Notes under the pieces: generated by a model | What the model saw: the letters and a program-made list of their open reading frames with translations, nothing else | What the model was told of the DNA's origin: nothing | Databases searched by the model: none | Made by a program: the position numbers and the translations under genes | Source: Escherichia virus TH30 | Sequence record: MT446404.1 | Length of the DNA stretch: 51,754 bases | Strand: one strand, 5' to 3' | Shown here: one piece after another, positions 1 through 51,754 of the stretch | Layout: every line of letters begins with the position of its first letter | How positions within the stretch are numbered: position 1 is the first letter of the stretch

Positions 1-427
1 TACGCGACTGGTTGCGTTAATCAAGTGGTTACATGTAGATATTTGTAATCGCGTGTATGCAATGGCGTTAGTTACATAAAATGGCTATCCGGAACAGCTA
101 TAGCTAGATGTAAATAGCGTGTATATCGTGTATATCATTTTTCTCGGAGGGTGCATTAGTGTATGCGTGATTAGATACTGTATAAATAACCATATTAGAA
201 ATTTATAAGAGGAACACTCTATAGAAGTAGTTACACGATATACACAGTAATATATATAATAATAATAATAAGAGTAAAAGGTTGATATATATAGATATTT
301 TAATGTAACTATCGCGTAACTAGGCGTAACAGCGCGTATATCATTTTCCGCGGATGAGATTGTATACATCGAGTTACATCGGTTACATGTATATCGTTGC
401 ATTTACTGCATTATGAGGATAAAATAA
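1..427. repeat. Left copy of exact 427-bp direct terminal repeat; AT-rich, dense in GTTAC/GTAAC and short direct repeats
   Basis: Window start matches 51328 onward; six-frame ORF 85..402 is identical in translation to ORF 51412..51729 (offset 51327). Confidence 0.9.
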
Positions 428-454
428 ACGCTCACTAACACTGGAGGATTCAAT

Positions 455-763
455 ATGTCTGGATTGCAAGCGTGGGATGCAAACGGGAACATCGTCGCAG
501 ACCTGGGAGATTACACGATTAAATTCATAGGACGATATTCGATGAGCATCGCCGACAACGCCTCGACCGCCTCAATATCCGTTGGCGGGATTGATGGCAA
601 TAACTCATTCGCCAATGTCATGAAAACAAATGGAACCACTGACGGGTCGATACGAACTGACATCGTGGCGAAGACTAAAAGCGGAGGTGTGGATCTGCTA
701 TACCTGCCAACTGGTAACTCCGGTGGCGTCACCGCAGATATTGAAGTTTACAAATTCATGTAA
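455..763 (+). CDS. hypothetical protein (102 aa)
   Basis: ORF with GGAG-type RBS just upstream; no recognisable motif. Confidence 0.4.
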   Translation: MSGLQAWDANGNIVADLGDYTIKFIGRYSMSIADNASTASISVGGIDGNNSFANVMKTNGTTDGSIRTDIVAKTKSGGVDLLYLPTGNSGGVTADIEVYKFM

Positions 764-772
764 GGGGGAATC

Positions 773-1423
773 ATGTCGGGATTTGAAGTCTTCAATAACG
801 CTGGCGTATCTGTGATTAACTCAGATCACAAACATTCGCTATTTGACTCAATATACAACCCAAGCGTTCCTTACGTCGGGGATTACGATCTTGGCACAAA
901 GTTCGGGAACCTTAGCGAGTTGGGATACATCAATACCATTGACAGGAGAAAGGACGGCTTTTTGTACTGGATACAGTTTACGCAGAATGACGCCTGGGCT
1001 TTCCCTGGATCTGATCTGTTCAAGGCTGGTAATTTCAGAGTAATAAGGACCAGCAGGACTAAGGAGATCACGTCTGGATACTGCGACGTGTTTGACTCTA
1101 ACGGTCAGTTGATTTGGAGTGCTGCGAGCGCTGGTACAATGCCACGCATCATGGGATTTCTTGATGTAGATCCTTCATTCGATCTCAACAATAACATAGC
1201 GTCAGTAACTCCAGGCTTTAATCCTTTCTTCTTGTGGGGCGCTTGCGCTGGCTCAATGAGTACGGATGGCGTAGTCGCTGGCTATTCCGGCAACCTCATG
1301 CGCTGGACCGGATCGCAACTACAAACGACGTGGATTAACCAGAACCAGAGAACATTCCAGGAGATTTATAACGGAAGGGGAAACATGAAAATCCCTTACG
1401 CAAAATTCCAGGGTTACAACTAA
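773..1423 (+). CDS. hypothetical protein (216 aa), possibly tail/adsorption-associated by position
   Basis: ORF 10 nt after the previous stop, convergent with the J-like fibre gene. Confidence 0.4.
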   Translation: MSGFEVFNNAGVSVINSDHKHSLFDSIYNPSVPYVGDYDLGTKFGNLSELGYINTIDRRKDGFLYWIQFTQNDAWAFPGSDLFKAGNFRVIRTSRTKEITSGYCDVFDSNGQLIWSAASAGTMPRIMGFLDVDPSFDLNNNIASVTPGFNPFFLWGACAGSMSTDGVVAGYSGNLMRWTGSQLQTTWINQNQRTFQEIYNGRGNMKIPYAKFQGYN

Positions 1424-1497
1424 CAGCACGAATAGCTAAAACAAATCCCAAGGAAGGGTATAGAATCACCTCATCCTAAACAAATGAGCAAACACCA

Positions 1498-1836
1498 ATG
1501 AAAAAATTAATCATCGTAGCGGCCCTCTTAGCGTCATTCAGTGCGAACGCTTTTAATGCAAATATCGGCTACTCAATTCCGGCAGCGCGCATCTCCCTGA
1601 CTGGTGAGGTGAGTTTCACTATTGACTGTGCCACGAAAGAAATTGAGATTCACGACTCAACTAACGAAATGTTCACTCGCCACATCAAAGCGAACAAAAG
1701 CGTGATGTGCTACAAGGACGATAATGTGTATAACGTAACATTCAAATATGAGCGCGGTAGCAAGGTAATCACTAACCTGCTCGCCACTCAGCCGAATAGA
1801 TTCCTTCCAAAACCTAACACCGTAGAAATGATGTAA
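1498..1836 (+). CDS. secreted protein with N-terminal signal peptide (112 aa)
   Basis: N-terminus MKKLIIVAALLASFSANA is a classic Sec signal with AXA cleavage site; no lipobox Cys. Confidence 0.5.
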   Translation: MKKLIIVAALLASFSANAFNANIGYSIPAARISLTGEVSFTIDCATKEIEIHDSTNEMFTRHIKANKSVMCYKDDNVYNVTFKYERGSKVITNLLATQPNRFLPKPNTVEMM

Positions 1837-1866
1837 AAAAAGGGGCCAATCGGCCCCTTAATTATT
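1834..1866. terminator. bidirectional rho-independent terminator between convergent genes
   Basis: A-run, GGGGCC-aatc-GGCCCC hairpin, T-rich tail. Confidence 0.7.
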
Positions 1867-4800
1867 ACCACAATCCCATCCTTACTCGTAACCTCCCGCT
1901 TGCGTCATAAACCTGAATGATGTTGTTGCTAATCACCATTCGACCAGTGCCAGCATTTCCGTTCAGTTCAAAGTTGCCATTCTTATCAATCGCCCACCCC
2001 TGACTTCCTTGAACGTAGTTGTTAGATTGTATCCTGTTACCAATCTTCGCGTTCGTGATTGAACCGTCCTGGATGAATGCGCTTTGCATAAACACTTGAT
2101 TATTTTCCACTACAAAAGGCAGTGACCACTGACCGGAACCACTACTAATCCCGTTACTGATCGCGAACCTTCCAGCGTCAAAAATCATCTGGCTGCGAAC
2201 ATTTCCACCGGAACCAACTAGCTCCATGCTCATTCCTGCCCCATACTCCATGCCGTTGTACTTAAGGCCAAGTTTAACGCCATACTGAACGCCAACCGAA
2301 CCTGCTGATGCGTATGACTCAAGTTTTTGCGTTAGCGCCGCCTCGTTATTACCAATCCTTGAGCTTAACGCTGTGTCAGCGGATGTTCTCGCATCAGTCT
2401 CCGTTGCTAGTGCTGTTTTAACTTCAGTGATAGAAGCCACAACCTCGTTATCGATCTGCGCCTTTAACTCAGTCATTGCCTCAACCCTTGCCTGCGTTTC
2501 ATCAGTGATAAGATTTACTGCCTGTGTGAATTGAGCCTTCCTATTTCCGCTCTCCTTCCTCATAATCTTAACATCAGCATCATTGGCAAGGGCATTCTCA
2601 AGTATTGATTCAGCCTGGTTCTGTATGCTAGACGCTGACTTATTCGCGTTTTCAAGTAAGTACTTGTAACCCTCAGATTGTTCTATATCAACCTTTATTT
2701 CACCAATAATTGCAGATACATCATCAGACGTCATACCTCTCACAAAGTCAGTCCACGGAGACTGATTACCTATTCTGTCTATCAATCTCGCCCTGTACCA
2801 AATTACCATTCCGGCTGGTAGCGTTGAGTGCCAGTATTCGTGCTGAGGATAAGGAATAAGTGTTAACAGTGATGCGTTGTCTGGATTGTATGTGCCGTCA
2901 CCGTTATCTTTAACTTGCTGCAATTCTATGTATGCCGTGTCGCCTGAATCGGCAGGGAATCCCCACTTAACCCTAATCCCAAAAACCTCGTCCGTACTGG
3001 CTGTCATGTTAATCGGCTTACTTGGTAGCCCGACCTTGCCAGTTAACCCAGCACTCACAACTCCAGACCATGGAGACGCATTATCGCCGCCTGAGATGCT
3101 CCTTACACGTACGTGATAATTGCCTGCATAAATCCCTTCAACCTCAACTTCCGAGTTTGCTGTGCGCGGTACGTTCATCCAGTTGCCGTTATCCTTGCGC
3201 CACTGCACATCGTACTTGCTCGCGTACTGAACCTTATCCCATCCGATGACCATCGTTTCAACGCTAAGCCCTTGGACAATTCTTGAATACGAGCTAACGC
3301 TGATATTCTTCGGAGGCTGCATATTGTCAGGGTCAACAATACTGGTTGGCCTGTCATCAATATTTACGCCGTAGTCGATTTCGTCGTACTTATTCGGATC
3401 GTATTCAACTGCCGTGATGCTGTATGTAAACTCATCATCTCCGTCGCCCTTCGTAATTGCCGTTACAACGTATTGCTGCAAAGCTATGTCAGTGCGGTCG
3501 ATTGCGAATACTGTGTTTGGTTGAACATCAAAGCCAAATCCAACGTTAAGCTCAATAGTTTTCCCGTCCGCAGACACCTTTGAAATTGTCCGGCGTACCG
3601 GATTTCCGTCAGCCTTGTTCACGATAATGAAATCACCAGCGCGCGCATCGACCTTAAAGTGTGTGAACACTTGCAGGCCAGACACTTCCATCACACGACC
3701 TGATAACGAAAGCGTCAGGTTACTTGACCAGAAGTTATCAGCGATTGCTACCACGTCGCCAATCATAGGAATCATACCCTCAAGTCCAGTTGCAAAACTC
3801 ACCGTCGTGCTGCGAAGGTTTGTCTTGAGAACCCAGCGGCCCCGTCGGTTCGCTTCACTGCGTCGAGTACATCCGATCGCTGTGATGCTTGTAGGGTTAT
3901 GCCCGAAGCGTAACGAAGCGTTAAGGTCGAACACCCCCTCGATGTCCTGGCTGTACATATTCTGCTCGTCGTCGAACGTGACGTTGCAGGTTGTGTACAT
4001 GCTTTTTTCACTTGCGAACGTATAGGCAAATGAGCCATCAACGACGTTATCGTTAGTGAAAATATACGACGCCTCTCTCGGTCGGTCGATGACAATTGAA
4101 AGGCTCTCGCCGTTCCAGAAGCTCATTCCACGGAATATTGAGCAAATGTCTCGCACAAGATTGTACGCTTCAACCTGAGATTGAATCACCACATCGCAAA
4201 GATAGCGCGGCTCTGTTCCGCCGTGACCGTCTGGTACTTTCTGATCGCAGTATTGACCAGCATCATAGAGTGACCACTTATCAACCGCGATCCCCAACTC
4301 ACGCTGGTCGAGTCCGTAGCGCTGATTGGTGATCAAATCATAAAGCACCCACGCTGGATTATTTGACCATGCTTTTTTAAAGCTCCCATCCCATGTGCCG
4401 CTATACTCTCGAAGCTCGGGATTGTAGTTACTCGGCACGTTAATGATTTTCCATTTCTTTTTCGTGCTAATGCTTGGGATCTGCGGGAATAGCTCGCTGT
4501 TAAACTCGACGTAAACAAGACCGGTCAGAGGGTAACGGAATTTAGCGTCAACCACTTCCGCGTAAGACTGAATGTTTATCGTGTCAACGACGCGCGCATC
4601 AGTTGAATCTGAAGTTACACGGCGGACTCGAAGCAATACCTGCTCATTAAACGCAGGAAGATCGATTCTCTTTGTCTTGTCATATCCGCTAATAGTCTTC
4701 CCGTCTATTGTGTCCAGCAACACCTCCTGATAGCTCCCGCCATCAACCGCCATGTCAACGGCCCACTTGACAACTACACCTACCATATCGCCGTTTTCTT

Positions 4801-5197
4801 TCGTGGTAACGCCTCGAGGCATCAGGATTTTTACGCGGACTGCCGATAGCTGCTTGTTAGTTACCGAGATCACGTAAGGCGTCGTTGTTTTCAATTCACG
4901 ACCTACAGTGAACTCAGCAGCCGTGTCGTTGAAGCCTTTGATGTAATCCTGCGTCTGCGTACCAGGTCGGAACTCAGCCGTTACGCCTTCATAGTTAACC
5001 TCACCGGAAGGTGCAATTACAGGAACATCATTAAGATACAAGTCCTTTAATGAGAAATTAGCATCAACCTCGCCATCACTAACAGCGAGCAAAACCTTAA
5101 TCTTGTTGATTGAGATCAGGTTATCTTCCATCTCCTGTGGGGTATGCGGCTTGCTGCTTCCACCCTTTCGGCCCGTCACTACACTATTTTTAATCAT
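1865..5197 (-). CDS. central tail fibre / host-specificity protein (lambda J-like, 1110 aa)
   Basis: Size and position downstream of I/K/L/M homologues; fibronectin-III-like internal segment. Confidence 0.75.
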   Translation of the reverse strand: MIKNSVVTGRKGGSSKPHTPQEMEDNLISINKIKVLLAVSDGEVDANFSLKDLYLNDVPVIAPSGEVNYEGVTAEFRPGTQTQDYIKGFNDTAAEFTVGRELKTTTPYVISVTNKQLSAVRVKILMPRGVTTKENGDMVGVVVKWAVDMAVDGGSYQEVLLDTIDGKTISGYDKTKRIDLPAFNEQVLLRVRRVTSDSTDARVVDTINIQSYAEVVDAKFRYPLTGLVYVEFNSELFPQIPSISTKKKWKIINVPSNYNPELREYSGTWDGSFKKAWSNNPAWVLYDLITNQRYGLDQRELGIAVDKWSLYDAGQYCDQKVPDGHGGTEPRYLCDVVIQSQVEAYNLVRDICSIFRGMSFWNGESLSIVIDRPREASYIFTNDNVVDGSFAYTFASEKSMYTTCNVTFDDEQNMYSQDIEGVFDLNASLRFGHNPTSITAIGCTRRSEANRRGRWVLKTNLRSTTVSFATGLEGMIPMIGDVVAIADNFWSSNLTLSLSGRVMEVSGLQVFTHFKVDARAGDFIIVNKADGNPVRRTISKVSADGKTIELNVGFGFDVQPNTVFAIDRTDIALQQYVVTAITKGDGDDEFTYSITAVEYDPNKYDEIDYGVNIDDRPTSIVDPDNMQPPKNISVSSYSRIVQGLSVETMVIGWDKVQYASKYDVQWRKDNGNWMNVPRTANSEVEVEGIYAGNYHVRVRSISGGDNASPWSGVVSAGLTGKVGLPSKPINMTASTDEVFGIRVKWGFPADSGDTAYIELQQVKDNGDGTYNPDNASLLTLIPYPQHEYWHSTLPAGMVIWYRARLIDRIGNQSPWTDFVRGMTSDDVSAIIGEIKVDIEQSEGYKYLLENANKSASSIQNQAESILENALANDADVKIMRKESGNRKAQFTQAVNLITDETQARVEAMTELKAQIDNEVVASITEVKTALATETDARTSADTALSSRIGNNEAALTQKLESYASAGSVGVQYGVKLGLKYNGMEYGAGMSMELVGSGGNVRSQMIFDAGRFAISNGISSGSGQWSLPFVVENNQVFMQSAFIQDGSITNAKIGNRIQSNNYVQGSQGWAIDKNGNFELNGNAGTGRMVISNNIIQVYDASGRLRVRMGLW

Positions 5198-5242
5198 GAT
5201 GTTTAGCCTTTCGTGCGATTTATCGAGGTTTCATTATACAGG

Positions 5243-5270
5243 CACAAAAAAACCCGCGCAAGGCGGGTTT
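5243..5270 (-). terminator. rho-independent terminator (minus strand) between I-like and J-like genes
   Basis: CCCGC-gcaag-GCGGG hairpin followed by U-run on the minus-strand transcript. Confidence 0.55.
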
Positions 5271-5273
5271 AAC

Positions 5274-5867
5274 TTAGGCCATATCTTCCGCAACGCTGTA
5301 GGCTGAGAACGTTGCTCCGCCTACCGTTCGATACCCATACGGCACAGGGATCGGGTTTCCTGCTGCGGTCGTGTTTACTGCGCCGCCGAAGGCGTATGAT
5401 GGTTTGTTCTTACTGCTTTGAACCTCCATCTTTGATCCGCCCTGCTGCGGTGAAATCATCTGCATTACGCCACCGAGAACCATTGCGCCGCCCATCATGA
5501 ACGCTGACGTTGCGAACGTACCCATAAGAGCCAGTGATGCGCCGCCAGTGTAGAATGCCGCCACCATCATCACCGCGCCGACAACAATCTGGAACATCCC
5601 TCCATTTTTTGAGCCTGTTGGAATAGGTATGATCCGAACTTCTTTCGCGCAACTGAATGCCGATTCATCATGTGGCCCAACGTTCTTACCATCAACGAAC
5701 ACAGCGAAGTGCATACGAGAGCCGATCTCGCTTTGCATGAACTCCTTGAATCCCGCAACCTGAGATGATAGCGCTCGGATAGCCTCGGGGTATGAGTCAA
5801 CATCATATTTGTGGAAAACGCCGAACCTGCGGCCCAGCGATCCTGACAGCTTGATTGTTTTTAACAT
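5274..5867 (-). CDS. tail assembly protein (lambda I-like, 197 aa)
   Basis: Gly/Ala-rich hydrophobic C-terminal half; synteny K-I-J. Confidence 0.55.
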   Translation of the reverse strand: MLKTIKLSGSLGRRFGVFHKYDVDSYPEAIRALSSQVAGFKEFMQSEIGSRMHFAVFVDGKNVGPHDESAFSCAKEVRIIPIPTGSKNGGMFQIVVGAVMMVAAFYTGGASLALMGTFATSAFMMGGAMVLGGVMQMISPQQGGSKMEVQSSKNKPSYAFGGAVNTTAAGNPIPVPYGYRTVGGATFSAYSVAEDMA

Positions 5868-6586
5868 TTATCTAACTCCTTATGCCTGCATATCATTACC
5901 GTGTGATCCTGGAACCATCCTGAGTAAATATCCGTCTTTGATAGCTTACCAAATGCGTGATGTAGGAGTTGATTATTGCCAAGGTAAATCCCTGCATGGT
6001 TCCATACATCAGATTGTAATTTCATGATAATCATGTCACCAGGCTCAGGATCCTTTCCGGTTTCAACAAAACCCTCTTTAATGTAGTTGTCCTGGTATAG
6101 ATTCTCACCATACTCAGGTTTCCACCACTCGTAAGGTTTTCTGAAGTCATTCAGGATTACGCCTTGCTCCTTGTGCCATGCCATAACCAGCCCCCAGCAA
6201 TCGAAAGAGCCAAGCGACCAGGGCCGACCAATCAGCGGCATGGCTTCTGGATGAACGATTCTCATGTCACCTTCCGGCAGGCTTACAATCACCCATGGCA
6301 CTTCCATCTCATTCAATACGCACAGGTCATGCGCGCTTGGTAAAGTGGTTGCCCCGTCGCCCGTATGGCTGTGCACGATGGCGATCGTGGTTAGGTCGGC
6401 GTCATCCTCAATGCAAGCGTACTGTACCGAATGAAGCTGAAAACCTTTTTCCGGTTCTGAGTGAACGTTGTCAACGGGCCAGTATTTCTGAACCCGCCCC
6501 TTTTGAGTCACCACGCCGCAACATTCATTGGGGTATACTGATTTCGCATGTTCGAAGATTGCCATCTTAATTTTGCCGTTAATCAT
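5861..6586 (-). CDS. tail assembly protein K-like with JAB/MPN and NlpC/P60-like parts
   Basis: HSHTGDG...SAHD resembles the JAMM HxH...D metal site; Cys-containing N-terminal part; synteny. Confidence 0.65.
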   Translation of the reverse strand: MINGKIKMAIFEHAKSVYPNECCGVVTQKGRVQKYWPVDNVHSEPEKGFQLHSVQYACIEDDADLTTIAIVHSHTGDGATTLPSAHDLCVLNEMEVPWVIVSLPEGDMRIVHPEAMPLIGRPWSLGSFDCWGLVMAWHKEQGVILNDFRKPYEWWKPEYGENLYQDNYIKEGFVETGKDPEPGDMIIMKLQSDVWNHAGIYLGNNQLLHHAFGKLSKTDIYSGWFQDHTVMICRHKELDKC

Positions 6587-7329
6587 TGGTTTTTCCTGTC
6601 AAGTGATGCGACCGCGCAGCCGCCGAAATCTAATTCATTTTTGTCGCCAAATCGTAATTTGCAGGCAGTTACCGTTCCTGCGCATACGTCCTGTGATGGA
6701 TCAGTTACTGGATTGTTGTCTTTGTCAAACATCCGACTTCCATTATAACCACACCCATTTCCGCTACGATACCATCCACGCTGCGCCCAAAAACAAACGC
6801 TCTGAGTGACTCGCGGTGGAATCATGATTCCGTCCATGTCGTATGGTGAGGTAAGGTCAAATCGCGCAACATTCTGATCCACGAAGTTAGGTCGCTCAAC
6901 GTAGTAAACGTATTTCCTGAAGTCACCAGGGGAAACGTCGCCGTTGCTGCCGAGCATTTCTCGTGATGTTATCCAGATGGTCACCTTGGCCTGCATCATG
7001 CCGTTGTAGGACCGAATAAGTGCCGATACTCGACTATCAAGGTTAGATAAGGTTAATTGTGGCTTTCCAGCCTTTCCGTTACCGTTTAGGTCAATTCCTG
7101 ATATGCCGAAAGGACGAGCGCCATATTCATTTCCCTGAAAGGTGATCGTTTTTGGCTGAAGGCTTCCGCCTGGCTGAGTTGCTGCGAGAATCTCCTCCGG
7201 CGTAAACTGGATGTTCTCGTTGTGGAATCGGTAGACCTGCGCGCCGAATTTCGTTCCGTCAACGTCAATTAGCGTCATGATCTCACCAGGGAACAGCCCC
7301 TGCAATACGTTTTCAAACTTAGGCGTCAT
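6583..7329 (-). CDS. minor tail protein (lambda L-like, 248 aa)
   Basis: Position between M-like and K-like genes; C-terminal Cys cluster. Confidence 0.6.
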   Translation of the reverse strand: MTPKFENVLQGLFPGEIMTLIDVDGTKFGAQVYRFHNENIQFTPEEILAATQPGGSLQPKTITFQGNEYGARPFGISGIDLNGNGKAGKPQLTLSNLDSRVSALIRSYNGMMQAKVTIWITSREMLGSNGDVSPGDFRKYVYYVERPNFVDQNVARFDLTSPYDMDGIMIPPRVTQSVCFWAQRGWYRSGNGCGYNGSRMFDKDNNPVTDPSQDVCAGTVTACKLRFGDKNELDFGGCAVASLDRKNQ

Positions 7330-7340
7330 GGTATTTCCTC

Positions 7341-7372
7341 CAATAAAAAAGCCCCCGTTAGGAGGCTTTATT
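7341..7372 (-). terminator. hairpin plus U-run between M-like and L-like genes
   Basis: GCCCCC-gtta-GGAGGC imperfect stem flanked by A/T runs. Confidence 0.4.
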
Positions 7373-7720
7373 CTACACTGCTGTGAATGCTTCTACAATG
7401 GTGCATTTTACTACGAGAAGTCCGCGACCGATTGGCTGAGTATTCAGCGTATCCGGCTTCAATAAGAATACGCCAATATTGTCCTCCGGCGGAGTGAAGG
7501 CAAAGGCTTTCAGTCGGTGAGATCGCAAAAATTCGCGTACTTCCTTCCAGTCTTTTCCAACGTAGCTGATTGCGTACTCTCTTCGCTCGGTGTTATAGCC
7601 AGACGATGCAACCTGACGGAACCCGTTTCCAAACTGCACCTGTCTGTCATTGTTGGTGACTGTCATTACACCGCCACCATCCTGAACCTGCACGCACCAC
7701 TTGAACACGTCTAGGGCCAT
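7373..7720 (-). CDS. minor tail protein (lambda M-like, 115 aa)
   Basis: Size and position immediately downstream of the tape measure gene. Confidence 0.55.
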   Translation of the reverse strand: MALDVFKWCVQVQDGGGVMTVTNNDRQVQFGNGFRQVASSGYNTERREYAISYVGKDWKEVREFLRSHRLKAFAFTPPEDNIGVFLLKPDTLNTQPIGRGLLVVKCTIVEAFTAV

Positions 7721-7723
7721 TTA

Positions 7724-10636
7724 TTACGCTCCTGCTTTTCCGTTGATGTAATTGTAAACTTCGCCACCCTGGGAACATGATTCCTGAATCATTTGCTTGA
7801 AAATCATTTTCACGCCCTGCTCCATGCCCTTCGGATCGCTACCGTTATTGATGCTAACAGGGATACTTCCGATTGTCACGCCGCCAGCCATGATTGCACT
7901 ACCGACGCCACCGCTTGAAGTTCCACCAACCACGCCGCCATTCGCATAACCTCGCATCATTCGATAAAGGTTATCGACGCCAATTCGCTTGGTAGCTTCC
8001 TTGGTCATGACAAACTCACCTTTATGAACCGTGCCCGCTGGCTCATACTTACCGCCATCTCCGGTATAGCCGCCAGTGGCGAACCAACCTGAGTTGGCGA
8101 AGGAGAACCCCTTGCCGCTGCCGCCGCCCATCATGCCTGACAGTGAGTTAAAGATTACCATCTGCGTGATCATCTTAATGATCTGGCTGATAATGCTCTT
8201 TGCAAAGTCAGCAAAGTTAGCCTGGCCCGTCATCAGGAACTCGGTCATCATGTCTGTCAAACCGTTAAGGGCGTTACTTGCAATATTTTCTACGTTTCCG
8301 TACATATCCATAGCACTTTCGCCGTAGTCCGCAAATGCTTTCTGCGCCCCAGCAAGCCAGTCGCCTCGTTTCTCATCCTCATTGGCGTAATACTCGTTCT
8401 GCTTGTCAATCATTTTCTTGAGAGCTTCATCATCCTGACCGCCTCCCTTAGCCATGTACTCCGCTCGGATCTTCTCAAGCTGAATCTGGCGCTCTGCCTC
8501 AATAGTACCCATTGCGCGCGTTGCGTTAAGGCTTTTACTCGCTGCGTCAATCTGCATGATGAACTTCATTGAGTCGTCATTCAGTTTGTTGATCTGCTCC
8601 TGCTTAACAATTTGATCGCCAAGCTCCGCTTTCTCCTTCGCTAACGAAAGCACCTTTTGCTGACTGGCGAGCAATGCCTTTTCCTCGTTGGTCAGTTTAC
8701 GCTTGCTTTGCGCGTCCTGTAGGATTGAGATTTGAGCCTCAGTAGCCCACAGCGCCCGACGCTGGCTTGAGATCTTGTCGTTAATAGACTTATGATCTTC
8801 CAAAACTTTAAGCTGCGCCTTGAGAACATAAAGTTCTTTATCAAGCTGCTCGGTCGCACCTTTTGTGATGGCTCCCTTCGTGCTCTTAGTTTTCTTTCTG
8901 TTCTGCTCTTCAATGGCTTTCGCTTCCTTTTCTACAGCCTCCTTTGTCTCCTTGCTGTATTGCTTCTCAAGATCGCGTCGGCCCTTAAGTGCATTGATGT
9001 AACCCATCTCGCCCTTTTCTACTCGCGCGTTAATCACGTCAAGATCTTTTGCAAGGCTATCGTAGGTGTCCTTGGAGTTCTTAACGATAGTTTGCTGCTC
9101 GTTGAGAATATCCTTACCGAAATCACTCATACCAGGAAGGCTTTGCGTTGCCTTGATTGCCGATGCAATAAAGTTAGAAATGTATTCGTCACCCTTGGCG
9201 AGAATCATTTTCACCTGAATCACCGTACCGCTAACCACATCAATGATGAGGTTTAGAGCGCCGAGTGTATGATCGCCAACCCAACCCCAGGCGTCGGATG
9301 ACCATTTCTTAATGTCAGTCCACATTTTCTCAAGCGGCGTTGCTGTGCCTGCGATCTTGCTCATGCGTTCTTCCATAGTGTCAGCAAACAGCTTGGTCGC
9401 CGCCGTCACGGCTTCTGTTTCACCCTTGGCTTTAACAATCCCGTTGATATAGGTCAGCTGGCCTTTCTCAAGGAAGTTGTATTGCTCGTTCAGTTTAGCC
9501 AGACCTTTAACCGGATTATCTGCAATCTTGTCGAAGTCTTTAATAATATCGCTTGATGCTCTGCCCGTTGCGGCTGACCATTCAGCGGTGGCGCGGGTAA
9601 TATTCCTGATTTGGTCTTGGGTATATTTCCCACTCTTAGCAAGCTCAGTAGCGATGTCGCGGACGGTTCCGATAGTCGCGTTTCCAGTATCCGCAATCTT
9701 TGTTGCGATCTGGTCAAGGTCTGCCGCGCTCGCTGCTGCAAATCCGCCAGTCTCAATCAAGGCATTTTTCATGTCAGTGATGGATCGGTAGGAGTCGTAA
9801 CCAGATTTAGCCAGGCCAGCCAGTGCAATACCCATAGCACCCATACCAACCGTTACCGGATTAAGGTACGAAAGCAAAACCTTAAACGTGTTACCAATGC
9901 CGCCGAATGAGTCCTTGATCTGTCCGCCCTGCTGGATTGCAACCAACCATACTGGCATTCCGGAAGCAAGGGAAGTAACTACGTCGGTAATCTGCATTGG
10001 AAGAATGCGCAATGCGTTCTTGTACTCGCCAGCGGAAAGACCAGCCGCATTTGTCGCTACAGTCTGCTTATTCATCGCTGCGATTAAAGGAGCGGCCTGA
10101 GCAGACACGCCAAGCTGCGCCGCCTTCAATTCCAAAAGCTCTGTTTTGGTCATTGTCGCGGCGTTAGCTTGTTCTTGCAGTGATTTAAGGAATCTGTCAG
10201 CGTCCTTTGTTGCCGCCTCTTTGGCCTTTGAGTTAGCCATAGCCGCGCGGCCTTCTTCGGTCAGTGCCATCTTGGATCGGTTAAGTGCATTGATCTGAGT
10301 TTCAATCATGCTTGACAGATTGAAGAACTCGGCGTCTGGAACTAGGCCTTTGCTCCAGAGGTTGTCCAGGTCAACGCTCGCCTTCTGCAATTGACGCATT
10401 TTTCCGATTGTAGGATCGATAGCTTTCTCTACGTCGGCAAATTCTTTCTTCTGGCGCTTAACCTCGTTGTTGAACTCTTTCATCTTCTGCTTTGCGACTT
10501 GCTCTGCATCAATGAAATTGTCAAAGCTCTTTCCGGCTGTGTTATTCGCCCTGGATAAGTCATCCAGAGATTTAACCGCCGCGTCAACCTGGGATACGTC
10601 AACCCCAAGCGATAGCCCTGCAAATTTATCTGTCAT
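7724..10636 (-). CDS. tail tape measure protein (970 aa)
   Basis: Very long Ala/Lys/Glu-rich coiled-coil protein with Gly-rich C-terminal region, downstream of G/GT. Confidence 0.85.
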
Positions 10637-10650
10637 AAAACCCCCATACG

Positions 10651-10672
10651 AAAAAAGCGCCCGTAGGCGCTA
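10651..10672. terminator. hairpin with flanking A/T runs between GT chaperone stop and tape measure start
   Basis: GCGCC-cgta-GGCGC stem. Confidence 0.45.
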
Positions 10673-11301
10673 TTATTTTTTGTGCATTTGCTTAAGCGCT
10701 TCCGCTTCCATCACACGCACATCATTTAAGGCCATTTCTTCACAATCTATTTTATAGATTCGAAATAGCATAGGCAAGACATTATAATCAAGCCCGTAAG
10801 CTCCGGCTCCGGCAGACCTCCATTGAGTTTGCATTGCGGTGAATACTTCCCATGACTGGTAAGTTTCCTCGTCAAATTGCAATATCTCCGGATCTTCGTT
10901 GTCGTAGTCCTCACGGGTTAATCCGTATGCCTCAAGTTCTGCGTCGGTGGGCGTTCGCCTGAATAGTAGCTCGACCGCCCGTTTTAGTTTTTTACTCGGT
11001 AGCCAGCCAGTGCTTGAGTGTAGGTTGAGATCAGGCCACCAACAACGGCAGGGTAACTATCAACCAGCTTGTTAATGTTTTCATCATTGAACTCATCCTC
11101 AAGCTCCCACCCGCTAGCCAGGGATTTTACAAACTGAGCACCAGTCTGATTGCTGGCTTCTTTCAGCGTGGCGTTAAGCTCAGATGACGTCAGCGCCTTG
11201 ACAGTGAATGCAAATGTAGCTTCAACTCCGTTAGGCAATACGAATTTAACCGGAAGCTGGAAGTCTGGCAGGCGTTCAGATAGGGTTACTTTAAAGCTCA
11301 T
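10673..11301 (-). CDS. tail assembly chaperone GT-like fusion made by -1 programmed frameshift
   Basis: mRNA reads GUA AAA AAC UAA at the G stop; the -1 frame is open from the slip site through ORF 10673..10882. Confidence 0.5.
10984..11301 (-). CDS. tail assembly chaperone (lambda G-like, 105 aa)
   Basis: Acidic small protein between major tail and tape measure genes; ends on slippery heptamer. Confidence 0.6.
   Translation of the reverse strand: MSFKVTLSERLPDFQLPVKFVLPNGVEATFAFTVKALTSSELNATLKEASNQTGAQFVKSLASGWELEDEFNDENINKLVDSYPAVVGGLISTYTQALAGYRVKN
10987..10993 (-). promoter_or_regulatory. slippery heptamer A_AAA_AAC for -1 ribosomal frameshift
   Basis: Plus-strand gtttttt = AAAAAAC on mRNA, directly before the G stop codon. 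Confidence 0.5.
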
Positions 11302-11345
11302 GGTGTTTTCCTCTTTGTTTGAATTGGTGATATTAAATCATAAAT

Positions 11346-11370
11346 AGAAAAAGGGGGCAATAGCCCCCTT
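11346..11370 (-). terminator. rho-independent terminator downstream of major tail protein gene
   Basis: GGGGGC-aata-GCCCCC hairpin then U-run on minus transcript. Confidence 0.65.
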
Positions 11371-11373
11371 GTA

Positions 11374-12045
11374 TTACGCAGATTCTTTCATGTGCGTGTA
11401 TTTGCCATCAAGTGAGATGGTCAGGATGGTCGTTTCATCTTCGTTCATCACCGTGTTAGGGATGTCATCGAAAGATGGCGTACCAGAGAAGGTGCGAATC
11501 GGATAGCTTGCCTTCGGTACGAACATTCGCATAGCGCGCGTCTTGCCGTCTTCGTCGTAACCAATCAGAAGCTGGGTGATTGGGTTAGAGTAGTCGAAGT
11601 CGAACGTATACGCGATGGACGTCGCAGATTTAAAGGTCGGGATCTGCTTCTCGCGGTCATCTGAAAGGCACTGCTTGGTATAGAACTGCTGCTCACCACC
11701 AGATTTTGCGATGTCGCTAACGCATGGAATTTCAATCCAGCTTTCGATCTTAACCAGTGTGGAAGCGCCGCCAGCGGGGAACTTGTTAAGGTCAGCCGTG
11801 GAAGTGTTCTTGTCACCTTCAAGCGTGATTGATGCGTCCAGGGTTACTTCTTTCACTCGCATTACGCGATTTTTAAATGCAGCCCACACGCTTTCCAGCA
11901 CCAAGACGTAATCGCCCTTCACAATGCCAGTGGTAGATGAAACAGTTGCTACCGGATTCTCCGCGTTGCTTACTGCGGTTGCTTCGATTTCGGTCGCTGA
12001 TCGGGTCTGCTCAATAAAGATTTGGGAACCGTTAGGAAGTGCCAT
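11374..12045 (-). CDS. major tail protein (223 aa)
   Basis: Position upstream of G/GT and followed by a strong terminator. Confidence 0.55.
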   Translation of the reverse strand: MALPNGSQIFIEQTRSATEIEATAVSNAENPVATVSSTTGIVKGDYVLVLESVWAAFKNRVMRVKEVTLDASITLEGDKNTSTADLNKFPAGGASTLVKIESWIEIPCVSDIAKSGGEQQFYTKQCLSDDREKQIPTFKSATSIAYTFDFDYSNPITQLLIGYDEDGKTRAMRMFVPKASYPIRTFSGTPSFDDIPNTVMNEDETTILTISLDGKYTHMKESA

Positions 12046-12058
12046 AGTTAATGCTCCT

Positions 12059-12478
12059 TTATTCGTCGTATTGTACTGTGAAGCGGATTGGAATTAACCA
12101 GCCTCGTTGTGATTTCTGCACGGGCTTTTGGCTCGCGCCTTCAAAAATAAAACCTACAGAAAGGATTTTACCATCTTCGAAGAAATTAGCAATTTCTTTT
12201 GCCAGTTTGCGCGCGTCGTCCATGCCAGTATCAGGAGAGAACACAATGCCAATCTGTACGAGGCCACGAATCCTGATACACTTCCTGCTCAAAGATTTAT
12301 ACGTCTTCTCTGCCGGAATGTAATCGAACTTCAACCACGCTGAGCCATCATCAGGCTCTTTGAATGGAACGTTCTCGCACATGATCGGGAATCGACTTCC
12401 GAACTCACCATGTAGCGCCTTACGCGCCGCGACCGCCAGGTCATAATCGTCATAAACCATTTTTATTCCTTGATTCAA
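12059..12478 (-). CDS. tail completion / terminator-like protein (139 aa)
   Basis: Synteny only. Confidence 0.35.
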   Translation of the reverse strand: MNQGIKMVYDDYDLAVAARKALHGEFGSRFPIMCENVPFKEPDDGSAWLKFDYIPAEKTYKSLSRKCIRIRGLVQIGIVFSPDTGMDDARKLAKEIANFFEDGKILSVGFIFEGASQKPVQKSQRGWLIPIRFTVQYDE

Positions 12479-12893
12479 TAATTGCTTCTGCCATGTAAGA
12501 TCTCAACCGGATAGCAACCAAGCCAAGCACGCCAGCGGGAGCTTGCTGTGAATGTCCGTACTCCAGAGCATTTGCATAGATCAGCATGTTAGAAAAATAG
12601 ATGGTAGTTACCGCCCCGCCACGACCTAACGGCAATGCGTTAGCTGTTCGTATACCTGCTGCGATGGTGGCGTTACCGGATTTGTCATACTCATTCAGCG
12701 CGTACATTGGGATGTGATTATAGGTTATCTGCCAGTTGGCTCTAAAGCGACCTGTATCAACTGGTGAGCCTTTAACTAAATCGGCGTGTACAGCCTTGAC
12801 GAACTCACGAATAACGTCATCAAGGCCAGATTTCACCTGTTTAATCCACTTCTCTATATCGCCCTGGAACTTCCTGACGATATAGTTAGCCAT
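12450..12893 (-). CDS. head-tail joining protein, hypothetical (start probably ATG at 12893, MANYIVRKF)
   Basis: ORF 12450..12992 trimmed to the internal ATG that overlaps the upstream stop. Confidence 0.3.
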   Translation of the reverse strand: MANYIVRKFQGDIEKWIKQVKSGLDDVIREFVKAVHADLVKGSPVDTGRFRANWQITYNHIPMYALNEYDKSGNATIAAGIRTANALPLGRGGAVTTIYFSNMLIYANALEYGHSQQAPAGVLGLVAIRLRSYMAEAIIESRNKNGL

Positions 12894-13266
12894 GCGCCGC
12901 CACCTTACGCAAGATCGGACGGTATGCGATAACGTGAGATTGAGTCGGGTTAACTGGTCGATTATCAACGACGCGCCAGTGCTGGCCCTCAAGGATGATA
13001 ATCATCCCATTCTCAATCGGTGTAACGTTAGAAAAGAACGCACGCTTGTCGCCCAGCTTGATAGATTCGCCATCAATCATGTGATAGCTGATCGCTCGTA
13101 CAGCGCCGAAAACTTTTCCGCGAACCTCCGGTACTTTCACCTCTTCACCGTCAACCATTTGGACGCCGCCACCAGAGATGATGATGTCGAATCCGACCTC
13201 ATCGTTTCCAGAGAAGGCATTAATCCCCTGATCGGTAAGCCTTTGGACTTCGTTATAATCAATCAT
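12886..13266 (-). CDS. head-tail joining protein, hypothetical (start probably 13266, MIDYNEV)
   Basis: ATGA overlap with upstream gene stop; synteny. Confidence 0.3.
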
Positions 13267-13676
13267 CGCACACACCCCCGCGCCCGAATACCAGAGATAA
13301 GGCCGAAGCCGCCGCCTTTCTTCTTGTTGAGAACGTCGTACATTTTGCCCCATGGGGTTTGTGTAATCTGACGCCCATCAGTGTTCTGAGTTACAGATCC
13401 GTAGCCAGTCGAAAATTCACCACTCAGGGAGAATGACGTTACTCGCCGTGAGTAGTTCTCCAGACTTTCATTCTCTCCCTTCATTGCACCATCCAGAAAC
13501 ATCAAGTGCATGGTGTACAGGGCCAGTGCTTTGTAATAGTCAGCACCGAATTTATTCTTGCACACGAATGACTCAGCCAGCATTATCCACGCTAGGAAGG
13601 TGACACTATCAACCTTTCGTAATGCTGGTGCCAACTGGCACATAAACTCGAACGCCTTAATCTGATCTTCATTCAT
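13263..13676 (-). CDS. head-tail connector / head completion protein, hypothetical (137 aa)
   Basis: Synteny only. Confidence 0.3.
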
Positions 13677-13692
13677 AGTAGCTTCCTCATGT

Positions 13693-13720
13693 TAAAAAAA
13701 AGGGACGCATCAGCGCCCCT
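13693..13720 (-). terminator. rho-independent terminator (minus strand)
   Basis: A8 run on plus strand then GGGACGC-atca-GCGCCCC hairpin. Confidence 0.5.
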
Positions 13721-13725
13721 ATAGG

Positions 13726-13998
13726 TTATTTGTATTCCTTGCCAGTTTCAAGATCTTCGATGTCTTTCACTTCTTTTTCCGGCTTAACCTTCGCGGCCTT
13801 TTTGATTTCGGCGATGTATTCACGCGTGCGCTTCGGATCGTCTTCAAATTCAATGTCTTTACGCAAGAACAGGTATTTCAACGCCTGGGATTTGATTTGT
13901 TCCTCTGTAACTTCCAGAGTGTCATCAGGTTTTATATCTTGCTTTTCGATACGAACCAGACAAGCGCCGATGTTCTTAATGACGTTTTTCTTAGCCAT
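13726..13998 (-). CDS. small Lys/Glu-rich protein (90 aa), bracketed by terminators
   Basis: ORF between two terminators next to capsid gene. Confidence 0.4.
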   Translation of the reverse strand: MAKKNVIKNIGACLVRIEKQDIKPDDTLEVTEEQIKSQALKYLFLRKDIEFEDDPKRTREYIAEIKKAAKVKPEKEVKDIEDLETGKEYK

Positions 13999-14074
13999 GT
14001 TTATTTCCTTTTGATTAGTTTAACGAGTGTATTGCCTAGGCGTTCAATGTAATCGTTTTGATGTTGCATGTCAA

Positions 14075-14105
14075 TAAAAAAAGCCCCTGACGTTAATCAG
14101 GAGCT
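14075..14105 (-). terminator. rho-independent terminator downstream of major capsid gene
   Basis: A-run then CCTGA-cgttaa-TCAGG hairpin on plus strand. Confidence 0.55.
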
Positions 14106-14110
14106 TTGTC

Positions 14111-15064
14111 TTACTTACCTACGCCAACCAGCATGATAATCGTCAGTGGACGATATACGATCAGGCCAGTGGTCTTGGAAGTGCACGGGACTTTAAAGTG
14201 CAAATCCTTCGCCTGCATCGGCAGCATATTGAAAGACTCAGGGATCTCGATGCTCATGTTCATCGGGTCTTTCTCATACGCCAGTACAGCTTTCGTGCCT
14301 GCGCCGTCGATGTCTTCCAGTTCGGAGATGGAAGAGATGGTGATGCCACCGTTCTGAGACTTGAACCAGTCCAGATAGCTCATCGTGGTTTCCGGCATAC
14401 GCTTAGCGAGCAATTTACGCTGGGACGGCGGGATGACGATGTCGGTGATCTTGTGCTGACCATTGGTCAGGGTTTCCATCTTCTCGATCAGGTCGGTCAG
14501 TTCTTCGCTTGCTTTCTCTGCGTCAGCCCATGCGCCAGTAGCGGAGGTTACGCGGGTGATGTTCGGATGGTCGAAAACAGAGATGATTTTGTGAGGCTTG
14601 GAGCCTTTGAAAACCAACTGGTTAACCAGAGTTTCGTGACCTTCGCGCGCCAGAGTAGCTTTACGATCCGACAGGCTTGAACCAAGCGCTGCACCAGTTT
14701 TGATCTCGTCGATAGAGATCAGCCACGCGTTACCGAGGCGGTGAACTCGACCAGATTCCAGGCTGTGAGTAGCGTCAACAGTCGGCAGGTCGTCGGTGTA
14801 GTCAGCGATAATCTTCGCCATGGTCACGCCGTCAAACTTGAGATATTCGAACAGGTTAGCGGTCGGGCTAATCTCAGTAGTGACAGGGAACAGAGCCAGC
14901 GCGGAGGTTTCAGGGTAAGCCGCTTCATACTGGCGCTTAAGTAACTGAGTCATCTGTTTGACAGTCCAGATGCCAAGCTGATCAGCTTTGTTGCCACTTA
15001 CGCCAAGCTGGCGCATACCGTTAGTAATCATGTTCTGTTCGAAAGCGTCGAGTTTCATAGTCAT
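14111..15064 (-). CDS. major capsid protein (317 aa)
   Basis: Size, position after scaffold gene, terminator on both sides. Confidence 0.65.
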   Translation of the reverse strand: MTMKLDAFEQNMITNGMRQLGVSGNKADQLGIWTVKQMTQLLKRQYEAAYPETSALALFPVTTEISPTANLFEYLKFDGVTMAKIIADYTDDLPTVDATHSLESGRVHRLGNAWLISIDEIKTGAALGSSLSDRKATLAREGHETLVNQLVFKGSKPHKIISVFDHPNITRVTSATGAWADAEKASEELTDLIEKMETLTNGQHKITDIVIPPSQRKLLAKRMPETTMSYLDWFKSQNGGITISSISELEDIDGAGTKAVLAYEKDPMNMSIEIPESFNMLPMQAKDLHFKVPCTSKTTGLIVYRPLTIIMLVGVGK

Positions 15065-15117
15065 AATTTGTTTTCCTTTGTTTGTTAGAAAGCCGTGATT
15101 AAGTTCACGGCTCTATA

Positions 15118-15134
15118 ATAGCACTTTTTGTTAA
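15118..15134 (+). promoter_or_regulatory. 17-bp conserved motif ATAGCACTTTTTGTTAA, inverted relative to the minus-strand genes here
   Basis: Sits 54 nt upstream of capsid start with an adjacent hairpin. Confidence 0.4.
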
Positions 15135-15181
15135 GCGTGCAACAGCTTTTTATGTTAAGCGCTTATGTCGTTCTCTGGAAA

Positions 15182-15205
15182 TAAAAAAGGAGCCTTTCGG
15201 CTCCC
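15182..15205 (-). terminator. rho-independent terminator (minus strand)
   Basis: GGAGCC-tttc-GGCTCC hairpin preceded by A-run on plus strand. Confidence 0.65.
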
Positions 15206-15221
15206 TATTATGGTTCAGCTA

Positions 15222-15734
15222 TTAAGCTGCCGGACTTGCCGGAAGCTGGAATTGAGCTTGAGTAACCTGGATTTTGATAATGTCGAAGTTCTCATCATCA
15301 GTCTTTAGCCACTCGCCGGTGGTGGTGTAAACAGTGCCAATGCCAGTTGCCGCCACAGTACCCGAAGCGGTCAAGAATACCTGCTTATTGAACTCTTTGT
15401 TCACTTCAGGCAGGTCTTTAGCACACAGTACCCATGCGCGACCGTTGGTCAGTACGTTGATTGCGGAACCTTCTTCATAAACACCCGCCGGAGAGTATGC
15501 GTGAGACATGATTGCTACGCCCACCAGGTTCGGAGTTTCTGCCGAGATGGTGTCAGTTACGACTTTGTGACCATCAACAACCTTTTCAGTAGGGTCGAGG
15601 GCGACTACCACGCCAACCTTAATTTCTTTAGCCGCCGCACAAGCTCCATCAACGTTGTAGAGAGAGGTGTCAGCCAGCAGGCCTGCATATGCTTTTGAAC
15701 GGTTAACCGTATAAGATGCTTTGATTAGTGCCAT
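15222..15734 (-). CDS. head structural / decoration protein (170 aa)
   Basis: Position between scaffold and capsid genes, followed by terminator. Confidence 0.35.
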   Translation of the reverse strand: MALIKASYTVNRSKAYAGLLADTSLYNVDGACAAAKEIKVGVVVALDPTEKVVDGHKVVTDTISAETPNLVGVAIMSHAYSPAGVYEEGSAINVLTNGRAWVLCAKDLPEVNKEFNKQVFLTASGTVAATGIGTVYTTTGEWLKTDDENFDIIKIQVTQAQFQLPASPAA

Positions 15735-15787
15735 GATATTTTTCCTTTTTCACTTAGAGATTAAGCGGCCTTTCGACCGCCATTTTA

Positions 15788-16918
15788 TTACTTACGGAAG
15801 CGCGCCTGAGGATCAGGAATCGCGTCATCATCTTTGTCGCCTTGAGCGCCGTCAGCTTTATCGCCGTGCACTTTGATGCGTTGAGCAGCCATCTTATCAG
15901 AATCGCGAGCGATTTCATAAGACTGATTGATGTATGCGTCGGATTTTTCTTTCGCGTCAATACCGAGAACTTCGTCAATTACTGCCAGTTTGATAGCCTT
16001 CTCATCCAGGCCGTCGCACTTGATACCAAGGCCGGAAGCGAAAGTGAGAACAGCTCCCAGCGCGTCAGCTTTTTCTTTTGCTTCCGCTAGAGCCGCTTCG
16101 ATCTGGGCAGGAATGCCGTCAACCTTTGCTTTCAGCGCATCGCGCTCAGCTTGCAGGCCGTCAACTTTAGCACCAGCTTGCTCTGCTGCGGTTTGCAGCT
16201 TGCCGATGTGGTCAGCTACGTCTTTGGACACTTCCACTTCTGCTGAATCAATTTTAATTTTTACGGTCATGTTACTTTCCTCATTGGTTAATTGAACATG
16301 CTCATCATATTTAATTTCTTCTGAGCCGTCAAGGTTTAATCTGGCAATACCTGCGCGCCCGTGCTTTACCTTGGCAACGTGGTTAGGGACGATGTTCGTT
16401 TGCAGCACGTCAAACTCTTCCCACTCGTCGGTCATGACGGTTCCGTTAGGGAATTGCGCCTCCATCCCTTCCGCATCATCCTTGAAAACATACTCACCAG
16501 TATTGACATTTCCCCACCCTTCGCGGTGGATGTCATTAGTCTTGTAACCAACGGACAATTCTGCGGCGTCGCCACGCTTGGCGGATTCAATGGATTCCTT
16601 GTCGTGAATTACGATCGGACACTTCAAGCCGATTCCATCACGACGACCAGCGCCGGATAGTGAGCCAACAACAATCTTTCGTGCGTTGCTTGTGCTTACT
16701 TCCTGGTGACCTTCTACGATCGGCATACCGCGAAATAGCTCCATGGCCTCAGCCTTGAACACTTCGTTGGCTGGTCGGAACTCACGCTGCATTGTTCCAT
16801 CGGCACGCATATATTCCTGAATGCCGATTCGTGCAATGATTGGCTCATCGTGCATGAATCCGTTCGAGTCAAAGCGTGCTTTCAGTTGCACGCTATCGTA
16901 TCGTTGCTTAGTGGTCAT
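15788..16918 (-). CDS. scaffolding protein (possibly with prohead protease function, 376 aa)
   Basis: Ala/Glu/Lys-rich coiled-coil segment; upstream of capsid gene. Confidence 0.45.
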   Translation of the reverse strand: MTTKQRYDSVQLKARFDSNGFMHDEPIIARIGIQEYMRADGTMQREFRPANEVFKAEAMELFRGMPIVEGHQEVSTSNARKIVVGSLSGAGRRDGIGLKCPIVIHDKESIESAKRGDAAELSVGYKTNDIHREGWGNVNTGEYVFKDDAEGMEAQFPNGTVMTDEWEEFDVLQTNIVPNHVAKVKHGRAGIARLNLDGSEEIKYDEHVQLTNEESNMTVKIKIDSAEVEVSKDVADHIGKLQTAAEQAGAKVDGLQAERDALKAKVDGIPAQIEAALAEAKEKADALGAVLTFASGLGIKCDGLDEKAIKLAVIDEVLGIDAKEKSDAYINQSYEIARDSDKMAAQRIKVHGDKADGAQGDKDDDAIPDPQARFRK

Positions 16919-17397
16919 TTTTTACTCCCGTGATTTTTATGAAATTTATATACAGACTCCGCAACCTTTCTTGCAGAGATTGCGTCATCTTTTCTATCGT
17001 ATCTACCAAGGAATTTCTCCTTTTTGTCCACCCTTATTGAAGCAATCCATTTACTGGTTCTCTTACACCAGCTAACTCCAACAACTCCGCTTTTGTTTGA
17101 CTTGCTCATGGATACGTTTTTGCAATTCTCTTGTCTAGTTACGAGCCTTAGGTTTTCTATCCTGTTATCATCCCTAATATGGTTTATATGGTCAATCTCC
17201 ATTCCTTCAGGTATTTTACCATGGTGCATCTCCCATATTACCCTATGAGCCGGAGTTAGCCTACCCATAATCCTAACGTAAATATATCCATCCTCATCCT
17301 TCCAGCCAGCCACATCGCCAACTTTAACCCTTTTCGATGTCGGATTTTTCCAGATGAGATCTTTCTCTATATGATAAAAATAATCATTGAAATTCAT
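16915..17397 (-). CDS. HNH homing endonuclease (160 aa)
   Basis: EIDHINHIRDDNRIENLRLVTRQEN His-Asn-His motif; wedged between head genes with 4-nt overlaps. Confidence 0.85.
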   Translation of the reverse strand: MNFNDYFYHIEKDLIWKNPTSKRVKVGDVAGWKDEDGYIYVRIMGRLTPAHRVIWEMHHGKIPEGMEIDHINHIRDDNRIENLRLVTRQENCKNVSMSKSNKSGVVGVSWCKRTSKWIASIRVDKKEKFLGRYDRKDDAISARKVAESVYKFHKNHGSKK

Positions 17398-18164
17398 AGT
17401 TGATTCCCACTGCTATCAAATGATGGCACGGCCCAGCATCGGCAGCCGTAAGGCTCACCAGGGAACGGATGGTCACTTGAGATCTCAATACGTTTCCCTT
17501 CCCATTTTACGTGCTGCAATCGCTCGCGTTCATCCAGCTTACCATGCCAGAAGTAGTGAGTTACTCCCGCATCATCCAGGCGCTGGCGCATCAGTACGCT
17601 GTTCCATGTGGACACGATTCCACGTGAGCGATTCACGGTCCAGCCAGTATACACCTTGTAGCGCTGCTTTAAAACTTCATCAATCTGCTGACTGGTTTTA
17701 TTGCGCACGTTTTCGACGCGTAGGTTTTGCGACCAGTCAGAGATGATGTCGTTCGATAGCTTTAGAATGCTTGCCTCAGCCGAGCCTCGCCATTGCGATG
17801 ACTTCTCGCGATACCATGACTCATTAGCATTCGCCCCAAGCGCGCCAAGCAAGATCACAGACTGATTCTTTCCGCCGCCAGCTTTCTTTGCCACGCTGAG
17901 GAATTGCCTTGAGTTGAACTTGTAGATGGTCAAGGCCAGCGCCGGAAGTGTGGCAACAATCGCCGCGATAAGTCCTGCTGCGTATTCCTCAAGCTCACTT
18001 TCTGCATCATTGATTTCTTCGTCCGAAGCGTCAAATCTCATGCCGCCAGTAAGCGATCTGGCTTTCTTTGCCATCTCGCCAGCGAAGGTTGACAATGAGC
18101 GGCTAAGCTGCCGCTCGCTTGCTTCGGGGTAACTCCATTGATTTACAATGCCGTTAACCTTCAT
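17394..18164 (-). CDS. head morphogenesis protein (SPP1 gp7-like, 256 aa)
   Basis: Position immediately downstream of portal. Confidence 0.5.
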   Translation of the reverse strand: MKVNGIVNQWSYPEASERQLSRSLSTFAGEMAKKARSLTGGMRFDASDEEINDAESELEEYAAGLIAAIVATLPALALTIYKFNSRQFLSVAKKAGGGKNQSVILLGALGANANESWYREKSSQWRGSAEASILKLSNDIISDWSQNLRVENVRNKTSQQIDEVLKQRYKVYTGWTVNRSRGIVSTWNSVLMRQRLDDAGVTHYFWHGKLDERERLQHVKWEGKRIEISSDHPFPGEPYGCRCWAVPSFDSSGNQL

Positions 18165-18166
18165 GA

Positions 18167-19429
18167 TTATTCCTCGTTGTTCACCTGCGGGTTAGTTGGT
18201 TCGATTTCTTCAAGCTCCGGCGCTGGGCCTTGAATCTTGATAAAGTCTGCGATTGCCTCAAGTGTATCACGCGCCTCGTCACGGTCAATGACCTGCTCAG
18301 CCAACAGCTTCGAAAGCGAATCAACGTTATTCTTCAACGTCTCAGATTGCTCTTTCTCGCTTGGCATTGATAACGGCTCAAAGCGGACCGACCATTCTTC
18401 TTCCTGCACAATCATCGGAATTAACCACTCCAGAAGCGGCCTGTAATACTCGTTACGCTTGCGGTCAATCATCTTGTAGAAAGTCTCAAGCGCTGTATTC
18501 TGGCTCGCTGACACGCCGCCTACGTTCTTATTCTTGAGGATAATCTCATGAATCTGCGAGTAGTTTACGATGCGGTCCATCTTCTTATCAAGGAATGTAT
18601 CGACGCCGCCAATGTCAGAGTTAAGAACGTCGTATTCTTCGTCGGTGGCATCAATGCCAATCGTACGGCCTACGCCGCTATTGTCATCAACCTGAGCTAA
18701 TCGAAGTCGTGCCGCGTAACGCCCTTCGTCATCGTCGCACAAATCCGCCAGACCTTTAGCTTTCCATACGCCTTGTTGCTTACGGCGCAATAGCTGAGTC
18801 GCCAGTTCCTCACAGTAGTTGTAGTCCAGAATGGCATCAATCAAGCCCTTACTCAGTACAGATGCTCCCCAATCGTTATTCTGCGCGCGAAGTGAGCCAG
18901 GGACACGCTCGCCTCCGTTAACATAGATTCGCGTGTAGTGGACGTCGTATTCCGGTACGCTGCCGCCAGGGTTAATGGTGTAAATCTTCGGCATACCATA
19001 GCGAGGATTTCGTGCGTTCTTCTCGCGGTCCTTGATGCGGATCTGCTCTTTCTCGTACACGCGGATTGATTCAAGCTGCGCACCTTCCTTGATTGGTGAT
19101 GTTAGCAGGCGATTATCACGGACGACGGCGACGATAGCCGATCCACCATAAAGCCGTTCCCATGAGAACGCCTCAACGATCTGCTTATTCAGCTTCATGC
19201 CATCCCACAAAGATTTGAATGCTTTCTCATCCTTCACACCGTCAAGGCCGAATCCAGGGAAAACCATTTCTTCTGGGATTACATCAACAATCTTTTTAGC
19301 CATAGGATCATCAATGTAAAACTGCGTCACATACATCTGATCATATAGCGATGCAAGCGCGCCGCCTGCCGTGCCTTCACCCTTAAACGTCTTGTTGTAA
19401 GAGTCGGTCTTTACGCTTTTTTTACTCAT
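18167..19429 (-). CDS. portal protein (420 aa)
   Basis: Size, acidic C-terminus, position downstream of large terminase. Confidence 0.7.
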   Translation of the reverse strand: MSKKSVKTDSYNKTFKGEGTAGGALASLYDQMYVTQFYIDDPMAKKIVDVIPEEMVFPGFGLDGVKDEKAFKSLWDGMKLNKQIVEAFSWERLYGGSAIVAVVRDNRLLTSPIKEGAQLESIRVYEKEQIRIKDREKNARNPRYGMPKIYTINPGGSVPEYDVHYTRIYVNGGERVPGSLRAQNNDWGASVLSKGLIDAILDYNYCEELATQLLRRKQQGVWKAKGLADLCDDDEGRYAARLRLAQVDDNSGVGRTIGIDATDEEYDVLNSDIGGVDTFLDKKMDRIVNYSQIHEIILKNKNVGGVSASQNTALETFYKMIDRKRNEYYRPLLEWLIPMIVQEEEWSVRFEPLSMPSEKEQSETLKNNVDSLSKLLAEQVIDRDEARDTLEAIADFIKIQGPAPELEEIEPTNPQVNNEE

Positions 19430-19480
19430 CTGCTTTTCTCCAAATAAAAATGGCTAGGTTGTTAGCCTAGCCATTATACA

Positions 19481-21064
19481 TTATTTGCGCATTCCCGCTA
19501 ATCGTTTCATTCGAGCTACCGGATCATCAAGCAAGTTCATTTCGAAGTTGCCAGCATCAACCACGTTATCCACGATGTCATCGTGAGGATGGCTATCGTC
19601 AAAGGTGAATCCGACCAGTTCCGCCTCCATTTCAGTAAGCATTGGGTGTGATTCAGGAAACACGATTCGACCTGCCTTCATGATTGGTGCTGCGTCCATT
19701 GCGCGCGTAACCTTGTCGGTATCTCGCTGCACTGGCGTGATGTCAATCGGAAGCTTCTTGTTGATTGACTGAATCAGGCCCGTACCGCTTGCCTTGTCTT
19801 CAATGTAAACCTTGCGTAGTGACGTCTTGTTCTCCTTCGCCCACTTGAAGCAGTTTCCGTAAAAGTTAAGAGCCATCTTTTCAAGGTCCGGCGCTTCCCA
19901 CTTGCCGCGAATGCCGTCTATGAAATATACGCGATCCTTATACTTGCCCCACAAAACAAATACGCTGTAGTCGTGTATTTCCTCTGCTTTCTGCGCTGTA
20001 TCCGCAGTGGTGAACAGGTATTCGAAGCGTTCCGGTTTTGGCATGTTGGCTTTTTCACCGTCGCCGTAATACTGGAACCAGTCCGATTTGAACGCGTTAC
20101 CACCAAGCGCGATGGGCTTCTGCTGATACTGCGATTCAAACGTGTACAGGTCAGCTTCGCGCAACGCCAGTAGGCTTTCTGCGCTTTCCTTCGCGGGCCA
20201 GAAAGAGAAGTGTTCAACGCCGTCAATCATTACCGATGGGGAGGATAGCACGTCTCTGTCAAATTCCTCTTTCAACCAGTCAGGAAGCGTGTCTCTGTAT
20301 TCCTCAGTTACCAGCGCCGGAATGATTACCTGCTCAAACTTCATGCCGCCCATTCCGCCATTCATCAGGAACCATGTCGCGTCATTAACATGCAGTCTCT
20401 GCTGCACAACAACGCATGGCGTCTTGTCGTTCATCCTTCGAGATCGAACGGTATTCTTTAATAGCGTGTGACCAGCCTTCCTTTTCACTGCTGAGTATAA
20501 ATCTTTCGGCTTCTCAGGGTCATCAAGCGTCAACATGCCAGTGAATCCATCGTCCATATACCCGCCACGCTTACCAGTTACCTGGCCACCTATGGCGCGC
20601 GATGTTAACGTCAGCCACGCCTTGTCATTACTGTTTAGCGCTGTAATGTCTCCTCCTGAAGCTTTCGCTAGCTTGCAAGGCCATAACTCCTGGAACTCAT
20701 CAGATCCCAATATCTCTCGCGTCCTGATCCCGTTATCCTTCACTAGGCTGTCAGAGAATGAAAGGTTTAGGTTTCTTATCTTGCTACTGTGGAACATTCC
20801 GTAAACTGGCATGTGTATAGAAAATATCTCAGTTTTACCGGAGCCTGGAGTGATGTTGAATATGATGTTCTGTATCTCACCCTTAATGATCTGCTCAACC
20901 TTCCAGCAAAGGTAAGTGAAGTGCCAGTTAGATCTAAACTTCTGAGCCTGTATCAGTGCGAACCATATACGCATAAAGTCACTAAACGACCTTTCGCTCA
21001 TCACCTTTATTACCGCCTTTTCCTTTGGTGTCAGATCTTCCCAAATCAATATCTTGTTAGACAT
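19481..21064 (-). CDS. terminase large subunit (527 aa)
   Basis: Walker A-like TPGSGKTE near N-terminus; C-terminal acidic nuclease-like region. Confidence 0.8.
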   Translation of the reverse strand: MSNKILIWEDLTPKEKAVIKVMSERSFSDFMRIWFALIQAQKFRSNWHFTYLCWKVEQIIKGEIQNIIFNITPGSGKTEIFSIHMPVYGMFHSSKIRNLNLSFSDSLVKDNGIRTREILGSDEFQELWPCKLAKASGGDITALNSNDKAWLTLTSRAIGGQVTGKRGGYMDDGFTGMLTLDDPEKPKDLYSAVKRKAGHTLLKNTVRSRRMNDKTPCVVVQQRLHVNDATWFLMNGGMGGMKFEQVIIPALVTEEYRDTLPDWLKEEFDRDVLSSPSVMIDGVEHFSFWPAKESAESLLALREADLYTFESQYQQKPIALGGNAFKSDWFQYYGDGEKANMPKPERFEYLFTTADTAQKAEEIHDYSVFVLWGKYKDRVYFIDGIRGKWEAPDLEKMALNFYGNCFKWAKENKTSLRKVYIEDKASGTGLIQSINKKLPIDITPVQRDTDKVTRAMDAAPIMKAGRIVFPESHPMLTEMEAELVGFTFDDSHPHDDIVDNVVDAGNFEMNLLDDPVARMKRLAGMRK

Positions 21065-21123
21065 AGCAAAAACCCCTAAACATTAATTGTCAGGGGTTAT
21101 TTTATCCACATAGTCAGATTTTA

Positions 21124-21642
21124 TCAAATCTTATCAAGTACGCTTTTCACGGCATCCTCTATGGTTTGCGTGTCATTCACAACATTGCTCACGTTAACTT
21201 CTGCTGCCTTGTCGATACCAATGTCTTTACCTACGAATCCAGCATTGATGAGGTTGGACGCGGCAAGCTGATATTTCTGTTCAATGATTACCGAGTCGAT
21301 GAACTCCATTACCTCAGAGAATCCAGGTGACGCTCGCCAGCTTTGGATCGCACCGGAGGTAACGCCGCAATAAAGCTGGAATCCGTTGAGCGTGAACACT
21401 CGCGGCTTGTGCACAAGGTTTTCAGTTACGACGCCCTGGAAGCTCGCCGTCTCAATGGCCTTGATTGCCTGGTCCTCGGCCCATGAGAAATATTTAACCG
21501 CAAGGTTGAATACAGTCTCAGGCGTCATTGGGTGACGATGGTTAAGGTTGGCAATGTCGCCATACTTTTTGTTGTATAGCTCTTTGAAGTTACCGATTCG
21601 AACCTTCTCGTTCGCGTGACTGGTGAAATTTTCGTCTTTCAT
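21124..21642 (-). CDS. terminase small subunit (172 aa)
   Basis: Position directly upstream of large terminase. Confidence 0.45.
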   Translation of the reverse strand: MKDENFTSHANEKVRIGNFKELYNKKYGDIANLNHRHPMTPETVFNLAVKYFSWAEDQAIKAIETASFQGVVTENLVHKPRVFTLNGFQLYCGVTSGAIQSWRASPGFSEVMEFIDSVIIEQKYQLAASNLINAGFVGKDIGIDKAAEVNVSNVVNDTQTIEDAVKSVLDKI

Positions 21643-21671
21643 AGTTGTTTCCCCTTGTTGAATAGGAATGA

Positions 21672-21680
21672 ATTATACCA
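21672..21680 (-). promoter_or_regulatory. extended -10 promoter TGGTATAAT upstream of small terminase gene
   Basis: Plus-strand attatacca, about 30 nt upstream of the ATG at 21642. Confidence 0.5.
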
Positions 21681-21691
21681 GATTGCAGGCA

Positions 21692-21716
21692 TAAAAAAAG
21701 CACCCCGAAGGATGCT
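21692..21716 (-). terminator. rho-independent terminator (minus strand, G-U containing stem)
   Basis: GCATCC-ttcg-GGGTGC on the minus transcript followed by U7. Confidence 0.55.
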
Positions 21717-21724
21717 TAAATGAA

Positions 21725-21946
21725 TCAGTCAACGTATTTGATGGCCCCAGGCTTCCGCCCCGATCGAATATCGTTAATCTCGTTAAACACTGAGATGAAC
21801 TTACCGGATACTCGCCACTGCTTTTTCTTCTCATCGTATCGCGCTTGTGCGAATTGTCCGCGCTTGATTAGCTTAGCTACCCAGGCGCAAGATAACGAAA
21901 TGATCAGGACGGAAGCGAACAGAAAACCATAAATAAACGTCAGCAT
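21725..21946 (-). CDS. small membrane protein (73 aa)
   Basis: N-terminal hydrophobic helix, basic C-terminus. Confidence 0.4.
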   Translation of the reverse strand: MLTFIYGFLFASVLIISLSCAWVAKLIKRGQFAQARYDEKKKQWRVSGKFISVFNEINDIRSGRKPGAIKYVD

Positions 21947-22137
21947 TGAATACCCCTTACATAATTAACTAAAAATTTATGAGTCGTTGTATCGACTCCG
22001 CTCATTTGCTTCACCTTTGAAACGGCTTCTTCGGCACTAATGGCCTCAACCTTTGCTTCAAAGTTTTGCTTACACGATGCGCATGTGCGCCCCATTAGCA
22101 AGATAGTTAGCTTGACCTCAAACATATCAAACCTCAT
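21940..22137 (-). CDS. hypothetical protein (65 aa) with CxxC pair
   Basis: ORF only. Confidence 0.3.
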   Translation of the reverse strand: MRFDMFEVKLTILLMGRTCASCKQNFEAKVEAISAEEAVSKVKQMSGVDTTTHKFLVNYVRGIQC

Positions 22138-22310
22138 TGTTAGGTCCGGTTACGGAGTCCGGAAGGCTTTCACAATGCCTCGATTGTATTGCGACTTACA
22201 CTTTGCTTTTGGCGATGCGCTATTTCAATTTGCGGCTTACGAACCGCTCGTTGCCACTTGGTGGCCTCGTCTGTTTACGAGATTAAAGATACCAGTCAGT
22301 GGGATTGCTG

Positions 22311-22505
22311 TCAATCAACTTTTTTAAAAGTTCCATACGTCGGGCAAACAGGGTAGTCGATCGCGACCTTGTTACCCTCGTCGCTGTAGACGTAAACGAA
22401 CCCCTGGGAATCAACCTTTTCCACTGTGTACTCGCATCCAGTAAAGAACTCATAACCGCGCGCACCTATACACTTGATCACGTCACCCTTTTTGATCTTA
22501 CTCAT
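22311..22505 (-). CDS. hypothetical protein (about 64 aa from ATG at 22505)
   Basis: ORF 22311..22568 trimmed to an ATG preceded by GGGGAAAG. Confidence 0.3.
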   Translation of the reverse strand: MSKIKKGDVIKCIGARGYEFFTGCEYTVEKVDSQGFVYVYSDEGNKVAIDYPVCPTYGTFKKVD

Positions 22506-22737
22506 AGATACTTTCCCCATTTTCACGCTTGCCAACCAGCCCCTTAAGATAACCAGCAATCCACACAAATTTGTCGCGAGATATGATGGTCGCTACGGCC
22601 TCATGGTGCTTGGTAATAATTGAGGCAACCAGCTTGTCATCTTTGCGCTCTTTCTTGCTCAGGTCGGAATACGCTGCGTTTAATTGCTTGGCCTTGGCCT
22701 TTACTGCGTTCATCTGCGGATCGGTTAATCCAAACAT
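22498..22737 (-). CDS. hypothetical basic protein (79 aa)
   Basis: ORF only. Confidence 0.35.
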   Translation of the reverse strand: MFGLTDPQMNAVKAKAKQLNAAYSDLSKKERKDDKLVASIITKHHEAVATIISRDKFVWIAGYLKGLVGKRENGESIYE

Positions 22738-23063
22738 TATTCGTAAACCTCATCAATGATTTCGCTGATCTTGTTCATGGTGTCAACCTTGGCGCAATCC
22801 CATTCCGGTGAGCCTGGTTCTTCCCATGGTCCGCCAGGGCCGTGACACGTCATGTTGTCGATAAGTTCCGACACTTCGCTTTCCAGCACATTGCGCATGT
22901 GCTCAATCTGCCAGCATTCAACCGAGTCTTCTGCGTCGCGGTAAGCCTTGAACTCACCGCCGAGAACTTTTTGTGCAGCTTCGGCTGATTCCTTCGTTTC
23001 GTGAACGGTCCGGCGAATCTCTTTGCCGAACTTGCCGACTCCGTATGTGTGAATGTAAATCAT
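22737..23063 (-). CDS. hypothetical acidic protein (108 aa)
   Basis: ORF only. Confidence 0.4.
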   Translation of the reverse strand: MIYIHTYGVGKFGKEIRRTVHETKESAEAAQKVLGGEFKAYRDAEDSVECWQIEHMRNVLESEVSELIDNMTCHGPGGPWEEPGSPEWDCAKVDTMNKISEIIDEVYE

Positions 23064-23272
23064 TCTTCGATCACCTTATATTCATTTTCGCTAATGCTGA
23101 TCTCATCGCCAACGATGACAAACTCGGTTTCACGGATGGTCCTGATTGAAAGGTCGCCATCAATGTAATGACCGGACGTCTCTACCACGTCACCAACTTT
23201 AAAGCCGCATTCTTCCAGAGTAAGTGCATCGTCATCGGTCACATAGTTAACGTCGATAATTTCAATTTTCAT
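23060..23272 (-). CDS. hypothetical acidic protein (70 aa)
   Basis: ORF preceded by conserved promoter cassette. Confidence 0.4.
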   Translation of the reverse strand: MKIEIIDVNYVTDDDALTLEECGFKVGDVVETSGHYIDGDLSIRTIRETEFVIVGDEISISENEYKVIEE

Positions 23273-23329
23273 TTCTGCTTCCTCGTTCGTTTCGATGGGG
23301 TAACTATACAGCTACCCCGATTATGAGTT

Positions 23330-23346
23330 TTAACAAAAAGTGCTAT
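23330..23346 (-). promoter_or_regulatory. conserved 17-bp motif (minus-strand ATAGCACTTTTTGTTAA); upstream stop TAG embedded
   Basis: Followed on the minus strand by a hairpin with TATAGT and CATCGAAACGA before the next ATG. Confidence 0.55.
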
Positions 23347-23741
23347 CGCTTGTGATTTCGTGCATTCTTTTTCATTGCCGCGAAGGCGATAAAGCAGAAC
23401 ATCCCAGGCTCGGTGAATCGAAGTTTTCCATACTGGCGGCACATGCGGCGGAACTTACGCTTATCATTAAGGACGCCAGTTACGCGCTTCTCAGTTACAA
23501 CAAGGCGGCGCGGACCTTTTACTACCACGAAAGTGACTGCTGGGCCGCTTGCGAGATTCAGGTTAAACTTACTGCCTTTCTGGATGGCGTACCAAGTAAG
23601 GCCGTTATCCACATCAATAACATCAGCCACGTTGAGGTGACGGTTTGGCCTGCGTTTAGCTTCGTACACATGACCAACCTGAAAGTGATCTTCGAACAGA
23701 GGCGCTAACCCTGGATGTATTTTAACGCAACGTAATTTCAT
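23343..23741 (-). CDS. hypothetical basic protein (132 aa)
   Basis: ORF only. Confidence 0.4.
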   Translation of the reverse strand: MKLRCVKIHPGLAPLFEDHFQVGHVYEAKRRPNRHLNVADVIDVDNGLTWYAIQKGSKFNLNLASGPAVTFVVVKGPRRLVVTEKRVTGVLNDKRKFRRMCRQYGKLRFTEPGMFCFIAFAAMKKNARNHKR

Positions 23742-23940
23742 GGTTATTCCCCTTCGTTTTCGTCGAATTGTTGATTATTGATCTGAGTGCGAACCTCTTT
23801 GACCATCTCGGAGAACTCATAGGCTGTGCACTGCATAGGCTGAGTAGCCAGGAGTTGCTTAAGAATGACGGCTTGCTTATCTGACAGGTTGATAGTAATC
23901 ATTTTGCTTTCCTCTCGTTTGGTGTGAACTAACTATAACA

Positions 23941-23957
23941 AAACCCGCCGGAGCGGG
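23941..23957 (-). terminator. hairpin CCCGC-cgga-GCGGG with U-run, adjacent to conserved motif
   Basis: Read on minus strand. Confidence 0.45.
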
Positions 23958-23958
23958 T

Positions 23959-23975
23959 TTAGCAATTCGTGCTAT
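23959..23975 (-). promoter_or_regulatory. conserved 17-bp motif (ATAGCACGAATTGCTAA), dyad TAGCA/TGCTA
   Basis: Immediately after stop of 23976..24608. Confidence 0.55.
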
Positions 23976-24608
23976 TTACCATGGTAATCCATCTTCCCAC
24001 TCGTAAACATCAACCTCTGGAACTTGTGAGCTAATACCGCAAGCCTCAGCAACCGCCAGGACGCCGCCATAAATATCACCATTGACGAGGTGAACGCTAT
24101 GCTCCTGATACTTTTTATAATCAGGGAAATGCGATTCCTTGATGCGAATGTAACCACGGCTATCGCCAGCGAAAGTCTTGCCATCCATGAACAGGCGGAC
24201 CAGGGTAACATCGTGACCATCTTCAACGAGTTGGATCACTTCATCGGGGAAGCCGCCATCAGTGCAAACAAAGCAGAAGCCCTCATCACACAGTCGGATA
24301 TGTTCGCTCATCAATTTGCCGAACTGCTGATTGCCAAAAAGCGGCTTGACCACTGTTTCGCTAATCCAGATCATGAACTCACGGCAGGTCTTGCCACCGA
24401 GAAAGCCCTGAGGCTGCTCTTTCTGATCGCGGTCGTCGTATGCTGTGATGAACTTTGAGAAAGACTTGGCACCAAGGATGGATGCTGCAATCTCAAACAT
24501 CGGACGCTTGAAGCTAGTCGGGATGCAATTGTAATCTGCTGCAAGCGCGTTGCCGATCGTGTCTTTACCAACCGAAGCTGGGCCGTTGAGGATGATAATT
24601 TTTGACAT
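23976..24608 (-). CDS. P-loop nucleotide kinase (dNMP-kinase-like, 210 aa)
   Basis: Walker A GPASVGKDT at N-terminus. Confidence 0.6.
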   Translation of the reverse strand: MSKIIILNGPASVGKDTIGNALAADYNCIPTSFKRPMFEIAASILGAKSFSKFITAYDDRDQKEQPQGFLGGKTCREFMIWISETVVKPLFGNQQFGKLMSEHIRLCDEGFCFVCTDGGFPDEVIQLVEDGHDVTLVRLFMDGKTFAGDSRGYIRIKESHFPDYKKYQEHSVHLVNGDIYGGVLAVAEACGISSQVPEVDVYEWEDGLPW

Positions 24609-24657
24609 TTTTATATTCCTGAGTAGTGGGCGCGATGTGCGCCCGTTAAGGTTAGTT

Positions 24658-25275
24658 TTATTTACCGCTTACGAGATTGCATTTTTTGCACTGGCGAACA
24701 CCATGCGGAGGTAGCGGCTCGCTAAATTCGTGCTCGCAAACTTTTTCTACGCCGTGAGACTTAAGGGCGGAGTGCACGTTATCGCCATAGTCGCACACCT
24801 GATAGGTAGTGATTCCGAGGCTTCGGAAGTGAGCGATAACATTCGGGCTATCATCCCACGCTGCGGTGATGCGGTGCAAGCCAATGTATCGTAAAAACTC
24901 TTCCTTGATGATCGTATCCTTTCGGTTATCATCAGCCTGGCGCATGACCAGAACGTTATATTTAGCGCCAGCATCATGCAGCCATTGCGTTGATTCCTCA
25001 ACAACATCATCAGATCGACCAGTGAGTACGATAATGAAAGCGCCGGAAGCGAATAGGCTATTCATTACGTCAATCGTTTCCTGGAATGGCTGATCGAACT
25101 TGCTCAATGAGTTAAATTCAAGCCATGACTCAGTGAGGTGCAAATCCTTGGTCGGTAGCTTGTGCAGGCGGTGCGATCCGTCCGACAGAGTACCATCGAA
25201 ATCAAATATGTAAACTTTCTTGTTTACCGCTTCCGTTTGAAGGTGATGCTTAATCATGGTGTAAAGCTGATTCAT
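24658..25275 (-). CDS. HAD-superfamily phosphatase (polynucleotide 3-phosphatase-like, 205 aa)
   Basis: HAD motif I IFDFDGTL; C-terminal Cys/His cluster. Confidence 0.55.
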   Translation of the reverse strand: MNQLYTMIKHHLQTEAVNKKVYIFDFDGTLSDGSHRLHKLPTKDLHLTESWLEFNSLSKFDQPFQETIDVMNSLFASGAFIIVLTGRSDDVVEESTQWLHDAGAKYNVLVMRQADDNRKDTIIKEEFLRYIGLHRITAAWDDSPNVIAHFRSLGITTYQVCDYGDNVHSALKSHGVEKVCEHEFSEPLPPHGVRQCKKCNLVSGK

Positions 25276-25306
25276 TTTAACTTCCTTTCGTGTGGTTTAT
25301 GTGGGG

Positions 25307-25315
25307 ATTATACCA
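25307..25315 (-). promoter_or_regulatory. extended -10 TGGTATAAT inside a hairpin, downstream of conserved motif
   Basis: Plus-strand attatacca; about 35 nt upstream of ATG at 25275. Confidence 0.45.
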
Positions 25316-25333
25316 GTCAGGATGAATCCCCTT

Positions 25334-25350
25334 TTAACAAAGCGTGCTAT
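25334..25350 (-). promoter_or_regulatory. conserved 17-bp motif (ATAGCACGCTTTGTTAA), upstream stop TAG embedded
   Basis: Stop of 25347..26150 is the TAG of the motif. Confidence 0.55.
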
Positions 25351-26150
25351 TTGATATAAAACTGAGCCACTACGCCGCCATCAGGATTTACTATTGCGTA
25401 TGCGTCACCGGGCATTGCCTTGGCATTCATAACCTTACCAATTCTCTTTGCTTCCCATCGGCAATCGCCTTTTAATCCAGATACGAAAGCATCCTGCGTG
25501 ATGTAAATAAGTCTCGGACTACCGACAAAACTCTCACTGATTTCATACTCATACTCGCAACCATTGATAAATTCGTTGCCGTTAACATGGTAGCAAACTG
25601 CCACCTTGCGATCGCGTGCAGATTCGCATTCACCCACCGCCCATACGTGACGATTGCCATAACCGTAACCGCCGCTGCGTGGTTCCATTTTCGCGGTTGA
25701 CATCGTGATGCCATGGCTACCGATGAAACTTTCGCCAAAAGTGAACTTTCCGTTCTTCGTCAATTCATCTTCGACGCTGTAGGTGTCATCCTTAACGGTT
25801 TTCCCTGGGCCAGTCGCAAGCTCGCTTACGAACGCATCGACCGTGTTGTGGCACGGATCGCCATTGTACTTAGGAAAATCCTTGAGCAATTGCTCGTACG
25901 CTTCGTGCACCAGATTACCTACAACTTCTTTGATAGCCTGCTCAATATGCTCAGCGAGAATCGAAGGTGCAGAAATTTGATGTTTTTGAGTCGATTCTAA
26001 CGCCTTTAAACGCGCTTGTAACGACTCAATTTCTTGCTTATGCATCGCGTAGGATACCCACGCTCCATCGTCGCAGGCTTGCATTCCGACACCGTGAATG
26101 TTGACGCTGGTTGCTACTGATACAGGGATATAACGTCTGATGCTTTTCAT
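25347..26150 (-). CDS. hypothetical protein (267 aa), largest uncharacterised early protein
   Basis: ORF only; N-terminal coiled-coil-like segment. Confidence 0.5.
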   Translation of the reverse strand: MKSIRRYIPVSVATSVNIHGVGMQACDDGAWVSYAMHKQEIESLQARLKALESTQKHQISAPSILAEHIEQAIKEVVGNLVHEAYEQLLKDFPKYNGDPCHNTVDAFVSELATGPGKTVKDDTYSVEDELTKNGKFTFGESFIGSHGITMSTAKMEPRSGGYGYGNRHVWAVGECESARDRKVAVCYHVNGNEFINGCEYEYEISESFVGSPRLIYITQDAFVSGLKGDCRWEAKRIGKVMNAKAMPGDAYAIVNPDGGVVAQFYIK

Positions 26151-26218
26151 ATTTAATTCCTCAGTTGGTTTGTGTTCACTTGACAGGAGACACTATAGCT
26201 AATGTCTCCGAGCAAGTT

Positions 26219-26235
26219 TTAACAAAAAGTGCTAT
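26219..26235 (-). promoter_or_regulatory. conserved 17-bp motif, upstream stop TAG embedded
   Basis: Adjacent hairpin GGAGACA...TGTCTCC. Confidence 0.55.
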
Positions 26236-26450
26236 TTAATGACTCCGGCGCGAATTGCCATCTCAAGCGTGATGTACTGCTTAGCCGTCAGCGTTGAGTG
26301 ATAGGTGACTACTCCAGCCTTAATTGCTTTTACCAACTGATCCTGTGTGATGCGTGAGATGTTAATAATGCCGTATCCGCCACCAGTACGCAGAACCACA
26401 TCGCCGACCGCACAAAACTCAACGCCCTTGCTGTTAGTGTAGACTTGCAT
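26232..26450 (-). CDS. hypothetical protein (72 aa)
   Basis: ORF only. Confidence 0.4.
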   Translation of the reverse strand: MQVYTNSKGVEFCAVGDVVLRTGGGYGIINISRITQDQLVKAIKAGVVTYHSTLTAKQYITLEMAIRAGVIK

Positions 26451-26640
26451 TTTTTAACCCCTTAACCTGATGCGCCGTTCCCGTGCGAATGGCTGTTACT
26501 AAGTGAGTGAATACTGACGCCTGGCTTAAAGCCTTAATCCATCGACCGTATTGTGGGTAGTATACGTATCCAGTGCCACATGCTACAGCAAACCACATGC
26601 CGTCACGCATAAAAACTATTGGCTTCAACGGAATCATGAT
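26434..26640 (-). CDS. hypothetical protein (trimmed start)
   Basis: Overlapping ORF chain; start uncertain. Confidence 0.25.
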   Translation of the reverse strand: MMIPLKPIVFMRDGMWFAVACGTGYVYYPQYGRWIKALSQASVFTHLVTAIRTGTAHQVKGLKNASLH

Positions 26641-26807
26641 TATTGTTCCTTCAAGTATAGGTAAATAACGTAAGATACAGTAAGTGGCCACAGTGCAGAA
26701 ACAAACAATAAATCGTACCATTTATTCTCGCTATTGCGCACATTGTGTGCGATGGCATAAACCGGAAGTGCGCCCAGGATGTAAAGCACGATGCATAAAA
26801 TAATCAT
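26640..26807 (-). CDS. small two-helix membrane protein (about 55 aa)
   Basis: MIILCIVLYILGALPVYAI... hydrophobic; start overlaps upstream stop. Confidence 0.3.
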   Translation of the reverse strand: MIILCIVLYILGALPVYAIAHNVRNSENKWYDLLFVSALWPLTVSYVIYLYLKEQ

Positions 26808-27232
26808 AAGTAACCCTTCCCTACAGTTTCGCCAACTTCGCGTGATGCCTTTAATTTGTTCCAGAAATCGAACGGGCCGACTGGCTCCCACGCTTTCGGT
26901 TTTCCTGGCTCATTCCACCAACCTAGAACGCAGTCGCTACCGTACGCCGTTCCCATTGGTTTACCGTCGCTGTAGTGGTCCTTGAACACGCGGTCAAGCT
27001 CATCCCCACCAACCTTGATTGATTTGATTTCAAAGCCATAACTCTTCTTCATCACCAAATCATGATCATAAAAGAACCCGTCTACAACGATAGGGTAAGA
27101 ACCAGGATCGCGCGGACTTGTATCTTTCTCATGCAGCTTGCGATAGTTTGGATCGGCATAGATGTTTGGGTTAAGTAAACGAACTCTCATTTGTAATTCC
27201 TCTGATTGGTTGTTTTGCTTCAATAAGGCCAC
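26804..27232 (-). CDS. hypothetical protein (142 aa)
   Basis: ORF only. Confidence 0.4.
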   Translation of the reverse strand: MALLKQNNQSEELQMRVRLLNPNIYADPNYRKLHEKDTSPRDPGSYPIVVDGFFYDHDLVMKKSYGFEIKSIKVGGDELDRVFKDHYSDGKPMGTAYGSDCVLGWWNEPGKPKAWEPVGPFDFWNKLKASREVGETVGKGYL

Positions 27233-27257
27233 TATATCAAATGGCCTTGCGGAAGGT

Positions 27258-27274
27258 TTAACAAAAAGTGCTAT
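27258..27274 (-). promoter_or_regulatory. conserved 17-bp motif, upstream stop TAG embedded
   Basis: Position inferred from stop of 27271..27459. Confidence 0.5.
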
Positions 27275-27459
27275 TCGAATTTTTCGTTATGGTGAATAAC
27301 CTCAGCCACGTAAATCTTTCTCAAGAACCACTCCTGCGTTCCGGTGGAAGTGATTTTGTGCATCTTCCACACCTGGTGCCAAGGCAGGTATTCCATATCC
27401 TCAGCCAGTGCCGTAAAAGCCTTGCCGCAGTGAGTGTAAATCGTGGTGTAAGTGGTCAT
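27271..27459 (-). CDS. hypothetical protein (62 aa)
   Basis: ORF; leader GTATACTTCTTTCATACCAAC shared with the leader of 41883..42116. Confidence 0.4.
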   Translation of the reverse strand: MTTYTTIYTHCGKAFTALAEDMEYLPWHQVWKMHKITSTGTQEWFLRKIYVAEVIHHNEKFE

Positions 27460-27514
27460 TTCGTATCTCCCTTGTTGGTATGAAAGAAGTATACCAGTCA
27501 GGGAGAATATCGTT

Positions 27515-27531
27515 TTAGCAATTCGTGCTAT
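27515..27531 (-). promoter_or_regulatory. conserved 17-bp motif (ATAGCACGAATTGCTAA)
   Basis: Followed by CTGACTGGTATACT extended -10-like element. Confidence 0.5.
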
Positions 27532-27626
27532 TCCACCACAACCAGGAAGATTATCACCAGAAACAAAAGCACCCAGGATAGCCCGACAAGAAGCAATTGC
27601 AGCACGTCAACTAATTTGAACTTCAT
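27528..27626 (-). CDS. 32-aa hydrophobic micro-protein (MKFKLVDVLQLLLVGLSWVLLFLVIIFLVVVE)
   Basis: Below the ORF-track size cut-off; ATGA overlap with upstream stop; stop TAG inside the motif. Confidence 0.35.
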   Translation of the reverse strand: MKFKLVDVLQLLLVGLSWVLLFLVIIFLVVVE

Positions 27627-27838
27627 AGCACCTCAACCTCATCCTCTGCAAATGGCCAGTCGCCAGGAGCCATTCCATTCCTGCTTAGCGCCGGAAGGAA
27701 GTCAGCGTCAACCATGTAAAGGGTTTCGAACTCACCTTCATACCTCCAGGCCGTCGCCACCACTGGCAGCTTGCTTGAGTCAACGCCTCGATAAGGTGAC
27801 TTGATGATGCGGATCTTAATCATTTCTTCATTGTTCAT
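27623..27838 (-). CDS. small acidic protein (about 71 aa from MNNEEM)
   Basis: ORF, trimmed start. Confidence 0.35.
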   Translation of the reverse strand: MNNEEMIKIRIIKSPYRGVDSSKLPVVATAWRYEGEFETLYMVDADFLPALSRNGMAPGDWPFAEDEVEVL

Positions 27839-28034
27839 TGCGGCGCTCCATGTAGTCAGCCATTTTGATAAGGTGCTCGCCCATTGCGCGGACGGTAGCC
27901 GGATCTTGCATCGGGAATGCTCCAGAGTCATCATCAATCACGATTTCGACAGTGACATTATCGACATTGGTCATCGTGTCAATCCAGCAATCGTCATCGT
28001 CCATATCCTGGAAGCGCTTGCGATCTGTGATCAT
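27828..28034 (-). CDS. small acidic protein (68 aa), distant relative of the tandem family
   Basis: C-terminal helix ATVRAMGEHLIKMADYMER resembles the family C-terminus. Confidence 0.35.
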   Translation of the reverse strand: MITDRKRFQDMDDDDCWIDTMTNVDNVTVEIVIDDDSGAFPMQDPATVRAMGEHLIKMADYMERRNEQ

Positions 28035-28255
28035 AAAACCCCCTTCTCAGCGCGGCGGGCCGCTTCCATCAGGTGACATGCCAGTTGGCGCGCCTGGTCA
28101 GGCGTGTAAAGCATGTAACTGCTTGGGTATGACTCATCATGAGGATTGAAGTCAAGTCGTACCTTGAAAGTCACACGATCATTATTGTGAATCTTCACAG
28201 CCTCAATCTCGGCCTGCTCGTTGTAGTCGTCTGCGATGCGTACCTTGGTACTCAT
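28031..28255 (-). CDS. small acidic protein, paralogue family member 4 (74 aa)
   Basis: C-terminus YTPDQARQLACHLMEAARRAEKGVL. Confidence 0.5.
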   Translation of the reverse strand: MSTKVRIADDYNEQAEIEAVKIHNNDRVTFKVRLDFNPHDESYPSSYMLYTPDQARQLACHLMEAARRAEKGVL

Positions 28256-28321
28256 AATTTACCCCTTGGTTGATTGTTTCACTTCAATGAGTGCACTATA
28301 GCAAATGCACTCACGTCAGTT

Positions 28322-28338
28322 TTAACAAAAAGTGCTAT
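28322..28338 (-). promoter_or_regulatory. conserved 17-bp motif, upstream stop TAG embedded
   Basis: Stop of 28335..28622 is the TAG of the motif. Confidence 0.55.
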
Positions 28339-28622
28339 CGCTCATCTTCCCTGGAGCATCCTTTGCCGCAACCATGGCGACCAACTTCCACGATGCCGAC
28401 TCCGCTTAAGCCGATGTATTCCTGACCAGTGTCCTTATCGGTGATGACGTATATCGCTCTGACGTTCTCGTATGCCAGGTCATCCCTGAACTCCTGAATC
28501 TTCACAACCTGGACGCGATCGTTTACGTTTACTGGCATCATCTGCCGAGCGTCGGAGCTAACCCTTGTATCTGAGTCACAACCAGCCAGCGCCAGGGCTG
28601 CTAATAAAATTAGTTTCTTCAT
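28335..28622 (-). CDS. lipoprotein (95 aa), candidate superinfection-exclusion protein
   Basis: Signal plus lipobox MKKLILLAALALAGC. Confidence 0.5.
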   Translation of the reverse strand: MKKLILLAALALAGCDSDTRVSSDARQMMPVNVNDRVQVVKIQEFRDDLAYENVRAIYVITDKDTGQEYIGLSGVGIVEVGRHGCGKGCSREDER

Positions 28623-28819
28623 TCGATAATCCTCAATAGTTTCTCTTTGCGATGCGGTTCGCCGGACTTATTCAGCCAGTAGCGCGCCTGGGAAAGCTGG
28701 CTGGCATGGGCCACTGTCACCCACCAGAATAATGCTACCCGCTTTTGGACTGCATACCACTTGACCGGATGACCTAAGGCGGTCGTCGTGTCAACCAATA
28801 CGATCCTGAATTTATTCAT
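28619..28819 (-). CDS. hypothetical basic protein (about 66 aa from MNKFRIV)
   Basis: ORF trimmed to the ATG overlapping the upstream stop. Confidence 0.3.
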   Translation of the reverse strand: MNKFRIVLVDTTTALGHPVKWYAVQKRVALFWWVTVAHASQLSQARYWLNKSGEPHRKEKLLRIIE

Positions 28820-29030
28820 CGACTTCTGCCTCCACTTCATCAGCCGCCTTGATGAGTGCCGCCGCCAGTTCACGCGCCTGCTCTGCTGTGTAGGTCATAC
28901 CTGTACCATCCGCCCGAGAATCCGGTAAAAGGTCCAGGTGCACGCGCTTACGCATCTTGCCAAACGGAACCTTGATTACTGAGATTTCTGTTTCCTGATT
29001 CCAGGATGAGTTAACTCGAATATCTCTCAT
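28812..29030 (-). CDS. small acidic protein, paralogue family member 3 (72 aa)
   Basis: C-terminus YTAEQARELAAALIKAADEVEAE. Confidence 0.5.
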   Translation of the reverse strand: MRDIRVNSSWNQETEISVIKVPFGKMRKRVHLDLLPDSRADGTGMTYTAEQARELAAALIKAADEVEAEVDE

Positions 29031-29224
29031 TGCTTTTCCGCCTCTTCCGCTACTTTAATGAGCGCCTCCGCCAACTTACGTGCTTGTTCCGGCGTGTAAT
29101 GAGCTATGGCAAAGCTATCCCCGTCGCTGTCTGTTTCAGTAAGACTTACCACGCCGTCATAATAGATTGAGGTTGACACCTCGGTGCTTACGCCTAAAAA
29201 ATCTTCGAAGATTACAATCTCCAT
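29027..29224 (-). CDS. small acidic protein, paralogue family member 2 (65 aa)
   Basis: C-terminus HYTPEQARKLAEALIKVAEEAEKQ. Confidence 0.5.
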   Translation of the reverse strand: MEIVIFEDFLGVSTEVSTSIYYDGVVSLTETDSDGDSFAIAHYTPEQARKLAEALIKVAEEAEKQ

Positions 29225-29226
29225 AA

Positions 29227-29439
29227 TTATTTCTTCTCCGCTTCATCTGCTGCCAGGATTAACGCTGCCGCTAATTTGCGCGCGTCATCAGGTGTATAGT
29301 GCATCATGCTTACATCGCAATCGTCAGGATCGAAGTCAATGGAGACTACAGCCTTGACTACTCCAGTCCGATTGGTTAGCACGCTAACCTCAGCGGCATC
29401 ACCAACCACATCCTCAATGCGTAAAATTTCCATAATCAT
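29227..29439 (-). CDS. small acidic protein, paralogue family member 1 (70 aa)
   Basis: C-terminus HYTPDDARKLAAALILAADEAEKK. Confidence 0.5.
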   Translation of the reverse strand: MIMEILRIEDVVGDAAEVSVLTNRTGVVKAVVSIDFDPDDCDVSMMHYTPDDARKLAAALILAADEAEKK

Positions 29440-29490
29440 TTCCTCTTTGTTGTCGATAGGGTAATCATAGCTGACTACCCGATTTATTGT

Positions 29491-29507
29491 TTAGCAATTC
29501 GTGCTAT
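29491..29507 (-). promoter_or_regulatory. conserved 17-bp motif, upstream stop TAG embedded
   Basis: Stop of 29504..30055 is the TAG of the motif. Confidence 0.55.
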
Positions 29508-30055
29508 TCACCGTTCAGGAGAGCTTTCGCTTTCCGGTAGAACTGGATGGCCTTCTCCACCTCATCGGCATCATAGCCATGGATTGTTGTCTGCGGTGGC
29601 ACGTAGTGAGAACGTCGCGCGTCGGATCGGTATTGGTTGCACCATCTGTACACGCCTCGTTCATCCATTCCCACCAGGGCCGGATGCACATAAATCTTAT
29701 CGCCAATGAGGCAAACAATTCCCGCCTCCTGTAGTGCTGGGATGATGTTATTTGTCAGGTCATGCATGATCCCTTCGCGACCGACGAATGGCTGGACCTT
29801 TCGGATTGCCTCGTATAGAGATCGAATGCCAGCAACTCCCTTCCCATTGCAGCACTGGCGGCTAATCCTGCTCACTACGACGCCGTATTTGTAGCTCAAC
29901 TTGACGCACAGCATCTCTTCGGCGCTGGGCCAGAACTTGAATGATTGACGGTATCCATTGGCATTGATTGCCACACGAAGTGGCGGCAGGTTATCTTGCC
30001 TGGCGACTTCCATCACCTTTTCATCGGTCAATTTATCTTCGTCGAAATTAAACAT
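29504..30055 (-). CDS. 183-aa protein sharing N- and C-terminal segments with the 527-aa P-loop protein at 35589..37172
   Basis: MFNFDEDKL...DNLPPLRVAINANGYRQS and GIRSLYEAIRKVQPF...CLIGDKIYVHP match both ends of the larger protein. Confidence 0.55.
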   Translation of the reverse strand: MFNFDEDKLTDEKVMEVARQDNLPPLRVAINANGYRQSFKFWPSAEEMLCVKLSYKYGVVVSRISRQCCNGKGVAGIRSLYEAIRKVQPFVGREGIMHDLTNNIIPALQEAGIVCLIGDKIYVHPALVGMDERGVYRWCNQYRSDARRSHYVPPQTTIHGYDADEVEKAIQFYRKAKALLNGE

Positions 30056-30591
30056 TAGTTAGTATCCTTAATCATTTCATGGTAACGGGCCAGGGCAATG
30101 AGAGCGCCTTCTTTCTGCTCTCCTTTCAGGTCGATGACGTTTGGTGTGATCTTGAGCAGACGAGCCTTGAACCTTTCAATAGCTGCCGCTTCTTTCTCAA
30201 CATCGGCAGTCTTTCGTTTGGTTGGCTTAAGTGCCCCAGGCTCAAGCTGGATTAACAGGTTCTTATCAGCGCCGTCGCCATCCGCCTTGCGTGCTACAGT
30301 TTCCTCTCCTGACGCCAGCCAGATAAAGCGATGCTTGACGTGCATATCAATATCCCGAAGCTCCTGCATTCTTGCTGCGGTGTTATAGATGTATGAACTT
30401 TTAAGCCCTGCGATCTCACGCCCAGGAGTCATGTACTCCCCCGTCACCTCGTCCAGTATTTCATCTGGATAATCATGACCATTGACCAGGTTGAATATCT
30501 TGCGAACCGGAACTACGCACAGCTTCTTGTCGGACTTAATTGCCTGGCGTACCATCTCGCGAATCACATCACCCAATGTTACCTTATCCAT
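30055..30591 (-). CDS. hypothetical protein (178 aa), first gene of the leftward early block
   Basis: ORF only. Confidence 0.45.
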   Translation of the reverse strand: MDKVTLGDVIREMVRQAIKSDKKLCVVPVRKIFNLVNGHDYPDEILDEVTGEYMTPGREIAGLKSSYIYNTAARMQELRDIDMHVKHRFIWLASGEETVARKADGDGADKNLLIQLEPGALKPTKRKTADVEKEAAAIERFKARLLKITPNVIDLKGEQKEGALIALARYHEMIKDTN

Positions 30592-31109
30592 ACTACCACC
30601 TCATTTGATTGTTGCGTTTAAGTGAGGTCATTATGATGAGAGTTAACGCGTAAGTCAACCGTAATCGCATGTAAAAATCAGGTCGGGAAACATTTCTGCC
30701 ATGTAGGCCTTGCCACACCTGATGTAAGTAGGCGGTATATCGTGTAACGCATCCTGAAAGGTGATTGCCTATATATGGCCTCATTACCCTGGCGGAATGG
30801 TCATCTTATATAGTAGTGGGAGATATTATCAAATTTGATGGAGGTTGCGCCTAGATAGTCGTTACACAGTATACATAGATATATATAATAATAATAATAT
30901 AGATAAATGGTTGTTATATATAGATATTTTATTGTAACTAATGCGTAAAACAGCGTATGCCGCGTATGCTCATGCCAAATCGTTACACGGCATACATTGG
31001 CTATACATGCGTTACGCACAATTACGCGTATGCGCTGGAAAACGTGTGGCGGGAAAATCCTACCAGGCGATCAGGGATCAGATCTCACCCCATCATTCCC
31101 CCCTCCAAT

Positions 31110-31215
31110 GAATCATTGCTCAATTCGCAACAATCGAAAACACCATTGCAAACGATGCAATATTGCTATATGTGCAATAGTGAAGTGAATCATTGCAATA
31201 GCTGCAACAATCCAT
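31110..31215. repeat. array of at least six ATTGC/GCAAT half-sites including palindromes GCAATATTGC and ATTGCAAT
   Basis: Read directly from sequence. Confidence 0.6.
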
Positions 31216-31226
31216 AAATCGAACGA

Positions 31227-31243
31227 ATAGCACTTTTTGCTAA
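31227..31243 (+). promoter_or_regulatory. conserved 17-bp motif ATAGCACTTTTTGCTAA upstream of first rightward gene
   Basis: Followed by ATGACCGATCAGGAGTGA, TATTAT and CATCGAAACGA (31277-31287). Confidence 0.55.
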
Positions 31244-31305
31244 TGACCGATCAGGAGTGATTCGCTATTATTACTTCATCGAAACGAGACATAGAGAGCA
31301 AGCAA

Positions 31306-31632
31306 ATGAAATACGAAAATCGCGGCCAGGACATCATCAAAATCGAAAACGGCGTTGAATATGTGATGGTAGCTTGCAAGGTTAACGGTATGGATTCATT
31401 CGTTTGGGAAGAAATCAAGCCGGAAGTTAAGAGCCTGACCTGTGTAGCCCAGCCTGACGCAGAACGCGATATTTTCACTCGCTACAGCGCTTATGAAATC
31501 GTTCGTGAAACTGCTTGCTTCTGGTGGATTAAGCCTAACGCTCAGTACCGTCACCCGCGCAAAATCAGCAAGCGCACCATGCGTGAAGCTGGTATCAAAG
31601 AAGCATACGCGGCAGAGTTCGACATCGCATAA
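31306..31632 (+). CDS. hypothetical protein (108 aa)
   Basis: ORF with RBS. Confidence 0.45.
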   Translation: MKYENRGQDIIKIENGVEYVMVACKVNGMDSFVWEEIKPEVKSLTCVAQPDAERDIFTRYSAYEIVRETACFWWIKPNAQYRHPRKISKRTMREAGIKEAYAAEFDIA

Positions 31633-31649
31633 ATAGCACGATTTGCTAA
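31633..31649 (+). promoter_or_regulatory. conserved 17-bp motif ATAGCACGATTTGCTAA
   Basis: Directly after stop TAA; followed by ATGACCAATCAGGAGTGA and CATCGAAACGA. Confidence 0.55.
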
Positions 31650-31706
31650 TGACCAATCAGGAGTGAGTTTGCTAAGATTCACCCCATCGAAACGAAGGAT
31701 ATAGAG

Positions 31707-31988
31707 ATGAAAAACGATATTCAGCAAATGGCCTACCGTATACAGGTCGAGGTTCAGGCCAAACAGAATGATGCGGTAATTCGTGCTGTTCAGCGATTTT
31801 ATGGATGCGCTGAAATAACTGAAAGCATCGCTGACAGAACTACTTGCGTCTTTGAGCATGGCGACGCGGTGCTTCGTGACAAGAAAACGGATAAGGTGAT
31901 CATCATCGTTCGTCCGCATACGACCATCGATCATGACTACGGCGTTACTTTTCAGGCTAACTATTTAACGTTCGACGGGAAGAAATGA
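31707..31988 (+). CDS. hypothetical protein (93 aa)
   Basis: ORF. Confidence 0.4.
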   Translation: MKNDIQQMAYRIQVEVQAKQNDAVIRAVQRFYGCAEITESIADRTTCVFEHGDAVLRDKKTDKVIIIVRPHTTIDHDYGVTFQANYLTFDGKK

Positions 31989-32170
31989 TTATGACCACCG
32001 CTAAAATGTATTGTTACGTTGTGATTGCTGAGCCACGCGAGCCGGAATATGACAGCGAGGTGCACTGCGTATGCCTAAGTGAGCAAATGGCAGAGCAGGT
32101 TTGCGAGAAGATGAACGCAAGCGATCGCTTCAATACCTACGACTACTACGAAACGGAGCTACAGAAATGA
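31985..32170 (+). CDS. hypothetical acidic protein (61 aa)
   Basis: ORF, ATGA overlap with upstream gene. Confidence 0.35.
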   Translation: MIMTTAKMYCYVVIAEPREPEYDSEVHCVCLSEQMAEQVCEKMNASDRFNTYDYYETELQK

Positions 32171-32376
32171 TGTTTGACATTGTGCAGTTTATCGGGAGCG
32201 GCAACGAGTATCTGATCAGTTGCGACAACTCACGGTCCGAAATCTTCCGCCTGTTGGATGGTCTGCCATCACAAACAGCCGCGATGGATGAGCACATCAT
32301 TGAATGCGCGTTGTTGTCTGGCGGTGCGCGGGTAATTGGTCAGGCGAAAATCACCATCGAAATTTCACTAATCTGA
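32167..32376 (+). CDS. hypothetical protein (start probably ATGATG at 32167)
   Basis: ORF 32101..32376 trimmed. Confidence 0.3.
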   Translation: MMFDIVQFIGSGNEYLISCDNSRSEIFRLLDGLPSQTAAMDEHIIECALLSGGARVIGQAKITIEISLI

Positions 32377-32380
32377 GGAA

Positions 32381-32809
32381 ATGCAAATGAGACACGGCAT
32401 CATTTTTAAGGCGACGGACGGCACCTCGCGATTCATCATGCCATCAGGCCGGATGTATATGTGGGCTTACGGAGCCTGGCGCTTCTACTATCAGTTCGTC
32501 GATTCAACCTATAAACTTATTCGCTCAGCAGTCGGCAAGAAAGGCAGTAAAGTATTCCTGGCCTCAAGCCGCAAGGTATTCATGGAAAAGCGTGTGGCGC
32601 TCGATCCGATTGACTACTTTGCCGTTGAGTTCATGGGGCATCGGTTCAGTAAAGGGCGATTGTTCCGCAAAGGTGAGATAGCAATGGCACAACAAAATGC
32701 GGCTGTTGATTTCGGTAAAGCGGCACACCAACGCCTGACTGGTTATCAGCCATGCTTTCCGCCAACGCCGTTTTATGCTCACTATAAACGACCACCAAAA
32801 AATCGTTAA
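32381..32809 (+). CDS. hypothetical protein (142 aa)
   Basis: ORF. Confidence 0.4.
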   Translation: MQMRHGIIFKATDGTSRFIMPSGRMYMWAYGAWRFYYQFVDSTYKLIRSAVGKKGSKVFLASSRKVFMEKRVALDPIDYFAVEFMGHRFSKGRLFRKGEIAMAQQNAAVDFGKAAHQRLTGYQPCFPPTPFYAHYKRPPKNR

Positions 32810-32826
32810 ATAGCACTTTTTGTTAA
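32810..32826 (+). promoter_or_regulatory. conserved 17-bp motif ATAGCACTTTTTGTTAA
   Basis: Directly after stop; followed by hairpin and CATCGAAACGA. Confidence 0.55.
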
Positions 32827-32827
32827 A

Positions 32828-32846
32828 AGCCCCTCGCGGGCTTTTG
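32828..32846 (+). terminator. hairpin AGCCC-ctcgc-GGGCT plus T-run
   Basis: Read from sequence. Confidence 0.5.
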
Positions 32847-32890
32847 CTATTATTACTCCATCGAAACGAAGCAATCACGGAGACACAAAA

Positions 32891-33196
32891 ATGATTAACA
32901 TGAACCTTTTCACTAAAGCTGACCACGAAAATATGCAAGCGCTGGCAGACCTTTTCGCCTCCGCCGAAATGGCTGAGATGTTCATGACTGAGAATGAGTT
33001 CCGTGATGGCATCAGTAACTCAATCGAAACTAATTTCGGTGATGCTCGTATCACTGGCGCGATGTTCGCAAACGTTGCTCGTAAATTCTTCCAGTCATTC
33101 CGCGACGCTCGCCACGCAAAAGGCGCTTTCCGCTCCTCGATGGATACTGCTGAAGAGATTAATGCATACATCGAACGCAATAGCACGAATTGCTAA
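32891..33196 (+). CDS. hypothetical acidic protein (101 aa)
   Basis: ORF; last codons NSTNC-stop lie inside the next motif. Confidence 0.4.
   Translation: MINMNLFTKADHENMQALADLFASAEMAEMFMTENEFRDGISNSIETNFGDARITGAMFANVARKFFQSFRDARHAKGAFRSSMDTAEEINAYIERNSTNC
33180..33196 (+). promoter_or_regulatory. conserved 17-bp motif ATAGCACGAATTGCTAA overlapping the 3-prime end of the upstream gene
   Basis: Followed by TATAGT and CATCGAAACGAAACGA. Confidence 0.55.
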
Positions 33197-33262
33197 ACCT
33201 CAATGCCAAGGATGGCGTATAGTTACTTCATCGAAACGAAACGAGCACACCGGAGATAAAAA

Positions 33263-33502
33263 ATGAGCATCCAGGCCACTAAAACAGAAAAGCGTCTCTT
33301 CACTAAGCCTGGTTCAAAAGGCGTTGAGATGATGTTGGTAAACGGTATCGTGTTTAATAACTGCGGCAATGTTCGCGTAGGAAACAAATATACCTGGCTG
33401 AGAACTCTCCTTACTGAAGATAGCCTCAATGCAATGATCATTAACGGTACATTAATTGAAGTCCAGGACGACTGGAAGTTTTACACAGCAAAGCAGCACT
33501 AA
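33263..33502 (+). CDS. hypothetical protein (79 aa)
   Basis: ORF with RBS GGAG. Confidence 0.4.
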   Translation: MSIQATKTEKRLFTKPGSKGVEMMLVNGIVFNNCGNVRVGNKYTWLRTLLTEDSLNAMIINGTLIEVQDDWKFYTAKQH

Positions 33503-33556
33503 TAAATTATATCGCCGCCGGACGACATCCGGCATAAATCAAATGAGGAAGTAAAA

Positions 33557-33781
33557 ATGTCAGTTAAAGCTCAGAACGTAGTAGCACACATCGAATCCAA
33601 AGGCCGCGCAATCATCAAGCTGGACCGTGCCGCAGGCGTTAGTCAAATCACCATCACGCGCCGAGAGTTCAACCGCTACGTTGTTGGCACTCATCCAGGA
33701 TCAATCATCCGCAGCCTTACCCGCGCCGAGATGGTCAACCTGTTAAACGACAACTCACTTTACATCAATTCCTGGAGCTAA
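33557..33781 (+). CDS. hypothetical protein (74 aa)
   Basis: ORF with RBS. Confidence 0.4.
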   Translation: MSVKAQNVVAHIESKGRAIIKLDRAAGVSQITITRREFNRYVVGTHPGSIIRSLTRAEMVNLLNDNSLYINSWS

Positions 33782-33783
33782 CA

Positions 33784-33999
33784 GTGCATCAAGATAATTT
33801 CTGGAGCCGCCACCGCGCGGCACTTGAAGCCGGACTCAATGAAGAGTGGGCGCTCAAGGTTGCTTACGGATGCATCGAACTCGATGACGCATTGGGCGTT
33901 ATGGATATGGATCTGGAAAGCGAAAGCAACCAGTCAGTAGACGGAATCGGGGATGATTTCGACTACCGCTTAAAATTTGATGACGGAATCCCGTTCTAA
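33784..33999 (+). CDS. hypothetical acidic protein (71 aa)
   Basis: ORF. Confidence 0.35.
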   Translation: MHQDNFWSRHRAALEAGLNEEWALKVAYGCIELDDALGVMDMDLESESNQSVDGIGDDFDYRLKFDDGIPF

Positions 34000-34008
34000 G
34001 GTGAGATC

Positions 34009-34248
34009 ATGAAAGTAAAATGCACTAACGTAATCACCAGCACCGACAAGAAAGTTTTGACACCGTTCGTAAAAGGCTCTGTATACTACGCTGAGCCGCT
34101 AATCATTAACGGCAAGGTAATCCCGAACGAATGGTTAATTAATGGCGCCGAGCGACCGCACAAGCACGATACGGGGTGGATTGCCATTGCTGCGTGGCCC
34201 AGCGGATTTACCATCATCGGCATCGCAACGTTTGACGAGGTGAAATAA
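34009..34248 (+). CDS. hypothetical protein (79 aa)
   Basis: ORF with RBS GGTGAGA. Confidence 0.4.
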   Translation: MKVKCTNVITSTDKKVLTPFVKGSVYYAEPLIINGKVIPNEWLINGAERPHKHDTGWIAIAAWPSGFTIIGIATFDEVK

Positions 34249-34406
34249 TGCTCAAGCCATCCGATTTGAATTACTACGACAACGACACGATCGCGAAACT
34301 CTCAGGTCAAGGATGGTATCCATGGAGCACCAGCGCTCAGGTTGAAGATTTGCAAAGCAGTTACGAAATCACACAGAAAGCAATTGAGAAGGCAAAGAAG
34401 AAATGA
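34248..34406 (+). CDS. possible 52-aa protein (MLKPSDLNYYDNDTIAKLSGQGWYPW...)
   Basis: Below ORF-track cut-off; fills gap with TAATG and ATGA overlaps. Confidence 0.3.
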   Translation: MLKPSDLNYYDNDTIAKLSGQGWYPWSTSAQVEDLQSSYEITQKAIEKAKKK

Positions 34407-35086
34407 AAAAGGTAATTTACTGCTTGTTCGACGGTTCCGGTATCGCTGGTCTACCATGGGCGGAAAATGGTCACACCGTCTACTGCTTCAACGCGGACTC
34501 TGGTAATCATGGAGAATATCACATCAAGATGCAGCATGAGAATATCCACTACGTCAACATGTGGATTGACAAGGATTTCATCACCAAGTGCGAATTGCTC
34601 GGCCTGCCTCCGGCGCAAATGGTTATCGGCTTCCCTGATTGCACGCTGTTCTCTCAGTCAGGATCGCAGCATGAGCGCGGGGAAGATGAACTGGCGTACG
34701 CCCTGGCAAATGCGAAGCTCGTCGAAGAAGTCGGTAATCACTTCCAGGCACCATGGATGGTTGAGAATCCGGTAGGTAAGCTGTCAAGCCTGTGGCGTAA
34801 GCCTGACTTCTACTTCAATCCGTATGAGTACGGCGGGCTAATGAAGGCTCACGATCTACCGTACCACGAAAAAATGCCTAAATACGACGGCTACACGAAG
34901 AAAACTTGCATCTGGCATGGCAACGGATTCGTTGAGCCGGTTAAGAAGCCTGGCCCGATTAACATTGGCTTCTTTTGGGGATGGAAATTCCTCGGAGGGA
35001 AGTCTGCTAAGACAAAGCAGTTGCGCTCACTGACTCCACGTGGATTTGCGCGCGCCGTATACCTGGCGAATCATTTAACCAAATAG
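34403..35086 (+). CDS. compact DNA cytosine-C5 methyltransferase-like protein (227 aa)
   Basis: LFDGSGIAG (motif I FxGxG-like), GFPDCTLFSQSG (motif IV PC-like with Cys), ENPVGKL (motif VI ENV-like). Confidence 0.5.
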   Translation: MKKVIYCLFDGSGIAGLPWAENGHTVYCFNADSGNHGEYHIKMQHENIHYVNMWIDKDFITKCELLGLPPAQMVIGFPDCTLFSQSGSQHERGEDELAYALANAKLVEEVGNHFQAPWMVENPVGKLSSLWRKPDFYFNPYEYGGLMKAHDLPYHEKMPKYDGYTKKTCIWHGNGFVEPVKKPGPINIGFFWGWKFLGGKSAKTKQLRSLTPRGFARAVYLANHLTK

Positions 35087-35099
35087 CACTAATTGCTAA
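35083..35099 (+). promoter_or_regulatory. conserved 17-bp motif ATAGCACTAATTGCTAA, upstream stop TAG embedded
   Basis: Followed by terminator-like hairpin and CATCTCATCGAAACGAAAC. Confidence 0.55.
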
Positions 35100-35100
35100 A

Positions 35101-35118
35101 GCCCTTCGGGGCTTTTCC
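35101..35118 (+). terminator. hairpin AGCCC-ttcg-GGGCT plus T-run
   Basis: Read from sequence. Confidence 0.5.
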
Positions 35119-35164
35119 TGTATATTCATCTCATCGAAACGAAACACACTAAAGGAAAATAATC

Positions 35165-35518
35165 ATGGCTACCACACTTACGAAAAACTTCGTCACCTCC
35201 GACAACCGCCTTCTGAAAGCTCGCGTGAAAGATGAAGTAGAGCAAATCAAGGTTGATGGCAAGTGGGTTAACCTTGACATCAAGGGCCGTTACATCAAGA
35301 CTAAAACCCTTTACGTGACTAAGATTAACCACAAGTCTTCCGTTAAAAAAGACTTCACGCAAGGTAAGCGCTATCAGGTTGACATGCACGCCGGACTCGG
35401 TAGTAACGCTGGTTACATCTTCGATAACGACGGCGTAGCATGGCAGTTGTACCGCTCGGATGACGTCGGATTCGAAACAGTATGCGGAACATACCGATTT
35501 GAGGCTGCGTATAAATAA
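35165..35518 (+). CDS. hypothetical protein (117 aa)
   Basis: ORF with RBS AAGGAAA. Confidence 0.45.
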   Translation: MATTLTKNFVTSDNRLLKARVKDEVEQIKVDGKWVNLDIKGRYIKTKTLYVTKINHKSSVKKDFTQGKRYQVDMHAGLGSNAGYIFDNDGVAWQLYRSDDVGFETVCGTYRFEAAYK

Positions 35519-35588
35519 GTAGCATTTTTTGGCAAGCGGTTTTACCATAGGTGCGTTAACATTAGCGCACCAACTAAGGAGTTTTTTA

Positions 35589-37172
35589 ATGTTTGATTTT
35601 AACGAAGATAAACTGTCAATCGATCAGGTAATGGCTGTAGCCGCTGCCGACAACCTGCCGCCTCTGCGCGTTGCCATTAATGCGAACGGGTACAGGCAGA
35701 GCCAGTCATTCTGGAAAGCCCCAACCGAAATTGACTCAGGCGGTGACAAATATCCGGTAATCTCACTTGGTAACGATTATGATGTCGTTGGTAAACTTTC
35801 AAGCAACGCCGCCCGTTCTGTTCAGTTCCCTGAGTCGTCCGCATACATGCATTTCCTAGGATGCATATCAGCCGCCATGCTGGGCCGATTTACGGTTGAG
35901 TATCACGGAACACAACAGCCTACCGCGCTGTACGTCGTAACCAGTCAGCCACCATCGACAGGTAAGTCAGCCATCAACTCACTTTCGCTGGCCCCGATGA
36001 TCGCAGAAACTGAGCGACTAAACGAAATCCGAAAGCGTGACCGCAAGAAGATTATGGCTAAGCTTTCCGCTCTATCCAAGGAGATGAAGCAGGAGAAATC
36101 ACCGTCCGACATGGCGGCGCTGTTTGAGGAAAAAGAAGAACTGGAGGAAAAACTGGAACGGCTTTGTGACATCGTGTTCCCCGTATCCGATACCACGCCG
36201 GAAGGTCTTGCGCGAATCAACAACCGACAGGGCAACTTCTCTGTGATCTCGGATGAAGCAACGAGCGTAAACTCACTGTTAGGCATGACCTATGGTGACG
36301 GCTCAAAGAAAACGAACAGCGAGCTTGTGCTTAAGGCATGGGATGCTGGTAACGTATCTATCGCGCGTGCGAACGCAGACAATAACATGAGCTTTATTGC
36401 GATGGGGTGCATATCTGTAATTGCACAGGATGAAACAATCAACGCGATCATGAACGCCGGCGCGCGCGGTATCGGTGTATCCGAGCGTTTCTTGCTTGTG
36501 CGAGAGAAGTCATTCCTTGGCGAGCGTGTATTCGTCGATGAGAAAGGTGAATCAACATACGAGCCGATTGATGGCGGACTCAAGGCGGACTACTTCCGTT
36601 TGGTTCATGAGATCATGAGCGAACACGAAGTAAACCTGACAGTAAGCACGTCGGCGATGAAATATCTCAACCGTGCTCGTCAGGATATGGAGCCTCACCT
36701 TGCTGACGGCGGGAAGTATTCACACACAATGCTGCGCGGCGCGCTTGGTAAGTTCGATAAGCAGGCAATCAGGATTGCTGCGGTTCTTCACACTGTGCGT
36801 AACTGGTTCAATCCAAACGGCGGCAGCCCGCAGAAGTCCAGAGAGATTGAACTTGATACAATGCAAGAAGCCGTGATCATGTTCCAGGAACTCAGTAAAA
36901 CTTATCTGTCATCTGCCAACGCTGCTGGTCACGCTGGCGACCATGCGGAGATGAACAAGCTGATTGACATACTGATCAAGCAAGGCAAGAACGGGAAAGG
37001 CGTTGTAGGTGTCCGATCCCTATATGAAGCGGCGCGTAAGGTTAAGCCATTTGAGGGCCAGGCTGGCGTAATGACTCGCATCAAAGACCACCTGATCCCT
37101 ATGCTGGATGAGAAAAACTATACGTGCCTTATTGGTGATAAAATTTACATTAATCCGCGGCTGCTGGGGTAA
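35589..37172 (+). CDS. P-loop NTPase of unknown function (527 aa from ATG at 35589), possibly replication-associated
   Basis: AGGAG RBS 8 nt before ATG 35589; Walker A-like QPPSTGKSA; termini shared with 29504..30055. Confidence 0.5.
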   Translation: MFDFNEDKLSIDQVMAVAAADNLPPLRVAINANGYRQSQSFWKAPTEIDSGGDKYPVISLGNDYDVVGKLSSNAARSVQFPESSAYMHFLGCISAAMLGRFTVEYHGTQQPTALYVVTSQPPSTGKSAINSLSLAPMIAETERLNEIRKRDRKKIMAKLSALSKEMKQEKSPSDMAALFEEKEELEEKLERLCDIVFPVSDTTPEGLARINNRQGNFSVISDEATSVNSLLGMTYGDGSKKTNSELVLKAWDAGNVSIARANADNNMSFIAMGCISVIAQDETINAIMNAGARGIGVSERFLLVREKSFLGERVFVDEKGESTYEPIDGGLKADYFRLVHEIMSEHEVNLTVSTSAMKYLNRARQDMEPHLADGGKYSHTMLRGALGKFDKQAIRIAAVLHTVRNWFNPNGGSPQKSREIELDTMQEAVIMFQELSKTYLSSANAAGHAGDHAEMNKLIDILIKQGKNGKGVVGVRSLYEAARKVKPFEGQAGVMTRIKDHLIPMLDEKNYTCLIGDKIYINPRLLG

Positions 37173-37175
37173 ATT

Positions 37176-37550
37176 ATGTTTCTTCTGGATCTGTACCGTT
37201 TTTGCGAAGGCTATGAAAAATTCAACCGTCAGCACCTGGCGGTATTCATATACAAGCACAGGGAGTGTGAGCGACTGGCTAAGGCCGCAGGCGTTACTCC
37301 TCGCTATTTCGCGTCATCAGCCTCAAAGGAGTTCATTGCAAGATGTATGGTCGAAGGATACATTAACGGGGTGAACAACTGGTACTGGTCCAATGGGGCG
37401 CAAAAGAGGCCATTTGAATTTCATTTCAAGTGCTATGGCGGTGAGAACGATCGCTATACATGGGAGATGATGAACATAGAGAAGATGAGCGATAATGAGT
37501 TATTCGGAAAGCCAGGTTGTAATCGACGCGATAATCAGATGCAGTTCTGA
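37176..37550 (+). CDS. hypothetical protein (124 aa)
   Basis: ORF. Confidence 0.4.
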   Translation: MFLLDLYRFCEGYEKFNRQHLAVFIYKHRECERLAKAAGVTPRYFASSASKEFIARCMVEGYINGVNNWYWSNGAQKRPFEFHFKCYGGENDRYTWEMMNIEKMSDNELFGKPGCNRRDNQMQF

Positions 37551-37687
37551 GAATGGGATTAGCGAGGACGGGCTTAACCAAGCCCTTCTTTCAATGCTTA
37601 ACTCATCCATGCGCGCCGGACGACGTGATGAGCATACTCTATGCAATAATGAAGGTGAATTATTGCTGCTGGTGCAAAGATTTGGAT

Positions 37688-37720
37688 AAAAAAGGGAGCC
37701 TTTCGGCTCCTTTTATTTTT
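37688..37720. terminator. bidirectional terminator between rightward early block and lysis cassette
   Basis: A-run, GGAGCC-tttc-GGCTCC, T-run. Confidence 0.65.
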
Positions 37721-38099
37721 TGCGTCGTTCCAGCCAGATTGAAAGAGCAATCATCACAATGCCGATGAACAGGAATACCAGTCCGGCAATCAGATTACCT
37801 TTCGAGTCATCGTTCCTGATCTCAATCTTATCAGCGATGATGGTGTCAGCCTTGATGCTTGAGGTGCTGACAGACTTCCCGTTTGACGTATCAACCTTTC
37901 CTACCTTTGAATCTTTTATAGTGGTGTCGTTGTCGTTTGACTTATCCACCTTTCCGGTAACGCCTACCGTTTGCTTCACGTTCTCGGCACCAGCCTGTGC
38001 GCTAATTTCTGGCTTACTGCCAATTAAACCAGTCAGCGCCGAAGTGGCTGAACAACCTGAAAGCATAATCACTGCCGCGATCACAATTCCCTTAAGCAT
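37713..38099 (-). CDS. unimolecular spanin-like protein (lipoprotein with C-terminal transmembrane helix, 128 aa)
   Basis: Lipobox LSGC at N-terminus and hydrophobic helix LIAGLVFLFIGIVMIALSIW then RRKK; last gene of lysis cassette. Confidence 0.6.
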   Translation of the reverse strand: MLKGIVIAAVIMLSGCSATSALTGLIGSKPEISAQAGAENVKQTVGVTGKVDKSNDNDTTIKDSKVGKVDTSNGKSVSTSSIKADTIIADKIEIRNDDSKGNLIAGLVFLFIGIVMIALSIWLERRKK

Positions 38100-38563
38100 A
38101 GTTCTATCTCCGCGTTGCGCCTGTTAACCAGGCCTTTGCTAACAACCTTCTTGCCATTTACCGTAATTTTATTCCACATAGAGAACGCCTCACAACCTCC
38201 GCGAATATCACCACGATTCATACGCCTGATAGTTGTTGAGTTCCTCATCGCGTTAGTGCCGATATTATAGCTAAGAGAGTATAGTGCGGCTCTGGTGCTC
38301 ACTGGAACATCAACTTTTAGGGCTTTATCAACAGCTGCCCTGTGAATAGATAGGTGCTTAATCAGAAGTGAGTCGCACTCACTCTGAGTGTACACCTTGC
38401 CGAGAATAACGTCAGGTCCAGTAATCCCCTGGCATACTGTCCACACCCCCGCAACATCCTTGTATGGCCTGTACTCAACACCTTCATGCTCATTTAGGAA
38501 TGGAACAGCTAGCGCTACAGCTCCCGCCACAGCGCCACCAATAATCTTGTTCTTTATACTCAT
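38081..38563 (-). CDS. SAR endolysin (phage lysozyme fold with N-terminal signal-anchor-release helix, 160 aa)
   Basis: N-terminal Gly/Ala-rich weakly hydrophobic helix KIIGGAVAGAVALAVPF followed by EGVEYRPYKDVAGVWTVCQGITG catalytic-type region. Confidence 0.75.
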   Translation of the reverse strand: MSIKNKIIGGAVAGAVALAVPFLNEHEGVEYRPYKDVAGVWTVCQGITGPDVILGKVYTQSECDSLLIKHLSIHRAAVDKALKVDVPVSTRAALYSLSYNIGTNAMRNSTTIRRMNRGDIRGGCEAFSMWNKITVNGKKVVSKGLVNRRNAEIELCLREL

Positions 38564-38565
38564 TA

Positions 38566-38781
38566 TTATTTACTCCTGATCCTCATTGCTTCACGGAGAT
38601 CACCATCCTCAAGGGCTTTATGTAGTGCCCTGCTATCACGCCAGCGAAGCCATGCCCCGAAGATACCAAAGCACACAGCTATTACTAAGCCGATAATGCC
38701 GATTATTGTATTGTCAGATAAGCCGCCACCCATAGCTACTCCGCTACCGGATAAGGCGGCTGCGTCATAGAAATGTTTCAT
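38566..38781 (-). CDS. holin, probably pinholin class (71 aa)
   Basis: Two hydrophobic helices and charged C-terminus; directly upstream of SAR endolysin. Confidence 0.6.
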   Translation of the reverse strand: MKHFYDAAALSGSGVAMGGGLSDNTIIGIIGLVIAVCFGIFGAWLRWRDSRALHKALEDGDLREAMRIRSK

Positions 38782-38811
38782 GTTGCGGCCTCGTTAAGTT
38801 GATTTGTTTAA

Positions 38812-38820
38812 ATAATACCA
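38812..38820 (-). promoter_or_regulatory. extended -10 promoter TGGTATTAT upstream of holin
   Basis: Plus-strand ataatacca about 30 nt upstream of holin ATG. Confidence 0.45.
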
Positions 38821-38895
38821 GATATTACTCCTTGACATAAACGAAAAAAGGCGACCTTAAAGGCCACCTCTTTGTAACTTCATGTTTTTTATAAT

Positions 38896-39069
38896 TTAGT
38901 CTTCTATAATGAATTCCACCAAAGCACCATCAATCGGCGCAAAAATCCACGTCATATCGTCACCATAAATCTTGTAGTATCCGTCACCCTGATACTCACC
39001 GCTGTATGGACTGTTGACAGTGAAAGGAAGTGTCTTAGATGTATTCTTAATGCAAAACAATTTAACCAT
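38896..39069 (-). CDS. possible 57-aa protein (MVKLFCIKNTSKTLPF...)
   Basis: Below ORF-track cut-off; AGAGGA RBS 7 nt upstream. Confidence 0.35.
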   Translation of the reverse strand: MVKLFCIKNTSKTLPFTVNSPYSGEYQGDGYYKIYGDDMTWIFAPIDGALVEFIIED

Positions 39070-39123
39070 GATTAAATCCTCTGATAGTGAGATGTAAATA
39101 TAGCGCCAATCGGCGCCACATGT

Positions 39124-39140
39124 TAGGCAAAAAGTGCTAT
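39124..39140 (-). promoter_or_regulatory. variant conserved motif (ATAGCACTTTTTGCCTA)
   Basis: Immediately after HNH gene stop. Confidence 0.4.
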
Positions 39141-39141
39141 T

Positions 39142-39618
39142 TCAAGATCCGTGACTTCGATGGAATCCATGAATCTTTTCAGCATCCTTTCTTGCTATCA
39201 AAGCGTCATCGAACGAATCTCCATAATAAAGGATCTTTGTTTTTCCATTTATTTTTATCTGCGCTATCCATTTATTTTTCATATTGTTCCAAGCAACACC
39301 AACAGTTCCGCTCGTGTTTGTTGATGGCTTACGCTTGTTCCTGTTGTTGATTAACCTTGTAACCATTCTTAGGTTTTCAATTCTATCATCACCAGGAACG
39401 TGATTTATATGATCTATCTCCATACCATCTGGTATAGTGCCGTTGTGCATCTCCCATACGATTCTATGTCTTGGCGTAATTGTGTCATATCTACGGATAT
39501 ACCAATAACCCCTATGATGCCTACTCCCAGCTTCATCACCAGGCTTCAATCTTGTGCAGTGAGGGTCCTTCCAAAATACCCGTCCATCTTTATAGTATAA
39601 GAAATCATTCCAATTCAT
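39142..39618 (-). CDS. HNH homing endonuclease (158 aa)
   Basis: EIDHINHVPGDDRIENLRMVTR motif; paralogue of 16915..17397 and 40836..41321. Confidence 0.85.
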   Translation of the reverse strand: MNWNDFLYYKDGRVFWKDPHCTRLKPGDEAGSRHHRGYWYIRRYDTITPRHRIVWEMHNGTIPDGMEIDHINHVPGDDRIENLRMVTRLINNRNKRKPSTNTSGTVGVAWNNMKNKWIAQIKINGKTKILYYGDSFDDALIARKDAEKIHGFHRSHGS

Positions 39619-39672
39619 CTAATCATCCTCTCGTTTCTATAAAACAATAATAGCGCCATATAGGCGCTATGT

Positions 39673-39689
39673 TTTAACAAAAAGTGCTA
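39673..39689 (-). promoter_or_regulatory. conserved 17-bp motif (ATAGCACTTTTTGTTAA)
   Basis: One nt after TGA stop of 39690..40832; followed by hairpin. Confidence 0.5.
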
Positions 39690-40832
39690 TCAAATATCAC
39701 TCATCTCTGGACGGTAAACGAATCGACCAACCTCACCGAACTCTTTTGAGTACACGATTACAGCTGCTTGGCGATACGATCTCCAACCACCACGGGCCGC
39801 ATATGCGTCTTTTGCTCCTAGTTGGCCGTGAACCTCATCAATCCCCAAAGTTCCTTCCGTGATCGTCTGATGGTGCCAATGGCCACTATGCGTGTAAATA
39901 TATTTGCTCGTACCAAACTCTTCGCGGAAGTCAGTAGCCATTGCCGCCAGTCGAGTATCTGCTTTCTTCATGGTGTGACCATGAGTGTACCCCAGCAATG
40001 TCTTACCCCACTTGGTACGGTGAAGAATCATAGGAGACGTATCAACCGTTACGCGCACCTCATCTTCAAAGTATGCCGCCATTGCAGCGCGGAGCCAAAT
40101 CATACCCGCCTGATCATGATTCCCTTCAATGATCTGGATTTCGACCTCTTCGTGCTTATCCAGCATTAGCGCCACCGCGCGGCGTACGGAACGGATTGCA
40201 ACGTGAACTAGCTTGGCGTATCGACTATCCTGATCCAGTACGTGACCGCTTGCAGGCGTCACTGCGTCCAGGCCATCAGAGTGAAGGAAGTCACCGCCGA
40301 TTAGCAGAACTGCTTTCTTAGCCTTCGGTGATACGCCTACGGAATAATCAAAGAAGTTTTTCAGCACTTTCTCTGAGATGTCGGTGCTGTAGTTCTCACC
40401 GCATTCATGCTTGTGGGCCATCGCGCCAATATGAAGATCGAATACAGGATAGAGCGCCAGGAGATTTTCATCATAGCTAGGCTCGCCAAGGATAGGCTGA
40501 GCCGCCGCGCGCGGGAGTTCGTCACAGAATGCTTCAATTGCAGCATCCATCATGGCGGCTAACTTTTCCTTGTCCTGATCGGTCTTAATCCAGCGGATTT
40601 TCTCGTTGCCTTCCGCGTCAATCATAGTTGATGTGGCCTTAACCATGAAGCCGTCAGGCACATATTTAGCAACTGCTTTATTGCCATGCCCGTGACCTTT
40701 ACGAGCAAGGTTACTTGAGCGCTGCTCAACTGTACGAATGTTCATCCCGTATTCTTGGGCGATTTGACGAAGTGTTTTACCAGCTTCGCGCTCAGCAATG
40801 AATTGTTCGTCACTAATCTTCTGCATAGCCAT
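39690..40832 (-). CDS. HTH-domain plus calcineurin-like metallophosphoesterase (380 aa)
   Basis: N-terminal HTH-like LRQIAQEYGMNIRTVEQR; GDFLHSD and GNHD metal-binding motifs. Confidence 0.55.
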   Translation of the reverse strand: MAMQKISDEQFIAEREAGKTLRQIAQEYGMNIRTVEQRSSNLARKGHGHGNKAVAKYVPDGFMVKATSTMIDAEGNEKIRWIKTDQDKEKLAAMMDAAIEAFCDELPRAAAQPILGEPSYDENLLALYPVFDLHIGAMAHKHECGENYSTDISEKVLKNFFDYSVGVSPKAKKAVLLIGGDFLHSDGLDAVTPASGHVLDQDSRYAKLVHVAIRSVRRAVALMLDKHEEVEIQIIEGNHDQAGMIWLRAAMAAYFEDEVRVTVDTSPMILHRTKWGKTLLGYTHGHTMKKADTRLAAMATDFREEFGTSKYIYTHSGHWHHQTITEGTLGIDEVHGQLGAKDAYAARGGWRSYRQAAVIVYSKEFGEVGRFVYRPEMSDI

Positions 40833-40835
40833 TTT

Positions 40836-41321
40836 TTATTCTCCGTGATTCTTGTGAAATTTAAATTTTCTTTGAAATTGCATTCTACACAATTTCGCTT
40901 CTTCTATCGAGTTAAAGTAACCAAGATGCATTAACTTTCCGTCAACCTTTATCCTTGCGCAATACTTTGATAGCGGCTTGTGCCACGACACGCCCGTAAC
41001 TCCGGTTGAATTATCAATTCGTATCGACTGGTTTCTTCCGTTTTCCTTTCTTGTGACAAGCCTGAGGTTAGATATGCTGTTATTGCTCCTGTCATGGTCT
41101 ATATGGTCTATCTCCATTCCATTAGGAATTTCACCGTTATGTATATACCATACAACAATATGAACCCTATAGTTTTTCTTGTTAAACATCATTTGCCAGT
41201 ATCCAGTCACTTTACTGGCGCAACCGCACTTGCTTCCAACCTTTATCTTTTTACTCTTTGATTTCTTCCATACTAAATGAAGTTCATCATCATACTCTAC
41301 AAAATCAATAAGCTCATTCAC
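40836..41321 (-). CDS. HNH homing endonuclease (161 aa)
   Basis: EIDHIDHDRSNNSISNLRLVTRKEN motif. Confidence 0.85.
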   Translation of the reverse strand: MNELIDFVEYDDELHLVWKKSKSKKIKVGSKCGCASKVTGYWQMMFNKKNYRVHIVVWYIHNGEIPNGMEIDHIDHDRSNNSISNLRLVTRKENGRNQSIRIDNSTGVTGVSWHKPLSKYCARIKVDGKLMHLGYFNSIEEAKLCRMQFQRKFKFHKNHGE

Positions 41322-41402
41322 ATTAAAATCCTTATCGTGTTAGTAAGTAGATGATAATAAAACCAATTAGCGGCGGTAATAATACAGGAATTAAGCAGCG
41401 CA

Positions 41403-41654
41403 TCAAATCTTTTTCAACCATGTTGTTAAAGTATCTGGCTCAACCGCTTCACCTGCACTCTCTGATTCGCTGGGAACCATCATACCAGTTGAAGGGCTAA
41501 AATACATCAGGCGATAGCCGCCACCGCGCGAACATGGCACATCTTCGAAGTCAGAAGGCAACCAGTCAGCGAAAGGGATGATCGCGAACGTCTCATTGTT
41601 GTTGCTGCAAGTCGGATATTTGTCAGCGTCAAAATCAAGGCCTGGTAAGTTCAT
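41403..41654 (-). CDS. hypothetical acidic protein (83 aa)
   Basis: ORF. Confidence 0.35.
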   Translation of the reverse strand: MNLPGLDFDADKYPTCSNNNETFAIIPFADWLPSDFEDVPCSRGGGYRLMYFSPSTGMMVPSESESAGEAVEPDTLTTWLKKI

Positions 41655-41896
41655 TTATATCTTCTCGCTGCGTCTTTCGTTGCTTGAATGCAGGCTTTGT
41701 AGTCAATCTTCACCGGAGTTGCCGGAACTCTGATCAGCTTACGTGGCCTTTCGTGTATATACGTCATTTTCCCGTTAAAGATGACGCATATGTCTTTAAT
41801 ATCGAAGTACTTGGCTATAAGCGCAATGTCATCACTTATTCCTGCTTCCTTGCAGTGATTCCAAACAGCCTGACGGCCTACATCAACAGTTACCAT
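41651..41896 (-). CDS. hypothetical protein (about 82 aa from MVTVDVG)
   Basis: ORF trimmed to ATG with GGGGAG RBS. Confidence 0.3.
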   Translation of the reverse strand: MVTVDVGRQAVWNHCKEAGISDDIALIAKYFDIKDICVIFNGKMTYIHERPRKLIRVPATPVKIDYKACIQATKDAARRYK

Positions 41897-42116
41897 AAAT
41901 ATCAAAGCTCCCCGACATGGCCTGATAATCTGCGATAGGCAAATGACCATAAGCGCCCTTGAGATAAGTAACAGCAATAACCTCATCCAGTCCGCCATCC
42001 TTGCCAAGCGCCAGCGCTTCACTTGCGCAATCATTAGCCAGGCGAAGCAGGTGCGGCAGTAAAATATTTTTACGGTATGCTTGCTGGTTGTAAGTGCTAA
42101 AAGGTTGCTTCTTCAT
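41883..42116 (-). CDS. hypothetical protein (77 aa)
   Basis: ORF; leader shares GTATACTTCTTTCATACCAAC with the leader of 27271..27459. Confidence 0.35.
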   Translation of the reverse strand: MKKQPFSTYNQQAYRKNILLPHLLRLANDCASEALALGKDGGLDEVIAVTYLKGAYGHLPIADYQAMSGSFDIYGNC

Positions 42117-42173
42117 GGTGATTCCTCGTCTCGTTGGTATGAAAGAAGTATACCCGCTCGGCGGCGGGTATGT

Positions 42174-42190
42174 TTAGCAATTAGTGCTAT
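42174..42190 (-). promoter_or_regulatory. conserved 17-bp motif (ATAGCACTAATTGCTAA), upstream stop TAG embedded
   Basis: Followed by hairpin TACCCGC...GCGGGTA with TATACT. Confidence 0.55.
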
Positions 42191-42426
42191 TGTGCGAAAT
42201 CTTCAGGGCACTCGCGCTTATAGTCTTCCATATCTTTTCGTATTGCTTTAACCCATGTATTGATCGGCTGATCCTGCACCTCTTCGAATGACATATCCAG
42301 ATCTGAGAACGCCCAGGCATCACCCTTAAAACCAGCTTTCGTTAACACCTCACAAACGACAGCGCGAAATAAAAGATACTTACCTTTGTCGGTTAAATTG
42401 ATTTGTACACTGCTCATTTTAAACAC
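42187..42426 (-). CDS. hypothetical acidic protein (79 aa)
   Basis: ORF. Confidence 0.4.
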   Translation of the reverse strand: MFKMSSVQINLTDKGKYLLFRAVVCEVLTKAGFKGDAWAFSDLDMSFEEVQDQPINTWVKAIRKDMEDYKRECPEDFAQ

Positions 42427-43147
42427 TCCGTTTACGTGGTTTTTTACGGCTTACGCCAGGGCAAATATCAGCGACGCTAACGTATGTCGTTTTCTGCGTC
42501 TCGCCTTCTTCAAGTTTTCGCATGACAAAAATCACGCTACCTTTATTGTTGCCATCGACAGGCTTTCCGGTCAGTCCAGAGATGAAGGCCAACCGCCCCG
42601 TCCGGCAATATTCCTGGCTATCAATCTCTGTGATGTCAGCCTCAATCCAGATGATTTCAGCCGCGTTGCGCCGGGCCTCGGCAAACCATGCCGTAGAGTT
42701 ATCACCAGGAAGCAACATATCAATCTGATTGTTGTGCTCCATTTGCTCAATCGCTTTCTTCACGAAAGGATCTGGATGTGAGTACGGCGGATTCAGCCAG
42801 ATATGCTTATTGCTACCCCACCAAATTTTGAGACAGTTCACATGTTCGCTGTAGAACTTTTCGCAAACAGCATTGTTAGCGCTGGCGGCGGCGTCAATGT
42901 CATACTTCCCGTAACGCGACTCCATCCATGAGATCACTTCTCTGTCAGTGGCCCAAAGGTCACGCACAGCGTCAGGCGTCTTGCTTCCGGCGTATCGGTT
43001 TCCAGTTACCTGATAGAAGGTGTCCGGCTTAACCGCTTGATAGTGACCGTTACCAGGAACAAGCGCATTGGTAACAAAGTTTTCACGTTCGATCTGCTCA
43101 AAGCTAACGAATGCGTCATGAGTATCTTTGTCGTTTGAGTCGATCAT
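42419..43147 (-). CDS. dam: DNA N6-adenine methyltransferase (Dam-like, 242 aa)
   Basis: Catalytic NPPY motif (WLNPPYSHP). Confidence 0.75.
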   Translation of the reverse strand: MIDSNDKDTHDAFVSFEQIERENFVTNALVPGNGHYQAVKPDTFYQVTGNRYAGSKTPDAVRDLWATDREVISWMESRYGKYDIDAAASANNAVCEKFYSEHVNCLKIWWGSNKHIWLNPPYSHPDPFVKKAIEQMEHNNQIDMLLPGDNSTAWFAEARRNAAEIIWIEADITEIDSQEYCRTGRLAFISGLTGKPVDGNNKGSVIFVMRKLEEGETQKTTYVSVADICPGVSRKKPRKRSV

Positions 43148-43148
43148 C

Positions 43149-43421
43149 TCATTTAACCTCGGTAACTTTGCAGTTATTCACAGCGACGAACCCGCCGACG
43201 CTAACTTTAACCTGACTTTCAGTCACGTTATAAACTGCCTTGCCTAAGAAAGTTTGCAGTTCATAGTGATCGCCTTCACGCTCAATAACAACGCCCTTAT
43301 CTGAAACAATCTGCGACTTGGTTACTGTGAATGATTCCTTGCCGCAATCGTAAAACTTGGTATCTTCTGCACAACCTGCCATTGCCACAACTGCCAGTAG
43401 GGCGATGATTGACTTTTTCAT
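43149..43421 (-). CDS. lipoprotein (90 aa)
   Basis: Signal plus lipobox MKKSIIALLAVVAMAGC. Confidence 0.5.
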   Translation of the reverse strand: MKKSIIALLAVVAMAGCAEDTKFYDCGKESFTVTKSQIVSDKGVVIEREGDHYELQTFLGKAVYNVTESQVKVSVGGFVAVNNCKVTEVK

Positions 43422-43487
43422 TTTGATTTCCTTGGTTGGTTACTTCGTTTCGATGAGGTGATAATACACCACCTCACCGATTCGTCT

Positions 43488-43504
43488 TTAGCAATTCGTG
43501 CTAT
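43488..43504 (-). promoter_or_regulatory. conserved 17-bp motif; upstream stop is the TAA of the motif
   Basis: Followed by hairpin with TATTAT loop and CATCGAAACGAAG. Confidence 0.55.
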
Positions 43505-43916
43505 TCAGCATATCTGCAACGGCTTTCTTATATTCCTCCTGGCCGTATGCCACCGCCGCGAACCCGCCACGCTCTCGGACACGACGAAGGAACTCTTTCT
43601 GCTCCTTGCTGACTGGTGATGCCTTGCCTTTCCCGCTTTTATTGACTCGCTTCAATTCTATGGCCCCGAAAGGATATTTACCGAACGGACCGAGAAGGAA
43701 CACAAAGTCACTAACCCCCTTCAACAATCCGCTCTGAGCATCAACCAGCGCCGAATGCATAGTTTTCTTACCCTCATTAACTGTGTGCCAGAACAGGAGG
43801 TAAGAGTGATTTACATTAGTCCAGGTCACGCAATCGACCTGGTGCTTGTTCTCTGTCCATGTATCCGATTTGTCTGGAGTGTAATATTCCAGGTAGTCGC
43901 CTTTATCTGTAATCAT
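43488..43916 (-). CDS. VRR-NUC-like nuclease (142 aa)
   Basis: SDFVFLL...GAIELKRVNKSGK...SKEQKEFL pattern resembles PD-(D/E)xK VRR-NUC core. Confidence 0.45.
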   Translation of the reverse strand: MITDKGDYLEYYTPDKSDTWTENKHQVDCVTWTNVNHSYLLFWHTVNEGKKTMHSALVDAQSGLLKGVSDFVFLLGPFGKYPFGAIELKRVNKSGKGKASPVSKEQKEFLRRVRERGGFAAVAYGQEEYKKAVADMLNSTNC

Positions 43917-46015
43917 AAGTTACCGTCCAATCCGAAATCCTTACGTGAAATGATGTCCTCACCTTTTGCATTCTTGCGGTGAGTTACCCGCACCGGATGT
44001 GCTATGTGGTGAGCGTTGTTTAAAATCATTTTAGCACTTCTGTAAGCCGCCATTAACTTTGCGATCTTACTGTCATGCACATGAGGTAACACCCCTTTCT
44101 GTTTCCATATCGTGTGACATACCTGCGCCGTTGACTGCGGGAAGAACTTTTCATACGCGATGAAATTAACTCCAACTGAATCTGTCAGATCGTAACGATA
44201 AAGAATACCAGTCTGATTGCGTGTCAGCGTTACTTCAAAACTATTCACTGTGCACCAGTCGTTTTTGGTGTAAGCCTTACCAGTCAGGTTATCGTTGGGA
44301 TCTTTCAGACTCACATCACAGCAACGGCATATTCTCGCCACTACGTCATTTTTAGCGCCACATCCCTTAACAATCACCTCGCCAGTGCGTTCATCAACCT
44401 GGTCTTCACATATGCGAGACTTCCAAAAATACTCGCACCGATTTCCGTTTTCATCTCTGTGAATGCAGCGGCGAGCGTAAAAACTGTTCTCGGTTCCGCA
44501 CAGTTCACATTTTTTCGGTTCTTTCTTACCATCAAAGCGGCGCTGATACTGAGCCTCTTCAAGAATCGGATCAAAGTAAAGCTGACCAAGCTCATCCATA
44601 GTGCCAGCGAAATCCCACACCAGGTGATCTTCTTTCACCATTCCCATTGCTTTTTGCCACGGTTTGAGCAATCGCATACCTCGACCAAGCAACTGTATTA
44701 ACAGAGTAAGCGATCCTATCTTGCGCAGGATTACCGAGAAATCCCAGAACGGAACGTTAACGCCAGTGGTTAGCGCCACTACCTGGAATATGTATTTAAT
44801 CTCGCCACGGTTCGCTGCTTCCAGTATCGCTTGTCGCTTTTTGGTGTTTGTCTTCTCCGTGATTATCTCATAGGTAGCGTCAGGTGGCAGATAGCTCGCC
44901 GCCTCTTTGCAATGGCGCTGGCCTGAGCACGTAATCAGTACACCATTTCGCTTCTTCGCCTCTTCGACTACCATTCCCATTATTCGCTTGGTCATGCTGG
45001 CGTTATCATGGATTTTCTTCTCCATCGCCTTCATTTCTTTCTGACCGAAGTCTGCCGTGCCATCCTGGCTGGACGCCTTGAACTCATCAAGATCATATCC
45101 AGCGTCTCCGACACTTCCGAAGATGGTTGGAACAACGGAACCGAACTCAATCAGGTAGCTGGTGTCGATGTTAGTAACCTGCTCACGCCAGAATCCAGGT
45201 AGCTTAGGGTTATCGACAACGATCGGGGCCGTACCTCGGAACTCAGAACCAGTCATGCCGAAGATGCGTAATTCCTTCCCGTTCTTCTCTTTGCATCGGC
45301 GCATTAATTCAGTGATGATTATCGTGTACTGGCTTCGCTTGGTGCCAAGAACAGGCTCGCCAGTCTTCCTGCTTATCAGTAATTGCTTATCCATCACCTG
45401 GACACCAACCTCTACGCCGTCAAGGTATCCATTGACATAACCTTCGCTGTTTTTCGGGTAGTCAACGAATACACGCTCATCTTTTTCAGCGAGCATCATC
45501 TCAATCGTTTCTTCATTGTCGATGGCGGCGGCAAGGTCTTCCCAATCCACCTGGTGACATTCATCAATCCCCAGCACCATAGGTGTAAAATCACCAAGCG
45601 CCTTAAACAGACCGTTCGCAACCGAGCCTTCCGATCCAACAACGATAGGAAAGTAAGCTGATTTTGTGTTCAGGCCAGCACAGTAAACTGAGTTAGGAAC
45701 GCCGAAGTTTGAGATTTCTTCACTATCCTGAGCAACAATGTCTCCCTGGCGCGCCAGTATCATCATCGAAAGGCCCATCTCTTTTACGCGAGATGCGATC
45801 ATAGCAAAGCCGATTGTTTTACCTGCCGATACCGACGCCTTGACAATGAATGGATGTCTGTAGCGAGCAATGCGCTTGCCGATCTCATCATACATTACGC
45901 ATTGATATTCATAAGGAACCATGTCACCGAGCGTGAATTTATCCTGAATCTCTTTAATCTTCTGCGGGCCAAGTTCTTCTATCTGTTTTTTAATGGATTT
46001 AATGCGCATAGCCAT
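43913..46015 (-). CDS. SF2 ATP-dependent DNA helicase with C-terminal zinc-ribbon (700 aa)
   Basis: Walker A SAGKT, motif II DECH, C-terminal CxxC...CxxC clusters. Confidence 0.75.
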   Translation of the reverse strand: MAMRIKSIKKQIEELGPQKIKEIQDKFTLGDMVPYEYQCVMYDEIGKRIARYRHPFIVKASVSAGKTIGFAMIASRVKEMGLSMMILARQGDIVAQDSEEISNFGVPNSVYCAGLNTKSAYFPIVVGSEGSVANGLFKALGDFTPMVLGIDECHQVDWEDLAAAIDNEETIEMMLAEKDERVFVDYPKNSEGYVNGYLDGVEVGVQVMDKQLLISRKTGEPVLGTKRSQYTIIITELMRRCKEKNGKELRIFGMTGSEFRGTAPIVVDNPKLPGFWREQVTNIDTSYLIEFGSVVPTIFGSVGDAGYDLDEFKASSQDGTADFGQKEMKAMEKKIHDNASMTKRIMGMVVEEAKKRNGVLITCSGQRHCKEAASYLPPDATYEIITEKTNTKKRQAILEAANRGEIKYIFQVVALTTGVNVPFWDFSVILRKIGSLTLLIQLLGRGMRLLKPWQKAMGMVKEDHLVWDFAGTMDELGQLYFDPILEEAQYQRRFDGKKEPKKCELCGTENSFYARRCIHRDENGNRCEYFWKSRICEDQVDERTGEVIVKGCGAKNDVVARICRCCDVSLKDPNDNLTGKAYTKNDWCTVNSFEVTLTRNQTGILYRYDLTDSVGVNFIAYEKFFPQSTAQVCHTIWKQKGVLPHVHDSKIAKLMAAYRSAKMILNNAHHIAHPVRVTHRKNAKGEDIISRKDFGLDGNL

Positions 46016-46078
46016 AGTATTAAATGCCTTTCATGTTCGTTCGATTGACGTTATAATAACAACCATCGAAACCAATGT

Positions 46079-46095
46079 TTAACAAAAAGTGCTAT
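46079..46095 (-). promoter_or_regulatory. conserved 17-bp motif upstream of helicase gene, in divergent region
   Basis: About 65 nt upstream of helicase ATG at 46015. Confidence 0.5.
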
Positions 46096-46107
46096 TGAGG
46101 TGATAAA

Positions 46108-46581
46108 ATGAATGCAACTGATAAGCGTGCTCTTAACGGCAATAACGGAACTATCCGCACAGAAGATAAGAAGCAGCGTAAGCGACCGTCAGGTTACTAT
46201 GTTCTCAAGGATGAAGTAAAGGCCGGATTAAGAGCGCGACTTGATATTGTGTTTGAGTTCTACGGCAGCAAGGCGAATATGGCGAAGCAATTAAAGGTTA
46301 CTCGCCAGGCCGTTGAAGAATGGTTTAAACGTGGAATGATGTCGGCCCGTGGCGCTCAACTGGCGCACAACCGATACAAGCGAACTGGCGAAGGGTTCCG
46401 CGCTACATTCTGCCGACCGGATCTGCAATTCGACGGGAACGGAAAACCTCTGACTCTGAGGTGTAAAAAACGTCACATGCTTCGCGTCGTAACCGAGGCT
46501 GAACTAGCCACCAAGCCAGAATGCCGCTCATGGCGAAAAATCAAAGCAGCAAATGAAGCAGCACGAAAAGCTAAAGAATGA
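46108..46581 (+). CDS. basic HTH-domain DNA-binding protein (157 aa), candidate regulator
   Basis: HTH-like segment MAKQLKVTRQAVEEWFKRG. Confidence 0.5.
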   Translation: MNATDKRALNGNNGTIRTEDKKQRKRPSGYYVLKDEVKAGLRARLDIVFEFYGSKANMAKQLKVTRQAVEEWFKRGMMSARGAQLAHNRYKRTGEGFRATFCRPDLQFDGNGKPLTLRCKKRHMLRVVTEAELATKPECRSWRKIKAANEAARKAKE

Positions 46582-47578
46582 AAATCAAGGTTGTGCCATA
46601 ATTGGTGCAACCTTTTTTATTGGAGTAAAAACAGTGAACGAGCCGAATTACCAGAAAGAAGAAGTCCTGCCATACATGAAAGGATTATGGCGTGAGGCAT
46701 TGCAATCAATCTGTGGGTTGCAGTCCGTCGTATTCAATAAGAAGCACCAGCCATGCCCTTACTGCGGCGGCAAGGACCGTTTCCGTTGGACTGATGAACT
46801 GGACTCTCCTGGTGACGGCGGAGCTATCTGTAACGGATGCGGGAACGACAAGGGCGTTGGCTGGATGATGAAGCTGACTGGTGAGCCTTACAGTGAAGTG
46901 ATTAATATTCTCGGTCGATTCCTTGGGAAAGTTCCGCAGGATTACAAAGCCAAGGCTTACCGCAGGGCGTCACGCGTACCGGAAAAGGGATTAGGAAAGA
47001 TGGCAGATCATGAGTCATGTGTAGCTGTAATGGATCGCACGGAGAAGCGCGAGAACACCGATTTAAGCATGTATGAATGCTTAACCGAAGATTCATATGA
47101 CGTTGGCGTAAAAGTGCGTCAGAATGGTTCTGAAGAGCTAATACACGCACTACCTTGCTACATGGTTCATCCTGACGGGATTGATGAGGATATGTGTAAC
47201 GTCATGTTTGCTTATGATAATGGAGAATACACTTTCCTTGCGCGCGATTATTCTCGCGGCTCAGTTGTTAAGCTGGGGAGTGGCGAAGCGGATGCAGCCA
47301 TATATATGACAAGCGATCTTATTGATGGCTACAGAGTGAAGATGGCTACCAGTCAGGAAGTATGGGTGACTTTCTCCCCTGAGAATCTTGAGATCGTTGC
47401 TTATCGGTATCGTGGCGAAAGGGAATTGCGTGTAGCGTGTCCGGCAGATGATTTGAGAACGCTTTACATGGCTGACGAGCGAGATTTAAAAGTGGTTGTG
47501 CCGAACGGCGGAAACTTCAAAATGGGGCTTGAGCGAAAGCTATATACACCGCAGGATCTGATAGATAAGTATTCATAA
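46553..47578 (+). CDS. DNA primase with zinc-binding domain (341 aa; true start may be GTG 46634)
   Basis: CPYCGGKDRFRW...CNGCGN zinc motif; adjacent to helicase. Confidence 0.6.
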   Translation: MKQHEKLKNENQGCAIIGATFFIGVKTVNEPNYQKEEVLPYMKGLWREALQSICGLQSVVFNKKHQPCPYCGGKDRFRWTDELDSPGDGGAICNGCGNDKGVGWMMKLTGEPYSEVINILGRFLGKVPQDYKAKAYRRASRVPEKGLGKMADHESCVAVMDRTEKRENTDLSMYECLTEDSYDVGVKVRQNGSEELIHALPCYMVHPDGIDEDMCNVMFAYDNGEYTFLARDYSRGSVVKLGSGEADAAIYMTSDLIDGYRVKMATSQEVWVTFSPENLEIVAYRYRGERELRVACPADDLRTLYMADERDLKVVVPNGGNFKMGLERKLYTPQDLIDKYS

Positions 47579-47583
47579 CAATT

Positions 47584-47606
47584 ACCCGCTACGGCGGGTT
47601 TTTTTA
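47584..47606 (+). terminator. rho-independent terminator
   Basis: ACCCGC-tacg-GCGGGT hairpin plus T7. Confidence 0.7.
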
Positions 47607-47632
47607 TGCCTGACGTAATGCTACAATGTGCT

Positions 47633-47649
47633 TTAGCAATTAGTGCTAT
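47633..47649. promoter_or_regulatory. conserved 17-bp motif in flipped orientation upstream of a plus-strand gene
   Basis: TTAGCAATTAGTGCTAT, 25 nt upstream of ATG 47674. Confidence 0.45.
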
Positions 47650-47673
47650 CAACCAAATAAAGGGTTTACAATT

Positions 47674-48993
47674 ATGGCAACTTATGATGAAGGAACCGCA
47701 TCACTAGCTGCGGACGGTACTGTAACTGGTGTTGGTACGTCATGGAGAAAGCCGCTTACACTTATTCGTGTTGGCGCGACCATGATATTCAATACATCCC
47801 CAATAAGTATCGTCACGATAGCTGAGGTTTTAAGTGATACAAGTATTAGGGCTTTCAATGAAAAAGGGTTTACTGCTCCGGCTGGAACGCAGTACTTCAT
47901 CCTGGCTCACGATGGAATTACCGTGGAGGGGCTAGCGCAAAACGTCGCTGAAACTCTTAGGTATTATCAATCTCAAAATTGGGTTCTTGCCGATGAGAAT
48001 GGAAATGTAAGGATAGAAGATGGCGGTACTGGTGCAAGCGACGCGGCTGGCGCGCGCAGTAAGTTAGGTTTAGGCTCGGTGGCAACGATGAGCAATGTAC
48101 CATTAGCAAATGGTGGTACAGGTGCTACGGATGCTGCTGGTGCACGTAATAACCTGGAGCTTGGTCAGCTTGCAACGGAAGATGTTGCTAGCATAAACAA
48201 CGGTGGGACTGGTGCAACCAGCGCAGAAGGTGCACGTAATAACCTGGAGCTTGGATCTGCTTCCACATTGAATGTCGGGGGTAACAGTGGAAACGCTATG
48301 AGGGTTGGTGATTTCGGATTAGGAAGGCCAGACGGTGCTATGGTTTTTAATACCACATCTCAAGATGTGCTTCTTGCTGGTTTGGATCAATATGGATTAA
48401 CTGTATTCAGGAACAACCAACAAATTGCAGCGCCGTGGGATATCTGGAACTATTCATCAAACCTATTCTTTAGGGCTGGCGATACTTACAGTATGTTGAG
48501 CATCCCCTTTGAACAATCAGGTAAGGTTAAGGTTTTCGGCGGGGCTGCTGGATCTGGATGGAAGACAGGTCGCACACTACTCGATAGCACAATCACAACT
48601 GTTGACTCGAACGGATTTATCAAACAAGCGTCACCGATTGTCAAGGTTTTTGGTGATGGTAAGTATGAGGTGAACGAAGAATCAGAAGGGGCTATAGTTG
48701 AACGAGTTTCTGTAGGTGTTTACAGGATTTCAGGCGTACTAGGCCTTAATTCAGATGCAGCGTGGGGGGGTGTTAACGGCGGATTTGAGATACCACTTGA
48801 TATTAACAAGCAAGCAAGGGTGTGGATTGACTACAAGGTTGAGCCTGAGGGATCTATAATCCTTAAAACGTATCACCGAACTTACGAATCATCTCCTTCA
48901 TTTGCAACAAACAAGATTGATGGTTTTAATAATGGAGATCCGATAGATATACCATCTGACGCATTCATTTCTGTTCGTGTCAATATGCCATAA
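47674..48993 (+). CDS. tail fibre-like protein with three GGTGA(S/T)..AGAR..L(G/E)LG repeats (439 aa)
   Basis: Repeats between about 48018 and 48290 including an exact 26-bp duplication. Confidence 0.55.
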   Translation: MATYDEGTASLAADGTVTGVGTSWRKPLTLIRVGATMIFNTSPISIVTIAEVLSDTSIRAFNEKGFTAPAGTQYFILAHDGITVEGLAQNVAETLRYYQSQNWVLADENGNVRIEDGGTGASDAAGARSKLGLGSVATMSNVPLANGGTGATDAAGARNNLELGQLATEDVASINNGGTGATSAEGARNNLELGSASTLNVGGNSGNAMRVGDFGLGRPDGAMVFNTTSQDVLLAGLDQYGLTVFRNNQQIAAPWDIWNYSSNLFFRAGDTYSMLSIPFEQSGKVKVFGGAAGSGWKTGRTLLDSTITTVDSNGFIKQASPIVKVFGDGKYEVNEESEGAIVERVSVGVYRISGVLGLNSDAAWGGVNGGFEIPLDINKQARVWIDYKVEPEGSIILKTYHRTYESSPSFATNKIDGFNNGDPIDIPSDAFISVRVNMP

Positions 48994-49020
48994 AAAAAGC
49001 CCCGAAAGGGGCTTTATCTT
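48992..49020. terminator. bidirectional terminator
   Basis: A7, GCCCC-gaaa-GGGGC, T-run. Confidence 0.7.
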
Positions 49021-49025
49021 TTACA

Positions 49026-49478
49026 TCAGAACGGGATGTCATCATCGAACTGCATAGACTGATTAGGTTGCTGCTTAGGCTGCTGGTGCTTTTGCTGAGG
49101 CTGCTGCCGTTGTTGTTGCTGGCCTTGGCCCTGCTGTGCTGGCTCACGCTGACTGAATTGCAACTGAGGTCGGATCATTTCGGCGGTCACATACACAGTG
49201 CCGTCATTTCCCTGGCGCGACGCTAAGTGAAGCGTGTCGGCGGAAATTGATACAACCTTACCTTCCTGGAACGCCTCATCATACCACTGCATGACGTTTT
49301 CTTTTGCAAAGAACGTAGCGCGGTAGTTACTGTAAACCGTTTCATCCTCGCCCTGCTGATTGCGAATCTTCATACGTTCTGACAGTTCGACGGCGTACAT
49401 TTTCCAGCGACCATTATTGTTACTGCCTTCTTTGGTGAATGGTGCTTTACGGATCTGACCAGTGATTACGTGTGGCAT
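49026..49478 (-). CDS. ssb: single-stranded DNA-binding protein (150 aa)
   Basis: Gln/Pro-rich linker and acidic C-terminal tail DDDIPF. Confidence 0.85.
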   Translation of the reverse strand: MPHVITGQIRKAPFTKEGSNNNGRWKMYAVELSERMKIRNQQGEDETVYSNYRATFFAKENVMQWYDEAFQEGKVVSISADTLHLASRQGNDGTVYVTAEMIRPQLQFSQREPAQQGQGQQQQRQQPQQKHQQPKQQPNQSMQFDDDIPF

Positions 49479-49516
49479 TTTATTTTCCTTGTTGGATGGG
49501 GCCGAAGCCCCGTTAA

Positions 49517-50173
49517 TTAGAATTGCTCGATGGATTCAGATTGTACAGGCTCGGACGGTGCATTTGCAACCTTGTCTTCAACCTTTTGCACATCTGCCTT
49601 TTTCGCTGGCTGGAATCCGCGAGCGCTACCGATACTCAATTCAGCCTTACGCTTCTGCAAGTGGTCTTCTGCAATCTTCCATTCCGCCGCGCTGAGTGAA
49701 CCTTTCGCGCTCTTATAGATCACCTGGAGGGCTTCCAGTTTTTCGCAGTTGGTGATCAGTTTTTTGTAGTCTGCCGCCGTGCGCTTCGCGATTTCTGCGT
49801 CGTCATCGCTCTGAGTGATTCCAAGCGCTGCGCATAATGCATAACGGCGACCGTATGAGGTTGTAGAGCCGTAAGCCTGAGCGCTAATCTTCTCGATCGG
49901 CATGTTGTACTGGAACGCAAGCCACTCGCCGGAACTATGAAGGATGAGTGTTTCAATGTGCATTACCTTCTCGGTTGACGTGTCCAGGTTTGACTGGATA
50001 ACCATAAGGTCATGCTCTTTTAGCGCTGGCTCTACGGCCTCCAGAACGTCCGTCAGGTTTGAATAATGGCTTTTCAGGTGAGTGTTGAAGCCTGATTTTT
50101 TTGCGATGGCAAACTGCTTTTTAGCTGCAATTAGAGCGGCTGAAACATTCGAAAACTTCTCTGATGTACGCAT
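49517..50173 (-). CDS. erf: Erf-family single-strand annealing protein (218 aa)
   Basis: N-terminal pattern LKSHYSNLTDVLEAVEPALKEHDL resembles Erf core. Confidence 0.55.
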   Translation of the reverse strand: MRTSEKFSNVSAALIAAKKQFAIAKKSGFNTHLKSHYSNLTDVLEAVEPALKEHDLMVIQSNLDTSTEKVMHIETLILHSSGEWLAFQYNMPIEKISAQAYGSTTSYGRRYALCAALGITQSDDDAEIAKRTAADYKKLITNCEKLEALQVIYKSAKGSLSAAEWKIAEDHLQKRKAELSIGSARGFQPAKKADVQKVEDKVANAPSEPVQSESIEQF

Positions 50174-50236
50174 TATATATACCTTTGTTTACTTCGTTTG
50201 ATTTACGGTGATTATAGCAAATCACCGCATTCTTGT

Positions 50237-50253
50237 TTAGCAAAAAGTGCTAC
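50237..50253 (-). promoter_or_regulatory. conserved 17-bp motif (variant GTAGCAC...), upstream stop TAG embedded
   Basis: Stop of exonuclease gene is the TAG of the motif. Confidence 0.5.
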
Positions 50254-51290
50254 GCTTCCAGGATGTGCTTGAACTGCTTCATGATCCAGTCAGGAGTTTC
50301 AAGCTCTACTTCCGGCTCGCCGTTATTGTATGAAGGCCAGACGTCGTTGGCTTCGCACATTGAGAAGGTGTGGATCACGCTCATGTACTGCGCGCGCCCA
50401 ATCTTAAGCTGATCGCCGCTCATCCTGTACGCCATCGGCAAGTAAGGCTCCTTCTTCTCCTGGGCCAGCAAGCGGACAACTACAGGTCGCGTTTCTTCAA
50501 AGCATTTAACGAACAAGTCACGCTGCAATGCCATCTTGAGGTAGTAGCCAAGGTTGAACGCCAGGCGCGGAAACTCAGTCGGGTTAGCGCTCATTGTCGT
50601 CTTGTAATCAGTGATGACGACAATTTCAGGATGAATTTCAGGATCGTAACCCATTCGCCGGATCGCTTCTGGATCTTTAACAATATCAACATGGTCAAGC
50701 CGCACCTTTACTTTTACTCCGCAAATTACGCCGAACAACGAATACTCACGGAATGCCGTTTCGCTGTTCATGCAAGCGTTATGCTCAGGAATCATTTCAA
50801 GAACCTGACGCATACTGACGCAAGCGTCGTAGTCTTCCGCCTTAACCAGTTCCACACCATCTGCCCACGCCTGACACTGTGCGATCATATCAATCAGCCA
50901 CATGACGTTGAGTTCTTCGCCACAATCAATCATCATTTTGATCAGTTCTGGATATTGCTTTCCGCTTGTACCAGTCAGGCCAAATGATTTTAATTTCGTT
51001 GCCAATGCTGCCTGGCTTGTGATTACGTTTTCAATCTCGCTATCTTTCGGTGCGCGGCGATACTGGCGTTCAAACAGTGCCTTACTCTCGAAATTGGTAT
51101 GCGACTGCGTACCGAATACCAGTGCCTTAGTCGTCGAGTTCATTTCAAACTTCCACGCCGCAGGGCAAGTACTGTGGATCTTGCTGAGTGACGAGCCTGA
51201 TACATAATCGGCGGTCCACTCATCTTTGCTGTGGTAAAAGTCGTTACTCATTTCTTCTGACGTGAAGTATTGAAAAAGTGGCTTGGTCAT
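50250..51290 (-). CDS. PD-(D/E)xK recombination exonuclease (YqaJ/lambda-Exo-like, 346 aa)
   Basis: Motif VVITDYKTT; adjacent to Erf and SSB. Confidence 0.55.
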   Translation of the reverse strand: MTKPLFQYFTSEEMSNDFYHSKDEWTADYVSGSSLSKIHSTCPAAWKFEMNSTTKALVFGTQSHTNFESKALFERQYRRAPKDSEIENVITSQAALATKLKSFGLTGTSGKQYPELIKMMIDCGEELNVMWLIDMIAQCQAWADGVELVKAEDYDACVSMRQVLEMIPEHNACMNSETAFREYSLFGVICGVKVKVRLDHVDIVKDPEAIRRMGYDPEIHPEIVVITDYKTTMSANPTEFPRLAFNLGYYLKMALQRDLFVKCFEETRPVVVRLLAQEKKEPYLPMAYRMSGDQLKIGRAQYMSVIHTFSMCEANDVWPSYNNGEPEVELETPDWIMKQFKHILEA

Positions 51291-51327
51291 CTCTTTAATC
51301 CTCGTTCGTTGTTGATGTGGCTAACTA

Positions 51328-51754
51328 TACGCGACTGGTTGCGTTAATCAAGTGGTTACATGTAGATATTTGTAATCGCGTGTATGCAATGGCGTTAGTT
51401 ACATAAAATGGCTATCCGGAACAGCTATAGCTAGATGTAAATAGCGTGTATATCGTGTATATCATTTTTCTCGGAGGGTGCATTAGTGTATGCGTGATTA
51501 GATACTGTATAAATAACCATATTAGAAATTTATAAGAGGAACACTCTATAGAAGTAGTTACACGATATACACAGTAATATATATAATAATAATAATAAGA
51601 GTAAAAGGTTGATATATATAGATATTTTAATGTAACTATCGCGTAACTAGGCGTAACAGCGCGTATATCATTTTCCGCGGATGAGATTGTATACATCGAG
51701 TTACATCGGTTACATGTATATCGTTGCATTTACTGCATTATGAGGATAAAATAA
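51328..51754. repeat. Right copy of exact 427-bp direct terminal repeat
   Basis: Same sequence as 1-427 running to the last base of the window. Confidence 0.9.

What the first reader, a model, noticed from the sequence alone, without database searches (positions are those of the whole stretch)
28335..43421. Two small lipoproteins and a secreted protein - candidate superinfection-exclusion factors
28335..28622 and 43149..43421 have lipobox signal peptides and 1498..1836 has a plain Sec signal. T1-like and related phages are known to encode small outer-membrane lipoproteins that block their receptor (Cor, Llp), so one of these may do the same.
Basis: partly seen in the sequence, partly recalled or inferred. 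Interest (0 to 1): 0.5.

Follow-up and report, generated by a model that had tools for sequence, protein, structure and literature searches.

The report
Three unrelated phage envelope proteins
The three exported proteins are real, but only the plain secreted one, encoded beside the phage's receptor-binding genes, looks like a receptor-blocking exclusion factor; the two lipoproteins belong to other, uncharacterised families.

Summary
The window is a complete T1-like (Drexlerviridae, Nouzillyvirus-like) genome. All three ORFs exist, and their export signals are conserved in homologues. They are three unrelated things.

(1) 1498..1836 is the third gene of a receptor-recognition cassette (455..1836) that converges on gpJ. 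The cassette is homologous to that of phage IsaakIselin, which targets YncD/PqqU. The ORF is a homologue (38% identity, E 1e-30) of SIP-1, published on AlphaFold evidence only as a periplasmic TonB-C-terminal-domain mimic that blocks the receptor from inside. It is the credible exclusion factor.

(2) Lp2 (43149..43421) is an outer-membrane-type lipoprotein with an MliC/PliC/PhiA-like, disulfide-clamped beta-barrel. It sits in a helicase–VRR-NUC–Lp2–Dam block in phages that use different receptors, so it is not a receptor-matched blocker.

(3) Lp1 (28335..28622) belongs to a large uncharacterised phage and prophage lipoprotein family (431 clusters). Members from Enterobacterales phages carry Asp at +2, the inner-membrane retention signal. 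In 29 of 65 viral contigs the homologue lies just after the endolysin gene, usually followed by Rz.

Neither lipoprotein resembles Cor or Llp once the signal peptide is removed. No function has been tested experimentally.

The parts
455..763 (+). RBP-2 homologue, first gene of the receptor-recognition cassette
   Evidence: 46% identical to IsaakIselin bas10_0026 (QXV80561, RBP-2), E 4e-29. Same position in IME347, NBD2, PHB17, Skenny and SXFY507.
773..1423 (+). RBP-1 homologue, second gene of the cassette
   Evidence: 66% identical to IsaakIselin bas10_0025 (QXV80560, RBP-1), E 5e-109. phrog_4524. Homologues in 58 phage records.
1498..1836 (+). Sec-exported periplasmic protein, SIP-1 homologue and best candidate superinfection-exclusion factor. 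Signal peptide 1498..1551, mature protein from F19.
   Evidence: 38% identical to IsaakIselin SIP-1 (QXV80559), E 1e-30. phrog_25729. About 75 nt downstream of RBP-1 in every record listed in both searches. Cys44 and Cys71 invariant. hhalign places residues 22-72 on TonB 160-215, score 19.3 against shuffles of 9.9±2.1. A lipoprotein version exists in HK639.
1840..1859 (.). G+C-rich hairpin terminator between the convergent SIP-1 gene and gpJ
   Evidence: Terminator scan: 8-bp stem with 6 GC pairs and a T-run on the minus strand. Sequence.
1865..5197 (-). gpJ-like tail tip protein
   Evidence: Pfam FNIII-A_GpJ, Phage-tail_3 and Phage_Tail_Tip.
28335..28622 (-). Lp1: small lipoprotein with Asp at +2 (predicted inner-membrane retention), member of a large uncharacterised phage/prophage family
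   Evidence: Lipobox LAGC. 431 family clusters. Cys15 and the motif D..AY…R.IY.I.D..TG.E..G.SG.GI.E.G.H..GK….DER are conserved. Asp+2 in 7 of 7 enterobacterial phage members. Found in lysis cassettes in 29 of 65 viral loci.
43149..43421 (-). Lp2: lipoprotein with Ala at +2 (outer-membrane type) and a predicted MliC/PliC/PhiA-like beta-barrel
42419..43147 (-). Dam methyltransferase, immediately downstream of Lp2
   Evidence: Pfam Dam, E 4e-60.
43488..43916 (-). VRR-NUC nuclease, immediately upstream of Lp2
   Evidence: Pfam VRR_NUC.
43913..46015 (-). DNA helicase, head of the helicase–VRR-NUC–Lp2–Dam block
   Evidence: Pfam Helicase_C and ResIII. Same gene order in IsaakIselin, KLPN1 and LL5.
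37713..38099 (-).
   Evidence: Lipobox LSGC plus a C-terminal transmembrane helix. Weak NCBIfam spanin2 hit. Overlaps the endolysin gene.
38081..38563 (-). Endolysin (T4-lysozyme type)
   Evidence: Pfam Phage_lysozyme, E 2e-36.

Best explanation
The finding lumps together three unrelated envelope proteins.

(A) 1498..1836.
Shown:
- It is the third gene of a three-gene receptor-recognition cassette that converges on gpJ.
- All three genes are homologous to the cassette of the YncD/PqqU-dependent phages IsaakIselin and IME347.
- The protein has a cleavable Sec signal and two invariant cysteines.
Inferred:
- After export it sits in the periplasm.
- Like its homologue SIP-1, it acts as a TonB-C-terminal-domain mimic that docks on the periplasmic face of the TonB-dependent transporter this phage uses, probably PqqU/YncD.
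- Docking holds the transporter in a state the phage's own RBP-1/RBP-2 cannot bind.
- This would exclude superinfecting phages and protect progeny from adsorbing to debris. It is the same logic as Llp on FhuA and Rtp45 on LptDE.

(B) Lp2.
Shown:
- It is a conserved gene of the helicase–VRR-NUC–Lp2–Dam block.
- It has an outer-membrane-type lipobox and a predicted eight-stranded barrel closed by a Cys26–Cys84 disulfide.
- The barrel is closest to the MliC/PliC/PhiA lysozyme-inhibitor fold.
Inferred:
- It binds a periplasmic target that does not depend on the receptor, perhaps a T4-lysozyme-type muramidase.

(C) Lp1.
Shown:
- It belongs to a widespread phage and prophage lipoprotein family.
- Asp at +2 is conserved in members from phages of Enterobacterales.
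- Homologues often lie between endolysin and Rz.
Inferred:
- It is anchored in the inner membrane facing the periplasm.
- It acts in lysis control, or in some other process at the inner membrane, and not as an outer-membrane receptor plug.
For: (A) The secreted protein.
- Cassette architecture and homology: RBP-2 46%, RBP-1 66% and SIP-1 38% identity to IsaakIselin.
- The same three-gene cassette converging on gpJ occurs in six further Drexlerviridae, counting IsaakIselin, from several genera.
- Wherever a record is listed in both searches, the SIP gene lies about 75 nt after RBP-1.
- Other Nouzillyviruses carry different cassettes at exactly this site. This shows the three genes move as a host-range module.
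- PMC12124388 reports high-confidence AlphaFold2 complexes. RBP-1/RBP-2 sit on the outer face of PqqU and SIP-1 on its periplasmic face. It also reports a SignalP signal peptide and Foldseek similarity of SIP-1 to the TonB C-terminus.
- Here, hhalign places the family on TonB residues 160-215 with score 19.3. No shuffle out of 200 reached this (mean 9.9, sd 2.1, max 16.6).
- The lambdoid phage HK639 has a homologue (E 1e-20) carrying a lipobox in place of the A-x-A site. This ties the family to the periplasm and outer-membrane inner leaflet, where Llp acts.
- Precedents for receptor-adjacent exclusion genes: PMC9586334, PMC12685063, PMC13164509, PMC8594841.

(B) Lp2.
- Homologues in 231 phage records, with identical synteny in Webervirus, the TolC-using LL5 and the YncD-using IsaakIselin.
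- 100% identical in ESCO41, P818 and p111, which lack this window's cassette.
- Three invariant cysteines.
- Confident model.
- Foldseek top hit is PhiA, probability 0.97, TM 0.51.
- PhiA also lacks the SGxxY motif and has an N-to-C disulfide (PMC8334348).

(C) Lp1.
- 431 clusters at E ≤ 0.001. A lipobox-like motif is present in 127 of the top 150.
- Asp+2 in 7 of 7 phages or prophages of E. coli, Klebsiella, Enterobacter and Hafnia, although the surrounding linker varies. Asp+2 also in all 14 close relatives.
- In 29 of 65 IMG/VR loci the homologue directly follows an endolysin of one of two unrelated families. In 20 of them it overlaps the Rz start.
- It is an accessory gene within the genus, absent from ESCO41, P818, p111 and others. 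It occurs in relatives with at least two other receptor cassettes.
Against: General: no experiment exists for any of the three proteins or for SIP-1 itself. The published SIP-1 role rests on AlphaFold2 modelling.

(A)
- The TonB link here is one weak profile alignment. HH-suite gives probability 1.9% and E 0.026 for that single comparison. There is no Pfam TonB_C hit and no PDB profile hit.
- The window's cassette is more diverged from the two proven YncD users (RBP-1 63-66%, SIP-1 37-46%) than they are from each other (74% and 54%). The receptor is therefore probable, not certain.
- SIP-1 and the RBP genes recombine independently.
- No promoter of its own was found, and the Shine-Dalgarno sequence is weak.

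(B)
- The MliC/PliC similarity is at fold level only. Foldseek E is 0.19, and no Pfam or PDB sequence match was found.
- hhalign against MliC is no better than shuffles, 19 of 200 reaching the real score.
- Eight-stranded barrels are common, and the SGxxY inhibitory motif is absent.
- PhiA itself failed to inhibit its proposed target in vitro (PMC8334348).

(C)
- The model is only moderate (pLDDT 68) and has no structural match.
- The lysis-cassette copies form one subfamily (median 84% identity). The association could therefore reflect a single ancestral insertion.
- In this window the gene is not in the lysis cassette.
- The +2 rule is a prediction from E. coli Lol biology, not a localisation measurement.
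Confidence: 0.6

Rival explanations
1. One reading: one of the two lipoproteins is a Cor/Llp-type outer-membrane lipoprotein that plugs this phage's terminal receptor from the periplasmic side.
For: Both have canonical lipoboxes. Lp2 has a non-Asp +2 residue, as expected for outer-membrane sorting. Both give weak hits to the Cor PHROG, phrog_1119 (E 0.0018 and 0.0024). Known exclusion lipoproteins are small, diverse and hard to recognise by sequence (PMC12685063).
Confidence: 0.08
2. The secreted protein does not block one specific receptor. Instead it is a general TonB antagonist. As a free TonB C-terminal-domain mimic it would cap the TonB boxes of many transporters. That would shut down TonB-dependent uptake and exclude all TonB-dependent phages and colicins. 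Alternatively it mainly protects progeny from debris.
For: The alignment to TonB 160-215 covers the region that pairs with TonB boxes. SIP-1 alleles are exchanged independently of RBP alleles (IsaakIselin against NBD2 and Skenny), as expected if they need not match the RBP. A TonB-like fold is reported in PMC12124388.
Against: The gene is strictly linked to one cassette type and absent from FhuA, BtuB, LptD and TolC cassettes. The published model shows a specific interface with PqqU. Strong divergence between alleles suggests co-evolution with a particular partner.
Confidence: 0.15
3. Lp2 is a receptor-independent exclusion or lysis-protection factor. It would be a periplasmic inhibitor of a T4-lysozyme-type muramidase, either the tail lysozyme of incoming phages (as T4 Spackle does) or the phage's own SAR endolysin before holin triggering.
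For: MliC/PliC/PhiA/ACP barrels dominate the structural matches. The N-to-C disulfide is conserved as in PhiA (PMC8334348). The phage's endolysin is of the T4-lysozyme family. Spackle is a precedent for exclusion by lysozyme inhibition (PMC7677548). Expression with replication genes would come early enough.
Against: No sequence-level link to MliC/PliC. The SGxxY motif is absent. PhiA's inhibitory activity is itself unconfirmed in vitro (PMC8334348). Siphophages of this family are not known to carry a tail lysozyme. The barrel could bind something else entirely.
Confidence: 0.2
4. Lp1 is a receptor-independent superinfection-exclusion protein acting at the inner membrane. It would block DNA translocation by incoming phages, as P22 SieA, T4 Imm or the lipoprotein Ltp of Streptococcus phage TP-J34 do.
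For: Predicted inner-membrane anchoring with a periplasmic domain. Moron-like distribution across unrelated phages, in nin regions and early regions. Accessory within the genus.
Against: In 29 of 65 viral loci it is embedded in the late lysis operon, with start/stop overlaps to endolysin and Rz. This suggests late co-expression with lysis genes, not early exclusion. No homology to known Sie proteins.
Confidence: 0.2

Closest known systems
SIP-1 (QXV80559, bas10_0024) of Escherichia phage IsaakIselin, putative superinfection blocker of PqqU/YncD (PMC12124388)
   Same: Homologous over the full length (38% identity, E 1e-30). Same length, Sec signal peptide with an A-x-A site, two conserved cysteines, and the same position as third gene after RBP-2 and RBP-1, converging on gpJ.
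   Different: Much more diverged than the RBP genes (38% against 66%). The receptor of this phage has not been determined. SIP-1's own function is only modelled, not tested.
Llp of phage T5 (FhuA blocker; PDB 8A60) and Rtp45 of phage RTP (LptDE blocker; PDB 9RPS)
   Same: Same working logic for the secreted protein. It is a small exported protein encoded next to the receptor-binding gene, and it is thought to bind the periplasmic face of the phage's own receptor and switch it to a non-binding state (PMC9586334, PMC12685063).
   Different: Llp and Rtp45 are outer-membrane lipoproteins of about 6-7 kDa with other folds. The window's protein is a soluble periplasmic protein of about 10.5 kDa, though HK639 has a lipoprotein version. 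No sequence or fold similarity to either was detected for any of the three ORFs.
Cor of T1/phi80/N15 (phrog_1119)
   Same: Lp1 and Lp2 share only the lipoprotein signal peptide with Cor.
   Different: No similarity in the mature part. Cor lies in the FhuA-type cassette downstream of gpJ with two membrane-protein genes (PMC13164509). Lp1 and Lp2 lie elsewhere, and this phage has a different cassette.
TonB C-terminal domain (E. coli TonB residues about 150-239)
   Same: The profile alignment of the SIP-1 family falls on TonB 160-215, including the YP…A…G.V motif region. Its score lies above all 200 shuffles. PMC12124388 reports Foldseek similarity.
   Different: No Pfam TonB_C match. No N-terminal anchor or proline-rich spacer. 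Two cysteines are present that TonB lacks.
MliC/PliC lysozyme inhibitors and Brucella PhiA (PDB 2F09, 3OE3, 4MIR, 7DPY)
   Same: Lp2's predicted fold is a small eight-stranded antiparallel barrel closed by a disulfide between the first and last strands. It is lipid-anchored like MliC. Like PhiA it lacks the SGxxY motif.
   Different: No detectable sequence homology. It is about 7 residues shorter between the cysteines. It is phage-encoded within a replication gene block. Its target is unknown.
T1 gp11-type unimolecular spanin
   Same: The third lipobox ORF, 37713..38099, has an N-terminal lipobox and a C-terminal transmembrane helix and lies next to the endolysin and holin.
   Different: It is not one of the ORFs in the finding. 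Neither Lp1 nor Lp2 has a C-terminal transmembrane helix, so neither is a spanin.

Membership tests
SIP-1 family (phrog_25729; receptor-cassette periplasmic protein) | Full-length sequence homology to IsaakIselin SIP-1 | tested here: met
   BLASTP 38% identity over 102 aa, E 1e-30. phrog_25729 E 4e-31, and still 1e-28 without the signal peptide.
SIP-1 family (phrog_25729; receptor-cassette periplasmic protein) | Encoded directly after RBP-2 and RBP-1 homologues, next to gpJ | tested here: met
   455..763, 773..1423 and 1498..1836 converge on gpJ 1865..5197. Identical layout in six other phages, counting IsaakIselin.
SIP-1 family (phrog_25729; receptor-cassette periplasmic protein) | N-terminal export signal | tested here: met
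   The n-, h- and c-regions and the A-N-A|F site are read from the sequence. The signal is conserved in 7 homologues and replaced by a lipobox in HK639. No dedicated signal-peptide predictor was available.
SIP-1 family (phrog_25729; receptor-cassette periplasmic protein) | TonB C-terminal-domain-like fold | tested here: inconclusive
   hhalign to TonB 160-215 scores 19.3, with 0 of 200 shuffles as high, but HH probability is 1.9%. No Pfam or PDB sequence hit.
SIP-1 family (phrog_25729; receptor-cassette periplasmic protein) | Binds the periplasmic face of PqqU/YncD and excludes phage | not testable with these tools
   Needs complex modelling or experiment. Only an AlphaFold2 prediction for the homologue is published (PMC12124388).
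Cor (phrog_1119) | Sequence similarity of the mature protein to Cor | tested here: not met
   The weak hits of full-length Lp1 and Lp2 (E 0.0018 and 0.0024) disappear for the mature sequences; no hit at E ≤ 1.
Cor (phrog_1119) | Located in the cor cassette downstream of gpJ | tested here: not met
   Lp1 lies among small ORFs at 28.3 kb. Lp2 lies between VRR-NUC and Dam at 43.1 kb. The site next to gpJ holds a YncD-type cassette.
Llp (T5) | Outer-membrane lipoprotein (no Lol-avoidance signal) | tested here: inconclusive
   Lp2 has +2 Ala, which fits. Lp1 has +2 Asp, which does not. This is a sorting prediction from the E. coli +2 rule, not a measurement.
Llp (T5) | Fold similar to Llp (PDB 8A60) | tested here: not met
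Llp (T5) | Gene adjacent to the receptor-binding protein gene and co-varying with it | tested here: not met
   Both lipoproteins are conserved in relatives whose receptor cassette differs.
MliC/PliC (PF09864) | Eight-stranded beta-barrel with a disulfide joining the terminal strands | tested here: met
MliC/PliC (PF09864) | Match to the family profile and the SGxxY lysozyme-binding motif | tested here: not met
   No Pfam MliC hit in 42 members at E ≤ 10. hhalign is not above shuffles. The corresponding segment reads LGKAVY.
Unimolecular spanin | Lipobox plus C-terminal transmembrane helix, in the lysis cassette | tested here: not met
   Lp1 and Lp2 lack a C-terminal transmembrane helix and are not in the lysis cassette. 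The feature is met instead by 37713..38099.

The most novel reading that the evidence does not exclude
Lp1 may represent an unrecognised, widespread component of phage lysis cassettes. It would be an inner-membrane-anchored periplasmic lipoprotein of about 80 aa with a near-invariant polar motif (D, Y, D, S, H, K and a C-terminal DER). In enterobacterial lambdoid prophages it is co-translated between endolysin and Rz/Rz1. In T1-like, jumbo and other phages it has moved elsewhere in the genome. Its proposed role is to regulate endolysin or spanin action, or to sense the periplasm for lysis timing, and not to exclude phages.
Probability: 0.3. Interest if true: 0.65.

Novelty: new member of a known kind. 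Interest (0 to 1): 0.45.

Why it matters
If the secreted protein blocks its receptor as predicted, this phage adds a diverged allele of a third structural solution to receptor masking from the inside. That solution is a TonB-domain mimic, in both soluble and lipid-anchored forms, alongside Llp and Rtp45. This is useful for three purposes:
- predicting cross-exclusion in phage cocktails;
- reading receptor specificity from genomes;
- designing inhibitors of TonB-dependent transporters.

The cassette is also a clean example of host-range module swapping within one genus.

The two lipoproteins mark two sizeable uncharacterised families of phage envelope proteins. One is a core gene of many Drexlerviridae with a lysozyme-inhibitor-like fold. 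The other recurs inside lysis cassettes. Neither has any literature I could find, so each is a concrete target for functional work.

Tried and rejected
- Pfam, NCBIfam and PADLOC scans of all three proteins gave nothing above threshold. The T4_Spackle hit for the secreted protein (E 0.036) covers only the signal peptide.
- Profile searches of the PDB with the Lp2 and SIP-1 families found nothing meaningful.
- hhalign of the mature Lp2 family against a small MliC/PliC alignment matched only a 15-residue Y.C….TV motif. It was not above shuffles, so sequence homology to MliC is rejected.
- The afdb50 fold library was unavailable.
- I looked for a conserved partner gene upstream of Lp1. The upstream ORFs in PaulSarasin and KLB19 are unrelated to the window's.
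- The promoter scan of 1..2000 found no promoter for the SIP-1 gene and no excess of promoter-like sites.
- I considered either lipoprotein as a spanin. This was rejected because neither has a C-terminal transmembrane helix, and the real u-spanin lies elsewhere.
- The weak UzuA (PADLOC) hit to a 22-residue stretch of Lp1 was not pursued.
- A first shuffle test timed out and was rerun.
- Literature searches found no paper on the Lp1 or Lp2 families.

Full report
**What the window is.** The 51,754-nt window is a complete T1-like siphophage genome. Its first 427 nt are repeated exactly at the end. The closest relatives are Drexlerviridae of the genus Nouzillyvirus: ESCO41, CJ19, P817, TH21 and others, at 83-94% DNA identity in the regions tested. 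The gene order is typical. gpJ and the tail genes occupy 1.9-13 kb on the minus strand, and the terminase lies at 19.5-21.6 kb. A long run of small ORFs follows up to about 31 kb. The lysis cassette is at 37.7-38.8 kb and the replication genes at 42-49 kb.

**The observation.** All three ORFs are present as described.
- Lp1 (28335..28622, minus strand) begins MKKLILLAALALAG|C.
- Lp2 (43149..43421, minus strand) begins MKKSIIALLAVVAMAG|C.
- The third protein (1498..1836, plus strand) begins MKKLIIVAALLASFSANA|FN, a signal peptidase I site with no lipobox cysteine.

A strict lipobox pattern applied to every start codon of every ORF of at least 30 aa in six frames (1850 candidates) finds three hits. 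Composition-matched shuffles give a mean of 0.78, and 4 of 100 shuffles reach three. The count alone is therefore only mildly unusual.

Conservation is what makes the signals convincing. The lipobox Cys is invariant in 83 Lp1 relatives and in 42 Lp2 relatives. The signal peptide is retained in all aligned homologues of the secreted protein.

The third lipobox hit, 37713..38099, is not in the finding. It has a C-terminal transmembrane helix and overlaps the endolysin gene, so it is the T1-type unimolecular spanin.

**The secreted protein belongs to the receptor cassette.** ORFs 455..763, 773..1423 and 1498..1836 form a block that converges on gpJ (1865..5197). A G+C-rich hairpin lies between the block and gpJ.

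DNA of this block has almost no match among 50,697 phage records; only Henu7 matches, at 73% over part of it. Yet the flanks on both sides match all the Nouzillyviruses. At the same site the relatives carry other gene sets:
- ESCO41 and P817 have an 80-aa and a 318-aa gene.
- BUCT-XGG-1 has two genes co-directional with gpJ.

This is the "bona fide RBP locus" described for small siphophages, whose alleles track the terminal receptor (PMC8594841).

At protein level the window's three genes match the cassette of IsaakIselin (Bas10). That phage depends experimentally on YncD, now called PqqU. Identities are 46%, 66% and 38% in order.

The same three-gene layout occurs in IME347 (also YncD-dependent according to PMC8594841), NBD2, PHB17, Skenny and SXFY507. 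In every phage record listed in both tblastn searches, the homologue of the secreted protein lies about 75 nt downstream of the RBP-1 homologue.

**What is published about the homologue.** PMC12124388 modelled the three IsaakIselin proteins with PqqU.
- RBP-1 and RBP-2 dock as a pair on the extracellular face.
- SIP-1 has a SignalP-predicted signal peptide.
- By Foldseek, SIP-1 resembles the C-terminal domain of TonB.

The authors propose that it is a superinfection blocker analogous to T5 Llp. That is a model, not an experiment.

**What I could add.**
1. A profile of eight family members aligns residues 22-72 onto E. coli TonB 160-215, which is the C-terminal domain. The HH-suite statistics are poor (E 0.026 for one comparison, probability 1.9%). 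However, the score of 19.3 exceeds all 200 shuffles of the TonB domain (mean 9.9, sd 2.1, max 16.6). This is weak but independent support.
2. Two cysteines are invariant, as expected for a periplasmic disulfide.
3. The lambdoid phage HK639 has the RBP-2/RBP-1 pair directly after its J gene. In the unannotated gap after them, on the opposite strand, lies a clear homologue (35% identity, E 1e-20). Its signal peptide ends in a lipobox, LVAG|C. The family therefore exists in soluble and lipid-anchored forms, which places it in the compartment where Llp and Rtp45 work.

No Pfam TonB_C hit and no PDB profile hit was obtained.

**How sure is the receptor?** The two proven YncD users share 74% (RBP-1), 63% (RBP-2) and 54% (SIP-1) identity. 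The window's proteins are 63-66%, 42-46% and 37-46% identical to them. PqqU/YncD is the likely receptor but is not established.

The matrix also shows mosaicism. IsaakIselin and NBD2 have nearly identical RBPs (98%, 91%) but SIP-1 at 52%. IsaakIselin and the Klebsiella phage Skenny share SIP-1 at 90% but RBP-1 at only 61%. The blocker and the binders evidently need to match the receptor, not each other.

**Lp2.** The gene sits between VRR-NUC and Dam, downstream of the helicase. Its stop codon is one base from the Dam start. tblastn finds homologues in 231 phage records, at 32-39% identity outside the genus. Gene order is identical in:
- Klebsiella phage KLPN1 (Webervirus);
- LL5 (Tlsvirus, a TolC user according to PMC8594841);
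- IsaakIselin, a YncD user.

The protein is 100% identical in ESCO41, P818 and p111, whose receptor cassettes differ from the window's. A protein matched to one receptor would not behave this way.

The lipobox Cys and two further cysteines (Cys26, Cys84) are invariant, and the +2 residue is never Asp in the eight sequences aligned. AlphaFold2 with 42 sequences gives pLDDT above 90 across the mature part, an all-beta barrel.

Structural matches point to lysozyme-inhibitor barrels:
- Foldseek ranks PhiA first (probability 0.97, TM 0.51), but with E 0.19.

At sequence level nothing supports homology: no Pfam MliC hit in any of the 42 members, no PDB profile hit, and an hhalign score no better than shuffles. 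The SGxxY motif that inserts into c-type lysozymes is absent.

PhiA is the nearest analogue. It is also a disulfide-clamped MliC/PliC-fold protein without SGxxY. It was proposed to control a T4-lysozyme-like muramidase but did not inhibit it in vitro (PMC8334348). The window's endolysin is of the T4-lysozyme family.

My reading is that Lp2 is a receptor-independent periplasmic binder, possibly of a muramidase. This step is inference.

**Lp1.** The word-indexed search found only 18 close relatives. A profile search of 1.84 billion representatives found 431 clusters at E ≤ 0.001, of which 313 are at E ≤ 1e-10. Of the top 150, 127 have a lipobox-like motif. The mature domain carries a strongly conserved motif ending in a C-terminal DER. 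No Pfam, NCBIfam or annotated PHROG family covers it. The model is mediocre (pLDDT 68) and has no structural match.

Homologues occur in:
- other Drexlerviridae;
- lambdoid phages of Enterobacter and Hafnia, in the nin region;
- jumbo phages of Serratia, Pectobacterium and Burkholderia;
- prophages of very diverse bacteria, for example between TerL and portal in Alysiella.

Two observations bear on mechanism.

First, the +2 residue varies across the family as a whole. It is Asp in all 14 close relatives. It is also Asp in 7 of 7 named phages or prophages of E. coli, Klebsiella, Enterobacter and Hafnia, although the linker around it varies. In E. coli, Asp at +2 is the Lol-avoidance signal that keeps lipoproteins in the inner membrane. 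This is established knowledge of the Lol pathway and was not measured here. A Cor/Llp/Rtp45-type plug must be in the outer membrane.

Second, in 29 of 65 IMG/VR loci the homologue lies immediately after an endolysin gene. In 21 loci this is a SAR T4-lysozyme type (33-100% identical to one another). In 8 it is an unrelated phrog_181 type. In 20 loci the homologue's stop overlaps the start of Rz by 4 nt, with a holin upstream. All 29 have Asp at +2 (the single "S" there is a regex mis-hit in the over-extended L054 ORF, whose lipobox reads LSAC-D).

These copies form one subfamily (median 84% identity). One ancestral insertion cannot be excluded. Even so, the tight translational coupling within a late lysis operon argues for a lysis-related or inner-membrane role there.

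In the window, Lp1 is an accessory gene. It is absent from ESCO41, P818, p111, PH1062 and GaoY1-9D. It is present in relatives with at least two other receptor cassettes, and it has no conserved neighbour.

**Comparison with Cor and Llp.**
- The Cor PHROG hit both lipoproteins weakly, but not their mature sequences. The similarity was the signal peptide.
- No Llp structure appears among the fold matches.
- Cor is confined to FhuA-type cassettes (PMC13164509), which this phage does not have.

**Verdict.** The secreted protein is a new, diverged member of a family already proposed, though not yet shown, to exclude phages by capping a TonB-dependent receptor from the periplasm.

The two lipoproteins are not Cor/Llp analogues. 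They belong to two uncharacterised families whose context suggests other envelope functions.

Overall interest is moderate. The most novel thread is the Lp1 family's recurrent place inside lysis cassettes.

Noticed in passing
window 1..427 and 51328..51754: The first 427 nt are repeated exactly at the end of the window. This is an assembly overlap or terminal redundancy. The unique genome is 51,327 nt, and the ORFs 85..402 and 51412..51729 are the same sequence.
   Followed up: yes
window 37713..38099 (-): A third lipobox protein, missed in this finding, has a C-terminal transmembrane helix. It overlaps the T4-lysozyme-type endolysin (38081..38563), next to a 71-aa putative holin (38566..38781). 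It is a T1-type unimolecular spanin.
   Followed up: partly
L025 (HK639, NC_016158) 3107..3469 (-): An unannotated 120-aa ORF lies in the gap between HK639_25 and HK639_26. It is a SIP-1 homologue (35% identity, E 1e-20) with a lipobox (LVAGC) in place of a signal peptidase I site.
   Followed up: yes
window 455..1836 compared with L002, L029-L033: The cassette is mosaic. IsaakIselin and NBD2 share 98% in RBP-1 but only 52% in SIP-1. IsaakIselin and the Klebsiella phage Skenny share 90% in SIP-1 but 61% in RBP-1. The blocker and binder genes recombine independently.
   Followed up: partly
window 455..1865 compared with other Nouzillyviruses (L003-L005): The whole receptor cassette is swapped relative to every close relative. 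At least three cassette types occupy the same site within one genus, while the flanks stay 83-90% identical.
   Followed up: yes
L010 3308..4846 and 29 of the IMG/VR loci L038-L105: In enterobacterial lambdoid prophages the Lp1 homologue lies between the endolysin (two unrelated types) and Rz/Rz1, with overlapping start and stop codons. Asp is at +2 in all of them.
   Followed up: partly
window 28031..28255 and 28812..29030 (-): Two small ORFs flanking Lp1 both hit phrog_13316 and share a C-terminal motif (YTPDQARQLA… / YTAEQARELA…). They appear to be paralogues of unknown function.
   Followed up: no
window 43422..43487 (-): A hairpin, GAGGTG-N9-CACCTC, without a T-run lies in the 66-nt gap between VRR-NUC and Lp2. 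It could be an RNA structure affecting Lp2 expression.
   Followed up: no
window 28335..28622, residues 50-71: A 22-residue stretch of Lp1 (AYENVRAIYVITDKDTGQEYIG) weakly matches the PADLOC UzuA profile (E 2.7e-4) and phrog_26160 at the same profile positions. Its significance is unknown.
   Followed up: no

Follow-up and report, generated by a model that had tools for sequence, protein, structure and literature searches.

An ancient, motor-less paralogue of a DUF3987 helicase in a T1-like phage and its possible role as a mimic of helicase docking modules

The DUF3987 helicases (SF6, MCM-related) of phages and mobile elements, exemplified by AgaPH (PriCT-DUF3987) and BcMCM, are believed to power replication in many phages, satellites and integrative elements, and almost nothing is known of how they are recruited and controlled. 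ATP-dependent DNA unwinding has been demonstrated for AgaPH, a distant member of the family (PMC11724360). In the literature on these helicases we found no description of a paralogue that lacks the motor. Here we analyse a stretch of 51,754 nucleotides (the window; Escherichia virus TH30, MT446404.1) from a T1-like phage (Drexlerviridae) of E. coli, which encodes a clear member of this family, a 527-amino-acid (aa) protein that is predicted to unwind DNA (hereafter, the helicase). It also encodes a 183-aa protein (the short protein) that shares with such helicases the N-terminal 48 residues and the C-terminal helix and winged-helix (WH) module by descent, but has neither an AAA+ domain nor a Pfam DUF3987 match and carries a tail that the helicases lack; that is, as judged from sequence, it is a paralogue of the helicase but not itself a helicase.

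Both open reading frames are present in the ORF list, on opposite strands and at the coordinates given by an earlier note on this DNA (Table 1). That note had the pair flanking the control region, which holds loosely: the short gene, second in the leftward set, lies about 0.5 kb from a repeat-rich 700-bp intergenic region (30592-31305), and the helicase gene sits about 4.3 kb to the right of that region, close to the end of the rightward block. The gene directly before the short gene encodes a DUF7174 protein, whose stop codon overlaps the short-gene ATG (TAATG), and this order and stop/start overlap recur in every locus examined. A candidate sigma-70-like promoter stands ahead of the resulting bicistron. 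Elsewhere, the window encodes a primase (46553-47578) and an SSB (49026-49478). The CGTTACAC repeats in the left part of the intergenic region co-vary with the DUF7174 allele and not with the short-gene allele; the present phage and phages L009/L010 have common repeat motifs, yet their short proteins are 47-51% identical. We rejected the view that the helicase or the short WH binds to the CGTTACAC/GTATAC repeats, as these follow the DUF7174 allele and are missing from phage 50EP, which has a 100% identical helicase. We also dropped the idea that the ATTGCAA-repeat region corresponds to the T1 left end (pac), a likeness seen by eye that blastn did not confirm.

Table 1 Coordinates of the short gene, the helicase gene and their neighbouring features in the window
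Feature	Position	Strand	Remarks
Boundary motif ATAGCAC-N3-TTGCTA, copy	29492..29507	-	Holds the short-gene TAG stop; stands at the head of the following leftward unit
Short paralogue gene, 183 aa	29504..30055	-	N and WH modules of the helicase, then a tail of its own
Family-specific tail of short protein, residues 130-183	29507..29668	-	Conserved columns
Winged-helix module of short protein, residues 56-129	29669..29890	-	
N module of short protein, residues 1-48	29912..30055	-	67% identical to helicase 1-48
DUF7174 gene, 178 aa	30055..30591	-	Pfam PF23796, E 2e-44; directly upstream of the short gene
Sigma-70-like promoter TTGACT-17-CATAAT	30630..30658	-	Consensus scan, 10/12 positions; candidate, consensus match only
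Boundary motif ATAGCAC-N3-TTGCTA, copy	35083..35098	+	Heads the unit containing the helicase
Full-length DUF3987 (SF6, MCM-like) helicase, 527 aa	35589..37172	+	
Helicase N module, residues 1-48	35589..35732	+	Common to the short protein
Helicase AAA+ core, residues 49-453	35733..36947	+	Missing from the short protein
Helicase Walker A	35949-35969	+	
Helicase Walker B	36243-36260	+	
Helicase C-terminal helix + winged-helix module, residues 454-527	36948..37169	+	Common to the short protein
phrog_2794 gene	37176..37550	+	Directly 3' of the helicase, same frame, one codon past the helicase stop; family annotated 'unknown'

The assignment of the helicase rests on several features. Pfam DUF3987 (PF13148) covers residues 81-430 (134.8 bits against a gathering cut-off of 27), Walker A (PPSTGKS, 121-127) and Walker B (VISDE, 219-223) motifs are present, and G125, K126, S127, S221 and E223 are invariant across 68 homologues. 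The predicted model is MCM-like, with an MCM-type AAA+ fold and a C-terminal winged helix.

The short protein matches the two ends of this helicase. BLASTP aligned residues 1-48 with helicase 1-48 (32/48 identical, E 1e-19) and residues 66-129 with helicase 464-527 (36/64 identical, 56%, E 5e-23), and family profiles lengthened the C-terminal match to short 56-129 against helicase 454-527 (hhalign probability 99.4), so that the match of about 45 and 60 terminal residues described in the earlier note is borne out and extended. A low-complexity artefact, which that note had named as grounds for refutation, is ruled out by these E values, obtained with composition correction on, and by the complexity of the motifs. 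The central Walker A domain is missing, as the note had observed, and with it the entire DUF3987 region: helicase residues 49-453 have no counterpart in the alignment, and the short protein had no Pfam hit at E <= 0.1 and hence no DUF3987 AAA+ match. The N module, which is acidic, consists of three short helices (11-20, 25-33 and 36-41) that are alike in the models of the two proteins and bears the motif LPPLRVAINANGYRQS..W; W42 is invariant in both families. In the AlphaFold2 (AF2) model of the short protein (pLDDT 87, pTM 0.71), residues 56-129 adopt the H1-b1-H2-H3-b2-wing-b3 topology of a winged helix. The C-terminal part common to both proteins is a WH domain, basic in the short protein (pI 9.3), with putative nucleic-acid binding. 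The model also resembles the lid and WH part of Orc/Cdc6; the protein is nevertheless not of the Orc1/Cdc6 type, having no P-loop and no AAA+ base ahead of lid and WH.

The C-terminal extension that the earlier note had noticed is real (54 aa, residues 130-183) and conserved within the family. It comprises a disordered linker (low pLDDT at 141-160) and a conserved amphipathic helix, YDADEVEKAIxFYRKAKxLLNGE (helix at 163-180 in the model), and a search for matches outside its own family found none. The first 10 residues of the phrog_2794 product weakly resemble short-protein residues 130-139 (M-x3-D-[VL]-x2-[WF]-C), and hhalign pairs M130 of the short protein with M1 of that product (E 0.13), which hints, at the level of a suggestion, that the tail may derive from the gene 3' of the helicase. 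As a whole, the short protein belongs to phrog_7327, annotated 'unknown function' (E 1.5e-95, residues 1-183 against profile positions 1-179). NCBIfam returned nothing for the short protein, no PADLOC model matched the short protein, the DUF7174 protein or the product of the downstream gene, and PDB sequence searches with both family profiles and DUF7174 gave nothing. The only BFVD entries retrieved by fold were uncharacterised members of the family and T1-like helicases, and we found no earlier description of the short-protein family in the literature.

The two genes are more diverged than previously estimated. Nucleotide identity is 62% in the N part (89/144) and 59% in the C part (113/192), and the best local blastn segments reach 70.5% over 105 nt and 71% over 62 nt; the figure of about 75 percent in the earlier note was too high. 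Third-codon-position identity is only 38-40% in this phage and 0.26-0.48 (near saturation) between the short gene and its own helicase in 14 genomes, in which the N module is 52-69% and the WH module 27-70% identical to the helicase at the amino-acid level. Saturated third positions combined with retained protein identity show that the duplication is old, and dN/dS among short-gene orthologues (0.14-0.46; 0-0.27 for the tail helix) shows that it is under purifying selection, so that the view of an old, maintained duplication is well supported, beyond what the earlier figure allowed. Recent gene conversion between the inverted copies is ruled out by the low third-position identity in 14/14 genomes, which holds even for the L013/L014 alleles, where short protein and helicase share 70% identity in the WH. 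Several independent origins find no support: neighbour-joining (NJ) trees of WH and of N+WH place 39/39 sampled short proteins in one helicase-free clade (the tree from the 48-aa N module alone does not resolve).

Of 816 related phage records, about 105 carry the short gene, nearly all of these being E. coli phages, and most Drexlerviridae, T1 included, are without it. Clustering of the family yields about 10 groups at 50% identity and over 100 at 90%, and phages with helicases that are 90-100% identical have short proteins that are just 44-87% identical. Recombination breakpoints lie inside the gene, and its alleles are not co-inherited with those of the near-invariant helicase. Nonsense and frameshift alleles occur in several lineages (the former in propagated phages, for example, DTL and a 44,219-bp group), and DTL and the 12397 group have TAG/TGA alleles. 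A progressive in-frame deletion series runs from 183 to 82, 72 and 51 aa, with WH-less mini-versions that retain N module and tail. The WH of some alleles is only 27% identical to that of the helicase, and in the putative recognition helix (H3) of the present allele the basic residues of the helicase are lost (TRIKDH to HDLTNN). The short gene is accessory, because it is mosaic, uncoupled from the helicase and knocked out or shortened in several lineages, and any role must be dispensable, because such disrupted and WH-less alleles exist and most Drexlerviridae lack the gene.

That the short protein may regulate the full-length NTPase or compete with it, as suggested earlier, is plausible; the retained parts are peripheral, non-catalytic modules of an MCM-like helicase. 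We tentatively favour, as possible rather than probable, the more specific reading that the short protein is an ancient, selected and catalytically dead derivative of an MCM-like DUF3987 replicative helicase and acts as an early-expressed, non-catalytic mimic of helicase docking modules, modulating replisome assembly. Of the helicase it keeps only two peripheral modules (the acidic three-helix N module and the basic WH with its preceding helix), fused head to tail, and to these the family-specific amphipathic tail helix is added. We infer that synthesis is very early, with transcription from the canonical sigma-70-type candidate promoter and translation coupled to that of DUF7174. The protein might then engage the partners of the helicase terminal modules (for instance, the primase, which is encoded separately, adjacent subunits of the helicase, or DNA). 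In occupying such a partner it would modulate the recruitment of the helicase and the assembly of the replisome, most likely by restraining or timing them, making the short protein an accessory tuning factor and not a core replication protein. The mosaicism of the alleles, the WH at 27% identity, the altered recognition helix, the broken alleles and the patchy presence count against the mimic reading, and the lack of co-inheritance, together with the accessory status, speaks against a tightly co-adapted pair.

An unlikely alternative is a stand-alone WH DNA-binding regulator (of transcription, an origin or a packaging site) that was built from helicase parts and works independently of the helicase, perhaps with DUF7174. 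The basic WH fold, the proximity of the gene to the repeat-rich intergenic region and the co-translation with DUF7174 (the CGTTACAC repeats follow its allele) are consistent with this; however, in the L009/L010 comparison the repeats do not track the short-gene allele, the recognition helix of the present type has no basic residues, the strong conservation of a helicase-like acidic N module would be left unexplained, and the mini-versions dispense with the WH. We similarly doubt that the short protein mimics the helicase in conflict, either as a decoy for a host defence factor or as a 'poison subunit' directed against co-infecting or superinfecting T1-like phages. Patchy, mosaic and often lost genes are typical of phage anti-defence and exclusion functions, and the short gene, which lies in the variable early arm beside the first promoter, combines many divergent alleles with frequent loss and truncation opposite a near-invariant helicase. 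Yet no module carries a sign of positive selection, neither PADLOC nor other searches gave a family hit, and a poison subunit would also strike the nearly identical helicase of the phage itself. A more detailed version, in which the decoy keeps an immune sensor or inhibitor of the host away from the helicase or a dominant-negative subunit stops competing T1-like phages, the tail helix is an effector or anchor and truncations at the WH/tail border reflect host-specific selection, is decidedly unlikely.

It is quite improbable that the short protein is a positive assembly factor (that is, an adaptor or loader that recruits helicase or primase to the replication start together with DUF7174). Its probable early expression, coupled to a second protein, would suit such a role, whereas the likeness to the lid and WH part of Orc1/Cdc6-type loaders counts for little because the winged helix is a very common fold. 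Moreover, most T1-like phages that have this helicase manage replication without the gene, and those with the nonsense alleles above are propagated with a broken one. A slowly decaying remnant of a partial duplication, to which the disrupted alleles and the deletion series might point, is hardly tenable, as synonymous sites are saturated while the frame and 50-70% amino-acid identity to the helicase persist, dN/dS is well below 1, the family has diversified into many clusters and the conserved tail helix is not helicase-derived.

A selected motor-less copy marks the parts of the helicase that would act as autonomous binding modules (the first 48 and last 74 residues) and offers a ready-made probe for their partners. 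Should the short protein act as a competitor or decoy, a virulent phage would have a new means of tuning its own replication or disturbing that of others, and a function would be found for an uncharacterised PHROG family and possibly for DUF7174, its obligate neighbour. Even with a neutral or marginal effect, the gene remains a clean example of an accessory phage gene that arose when a duplicated core gene lost its interior.

Among better-known systems, MCM proteins (archaeal MCM, Mcm3/6/7 and MCM8) also end in a WH domain, which here, in contrast, is also a separate product, fused to the helicase N module. To the lid and winged-helix region of Orc1/Cdc6 and ORC2 the short protein is just 8-13% identical and it has no AAA+ base, a resemblance rather than demonstrated homology or a function in common. 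Shorter proteins that keep the binding modules of an initiator or helicase modulate replication elsewhere (papillomavirus E8^E2 and E2-TR, phiX174 A* and AAV Rep52/40), and Cnr of phage P4 binds and controls the P4 alpha primase-helicase, to which it is not homologous. By analogy, the short protein may follow the same logic as these; however, E8^E2, E2-TR, A* and Rep52/40 are isoforms of the same gene, produced by alternative starts or splicing, whereas the short protein is encoded by a separate, anciently duplicated gene on the opposite strand.

BLASTP pairs residues 1–48 (the N module) of the 183-aa product of the short gene with residues 1–48 of the 527-aa DUF3987 MCM-like helicase (32/48 identical, E 1e-19), and its residues 66–129 with helicase residues 464–527 (36/64 identical, E 5e-23). 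As profile–profile comparison (116 short-family and 68 helicase-family sequences) widens the second block to 56–129 against 454–527 (probability 99.4), the short protein is the helicase without residues 49–453, plus a 7-residue junction and 54 extra C-terminal residues. The earlier note's description of two ORFs that match at both termini, the smaller one lacking the Walker-A domain and possessing its own C-terminal extension, is thus borne out. In the helicase, Pfam DUF3987 covers residues 81–430, with invariant Walker A (GKS, 125–127) and Walker B (DE, 222–223) motifs; none of the three was found in the short protein. The nucleotide identity of about 75% claimed previously was too high (62% for the shared N-terminal part and 59% for the shared C-terminal one, 70–71% in the best local blastn segments), and only 38–40% of third positions are identical. 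In the predicted structure of the short protein (pLDDT 87, pTM 0.71; pLDDT >90 across residues 11–140), the N-terminal helices (11–20, 25–33 and 36–41) and the subsequent helix and winged-helix (WH) topology (helix 55–67, strand 74–76, helices 77–84 and 96–110, hairpin 114–123) are common to the helicase. Both proteins have acidic N modules (pI about 4.5) and basic WH modules (pI 9.3–9.6); the tail of the short protein is predicted to be disordered at 141–160 and helical at 163–180.

Coordinates of the paralogues, selected neighbours, variant alleles and cassette copies (in the window unless a locus is named)
Feature	Location	Strand	Remarks
Short gene	29504-30055	-	ORF, 183 aa
Helicase gene	35589-37172	+	ORF, 527 aa; ATG start, AAGGAG upstream of ATG
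Cassette copy	29492-29507	-	
Cassette copy	31227-31242	+	
Cassette copy	33180-33195	+	
Cassette copy	35083-35098	+	heads helicase-containing unit
Cassette copy	43489-43504	-	
Lysis genes	37713-38781		PHROG annotation
SNF2-type helicase	43913-46015		PHROG annotation
Primase	46553-47578		PHROG annotation
DTL nonsense allele	L008 8671-9195		GAG to TAG, codon 141
vB_EcoS-12397 group nonsense allele	L012 10001-10531		TGA, codon 141; 44,219-bp vB_EcoS group, 43 records
82-aa mini-version	L028 6001-6249		N 1-32 and tail; after DUF7174; 48-kb contig, helicase intact

The duplication had also been called old and maintained, and this view holds. When each short gene was compared with its own genome's helicase, third-position identity was 0.26–0.48 in 14/14 genomes, so that no recent gene conversion between the paralogues was seen in this set; amino-acid identity was 52–69% in the N module and 27–70% in the WH module. 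Among short-gene orthologues, Nei–Gojobori dN/dS is 0.14–0.46 overall and <0.6 in each module, the tail helix (0–0.27) being among the most constrained parts. When neighbour-joining trees were built from the WH module, or from the N and WH modules together, all sampled short proteins fell into one clade free of helicases, indicating a single origin; a tree of the 48-aa N module by itself gave no resolution. Residues 130–139 resemble, with weak statistics (E 0.13), the start of the gene immediately 3′ of the helicase (phrog_2794, 124 aa), which in most relatives (..NPRLLG*xMFLLD..; L001, L015-L021) is in the helicase frame and starts one codon past the helicase stop, and we suggest that the duplication may have spanned this junction. 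Given the same arrangement, stop-codon read-through at the window's junction (37170–37178) would join the helicase and the phrog_2794 product as a fusion.

The window has the usual T1-type gene complement (PHROG annotation, also including SSB, Erf, exonuclease VIII and two methyltransferases), and its region 29000–38000 matches Escherichia T1-like siphophages by megablast, best TH21 (93%), then CJ19, P817, 50EP (Drexlerviridae, Nouzillyvirus) and ESCO41. By tblastn, helicase-type matches occur in 816 phage records, but no more than about 105 carry the short gene in full, almost all of them E. coli phages (for example, the Rogunavirus-like AHP24, AHS24, Jk06, C119 and e4/1c, the ESCO41/50EP group, JulesPiccard and AugustePiccard); T1 has neither the short gene nor DUF7174. 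The family profile retrieved only 52 matches among 1.84 billion representative proteins, all of them short-family members, their fragments or T1-like helicases. Wherever the short gene occurs, a DUF7174 gene lies immediately before it, and the stop of the one overlaps the start of the other (in the window, as TAATG). DUF7174 is also present in Shigella phage Sd1, but the 67-aa ORF after it is unrelated to the short gene, although it still starts MFDLDEC (MFDLDE) against MFDFNEDK in the short paralogue; here the short gene seems to have been replaced through recombination inside its first codons.

Across the same phages, helicases are 90–100% identical and short proteins 44–87%; 50EP and the window have helicases that are 100% identical, but short proteins only 68%. 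By blastn, recombination breakpoints fall inside the short gene, around codon 37 and within its final 20 codons, and e4/1c has a separate WH allele. The alleles comprise two WH types: in one, helix 3 resembles that of the helicase (M.RIKD.LIP.LD); in the other, the window's, it reads MHDLTNNIIPALQEAG, without basic residues. Knock-outs are present in several lineages. The DTL and vB_EcoS stop codons, two independent nonsense mutations, occupy adjacent aligned positions exactly at the WH/tail border; 3′ of each, the tail can still be made out in frame, compatible with selected tail loss and with read-through alike. Further alleles are interrupted by an early TAA or by a frameshift. In metagenomic phages the slot is occupied by in-frame mini-versions (82, 72 and 51 aa; P0256, P0263 and P0265) that retain only the first 22–32 residues together with the tail helix.

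The early genes form a leftward and a rightward block that diverge from a 700-bp intergenic region (30592–31305), where a sigma-70-like promoter is predicted upstream of DUF7174 (TTGACT-17-CATAAT, 30658 to 30630, minus strand). A repeated cassette (ATAGCAC-N3-TTG(C/T)TAAA, short hairpin, TATAnT, CATCGAAACGA, RBS, ATG) stands at the head of most other genome units; its 16-nt core has 24 matches in the window against 1.3 expected (up to 2 mismatches). Copies of the cassette are co-oriented with downstream genes, occur at multiple sites in T1 too and in one case include the short gene's stop codon; it probably serves the phage both as its standard promoter/terminator module and as a recombination linker. 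With the sigma-70-like promoter before DUF7174 and a cassette before the helicase unit, the paralogues are, judged by sequence, under different promoter types, and we infer that the short paralogue is switched on earlier. Repeats of CGTTACAC..GTATAC and GCGTATGC (30592–30880 and 30941–31035) on either side of an AT-rich core (30870–30940) recur at the same positions in L009 and L010, loci with 90–92% identical DUF7174, and are absent from 50EP (DUF7174 45%, helicase 100% identical); they are candidate operators for DUF7174. As 31020–31300 (ATTGCAA and GCAACAATC repeats, C-rich tract) is nearly identical in 50EP and the left part of the region has diverged, a recombination breakpoint lies near 30880–31020; that 31020–31300 is a pac site was a guess that blastn against the T1 left end did not confirm. 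Immediately 5′ of the helicase unit, 50EP (L001 10168-10665) and T1 (L027 46085-46624) carry inserted HNH homing-endonuclease genes, with none at the window's matching site (35086–35165); this site is a variable insertion hot spot.

What the short protein keeps corresponds precisely to those appendages of an MCM-type helicase that take no part in catalysis. Helicases of this class have primases fused to, or docking at, their N terminus, and in MCM biology the C-terminal WH has a part in regulating activity or in making contacts for loading. Of the constraints common to both paralogues, that on the N module is the strongest, and this module is kept in the mini-versions too. On these grounds we favour, at somewhat less than even chances, a non-catalytic mimic that, early in infection, would bind the partner or partners on which the helicase's terminal modules dock and would modulate replisome assembly, a proposal tempered by the dispensability of the short gene, the uncoupling of its alleles from those of the helicase and the divergence of the window-type WH. 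A decoy or exclusion factor would fit the accessory, mosaic pattern of the gene, yet no sign of positive selection was seen, and we regard this role as rather unlikely. Similarly doubtful is a putative WH DNA-binding regulator, as the intergenic repeats follow DUF7174 and not the short gene; a positive loader or adaptor seems less probable still. Decay of a remnant, contradicted by the selection data, is very unlikely.

The short family is annotated as 'unknown function' or 'hypothetical protein' throughout the databases examined, and no description of it or its helicase relation was found in the literature searched. Truncated replication proteins that retain binding modules are a kind of regulator already known; what is new here is a copy of an MCM-like phage helicase that stems from an ancient duplication, has a gene of its own and lacks the motor, its role being putative.

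What the first reader, a model, noticed from the sequence alone, without database searches (positions are those of the whole stretch)
31110..31215. Iteron-like array of ATTGC/GCAAT half-sites in the divergent control region
At least six copies within about 100 bp, including perfect palindromes GCAATATTGC and ATTGCAAT, lie just upstream of the first rightward early promoter cassette. This is typical of an operator array or a replication origin.
Basis: seen in the sequence. Interest (0 to 1): 0.6.

Follow-up and report, generated by a model that had tools for sequence, protein, structure and literature searches.

The report
Four-operator array in T1-like phage
The ATTGC/GCAAT cluster is a real, conserved set of four 17-bp palindromic protein-binding sites in the non-coding hub of a T1-like coliphage; it is probably bound by the phage's own Cro-like protein and lies about 30-55 bp from where relatives start DNA packaging, but what it does is still unproven.

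Summary
Seven ATTGC/GCAAT pentamers at 31115-31199 form four 17-bp dyads, ATTGC-N7-GCAAY, at 31115, 31145, 31162 and 31192. Spacing is 30/17/30 bp, and the array is unique in this circular T1-like (Drexlerviridae) genome. About 130 phage records carry the array with identical geometry. Half-sites are four to five times better conserved than the 7-bp centres, with no compensatory changes. This is the footprint of a dimeric DNA-binding protein, not a hairpin.

The array co-varies, against the genome-wide phylogeny, with a Cro-fold HTH protein (46108-46581, T1 gp23 family) encoded beside the primase gene. It does not co-vary with the small terminase. It overlaps no promoter, but sits a fixed 18 bp upstream of the repeat element of the first rightward promoter.

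Published PhageTerm packaging starts in relatives MSK and TR1 map about 38 and 29 bp left of dyad 1. The T1 and Rtp records begin inside the array.

Best reading: an operator array for the Cro-like protein in the early-control/pac hub. Whether it controls transcription, replication or packaging is unresolved. Moderate interest.

The parts
31115..31131 (.). Dyad 1, ATTGCtcaattcGCAAC
   Evidence: Present at the same register in ETEP102, p111, MSK, Sd1, TR1, Rtp and ESCO41, and in T1 as ATTGCattctaaGCAAC.
31145..31161 (.). Dyad 2, ATTGCaaacgatGCAAT (perfect)
   Evidence: The 7-bp centre differs between phages (aaacgat, atctgaa, atcagat, attcgat) while the half-sites stay the same.
31162..31178 (.). 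Dyad 3, ATTGCtatatgtGCAAT (perfect); it abuts dyad 2
   Evidence: The Rtp GenBank record is split inside this dyad.
31192..31208 (.). Dyad 4, ATTGCaatagctGCAAC
   Evidence: With its flanks it is a direct repeat of dyad 1 (TGAATCATTGC..GCAACAATC, family D1). The ESCO41 and XT34 records start at its right edge.
31060..31090 (-). Predicted packaging-start (pac cleavage) zone, with packaging running leftward. It is inferred from position only. It contains GGGATCAGATCT (two GATC sites) followed by a pyrimidine-rich tract.
   Evidence: PhageTerm start of MSK at record 36,862 is 38 bp left of dyad 1. TR1 packaging site at record 3,615 is about 29 bp left. The SU57 record end is 55 bp left. The sequence of this zone in the window differs from MSK and TR1, so the location is an extrapolation.
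31227..31271 (+). First rightward promoter cassette: the family-wide repeat ATAGCACnnnTTGnTAA, then ATGACC-17-TATTAT
   Evidence: The repeat is described for TLS in PMC11447400. The distance from the start of dyad 1 to the repeat is 112 bp in the six other four-dyad phages scanned, and the same in the window by coordinates.
46108..46581 (+). Candidate binding protein: a 157-aa Cro-fold HTH protein (T1 gp23 / Rtp52 'transcriptional regulator' family). Its end overlaps the ORF listed for primase (from 46553).
   Evidence: Weak Pfam hits to YdaS and P22_Cro. AlphaFold2 model with pLDDT 84. Best PDB matches are N15, Xfaso1 and P22 Cro. Co-variation with the array.
30840..30975 (.). AT-rich element of the same hub, with back-to-back promoter-like sites. 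It is duplicated at 200-345. Context only, not part of the array.
21127..21642 (-). Small terminase (P22 gp3 family), considered as a binder and disfavoured

Best explanation
The cluster is an array of four 17-bp dyad-symmetric operators (ATTGC-N7-GCAAY). Each is recognised by a dimer of the phage's own Cro-fold helix-turn-helix protein, encoded at 46108-46581 beside the primase gene (T1 gp23 family).

The array sits in the roughly 700-bp non-coding hub that separates the leftward and rightward early operons. It begins 18 bp upstream of the repeat element of the first rightward promoter, and about 30-55 bp to the right of where relatives cut concatemers to start headful packaging.

The most likely action is Cro-like control of rightward early transcription. 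This could act on the adjacent promoter from upstream, or block transcripts entering from the AT-rich hub promoter at 30861-30889. Occupancy may also affect the neighbouring pac or origin functions.

Shown here: the anatomy, the conservation footprint, uniqueness in the genome, the fixed geometry, co-variation with the HTH protein, and the Cro fold of that protein.

Inferred: that this protein binds the array, and what binding does.
For: 1. Four equal dyads, unique in the genome.

2. In 11 phages the array aligns without gaps. Mean pairwise difference per column is 0.050 in half-sites, 0.240 in the 7-bp centres, 0.176 in linkers and 0.45 in the left flank. Permutation p is below 1e-5 (half-sites against centres) and 0.001 (half-sites against linkers).

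3. All departures from pairing are one-sided, with no compensatory changes in 20 pairs. The selection is therefore on sequence, not on a hairpin.

4. Co-variation against the phylogeny. Window against Rtp and TR1: most proteins are 45-67% identical (TerS 56/66, TerL 49/48, capsid 52/53), but the HTH protein is 87/82% and the array about 90%. Rtp against ACG-M12: TerS 89, portal 94, capsid 93 and tail 94-96%, but the HTH protein is 71% and ACG-M12 has no array.

5. Database scale. 128 records carry the HTH protein at 80% identity or more; among the sampled rows identity drops from 81% straight to 68%. About 130 records carry the array. All 10 sampled records with a high-identity regulator are array-positive. 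392 Klebsiella phage records carry a regulator homologue (about 59-62% identical in the sampled rows), yet only 2 Klebsiella records hit the array query.

6. In the protein family the HTH helices are the most variable part while both flanks are nearly invariant, as expected if DNA-binding specificity has diversified.

8. TLS, which has a different HTH class (51 records at 90% or more, all others below 60%), has at the equivalent spot two copies of a different palindrome, AGACCGATTGGTCT, 9 bp upstream of its first right-arm repeat.

9. The spacing between array and promoter repeat is invariant.
Against: No binding data exist.

The dyads overlap no -35 or -10 element on either strand (and inspection), unlike classical Cro/CI operators.

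The candidate's gene is 15 kb away, and there is no dyad in its own upstream region.

T1 keeps two dyads although its HTH protein is only about 52% identical with a different recognition helix. In T1 the dyads lie more than 100 bp from the promoter repeat.

The co-variation rests on eight fully compared genomes plus database counts, not on a full cross-table. Co-inheritance of separate cassettes for other reasons is possible.

Other right-arm genes are also unusually similar between the window and Rtp-like phages: the DUF3987 helicase at 89-92%, the 117-aa protein and DUF7244.
Confidence: 0.5

Rival explanations
1. The array is the recognition part of the pac site. Terminase, or an accessory protein, binds the dyads and cuts the concatemer nearby to start leftward headful packaging.
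For: - PhageTerm start in MSK (36,862, forward) lies 38 bp left of dyad 1. The packaging site in TR1 (3,615) lies about 29 bp left. The two fall 8 bp apart within the same conserved sequence.
- The SU57 end, chosen at a step in read coverage, is 55 bp left of dyad 1.
- T1 record position 1, the start of its annotated 2.8-kb terminal repeat, is the first base of dyad 2. The Rtp record is split inside dyad 3.
- The cut-zone sequence differs between this phage and the Rtp-like phages while the array is conserved. That fits recognition at the array with cutting at a distance.
- The pac sequence of T1-like phages is unidentified in the papers I could read.
- From memory: P1 pac and SPP1 pacL/pacR are also repeat arrays flanking a cut.
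Against: - The array does not track the small terminase. Rtp and this phage share the array with 56% identical TerS and different putative HTH helices. ACG-M12 has an 89% identical TerS to Rtp but neither the array nor the cut-zone sequence.
- Ring-shaped TerS oligomers would be expected to bind direct repeats, not inverted ones (established knowledge).
- Given that pac was already known to lie in this 700-bp non-coding region, falling within about 40 bp of the array has a chance probability near 0.25 (my estimate).
- With leftward packaging from about 31080, the array lies on the end that is not packaged.
- I could not establish how T1 and Rtp position 1 were chosen.
Confidence: 0.2
2. The array is the replication origin. 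The HTH protein is an initiator that binds four dyad 'iterons', as lambda O does, and recruits the primase and helicase.
For: - Four dyad sites of fixed geometry, unique in the genome.
- The candidate binder lies in the replication cluster, its end overlapping the ORF listed for primase and divergent from a helicase gene.
- It has a variable DNA-reading part and nearly invariant N- and C-terminal parts that could contact conserved partners.
- The DUF3987 helicase is also unusually similar (89-92%) among array-bearing phages.
- That lambda ori has four dyad-symmetric O-binding repeats is established knowledge.
Against: - The nearest strongly AT-rich DNA is about 180 bp away.
- ACG-M12 and LF82-10 lack any comparable dyad cluster anywhere in the genome, yet have the protein, and LF82-10 has an 88% identical helicase.
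- A more origin-like structure lies next door and is duplicated in the genome: an AT-rich element flanked by lineage-specific direct repeats.
- GC skew follows transcription only.
- The protein's fold match is to Cro, and I found no match to an initiator family.
Confidence: 0.17
3. The array is a binding site for a host factor, or a structural DNA or RNA element (cruciform or hairpins), unrelated to the phage HTH protein.
For: TGCAA/TTGCA pentamers are also enriched here, 7 in 90 bp. From memory they resemble CytR half-sites. The dyads could form 5-bp hairpins.
Against: - There are no compensatory changes, and one-sided mutations are tolerated.
- No Rfam match was found.
- The distribution among phages that infect the same host follows a phage gene class, which a host factor would not explain.
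Confidence: 0.08

Closest known systems
Lambdoid Cro/CI operator clusters (OR/OL of lambda, P22 and N15)
   Same: Several adjacent dyad-symmetric sites of about 17 bp, with conserved half-sites and free centres. A Cro-fold protein is present in the genome. The sites lie between divergent early operons. Protein and site fall into discrete specificity classes.
   Different: The sites overlap no promoter. The protein's gene is 15 kb away, in the replication cluster. The protein carries extra conserved N- and C-terminal parts. The phage is virulent and has no CI partner. The spacing of 30/17/30 bp is unlike OR.
Lambda ori (four O-protein binding repeats)
   Same: Four dyad-symmetric repeats. The candidate binder lies next to replication genes. 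The DNA-binding part is variable.
   Different: The array is not inside or beside the binder's gene. There is no adjacent AT-rich unwinding stretch. The array is absent from related phages. The binder is not O-like.
pac sites with flanking repeat arrays (P1 pac, SPP1 pacL/pacC/pacR) and lambda cosB
   Same: A repeat array within tens of bp of the packaging cut. It is located in a non-coding hub.
   Different: There is no co-variation with the small terminase. The repeats are inverted. The site is 9.5 kb from the terminase genes.
21-nt intergenic repeat of TLS and T1-like phages (aaATAGCACnnnTTGnTAAAA, PMC11447400)
   Same: It lies in the same control region and is adjacent to the array. Its function is also unassigned.
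   Different: The sequence is different. There are 20 dispersed copies, each oriented with the downstream gene and sitting just upstream of a -35 element, and it is conserved across the whole family including Klebsiella phages. The dyad array is a single locus found in a subset of phages.

Membership tests
Cro/CI-type operator array | Sites are dyad-symmetric, about 14-18 bp, with conserved half-sites about one helical turn apart | tested here: met
   Four ATTGC-N7-GCAAY sites with half-site centres 12 bp apart. Half-site columns diverge 0.05 against 0.24 for the centres.
Cro/CI-type operator array | A cognate Cro/CI-fold HTH protein is encoded by the same genome | tested here: met
   The 46108-46581 model matches N15, Xfaso1 and P22 Cro. 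It co-varies with the array.
Cro/CI-type operator array | Operators overlap the promoters they control | tested here: not met
   No promoter-like site on either strand lies within 31100-31215. The nearest -35 is at 31243.
Cro/CI-type operator array | The protein binds the sites specifically | not testable with these tools
   Needs EMSA, footprinting or ChIP.
Iteron-type replication origin (lambda-like) | Repeated initiator sites directly adjoin an AT-rich unwinding element | tested here: not met
   The flanks of the array are not AT-rich. The AT-rich element at 30875-30935 is about 180 bp away.
Iteron-type replication origin (lambda-like) | Present, in some cognate form, in all relatives that use the same replication proteins | tested here: not met
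   ACG-M12 and LF82-10 have no clustered dyads at all.
Iteron-type replication origin (lambda-like) | Replication starts here | not testable with these tools
   Needs marker-frequency or nascent-strand mapping.
pac site (terminase recognition plus cleavage) | The first packaging cut maps at or next to the element | tested here: inconclusive
   Met in relatives MSK, TR1 and SU57 from published PhageTerm positions that I mapped onto their sequences. There are no reads for this phage, and its cut-zone sequence differs.
pac site (terminase recognition plus cleavage) | The element co-varies with the small terminase that reads it | tested here: not met
   The same array occurs with 56% identical TerS. 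An 89% identical TerS occurs without the array.
T1-like 21-nt intergenic repeat | Matches ATAGCACnnnTTGnTAA, oriented with the downstream gene | tested here: not met
   The 20 copies are listed. None lies within 31110-31215, and the nearest starts at 31227.

The most novel reading that the evidence does not exclude
In T1-like phages a dedicated Cro-fold protein, not the small terminase, marks the packaging-initiation or replication hub by binding this four-dyad array. Swapping the protein and array together would then set which genomes are packaged or replicated. This would finally give a sequence-level pac or origin determinant for the classic phage T1 group.
Probability: 0.15. Interest if true: 0.7.

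Novelty: new member of a known kind. Interest (0 to 1): 0.45.

Why it matters
T1 is one of the original T phages, yet its control region, pac site and origin have no sequence-level description in the papers I could read. In those papers pac is either 'not identified' or assigned by resemblance to P22.

This work gives a precise and testable pairing. Four defined 17-bp sites are matched to one 157-aa Cro-fold protein. At least two discrete specificity classes are visible across about 820 phage records, and the array lies within about 30-55 bp of the packaging start mapped in relatives.

If confirmed, it would be a handle for engineering or disabling T1-like phages, which are notorious laboratory and fermenter contaminants. 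It would also help interpret their mosaic evolution.

If the protein does not bind, the array remains an unexplained, strongly conserved element.

Tried and rejected
- **Small terminase as the binder.** Disfavoured by the lack of co-variation.
- **DUF7174 protein (30055-30591), the conserved first leftward gene.** The AlphaFold2 model (pLDDT 76) has no significant PDB match, so it gives no lead.
- **RNA or hairpin reading.** Rfam gave only a chance-level hit to a eukaryotic snoRNA family (E = 0.06, far below that family's gathering score), and there was no compensatory change in 20 pairs.
- **Promoters inside the array.** None was found.
- **GC skew as an origin marker.** It follows gene orientation only.
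- **IMG/VR scans.** The protein-based scan found 2 loci and the pattern scan 5, too few for statistics. I used the GenBank phage collection instead.
- **T1 (Roberts 2004) and Rtp (Wietzorrek 2006) genome papers.** They are not in the library, so I could not learn how position 1 of those records was chosen.
- **PHROGs and Pfam on 26 neighbouring ORFs.** They gave no other DNA-binding candidate.
- **DUF3987 helicase as the co-varying partner.** Rejected as the primary partner, because LF82-10 (88%) and ACG-M12 (80-82%) keep it without the array.
- **TLS-class check.** It is consistent with the pairing but confounded by close relatedness, so I count it only as weak support.

Full report
**1. What is there**

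The window is a complete, circularly closed assembly of a T1-like (Drexlerviridae) coliphage. Bases 1-427 repeat at 51328-51754. The closest records are TH21, 50EP, P818 and ETEP102.

The finding lies in a non-coding hub of about 700 bp (30592-31305). To its left are leftward genes, the first being a DUF7174 protein at 30055-30591. To its right are rightward genes, the first at 31306.

ATTGC or GCAAT occurs 7 times in 31115-31199. No other 90-bp stretch has more than 3, and the pentamer is not enriched genome-wide. The copies pair into four 17-bp dyads, ATTGC-N7-GCAA[T/C], at 31115, 31145, 31162 and 31192, a spacing of 30/17/30 bp. A scan of the whole genome for clustered dyads sharing one half-site returns only this locus.

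**2. Layout of the hub, from left to right**

- An AT-rich element (30840-30975) carries back-to-back promoter-like sites, including a rightward GTTACA-17-TATAAT at 30861-30889. It is duplicated at 82% identity in the genome's other divergent intergenic region, at 200-345.
- Next come short direct repeats, including CGCGTATGC in three copies.
- A GATC-containing palindrome and a pyrimidine-rich tract follow (31068-31105).
- Then comes the four-dyad array.
- 18 bp further on is the repeat ATAGCACTTTTTGCTAA (31227) and a promoter, ATGACC-17-TATTAT. This repeat has 20 oriented copies in the genome. It is the 21-nt repeat described for TLS, whose function is unknown (PMC11447400).

**3. Conservation**

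The array proper matches 135 phage records, almost all Escherichia or Shigella Drexlerviridae. A few of these match only the adjacent repeat. The hundreds of Klebsiella phage hits to the larger query share only the promoter repeat.

In 11 phages from several subfamilies the 94-bp array aligns without a single gap. In the six other four-dyad phages scanned, and in the window by coordinates, the promoter repeat starts exactly 112 bp after dyad 1.

| Column class | Mean pairwise difference |
|---|---|
| Half-sites | 0.050 |
| 7-bp centres | 0.240 |
| Inter-dyad linkers | 0.176 |
| Left flank | 0.45 |

Permutation tests give p below 1e-5 for half-sites against centres and p = 0.001 for half-sites against linkers.

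When the dyads are treated as hairpins, no pair changes on both sides, and every departure simply breaks a pair. Rfam gave only a chance-level hit to a eukaryotic snoRNA family. This is the signature of a dimeric protein reading two 5-bp half-sites 12 bp apart.

**4. Variants in other lineages**

- T1 and a T1-like contig keep only dyads 1 and 2, mostly as GTTGC. These are followed by GGAATAAT/ATTATTCC repeats.
- LF82-10 and Phc have only the GGAATAAT-type repeats.
- ACG-M12 has nothing comparable.
- TLS has two abutting copies of a different palindrome, AGACCGATTGGTCT, 9 bp upstream of its first right-arm repeat. This is the only dyad cluster in its genome.

**5. Physical genome ends**

T1-like phages package by the headful mechanism from a pac site that has been mapped only roughly. 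The SU57 paper says pac was 'not identified'. The TLS paper assigned AGATTT by resemblance to P22. The MSK paper cites an earlier proposal of ATATA repeats.

I mapped the published coordinates onto the sequences:

- MSK's PhageTerm start (36,862, forward) is 38 bp left of dyad 1.
- TR1's packaging site (3,615) is about 29 bp left. It lies 8 bp from the MSK position within the same conserved sequence, AACTTGTATGGTAGTCCATC.
- The SU57 record end, chosen at a step in read coverage, is 55 bp left.
- T1's record, whose bases 1-2800 are annotated as the terminal repeat, begins with the first base of dyad 2.
- The Rtp record is split inside dyad 3.
- The Rogue1, ESCO41 and XT34 records also begin at dyad edges.

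All orientations imply packaging leftward in window coordinates.

So pac cleavage lies beside the array in relatives. In this phage the cut-zone sequence is different and T1-like, so the predicted zone of 31060-31090 is an extrapolation.

**6. Who binds the array**

The small terminase (21127-21642, P22 gp3 family) does not follow the array. Rtp and this phage share the array, yet their TerS proteins are 56% identical and differ in the putative HTH helix. ACG-M12 has an 89% identical TerS to Rtp but lacks both the array and the cut-zone sequence.

A 157-aa HTH protein (46108-46581) does follow it. This protein is annotated 'transcriptional regulator' in T1 (gp23), Rtp (Rtp52) and TLS. Its end overlaps the ORF listed for primase.

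| Comparison | Most proteins | HTH protein | Array |
|---|---|---|---|
| Window against Rtp / TR1 | 45-67% | 87 / 82% | about 90% nucleotide identity |
| Rtp against ACG-M12 | 82-98% for most | 71% | absent from ACG-M12 |

Sources are for the first row, and for the second.

At database scale, 824 records carry the protein and 128 of them are at 80% identity or more. Among the sampled rows identity drops from 81% straight to 68%. This count compares with about 130 array-bearing records. All 10 sampled high-identity records are array-positive. 392 Klebsiella phage records carry a homologue, about 59-62% identical in the sampled rows, yet only 2 Klebsiella records hit the array query.

The TLS class of the protein is equally discrete: 51 records at 90% or more, and all others below 60%. 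It coincides with the TLS-type palindromes, although that set is a single genus.

There are caveats:

- T1 keeps two dyads with a protein only 52% identical.
- The DUF3987 helicase and a few small right-arm genes are also unusually similar between this phage and the Rtp-like phages. The helicase, however, stays at 80-88% in phages without the array.

**7. What the array does**

None of this is shown. There are three readings.

*Transcription.* The binder has a Cro fold. The array sits at a fixed distance upstream of the first rightward promoter, and downstream of a strong rightward promoter-like site in the AT-rich element. TLS has its own palindromes at the same promoter-proximal spot. Against this, no dyad overlaps a core promoter, and in T1 the dyads lie more than 100 bp from the promoter.

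*Origin.* There are four dyad sites, and the binder is encoded among replication genes. Against this, there is no adjacent AT-rich DNA, the array is absent from relatives, and a more origin-like element lies next door.

*Packaging.* The cuts map within 29-55 bp. Against this, the array does not co-vary with TerS, and the proximity is only weakly significant once pac is known to lie in this hub.

I rank the readings as follows:

| Reading | Confidence |
|---|---|
| Operator array for the Cro-like protein, acting mainly on early transcription | 0.5 |
| pac recognition element | 0.2 |
| Replication origin | 0.17 |
| Host factor or structural element | 0.08 |

The first figure is for the binding claim. 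My confidence in the transcriptional role specifically is lower.

**8. Comparison and novelty**

The array works like a lambdoid operator cluster but fails one defining feature of that family, overlap with promoters. Its protein gene is also remote from it. It fails two features of a lambda-type origin and one feature of a terminase-read pac site.

None of the papers I could read mentions the array. The TLS paper states that no iterons exist in that genome, which is true for TLS. I could not read the T1 and Rtp genome papers.

I class it as a new member of a known kind, namely a phage HTH protein with its operator array. Interest is moderate, because it offers the first sequence-level, testable handle on the control/pac hub of the T1 group.

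Noticed in passing
window 1-427 and 51328-51754: The two ends of the window are identical. The sequence is a circularly closed assembly of a genome of about 51,327 bp, and the repeat is not a biological terminal repeat at this position.
   Followed up: yes
window 200-345 and 30840-30975: An AT-rich element of about 130 bp (ATATATAATAATAATAATA...GGTTG.TATATATAGATATTTTA.TGTAACTA) occurs in both divergent intergenic regions at 82% identity. It has back-to-back promoter-like sites and is flanked by short lineage-specific direct repeats: CGCGTATGC x3 and CGTTACAC here, CGATTAACA x3 in T1, and CGTGAACA x2 in TLS. From memory, the reverse complement of the TLS repeat resembles the P4 origin iteron TGTTCACC. 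This could be the real origin, or an ori/crr-like pair.
   Followed up: partly
window, 20 sites, e.g. 31227, 31633, 32810, 33180, 35083 (+) and 46095, 29507, 28338 (-): The family-wide repeat ATAGCACnnnTTGnTAA sits just upstream of a -35 element, and each copy points toward the gene it precedes. This is the 21-nt repeat reported for TLS with unknown function. Its position fits an UP-element-like promoter module.
   Followed up: partly
L017 (T1) 48750-48836, L021 (LF82-10) 1110-1210, L020 (Phc) 1140-1200: In place of dyads 3 and 4, these phages carry 4-6 copies of GGAATAAT/ATTATTCC (also GGAATATTCC) directly upstream of the first right-arm promoter repeat. This is a second, different site array, with no candidate binder.
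   Followed up: no
L018 (TLS) 49792-49819: Two abutting 14-bp palindromes, AGACCGATTGGTCT, form the only dyad cluster in the TLS genome. They sit at the spot equivalent to the ATTGC array and are shared by the roughly 50 Tlsvirus records that also share the TLS-class HTH protein.
   Followed up: partly
window 34009-37172, 38896-39069, 46108-46581: These are islands of 70-92% protein identity to Rtp-like phages, in a genome otherwise 45-67% identical to them. They comprise the DUF3987 helicase, a 117-aa and a 79-aa protein, DUF7244 and the HTH protein. This is mosaic exchange of right-arm and replication cassettes, possibly through recombination at the shared promoter repeats.
   Followed up: partly
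window 46108-46581: The HTH protein family has near-invariant segments outside the Cro-like core: DKRxxNGNNG..RKRPxGYYVLKDEV at the N-terminus, and FCRPDLxFDxNGKPL..RC with two invariant cysteines at the C-terminus. Neither has a structural match, which suggests a conserved partner or a second activity.
   Followed up: partly
window 28031-28255, 28812-29030, 29027-29224, 29227-29439 (all - strand): Four small paralogous early proteins (65-74 aa) share a C-terminal motif, YTP(E/D)(Q/D)AR(K/E/Q)LA..L..AA.(E/R)AE. Three of them lie in tandem. Their function is unknown.
   Followed up: no
The ORF is almost certainly spurious. Several other records also call small ORFs or a 'membrane protein' over the array.
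   Followed up: yes
window 31068-31091: CGATCAGGGATCAGATCT contains three GATC sites and the palindrome AGATCT, inside the predicted packaging-start zone. Similar motifs occur in LF82-10 and T1. The phage encodes a Dam-type methylase, so methylation-sensitive cutting, as at P1 pac, is conceivable.
   Followed up: no

What the first reader, a model, noticed from the sequence alone, without database searches (positions are those of the whole stretch)
34403..43147. Two DNA methyltransferase-like genes: Dam-like and an unusually short C5-like enzyme
42419..43147 has the NPPY motif of N6-adenine methyltransferases. 34403..35086 has FDGSG, P-D-C and ENPVG motifs in the order expected for a C5-cytosine methyltransferase but is only 227 aa, too short for a standard target-recognition domain. 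Both would be anti-restriction functions; the short one may have a different substrate.
Basis: partly seen in the sequence, partly recalled or inferred. Interest (0 to 1): 0.55.

Follow-up and report, generated by a model that had tools for sequence, protein, structure and literature searches.

The report
Phage Dam plus compact cytosine methyltransferase
This T1-like coliphage carries two real but already annotated orphan DNA methyltransferase genes: a T1-type Dam, and a compact 227-residue "Dcm-like" cytosine-C5 enzyme from a family in which one member is reported to trigger the retron Ec86 defence, so the finding is correct but ordinary.

Summary
Both genes exist exactly where stated, and every quoted motif is present. 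ORF 42419-43147 (minus strand, 242 aa) is a T1-type Dam. It passes Pfam PF05869 and TIGR01712 and is 69% identical to T1 Dam. T1-like phages with this gene keep GATC at 1.1-1.4x expectation; relatives without it at the syntenic site avoid GATC (0.2-0.44x).

The shortness is a family trait. Only 39 residues lie between the motif VIII and IX anchors, against 106-121 in M.HhaI and E. coli Dcm, and no motif X follows.

The methyltransferase reading is supported. The anti-restriction role is plausible but untested. A "different substrate" is not supported, although the target sequence is unknown.

Verdict: already known, low interest. The open question is how such a minimal enzyme picks its target.

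The parts
34403..35086 (+). CDS, 227 aa: compact 'Dcm-like' cytosine-C5 DNA methyltransferase (phrog_757 family)
34427..34441 (+). Motif I, F9-D-G-S-G13 (AdoMet-binding loop after strand 1)
   Evidence: Nearly invariant among close relatives. Follows strand E4-8 in the model. This region aligns to PF00145 positions 3-100 in relatives.
34631..34645 (+). Motif IV, F77-P-D-C80-T81: catalytic cysteine. Asp replaces the usual Pro before the Cys in this clade.
   Evidence: C80 is invariant in 79 diverse members, and F77, P78 and T81 are at least 90% conserved. C80 corresponds to K42/KarlJaspers C82. A flexible loop follows (pLDDT <50 at residues 86-90).
34763..34777 (+). Motif VI, E121-N-P-V-G125
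   Evidence: E121 and P123 are invariant and N122 is at least 90% conserved. E121 corresponds to K42 E128. hhalign places it opposite the ENV of E. coli Dcm (not significant).
34892..34906 (+). Motif VIII-like Y164-T-K166-K-T168, replacing the canonical Q-x-R-x-R
   Evidence: Y164, K166 and T168 are invariant. K166/K167 correspond to K42 K175/K176. Canonical QxRxR is shown for Dcm and HhaI. The equivalence is inferred.
34907..35023 (+). Residues 169-207: the 39 residues between the motif VIII and IX anchors (strand 168-173, then a loop). This is all that stands in place of a target-recognition domain.
   Evidence: Anchor spacing is 39 residues here, 106 in M.HhaI and 121 in E. coli Dcm. Residues about 184-197 are variable, with indels, across the family. 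This stretch is unalignable with the KarlJaspers enzyme.
35024..35053 (+). Motif IX-like R208-S-L-T-P-R-G-F-A-R217. The protein ends 10 residues later, so there is no motif X.
   Evidence: The best local match of the C-terminus to E. coli Dcm is RRLTPRECAR, residues 400-409 (65 of 1000 shuffles reach the score). R208, S209, P212, G214 and A218 are at least 90% conserved. Dcm and HhaI carry FGNSV about 20-30 residues after motif IX.
42419..43147 (-). CDS, 242 aa: T1-type Dam (N6-adenine DNA methyltransferase)
   Evidence: PF05869 E 3.8e-60. TIGR01712 at 182.8 bits. phrog_111 E 1e-79. 69% identical to T1 ST20 and 71% to the KarlJaspers Dam.
42782..42793 (-). N119-P-P-Y122 catalytic motif of the Dam
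   Evidence: Located by script. Conserved in the T1 and KarlJaspers Dam alignments.
35529..37172 (+). Context only: DUF3987 helicase. The compact methyltransferase gene sits upstream of it in Drexlerviridae, separated by one or two small ORFs.
   Evidence: PF13148 and phrog_2373. Same arrangement in KarlJaspers, ESCO41 and Sd1. T1 and JeanPiccard have the helicase but no methyltransferase there.
43488..46015 (-). Context only: helicase (43913-46015) and VRR-NUC (43488-43916) genes, the synteny anchor for the Dam gene
   Evidence: Pfam hits. The order helicase, VRR-NUC-size ORF, Dam is also seen in T1 and KarlJaspers. Sd1 and JeanPiccard keep the first two genes without Dam.

Best explanation
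The window is a Drexlerviridae (T1-like, Nouzillyvirus-type) coliphage with two independent orphan DNA methyltransferase genes and no partner nuclease. (1) ORF 42419-43147 is the T1-type Dam. It most likely makes N6-methyladenine at GATC on replicating phage DNA, which lets the phage tolerate GATC sites. (2) ORF 34403-35086 is a compact cytosine-C5 DNA methyltransferase. It is essentially the catalytic Rossmann domain: motif I FDGSG binds AdoMet, Cys80 attacks C6 of the flipped cytosine, and Glu121 protonates N3. Only about 39 residues stand where a target-recognition domain would be, and there is no motif X. By homology to phage K42 Dcm it most likely deposits 5-methylcytosine on DNA. The likely pay-off is protection from cytosine-sensitive restriction. 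The likely cost is that the same activity can be sensed by retron Ec86. Shown here: gene reality, family membership, fold, conserved catalytic residues, synteny and the GATC signature. Inferred: enzymatic activity, target sequences and biological role.
Confidence: 0.8

Rival explanations
1. The compact enzyme is an active DNA cytosine-C5 methyltransferase but not a Dcm (CCWGG) mimic. With only a short loop to read DNA, it may recognise a shorter or degenerate motif, or a DNA structure such as a hairpin, single strand or replication fork. It may act as a DNMT3-like dimer. Specificity may differ between clades.
For: Only 39 residues lie between the motif VIII and IX anchors, and there is no motif X. 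The best structural matches are DNMT3A/B; that these have the smallest recognition elements and bind DNA as dimers is from my own knowledge. The window enzyme and the K42-type enzyme are unalignable in residues about 177-196, the most variable part of the family. In 12 of 58 environmental phage loci that carry a family member, CCWGG is strongly avoided (O/E <0.25), which is odd if those enzymes protected CCWGG. In the preprint the dcm+ host MG1655 alone gave only low msDNA methylation. So the phage enzyme does something that host Dcm at native level does not.
Against: Mutating either C of the msDNA CCTGG abolished Ec86 defence, which fits CCWGG recognition by the K42 enzyme. T1-like phages with the gene are somewhat richer in CCWGG (median O/E 1.91 against 1.31). 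The MG1655 result may simply reflect enzyme dosage. No direct specificity data exist for either view.
Confidence: 0.35
2. The compact protein methylates RNA (tRNA or rRNA m5C, like Dnmt2) or another non-DNA substrate.
Confidence: 0.06
3. The compact protein is catalytically inactive and works by binding. It could be a DNMT3L-like cofactor for another methyltransferase, an AdoMet sink, or a DNA-binding decoy.
For: Pro is replaced by Asp before the Cys, QxRxR and motif X are missing, and the window protein has no Pfam hit.
Against: The catalytic Cys80 and Glu121 are invariant over 79 diverse members, which is not expected for a dead enzyme. The K42 quadruple active-site mutant lost both methylation and retron triggering. 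Triggering is also reported in BL21(DE3); that this strain lacks host Dcm is from my own knowledge.
Confidence: 0.06
4. The compact enzyme transfers a group other than methyl, for example carboxymethyl from carboxy-SAM as phage CmoX does, as a first step in hypermodification.
Against: CmoX enzymes are defined by a conserved Arg that contacts the carboxyl group, and usually by neighbouring cmoA and ligase genes. No conserved basic residue at an equivalent C-terminal position was identified here: residue 217 is variable. The neighbours are small ORFs and a helicase. LC-MS on the K42 homolog detected 5mC. CmoX is no closer structurally than ordinary methyltransferases.
Confidence: 0.03

Closest known systems
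Phage T1 Dam (ST20; Pfam PF05869 / TIGR01712 phage N6-adenine methyltransferase)
   Same: 69% identical over 221 residues. Same NPPY motif, same length class (242 against 237 aa) and same position after the helicase and VRR-NUC genes. The Dam-carrying phages examined keep GATC at or above expectation.
   Different: Nothing of note beyond a slightly different N-terminus. GATC specificity of T1 Dam is recalled from the literature and was not retrieved here.
Phage K42 / KarlJaspers (Bas06) 'Dcm', the reported trigger of retron Ec86 (bioRxiv 10.1101/2023.08.16.553469; published as Cell Rep 2024, 43:114857, cited)
   Same: Same compact family and same architecture. The catalytic residues correspond: C80/E121/K166/K167 here, C82/E128/K175/K176 there. 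Both sit upstream of the DUF3987 helicase.
   Different: Only 43% identical. The window clade has FPDC rather than FPPC. The loop at residues about 177-196, the only candidate DNA-reading element, is unalignable. Whether this phage is sensed by Ec86 is untested.
Canonical bacterial cytosine-C5 methyltransferases (E. coli Dcm, M.HhaI, M.HaeIII; Pfam PF00145)
   Different: No PF00145 hit. About 100-245 residues shorter. 39 residues where these enzymes have 106-121. YxKxT instead of QxRxR, and no motif X (FGNSV).
DNMT3A/DNMT3B catalytic domains
   Different: 13-18% identity. The DNMT3 enzymes retain motif X and work as dimers or tetramers with regulatory domains (own knowledge). The oligomeric state of the phage enzyme is unknown.
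Phage CmoX (DNA cytosine-C5 carboxymethyltransferase, PDB 8yf3)
   Different: The solved CmoX chain is 333-372 residues. It has a carboxyl-binding Arg and cmoA/ligase neighbours, none of which was found here.

Membership tests
Phage Dam (PF05869 / TIGR01712) | Scores above the curated cut-offs of the family models | tested here: met
   PF05869 at 202.8 bits against 28.1. TIGR01712 equivalog at 182.8 bits against 97.05.
Phage Dam (PF05869 / TIGR01712) | (D/N)PPY catalytic motif | tested here: met
   NPPY at residues 119-122, conserved in the T1 and KarlJaspers Dam alignments.
Phage Dam (PF05869 / TIGR01712) | Orthology with T1 Dam (sequence and synteny) | tested here: met
   69% identity, E 1e-118. 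Same gene order: helicase, VRR-NUC-size ORF, Dam.
Phage Dam (PF05869 / TIGR01712) | m6A formation at GATC | not testable with these tools
   Indirect only. GATC O/E is 1.1-1.4 in Dam-carrying T1-like phages and 0.2-0.44 in relatives without Dam at the syntenic site.
Cytosine-C5 DNA methyltransferases (PF00145) | Scores above the Pfam gathering cut-off | tested here: not met
   No hit for the window protein even at E<=10. Only 1 of 79 family members hits at E<=0.01. The 58%-identical P0094 passes (27.3 against 22 bits), but only over motifs I-IV.
Cytosine-C5 DNA methyltransferases (PF00145) | Methyltransferase fold of the cytosine-C5 type | tested here: met
Cytosine-C5 DNA methyltransferases (PF00145) | Motif I, FxGxG | tested here: met
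   F9-D-G-S-G13, directly after strand 1. Nearly invariant in close relatives.
Cytosine-C5 DNA methyltransferases (PF00145) | Motif IV, Pro-Cys with the catalytic cysteine | tested here: inconclusive
   Cys80 is invariant. The preceding residue is Asp here (FPDC). Other family members have FPPC or FPSC. Canonical enzymes have PC.
Cytosine-C5 DNA methyltransferases (PF00145) | Motif VI, ENV | tested here: met
   E121-N122-P123, with E121 and P123 invariant. Val is replaced by Pro.
Cytosine-C5 DNA methyltransferases (PF00145) | Motif VIII, QxRxR | tested here: not met
   The positionally equivalent conserved block is Y164-T-K166-K-T168. Dcm and HhaI have QHRER and QKRER.
Cytosine-C5 DNA methyltransferases (PF00145) | Target-recognition domain between motifs VIII and IX | tested here: not met
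   39 residues between the anchors, against 106 in M.HhaI and 121 in E. coli Dcm.
Cytosine-C5 DNA methyltransferases (PF00145) | Motif IX, RxLTxRExARLxGF | tested here: inconclusive
   RSLTPRGFAR is the best local match to Dcm RRLTPRECAR, but 65 of 1000 shuffles reach that score.
Cytosine-C5 DNA methyltransferases (PF00145) | Motif X, GN(S/A)V | tested here: not met
   The protein ends 10 residues after R217, and nothing like FGNSV follows.
Cytosine-C5 DNA methyltransferases (PF00145) | Forms 5-methylcytosine in DNA | not testable with these tools
   Reported in vivo for the 43%-identical K42-type enzyme.
Compact phage 'Dcm-like' family (phrog_757; K42 Dcm) | Full-length match to the family model, and family-typical length | tested here: met
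   phrog_757 E 6.3e-80 over residues 1-224. Family members are about 200-260 aa.
Compact phage 'Dcm-like' family (phrog_757; K42 Dcm) | Residues named as catalytic or substrate-binding in K42 Dcm (C82, E128, K175, K176) | tested here: met
   They align to C80, E121, K166 and K167. C80, E121 and K166 are invariant.
Compact phage 'Dcm-like' family (phrog_757; K42 Dcm) | Orphan gene upstream of the DUF3987 helicase in Drexlerviridae | tested here: met
   Same arrangement in KarlJaspers, ESCO41 and Sd1. No nuclease gene is adjacent.
Compact phage 'Dcm-like' family (phrog_757; K42 Dcm) | Triggers retron Ec86 | not testable with these tools
   Known only for K42.
CmoX carboxymethyltransferases | Conserved carboxyl-binding Arg plus neighbouring cmoA/ligase genes | tested here: inconclusive
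   No methyltransferase-like or ligase-like ORF lies next to the gene. The C-terminal basic residue R217 is variable. The whole window was not scanned for cmoA, and no structural superposition was available.

The most novel reading that the evidence does not exclude
The compact family is a distinct, minimal class of DNA cytosine-C5 methyltransferase that works without a target-recognition domain and without motif X. Its target would be set by a loop of about 30 residues, perhaps with dimerisation or DNA structure, and would differ between clades rather than copying host Dcm (CCWGG). That would explain why host Dcm at native level gives only low msDNA methylation while the phage enzyme triggers retron Ec86. 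It would also make the enzyme a very small scaffold for engineering.
Probability: 0.25. Interest if true: 0.5.

Novelty: already known. Interest (0 to 1): 0.2.

Why it matters
As a discovery it matters little. Both genes are standard, already annotated accessory genes of T1-like phages. Near-identical copies are in GenBank: Sd1 gp68 is 97% identical, and TH21 carries a 98% match in an unannotated record.

Three practical points follow.

1. The four combinations found among relatives show that the two genes are independent modules. The window has both, T1 has Dam only, Sd1 has the compact enzyme only, and JeanPiccard has neither. Dam presence tracks GATC tolerance.

2. Phage Dam and Dcm enzymes are reported as triggers of retron defences. 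Carrying them is therefore a trade-off, which is relevant to host range in phage therapy.

3. How an enzyme this small selects its target cytosines is still unanswered, and the question is cheap to test.

Tried and rejected
1. Direct sequence searches of the 227-aa protein against Pfam, NCBIfam and PDB sequences found nothing. A 79-member family profile against PDB sequences found only weak Rossmann noise.

2. hhalign of the family against a single E. coli Dcm sequence put motifs IV and VI opposite each other but was not significant. Smith-Waterman comparisons with shuffles were also not significant, although the C-terminus did pick out Dcm motif IX.

3. CCSGG is almost absent from the window (2 sites; 76 expected from base composition). 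I tested whether this is a consequence of the compact enzyme, for example through relaxed CCNGG methylation creating targets for methylation-dependent restriction. I rejected that as a general link. Several phages with a family member have normal CCSGG counts, and several T1-like contigs without the gene are also depleted. It looks like a lineage trait.

4. CCWGG frequency as a read-out of specificity was inconclusive. No T1-like phage avoids CCWGG. Phages with the gene are only moderately richer (1.91 against 1.31), and that contrast is confounded by phylogeny.

5. I considered reading 'ARAV' as a motif X with Arg in the CmoX position. I dropped this because residue 217 is variable and the block aligns better with motif IX.

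6. The afdb50 fold library was not available. The published Cell Reports paper is not held, so the K42 data come from the preprint.
Full report
**What the window is.** The region around the finding matches T1-like coliphages (Drexlerviridae). The nearest are TH21 (93.9%) and ESCO41/XT34/CJ19 (about 89%). ESCO41 is classified as Nouzillyvirus. Gene order in the finding's span is typical for the family:
- small early ORFs
- the 227-aa ORF
- a 117-aa ORF
- a DUF3987 helicase (35529-37172)
- a lysis cassette on the minus strand
- two HNH endonuclease genes flanking a repair exonuclease gene
- the 242-aa ORF
- a small lipoprotein-like ORF
- VRR-NUC and helicase genes

**Checking the observation.** Both ORFs are at the stated coordinates.
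- The 242-aa ORF is on the minus strand and has NPPY at residues 119-122.
- The 227-aa ORF is on the plus strand. It has FDGSG at 9-13, FPDC at 77-80 and ENPVG at 121-125.
- The start codon of the 227-aa ORF overlaps the stop of the preceding 52-aa ORF (ATGA). A purine-rich stretch, GAGAAGG, ends 10 nt upstream.

Both are real genes with very large homolog sets.

**The Dam-like gene.**
- It scores 202.8 bits on Pfam PF05869 (cut-off 28.1) and 182.8 bits on the NCBIfam equivalog TIGR01712 (cut-off 97.05).
- It is 69% identical to T1 Dam (ST20) and 71% to the KarlJaspers Dam. It sits in the same place, after the helicase and VRR-NUC genes.
- That T1 Dam methylates GATC is from my own knowledge of the older literature. 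I could not retrieve it here.

A computed result supports that specificity. GATC observed/expected from base composition is 1.11 in the window, 1.43 in KarlJaspers and 1.26 in T1, and all three carry Dam. It is 0.30 in the 32 kb of Sd1 read, 0.40 in the 19 kb of JeanPiccard read, and 0.20-0.44 in 15 IMG/VR stretches of T1-like contigs with no Dam in the stretch fetched. Sd1 and JeanPiccard have only small hypothetical genes at the syntenic site. The contrast is confounded by phylogeny, and absence was not checked in every whole genome. Even so, it is what a GATC-protecting enzyme predicts.

**The 227-aa gene: family.**
- It has no Pfam, NCBIfam or PDB sequence hit.
- It matches phrog_757 ('DNA methyltransferase') over its whole length (E 6e-80).
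- The word-indexed search found 1,912 clusters. The listed ones are 215-248 aa, apart from a few with N-terminal extensions.
- The exhaustive profile search found 1,831 representatives, and full-length ones are about 200-260 aa.
- tblastn finds it in 1,491 of 50,697 phage records: Drexlerviridae, Dhillonvirus, large myoviruses, Klebsiella, Salmonella and Vibrio phages and others. Annotators often call it a cytosine methylase or 'Dcm-like C5 cytosine methyltransferase'.
- A 61%-identical copy lies in the early operon of a lambdoid-type prophage in a bacterial chromosome, with no nuclease partner.

So the short length is a family property, and the gene is an orphan.

**The 227-aa gene: is it a cytosine-C5 methyltransferase?** By sequence the link is thin.
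- Only 1 of 79 diverse members hits PF00145 at E<=0.01.
- A family profile finds no such enzyme among PDB sequences.
- Comparisons with E. coli Dcm are not significant.
- There is a transitive link. P0094, 58% identical to the window protein, passes the PF00145 cut-off (27.3 against 22 bits) over motifs I-IV. Several FPPC-type members give weaker hits to the same profile region.

By structure the case is good.
- The AF2 model has pLDDT 84.8 and pTM 0.86.
- Foldseek agrees.
- Across 79 diverse members the invariant residues are C80, E121, P123, P140, Y164, K166, T168, W171 and P179. These include the catalytic Cys and the motif VI Glu.
- The only low-confidence segment (residues 86-90) is the loop after the Cys. 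In M.HhaI the catalytic loop is mobile (own knowledge).

**Anatomy compared with canonical enzymes.** I used the E. coli Dcm and M.HhaI sequences printed.
- Motif I is FDGSG.
- Motif IV is FPDC, where other members have FPPC or FPSC and canonical enzymes have PC.
- Motif VI is ENP, where canonical enzymes have ENV.
- Where QxRxR (motif VIII) should be, there is the invariant pattern Y164-x-K166-x-T168, followed by a strand.
- The C-terminal conserved block RSLTPRGFAR resembles motif IX of Dcm (RRLTPRECAR). It is the best local match of the C-terminus to Dcm, though not significant on its own.
- Between the last motif VIII anchor and the first motif IX anchor there are 39 residues. M.HhaI has 106 and Dcm has 121.
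- The protein ends 10 residues after motif IX, so the FGNSV motif X of Dcm and HhaI has no counterpart.
- The most variable, indel-rich part of the family is residues about 184-197, inside that 39-residue stretch.

**Link to experiments.**
- A preprint (10.1101/2023.08.16.553469) isolated escapers of retron Ec86 from phage K42, a KarlJaspers-like Drexlerviridae phage. All four disrupted a 711-bp 'dcm' gene.
- Expressing that gene was toxic only when Ec86 was present.
- LC-MS showed high 5mC on msDNA with the wild-type gene. Levels were low with a C82A/E128A/K175A/K176A mutant or with empty vector.
- 34 of 35 Ec86-sensitive phages encoded such a gene.
- The published version is cited as Cell Rep 2024, 43:114857 but is not held.
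- KarlJaspers (Bas06) has a 711-bp 'Dcm-like C5 cytosine methyltransferase' upstream of its DUF3987-type helicase. Its residues 82, 128, 175 and 176 are C, E, K and K. It is 43% identical (E 3e-63) to the window protein, and those residues align to C80, E121, K166 and K167.

The window protein is thus a member of the experimentally touched family, but of a different clade. The two proteins cannot be aligned in residues about 177-196.

**What is not established.** The preprint assumed CCWGG specificity by analogy with E. coli Dcm. It supported this only by mutating the msDNA CCTGG. The dcm+ host alone gave low msDNA methylation, so dosage or a real difference in substrate preference remains open.

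Genome signatures did not settle the question. CCWGG is not avoided in any T1-like phage examined. Carriers are moderately richer (median O/E 1.91 against 1.31), and this is confounded by lineage. In 12 of 58 environmental loci carrying a distant family member, CCWGG is strongly depleted. This argues against a uniform CCWGG-protecting role across the family.

The BASEL study found no simple relation between these genes and restriction resistance. Earlier surveys only inferred an anti-restriction role from annotation.

**Modularity.** Among relatives all four combinations occur:

| Phage | Dam | Compact enzyme |
|---|---|---|
| Window | yes | yes |
| KarlJaspers | yes | yes |
| T1 | yes | no |
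| Sd1 | no | yes (97% identical to the window's) |
| JeanPiccard | no | no |

**Verdict.** The Dam is a textbook T1-type enzyme. The short enzyme is a member of a common, already annotated and partly characterised phage family. Its role in anti-restriction is plausible but unproven, and the 'different substrate' idea has no support. The only open point of some interest is how such a minimal enzyme selects its target. Interest 0.2; novelty: already known.

Noticed in passing
whole window (1-51754); also L001 (KarlJaspers): CCSGG (CCCGG/CCGGG) is almost absent: 2 sites against 76 expected from base composition and 25 from a maximal-order Markov model. CCWGG is abundant (142 against 84). KarlJaspers shows the same pattern (2 against 51). 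T1 does not (65 against 59). This suggests strong selection against a CCSGG- or CCNGG-cutting restriction system in some Drexlerviridae lineages. It is not tightly tied to the compact methyltransferase gene.
   Followed up: partly
L086-L100, L104-L106 compared with the window, L001 and L002: GATC is avoided 2.5-5 fold in T1-like phages that lack the Dam gene at the syntenic site. It is at or above expectation in those that carry Dam. The contrast is clean but not corrected for phylogeny.
   Followed up: partly
window 39142-39618 (-) and 40836-41321 (-): Two HNH_3 endonuclease genes (158 and 161 aa; the second also has a weak AP2 hit) flank the repair exonuclease gene at 39690-40832. They look like homing endonucleases.
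   Followed up: no
whole window: Other palindromes are also depleted relative to base composition: CTAG 31 against 200, GGWCC 26 against 84, GTAC 113 against 200. Several 6-mers are nearly or fully absent: GGTACC 0, CTGCAG 0, CCCGGG 0, GAATTC 1, GATATC 1 (T1 has 19).
   Followed up: no
proteins P0023 and P0031; BFVD entries A0A6J5SE15 and A0A6J5NPY6: Some family members carry an N-terminal extension of about 100 residues (about 328 aa in total). The compact methyltransferase fold also occurs as one module of phage proteins of 1,100-1,400 aa, one of them annotated with a helicase N-terminal domain. Partner domains might supply DNA targeting in those cases.
   Followed up: no
loci L028, L037, L047, L053, L057, L064-L066 and others (IMG/VR contigs carrying distant family members): CCWGG is strongly depleted around the gene, for example 2 against 40 expected in L037 and 0 against 15 in L057. 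This is the opposite of the enterobacterial T1-like phages and hints that specificity or role differs across the family.
   Followed up: partly
literature (preprint 10.1101/2023.08.16.553469): The retron Ec86 experiments used E. coli MG1655; that this strain has its own CCWGG-specific Dcm is from my own knowledge. Yet msDNA methylation was low and the retron stayed quiet without the phage enzyme. Either dosage matters, or the phage enzyme has a substrate preference that host Dcm lacks.
   Followed up: no
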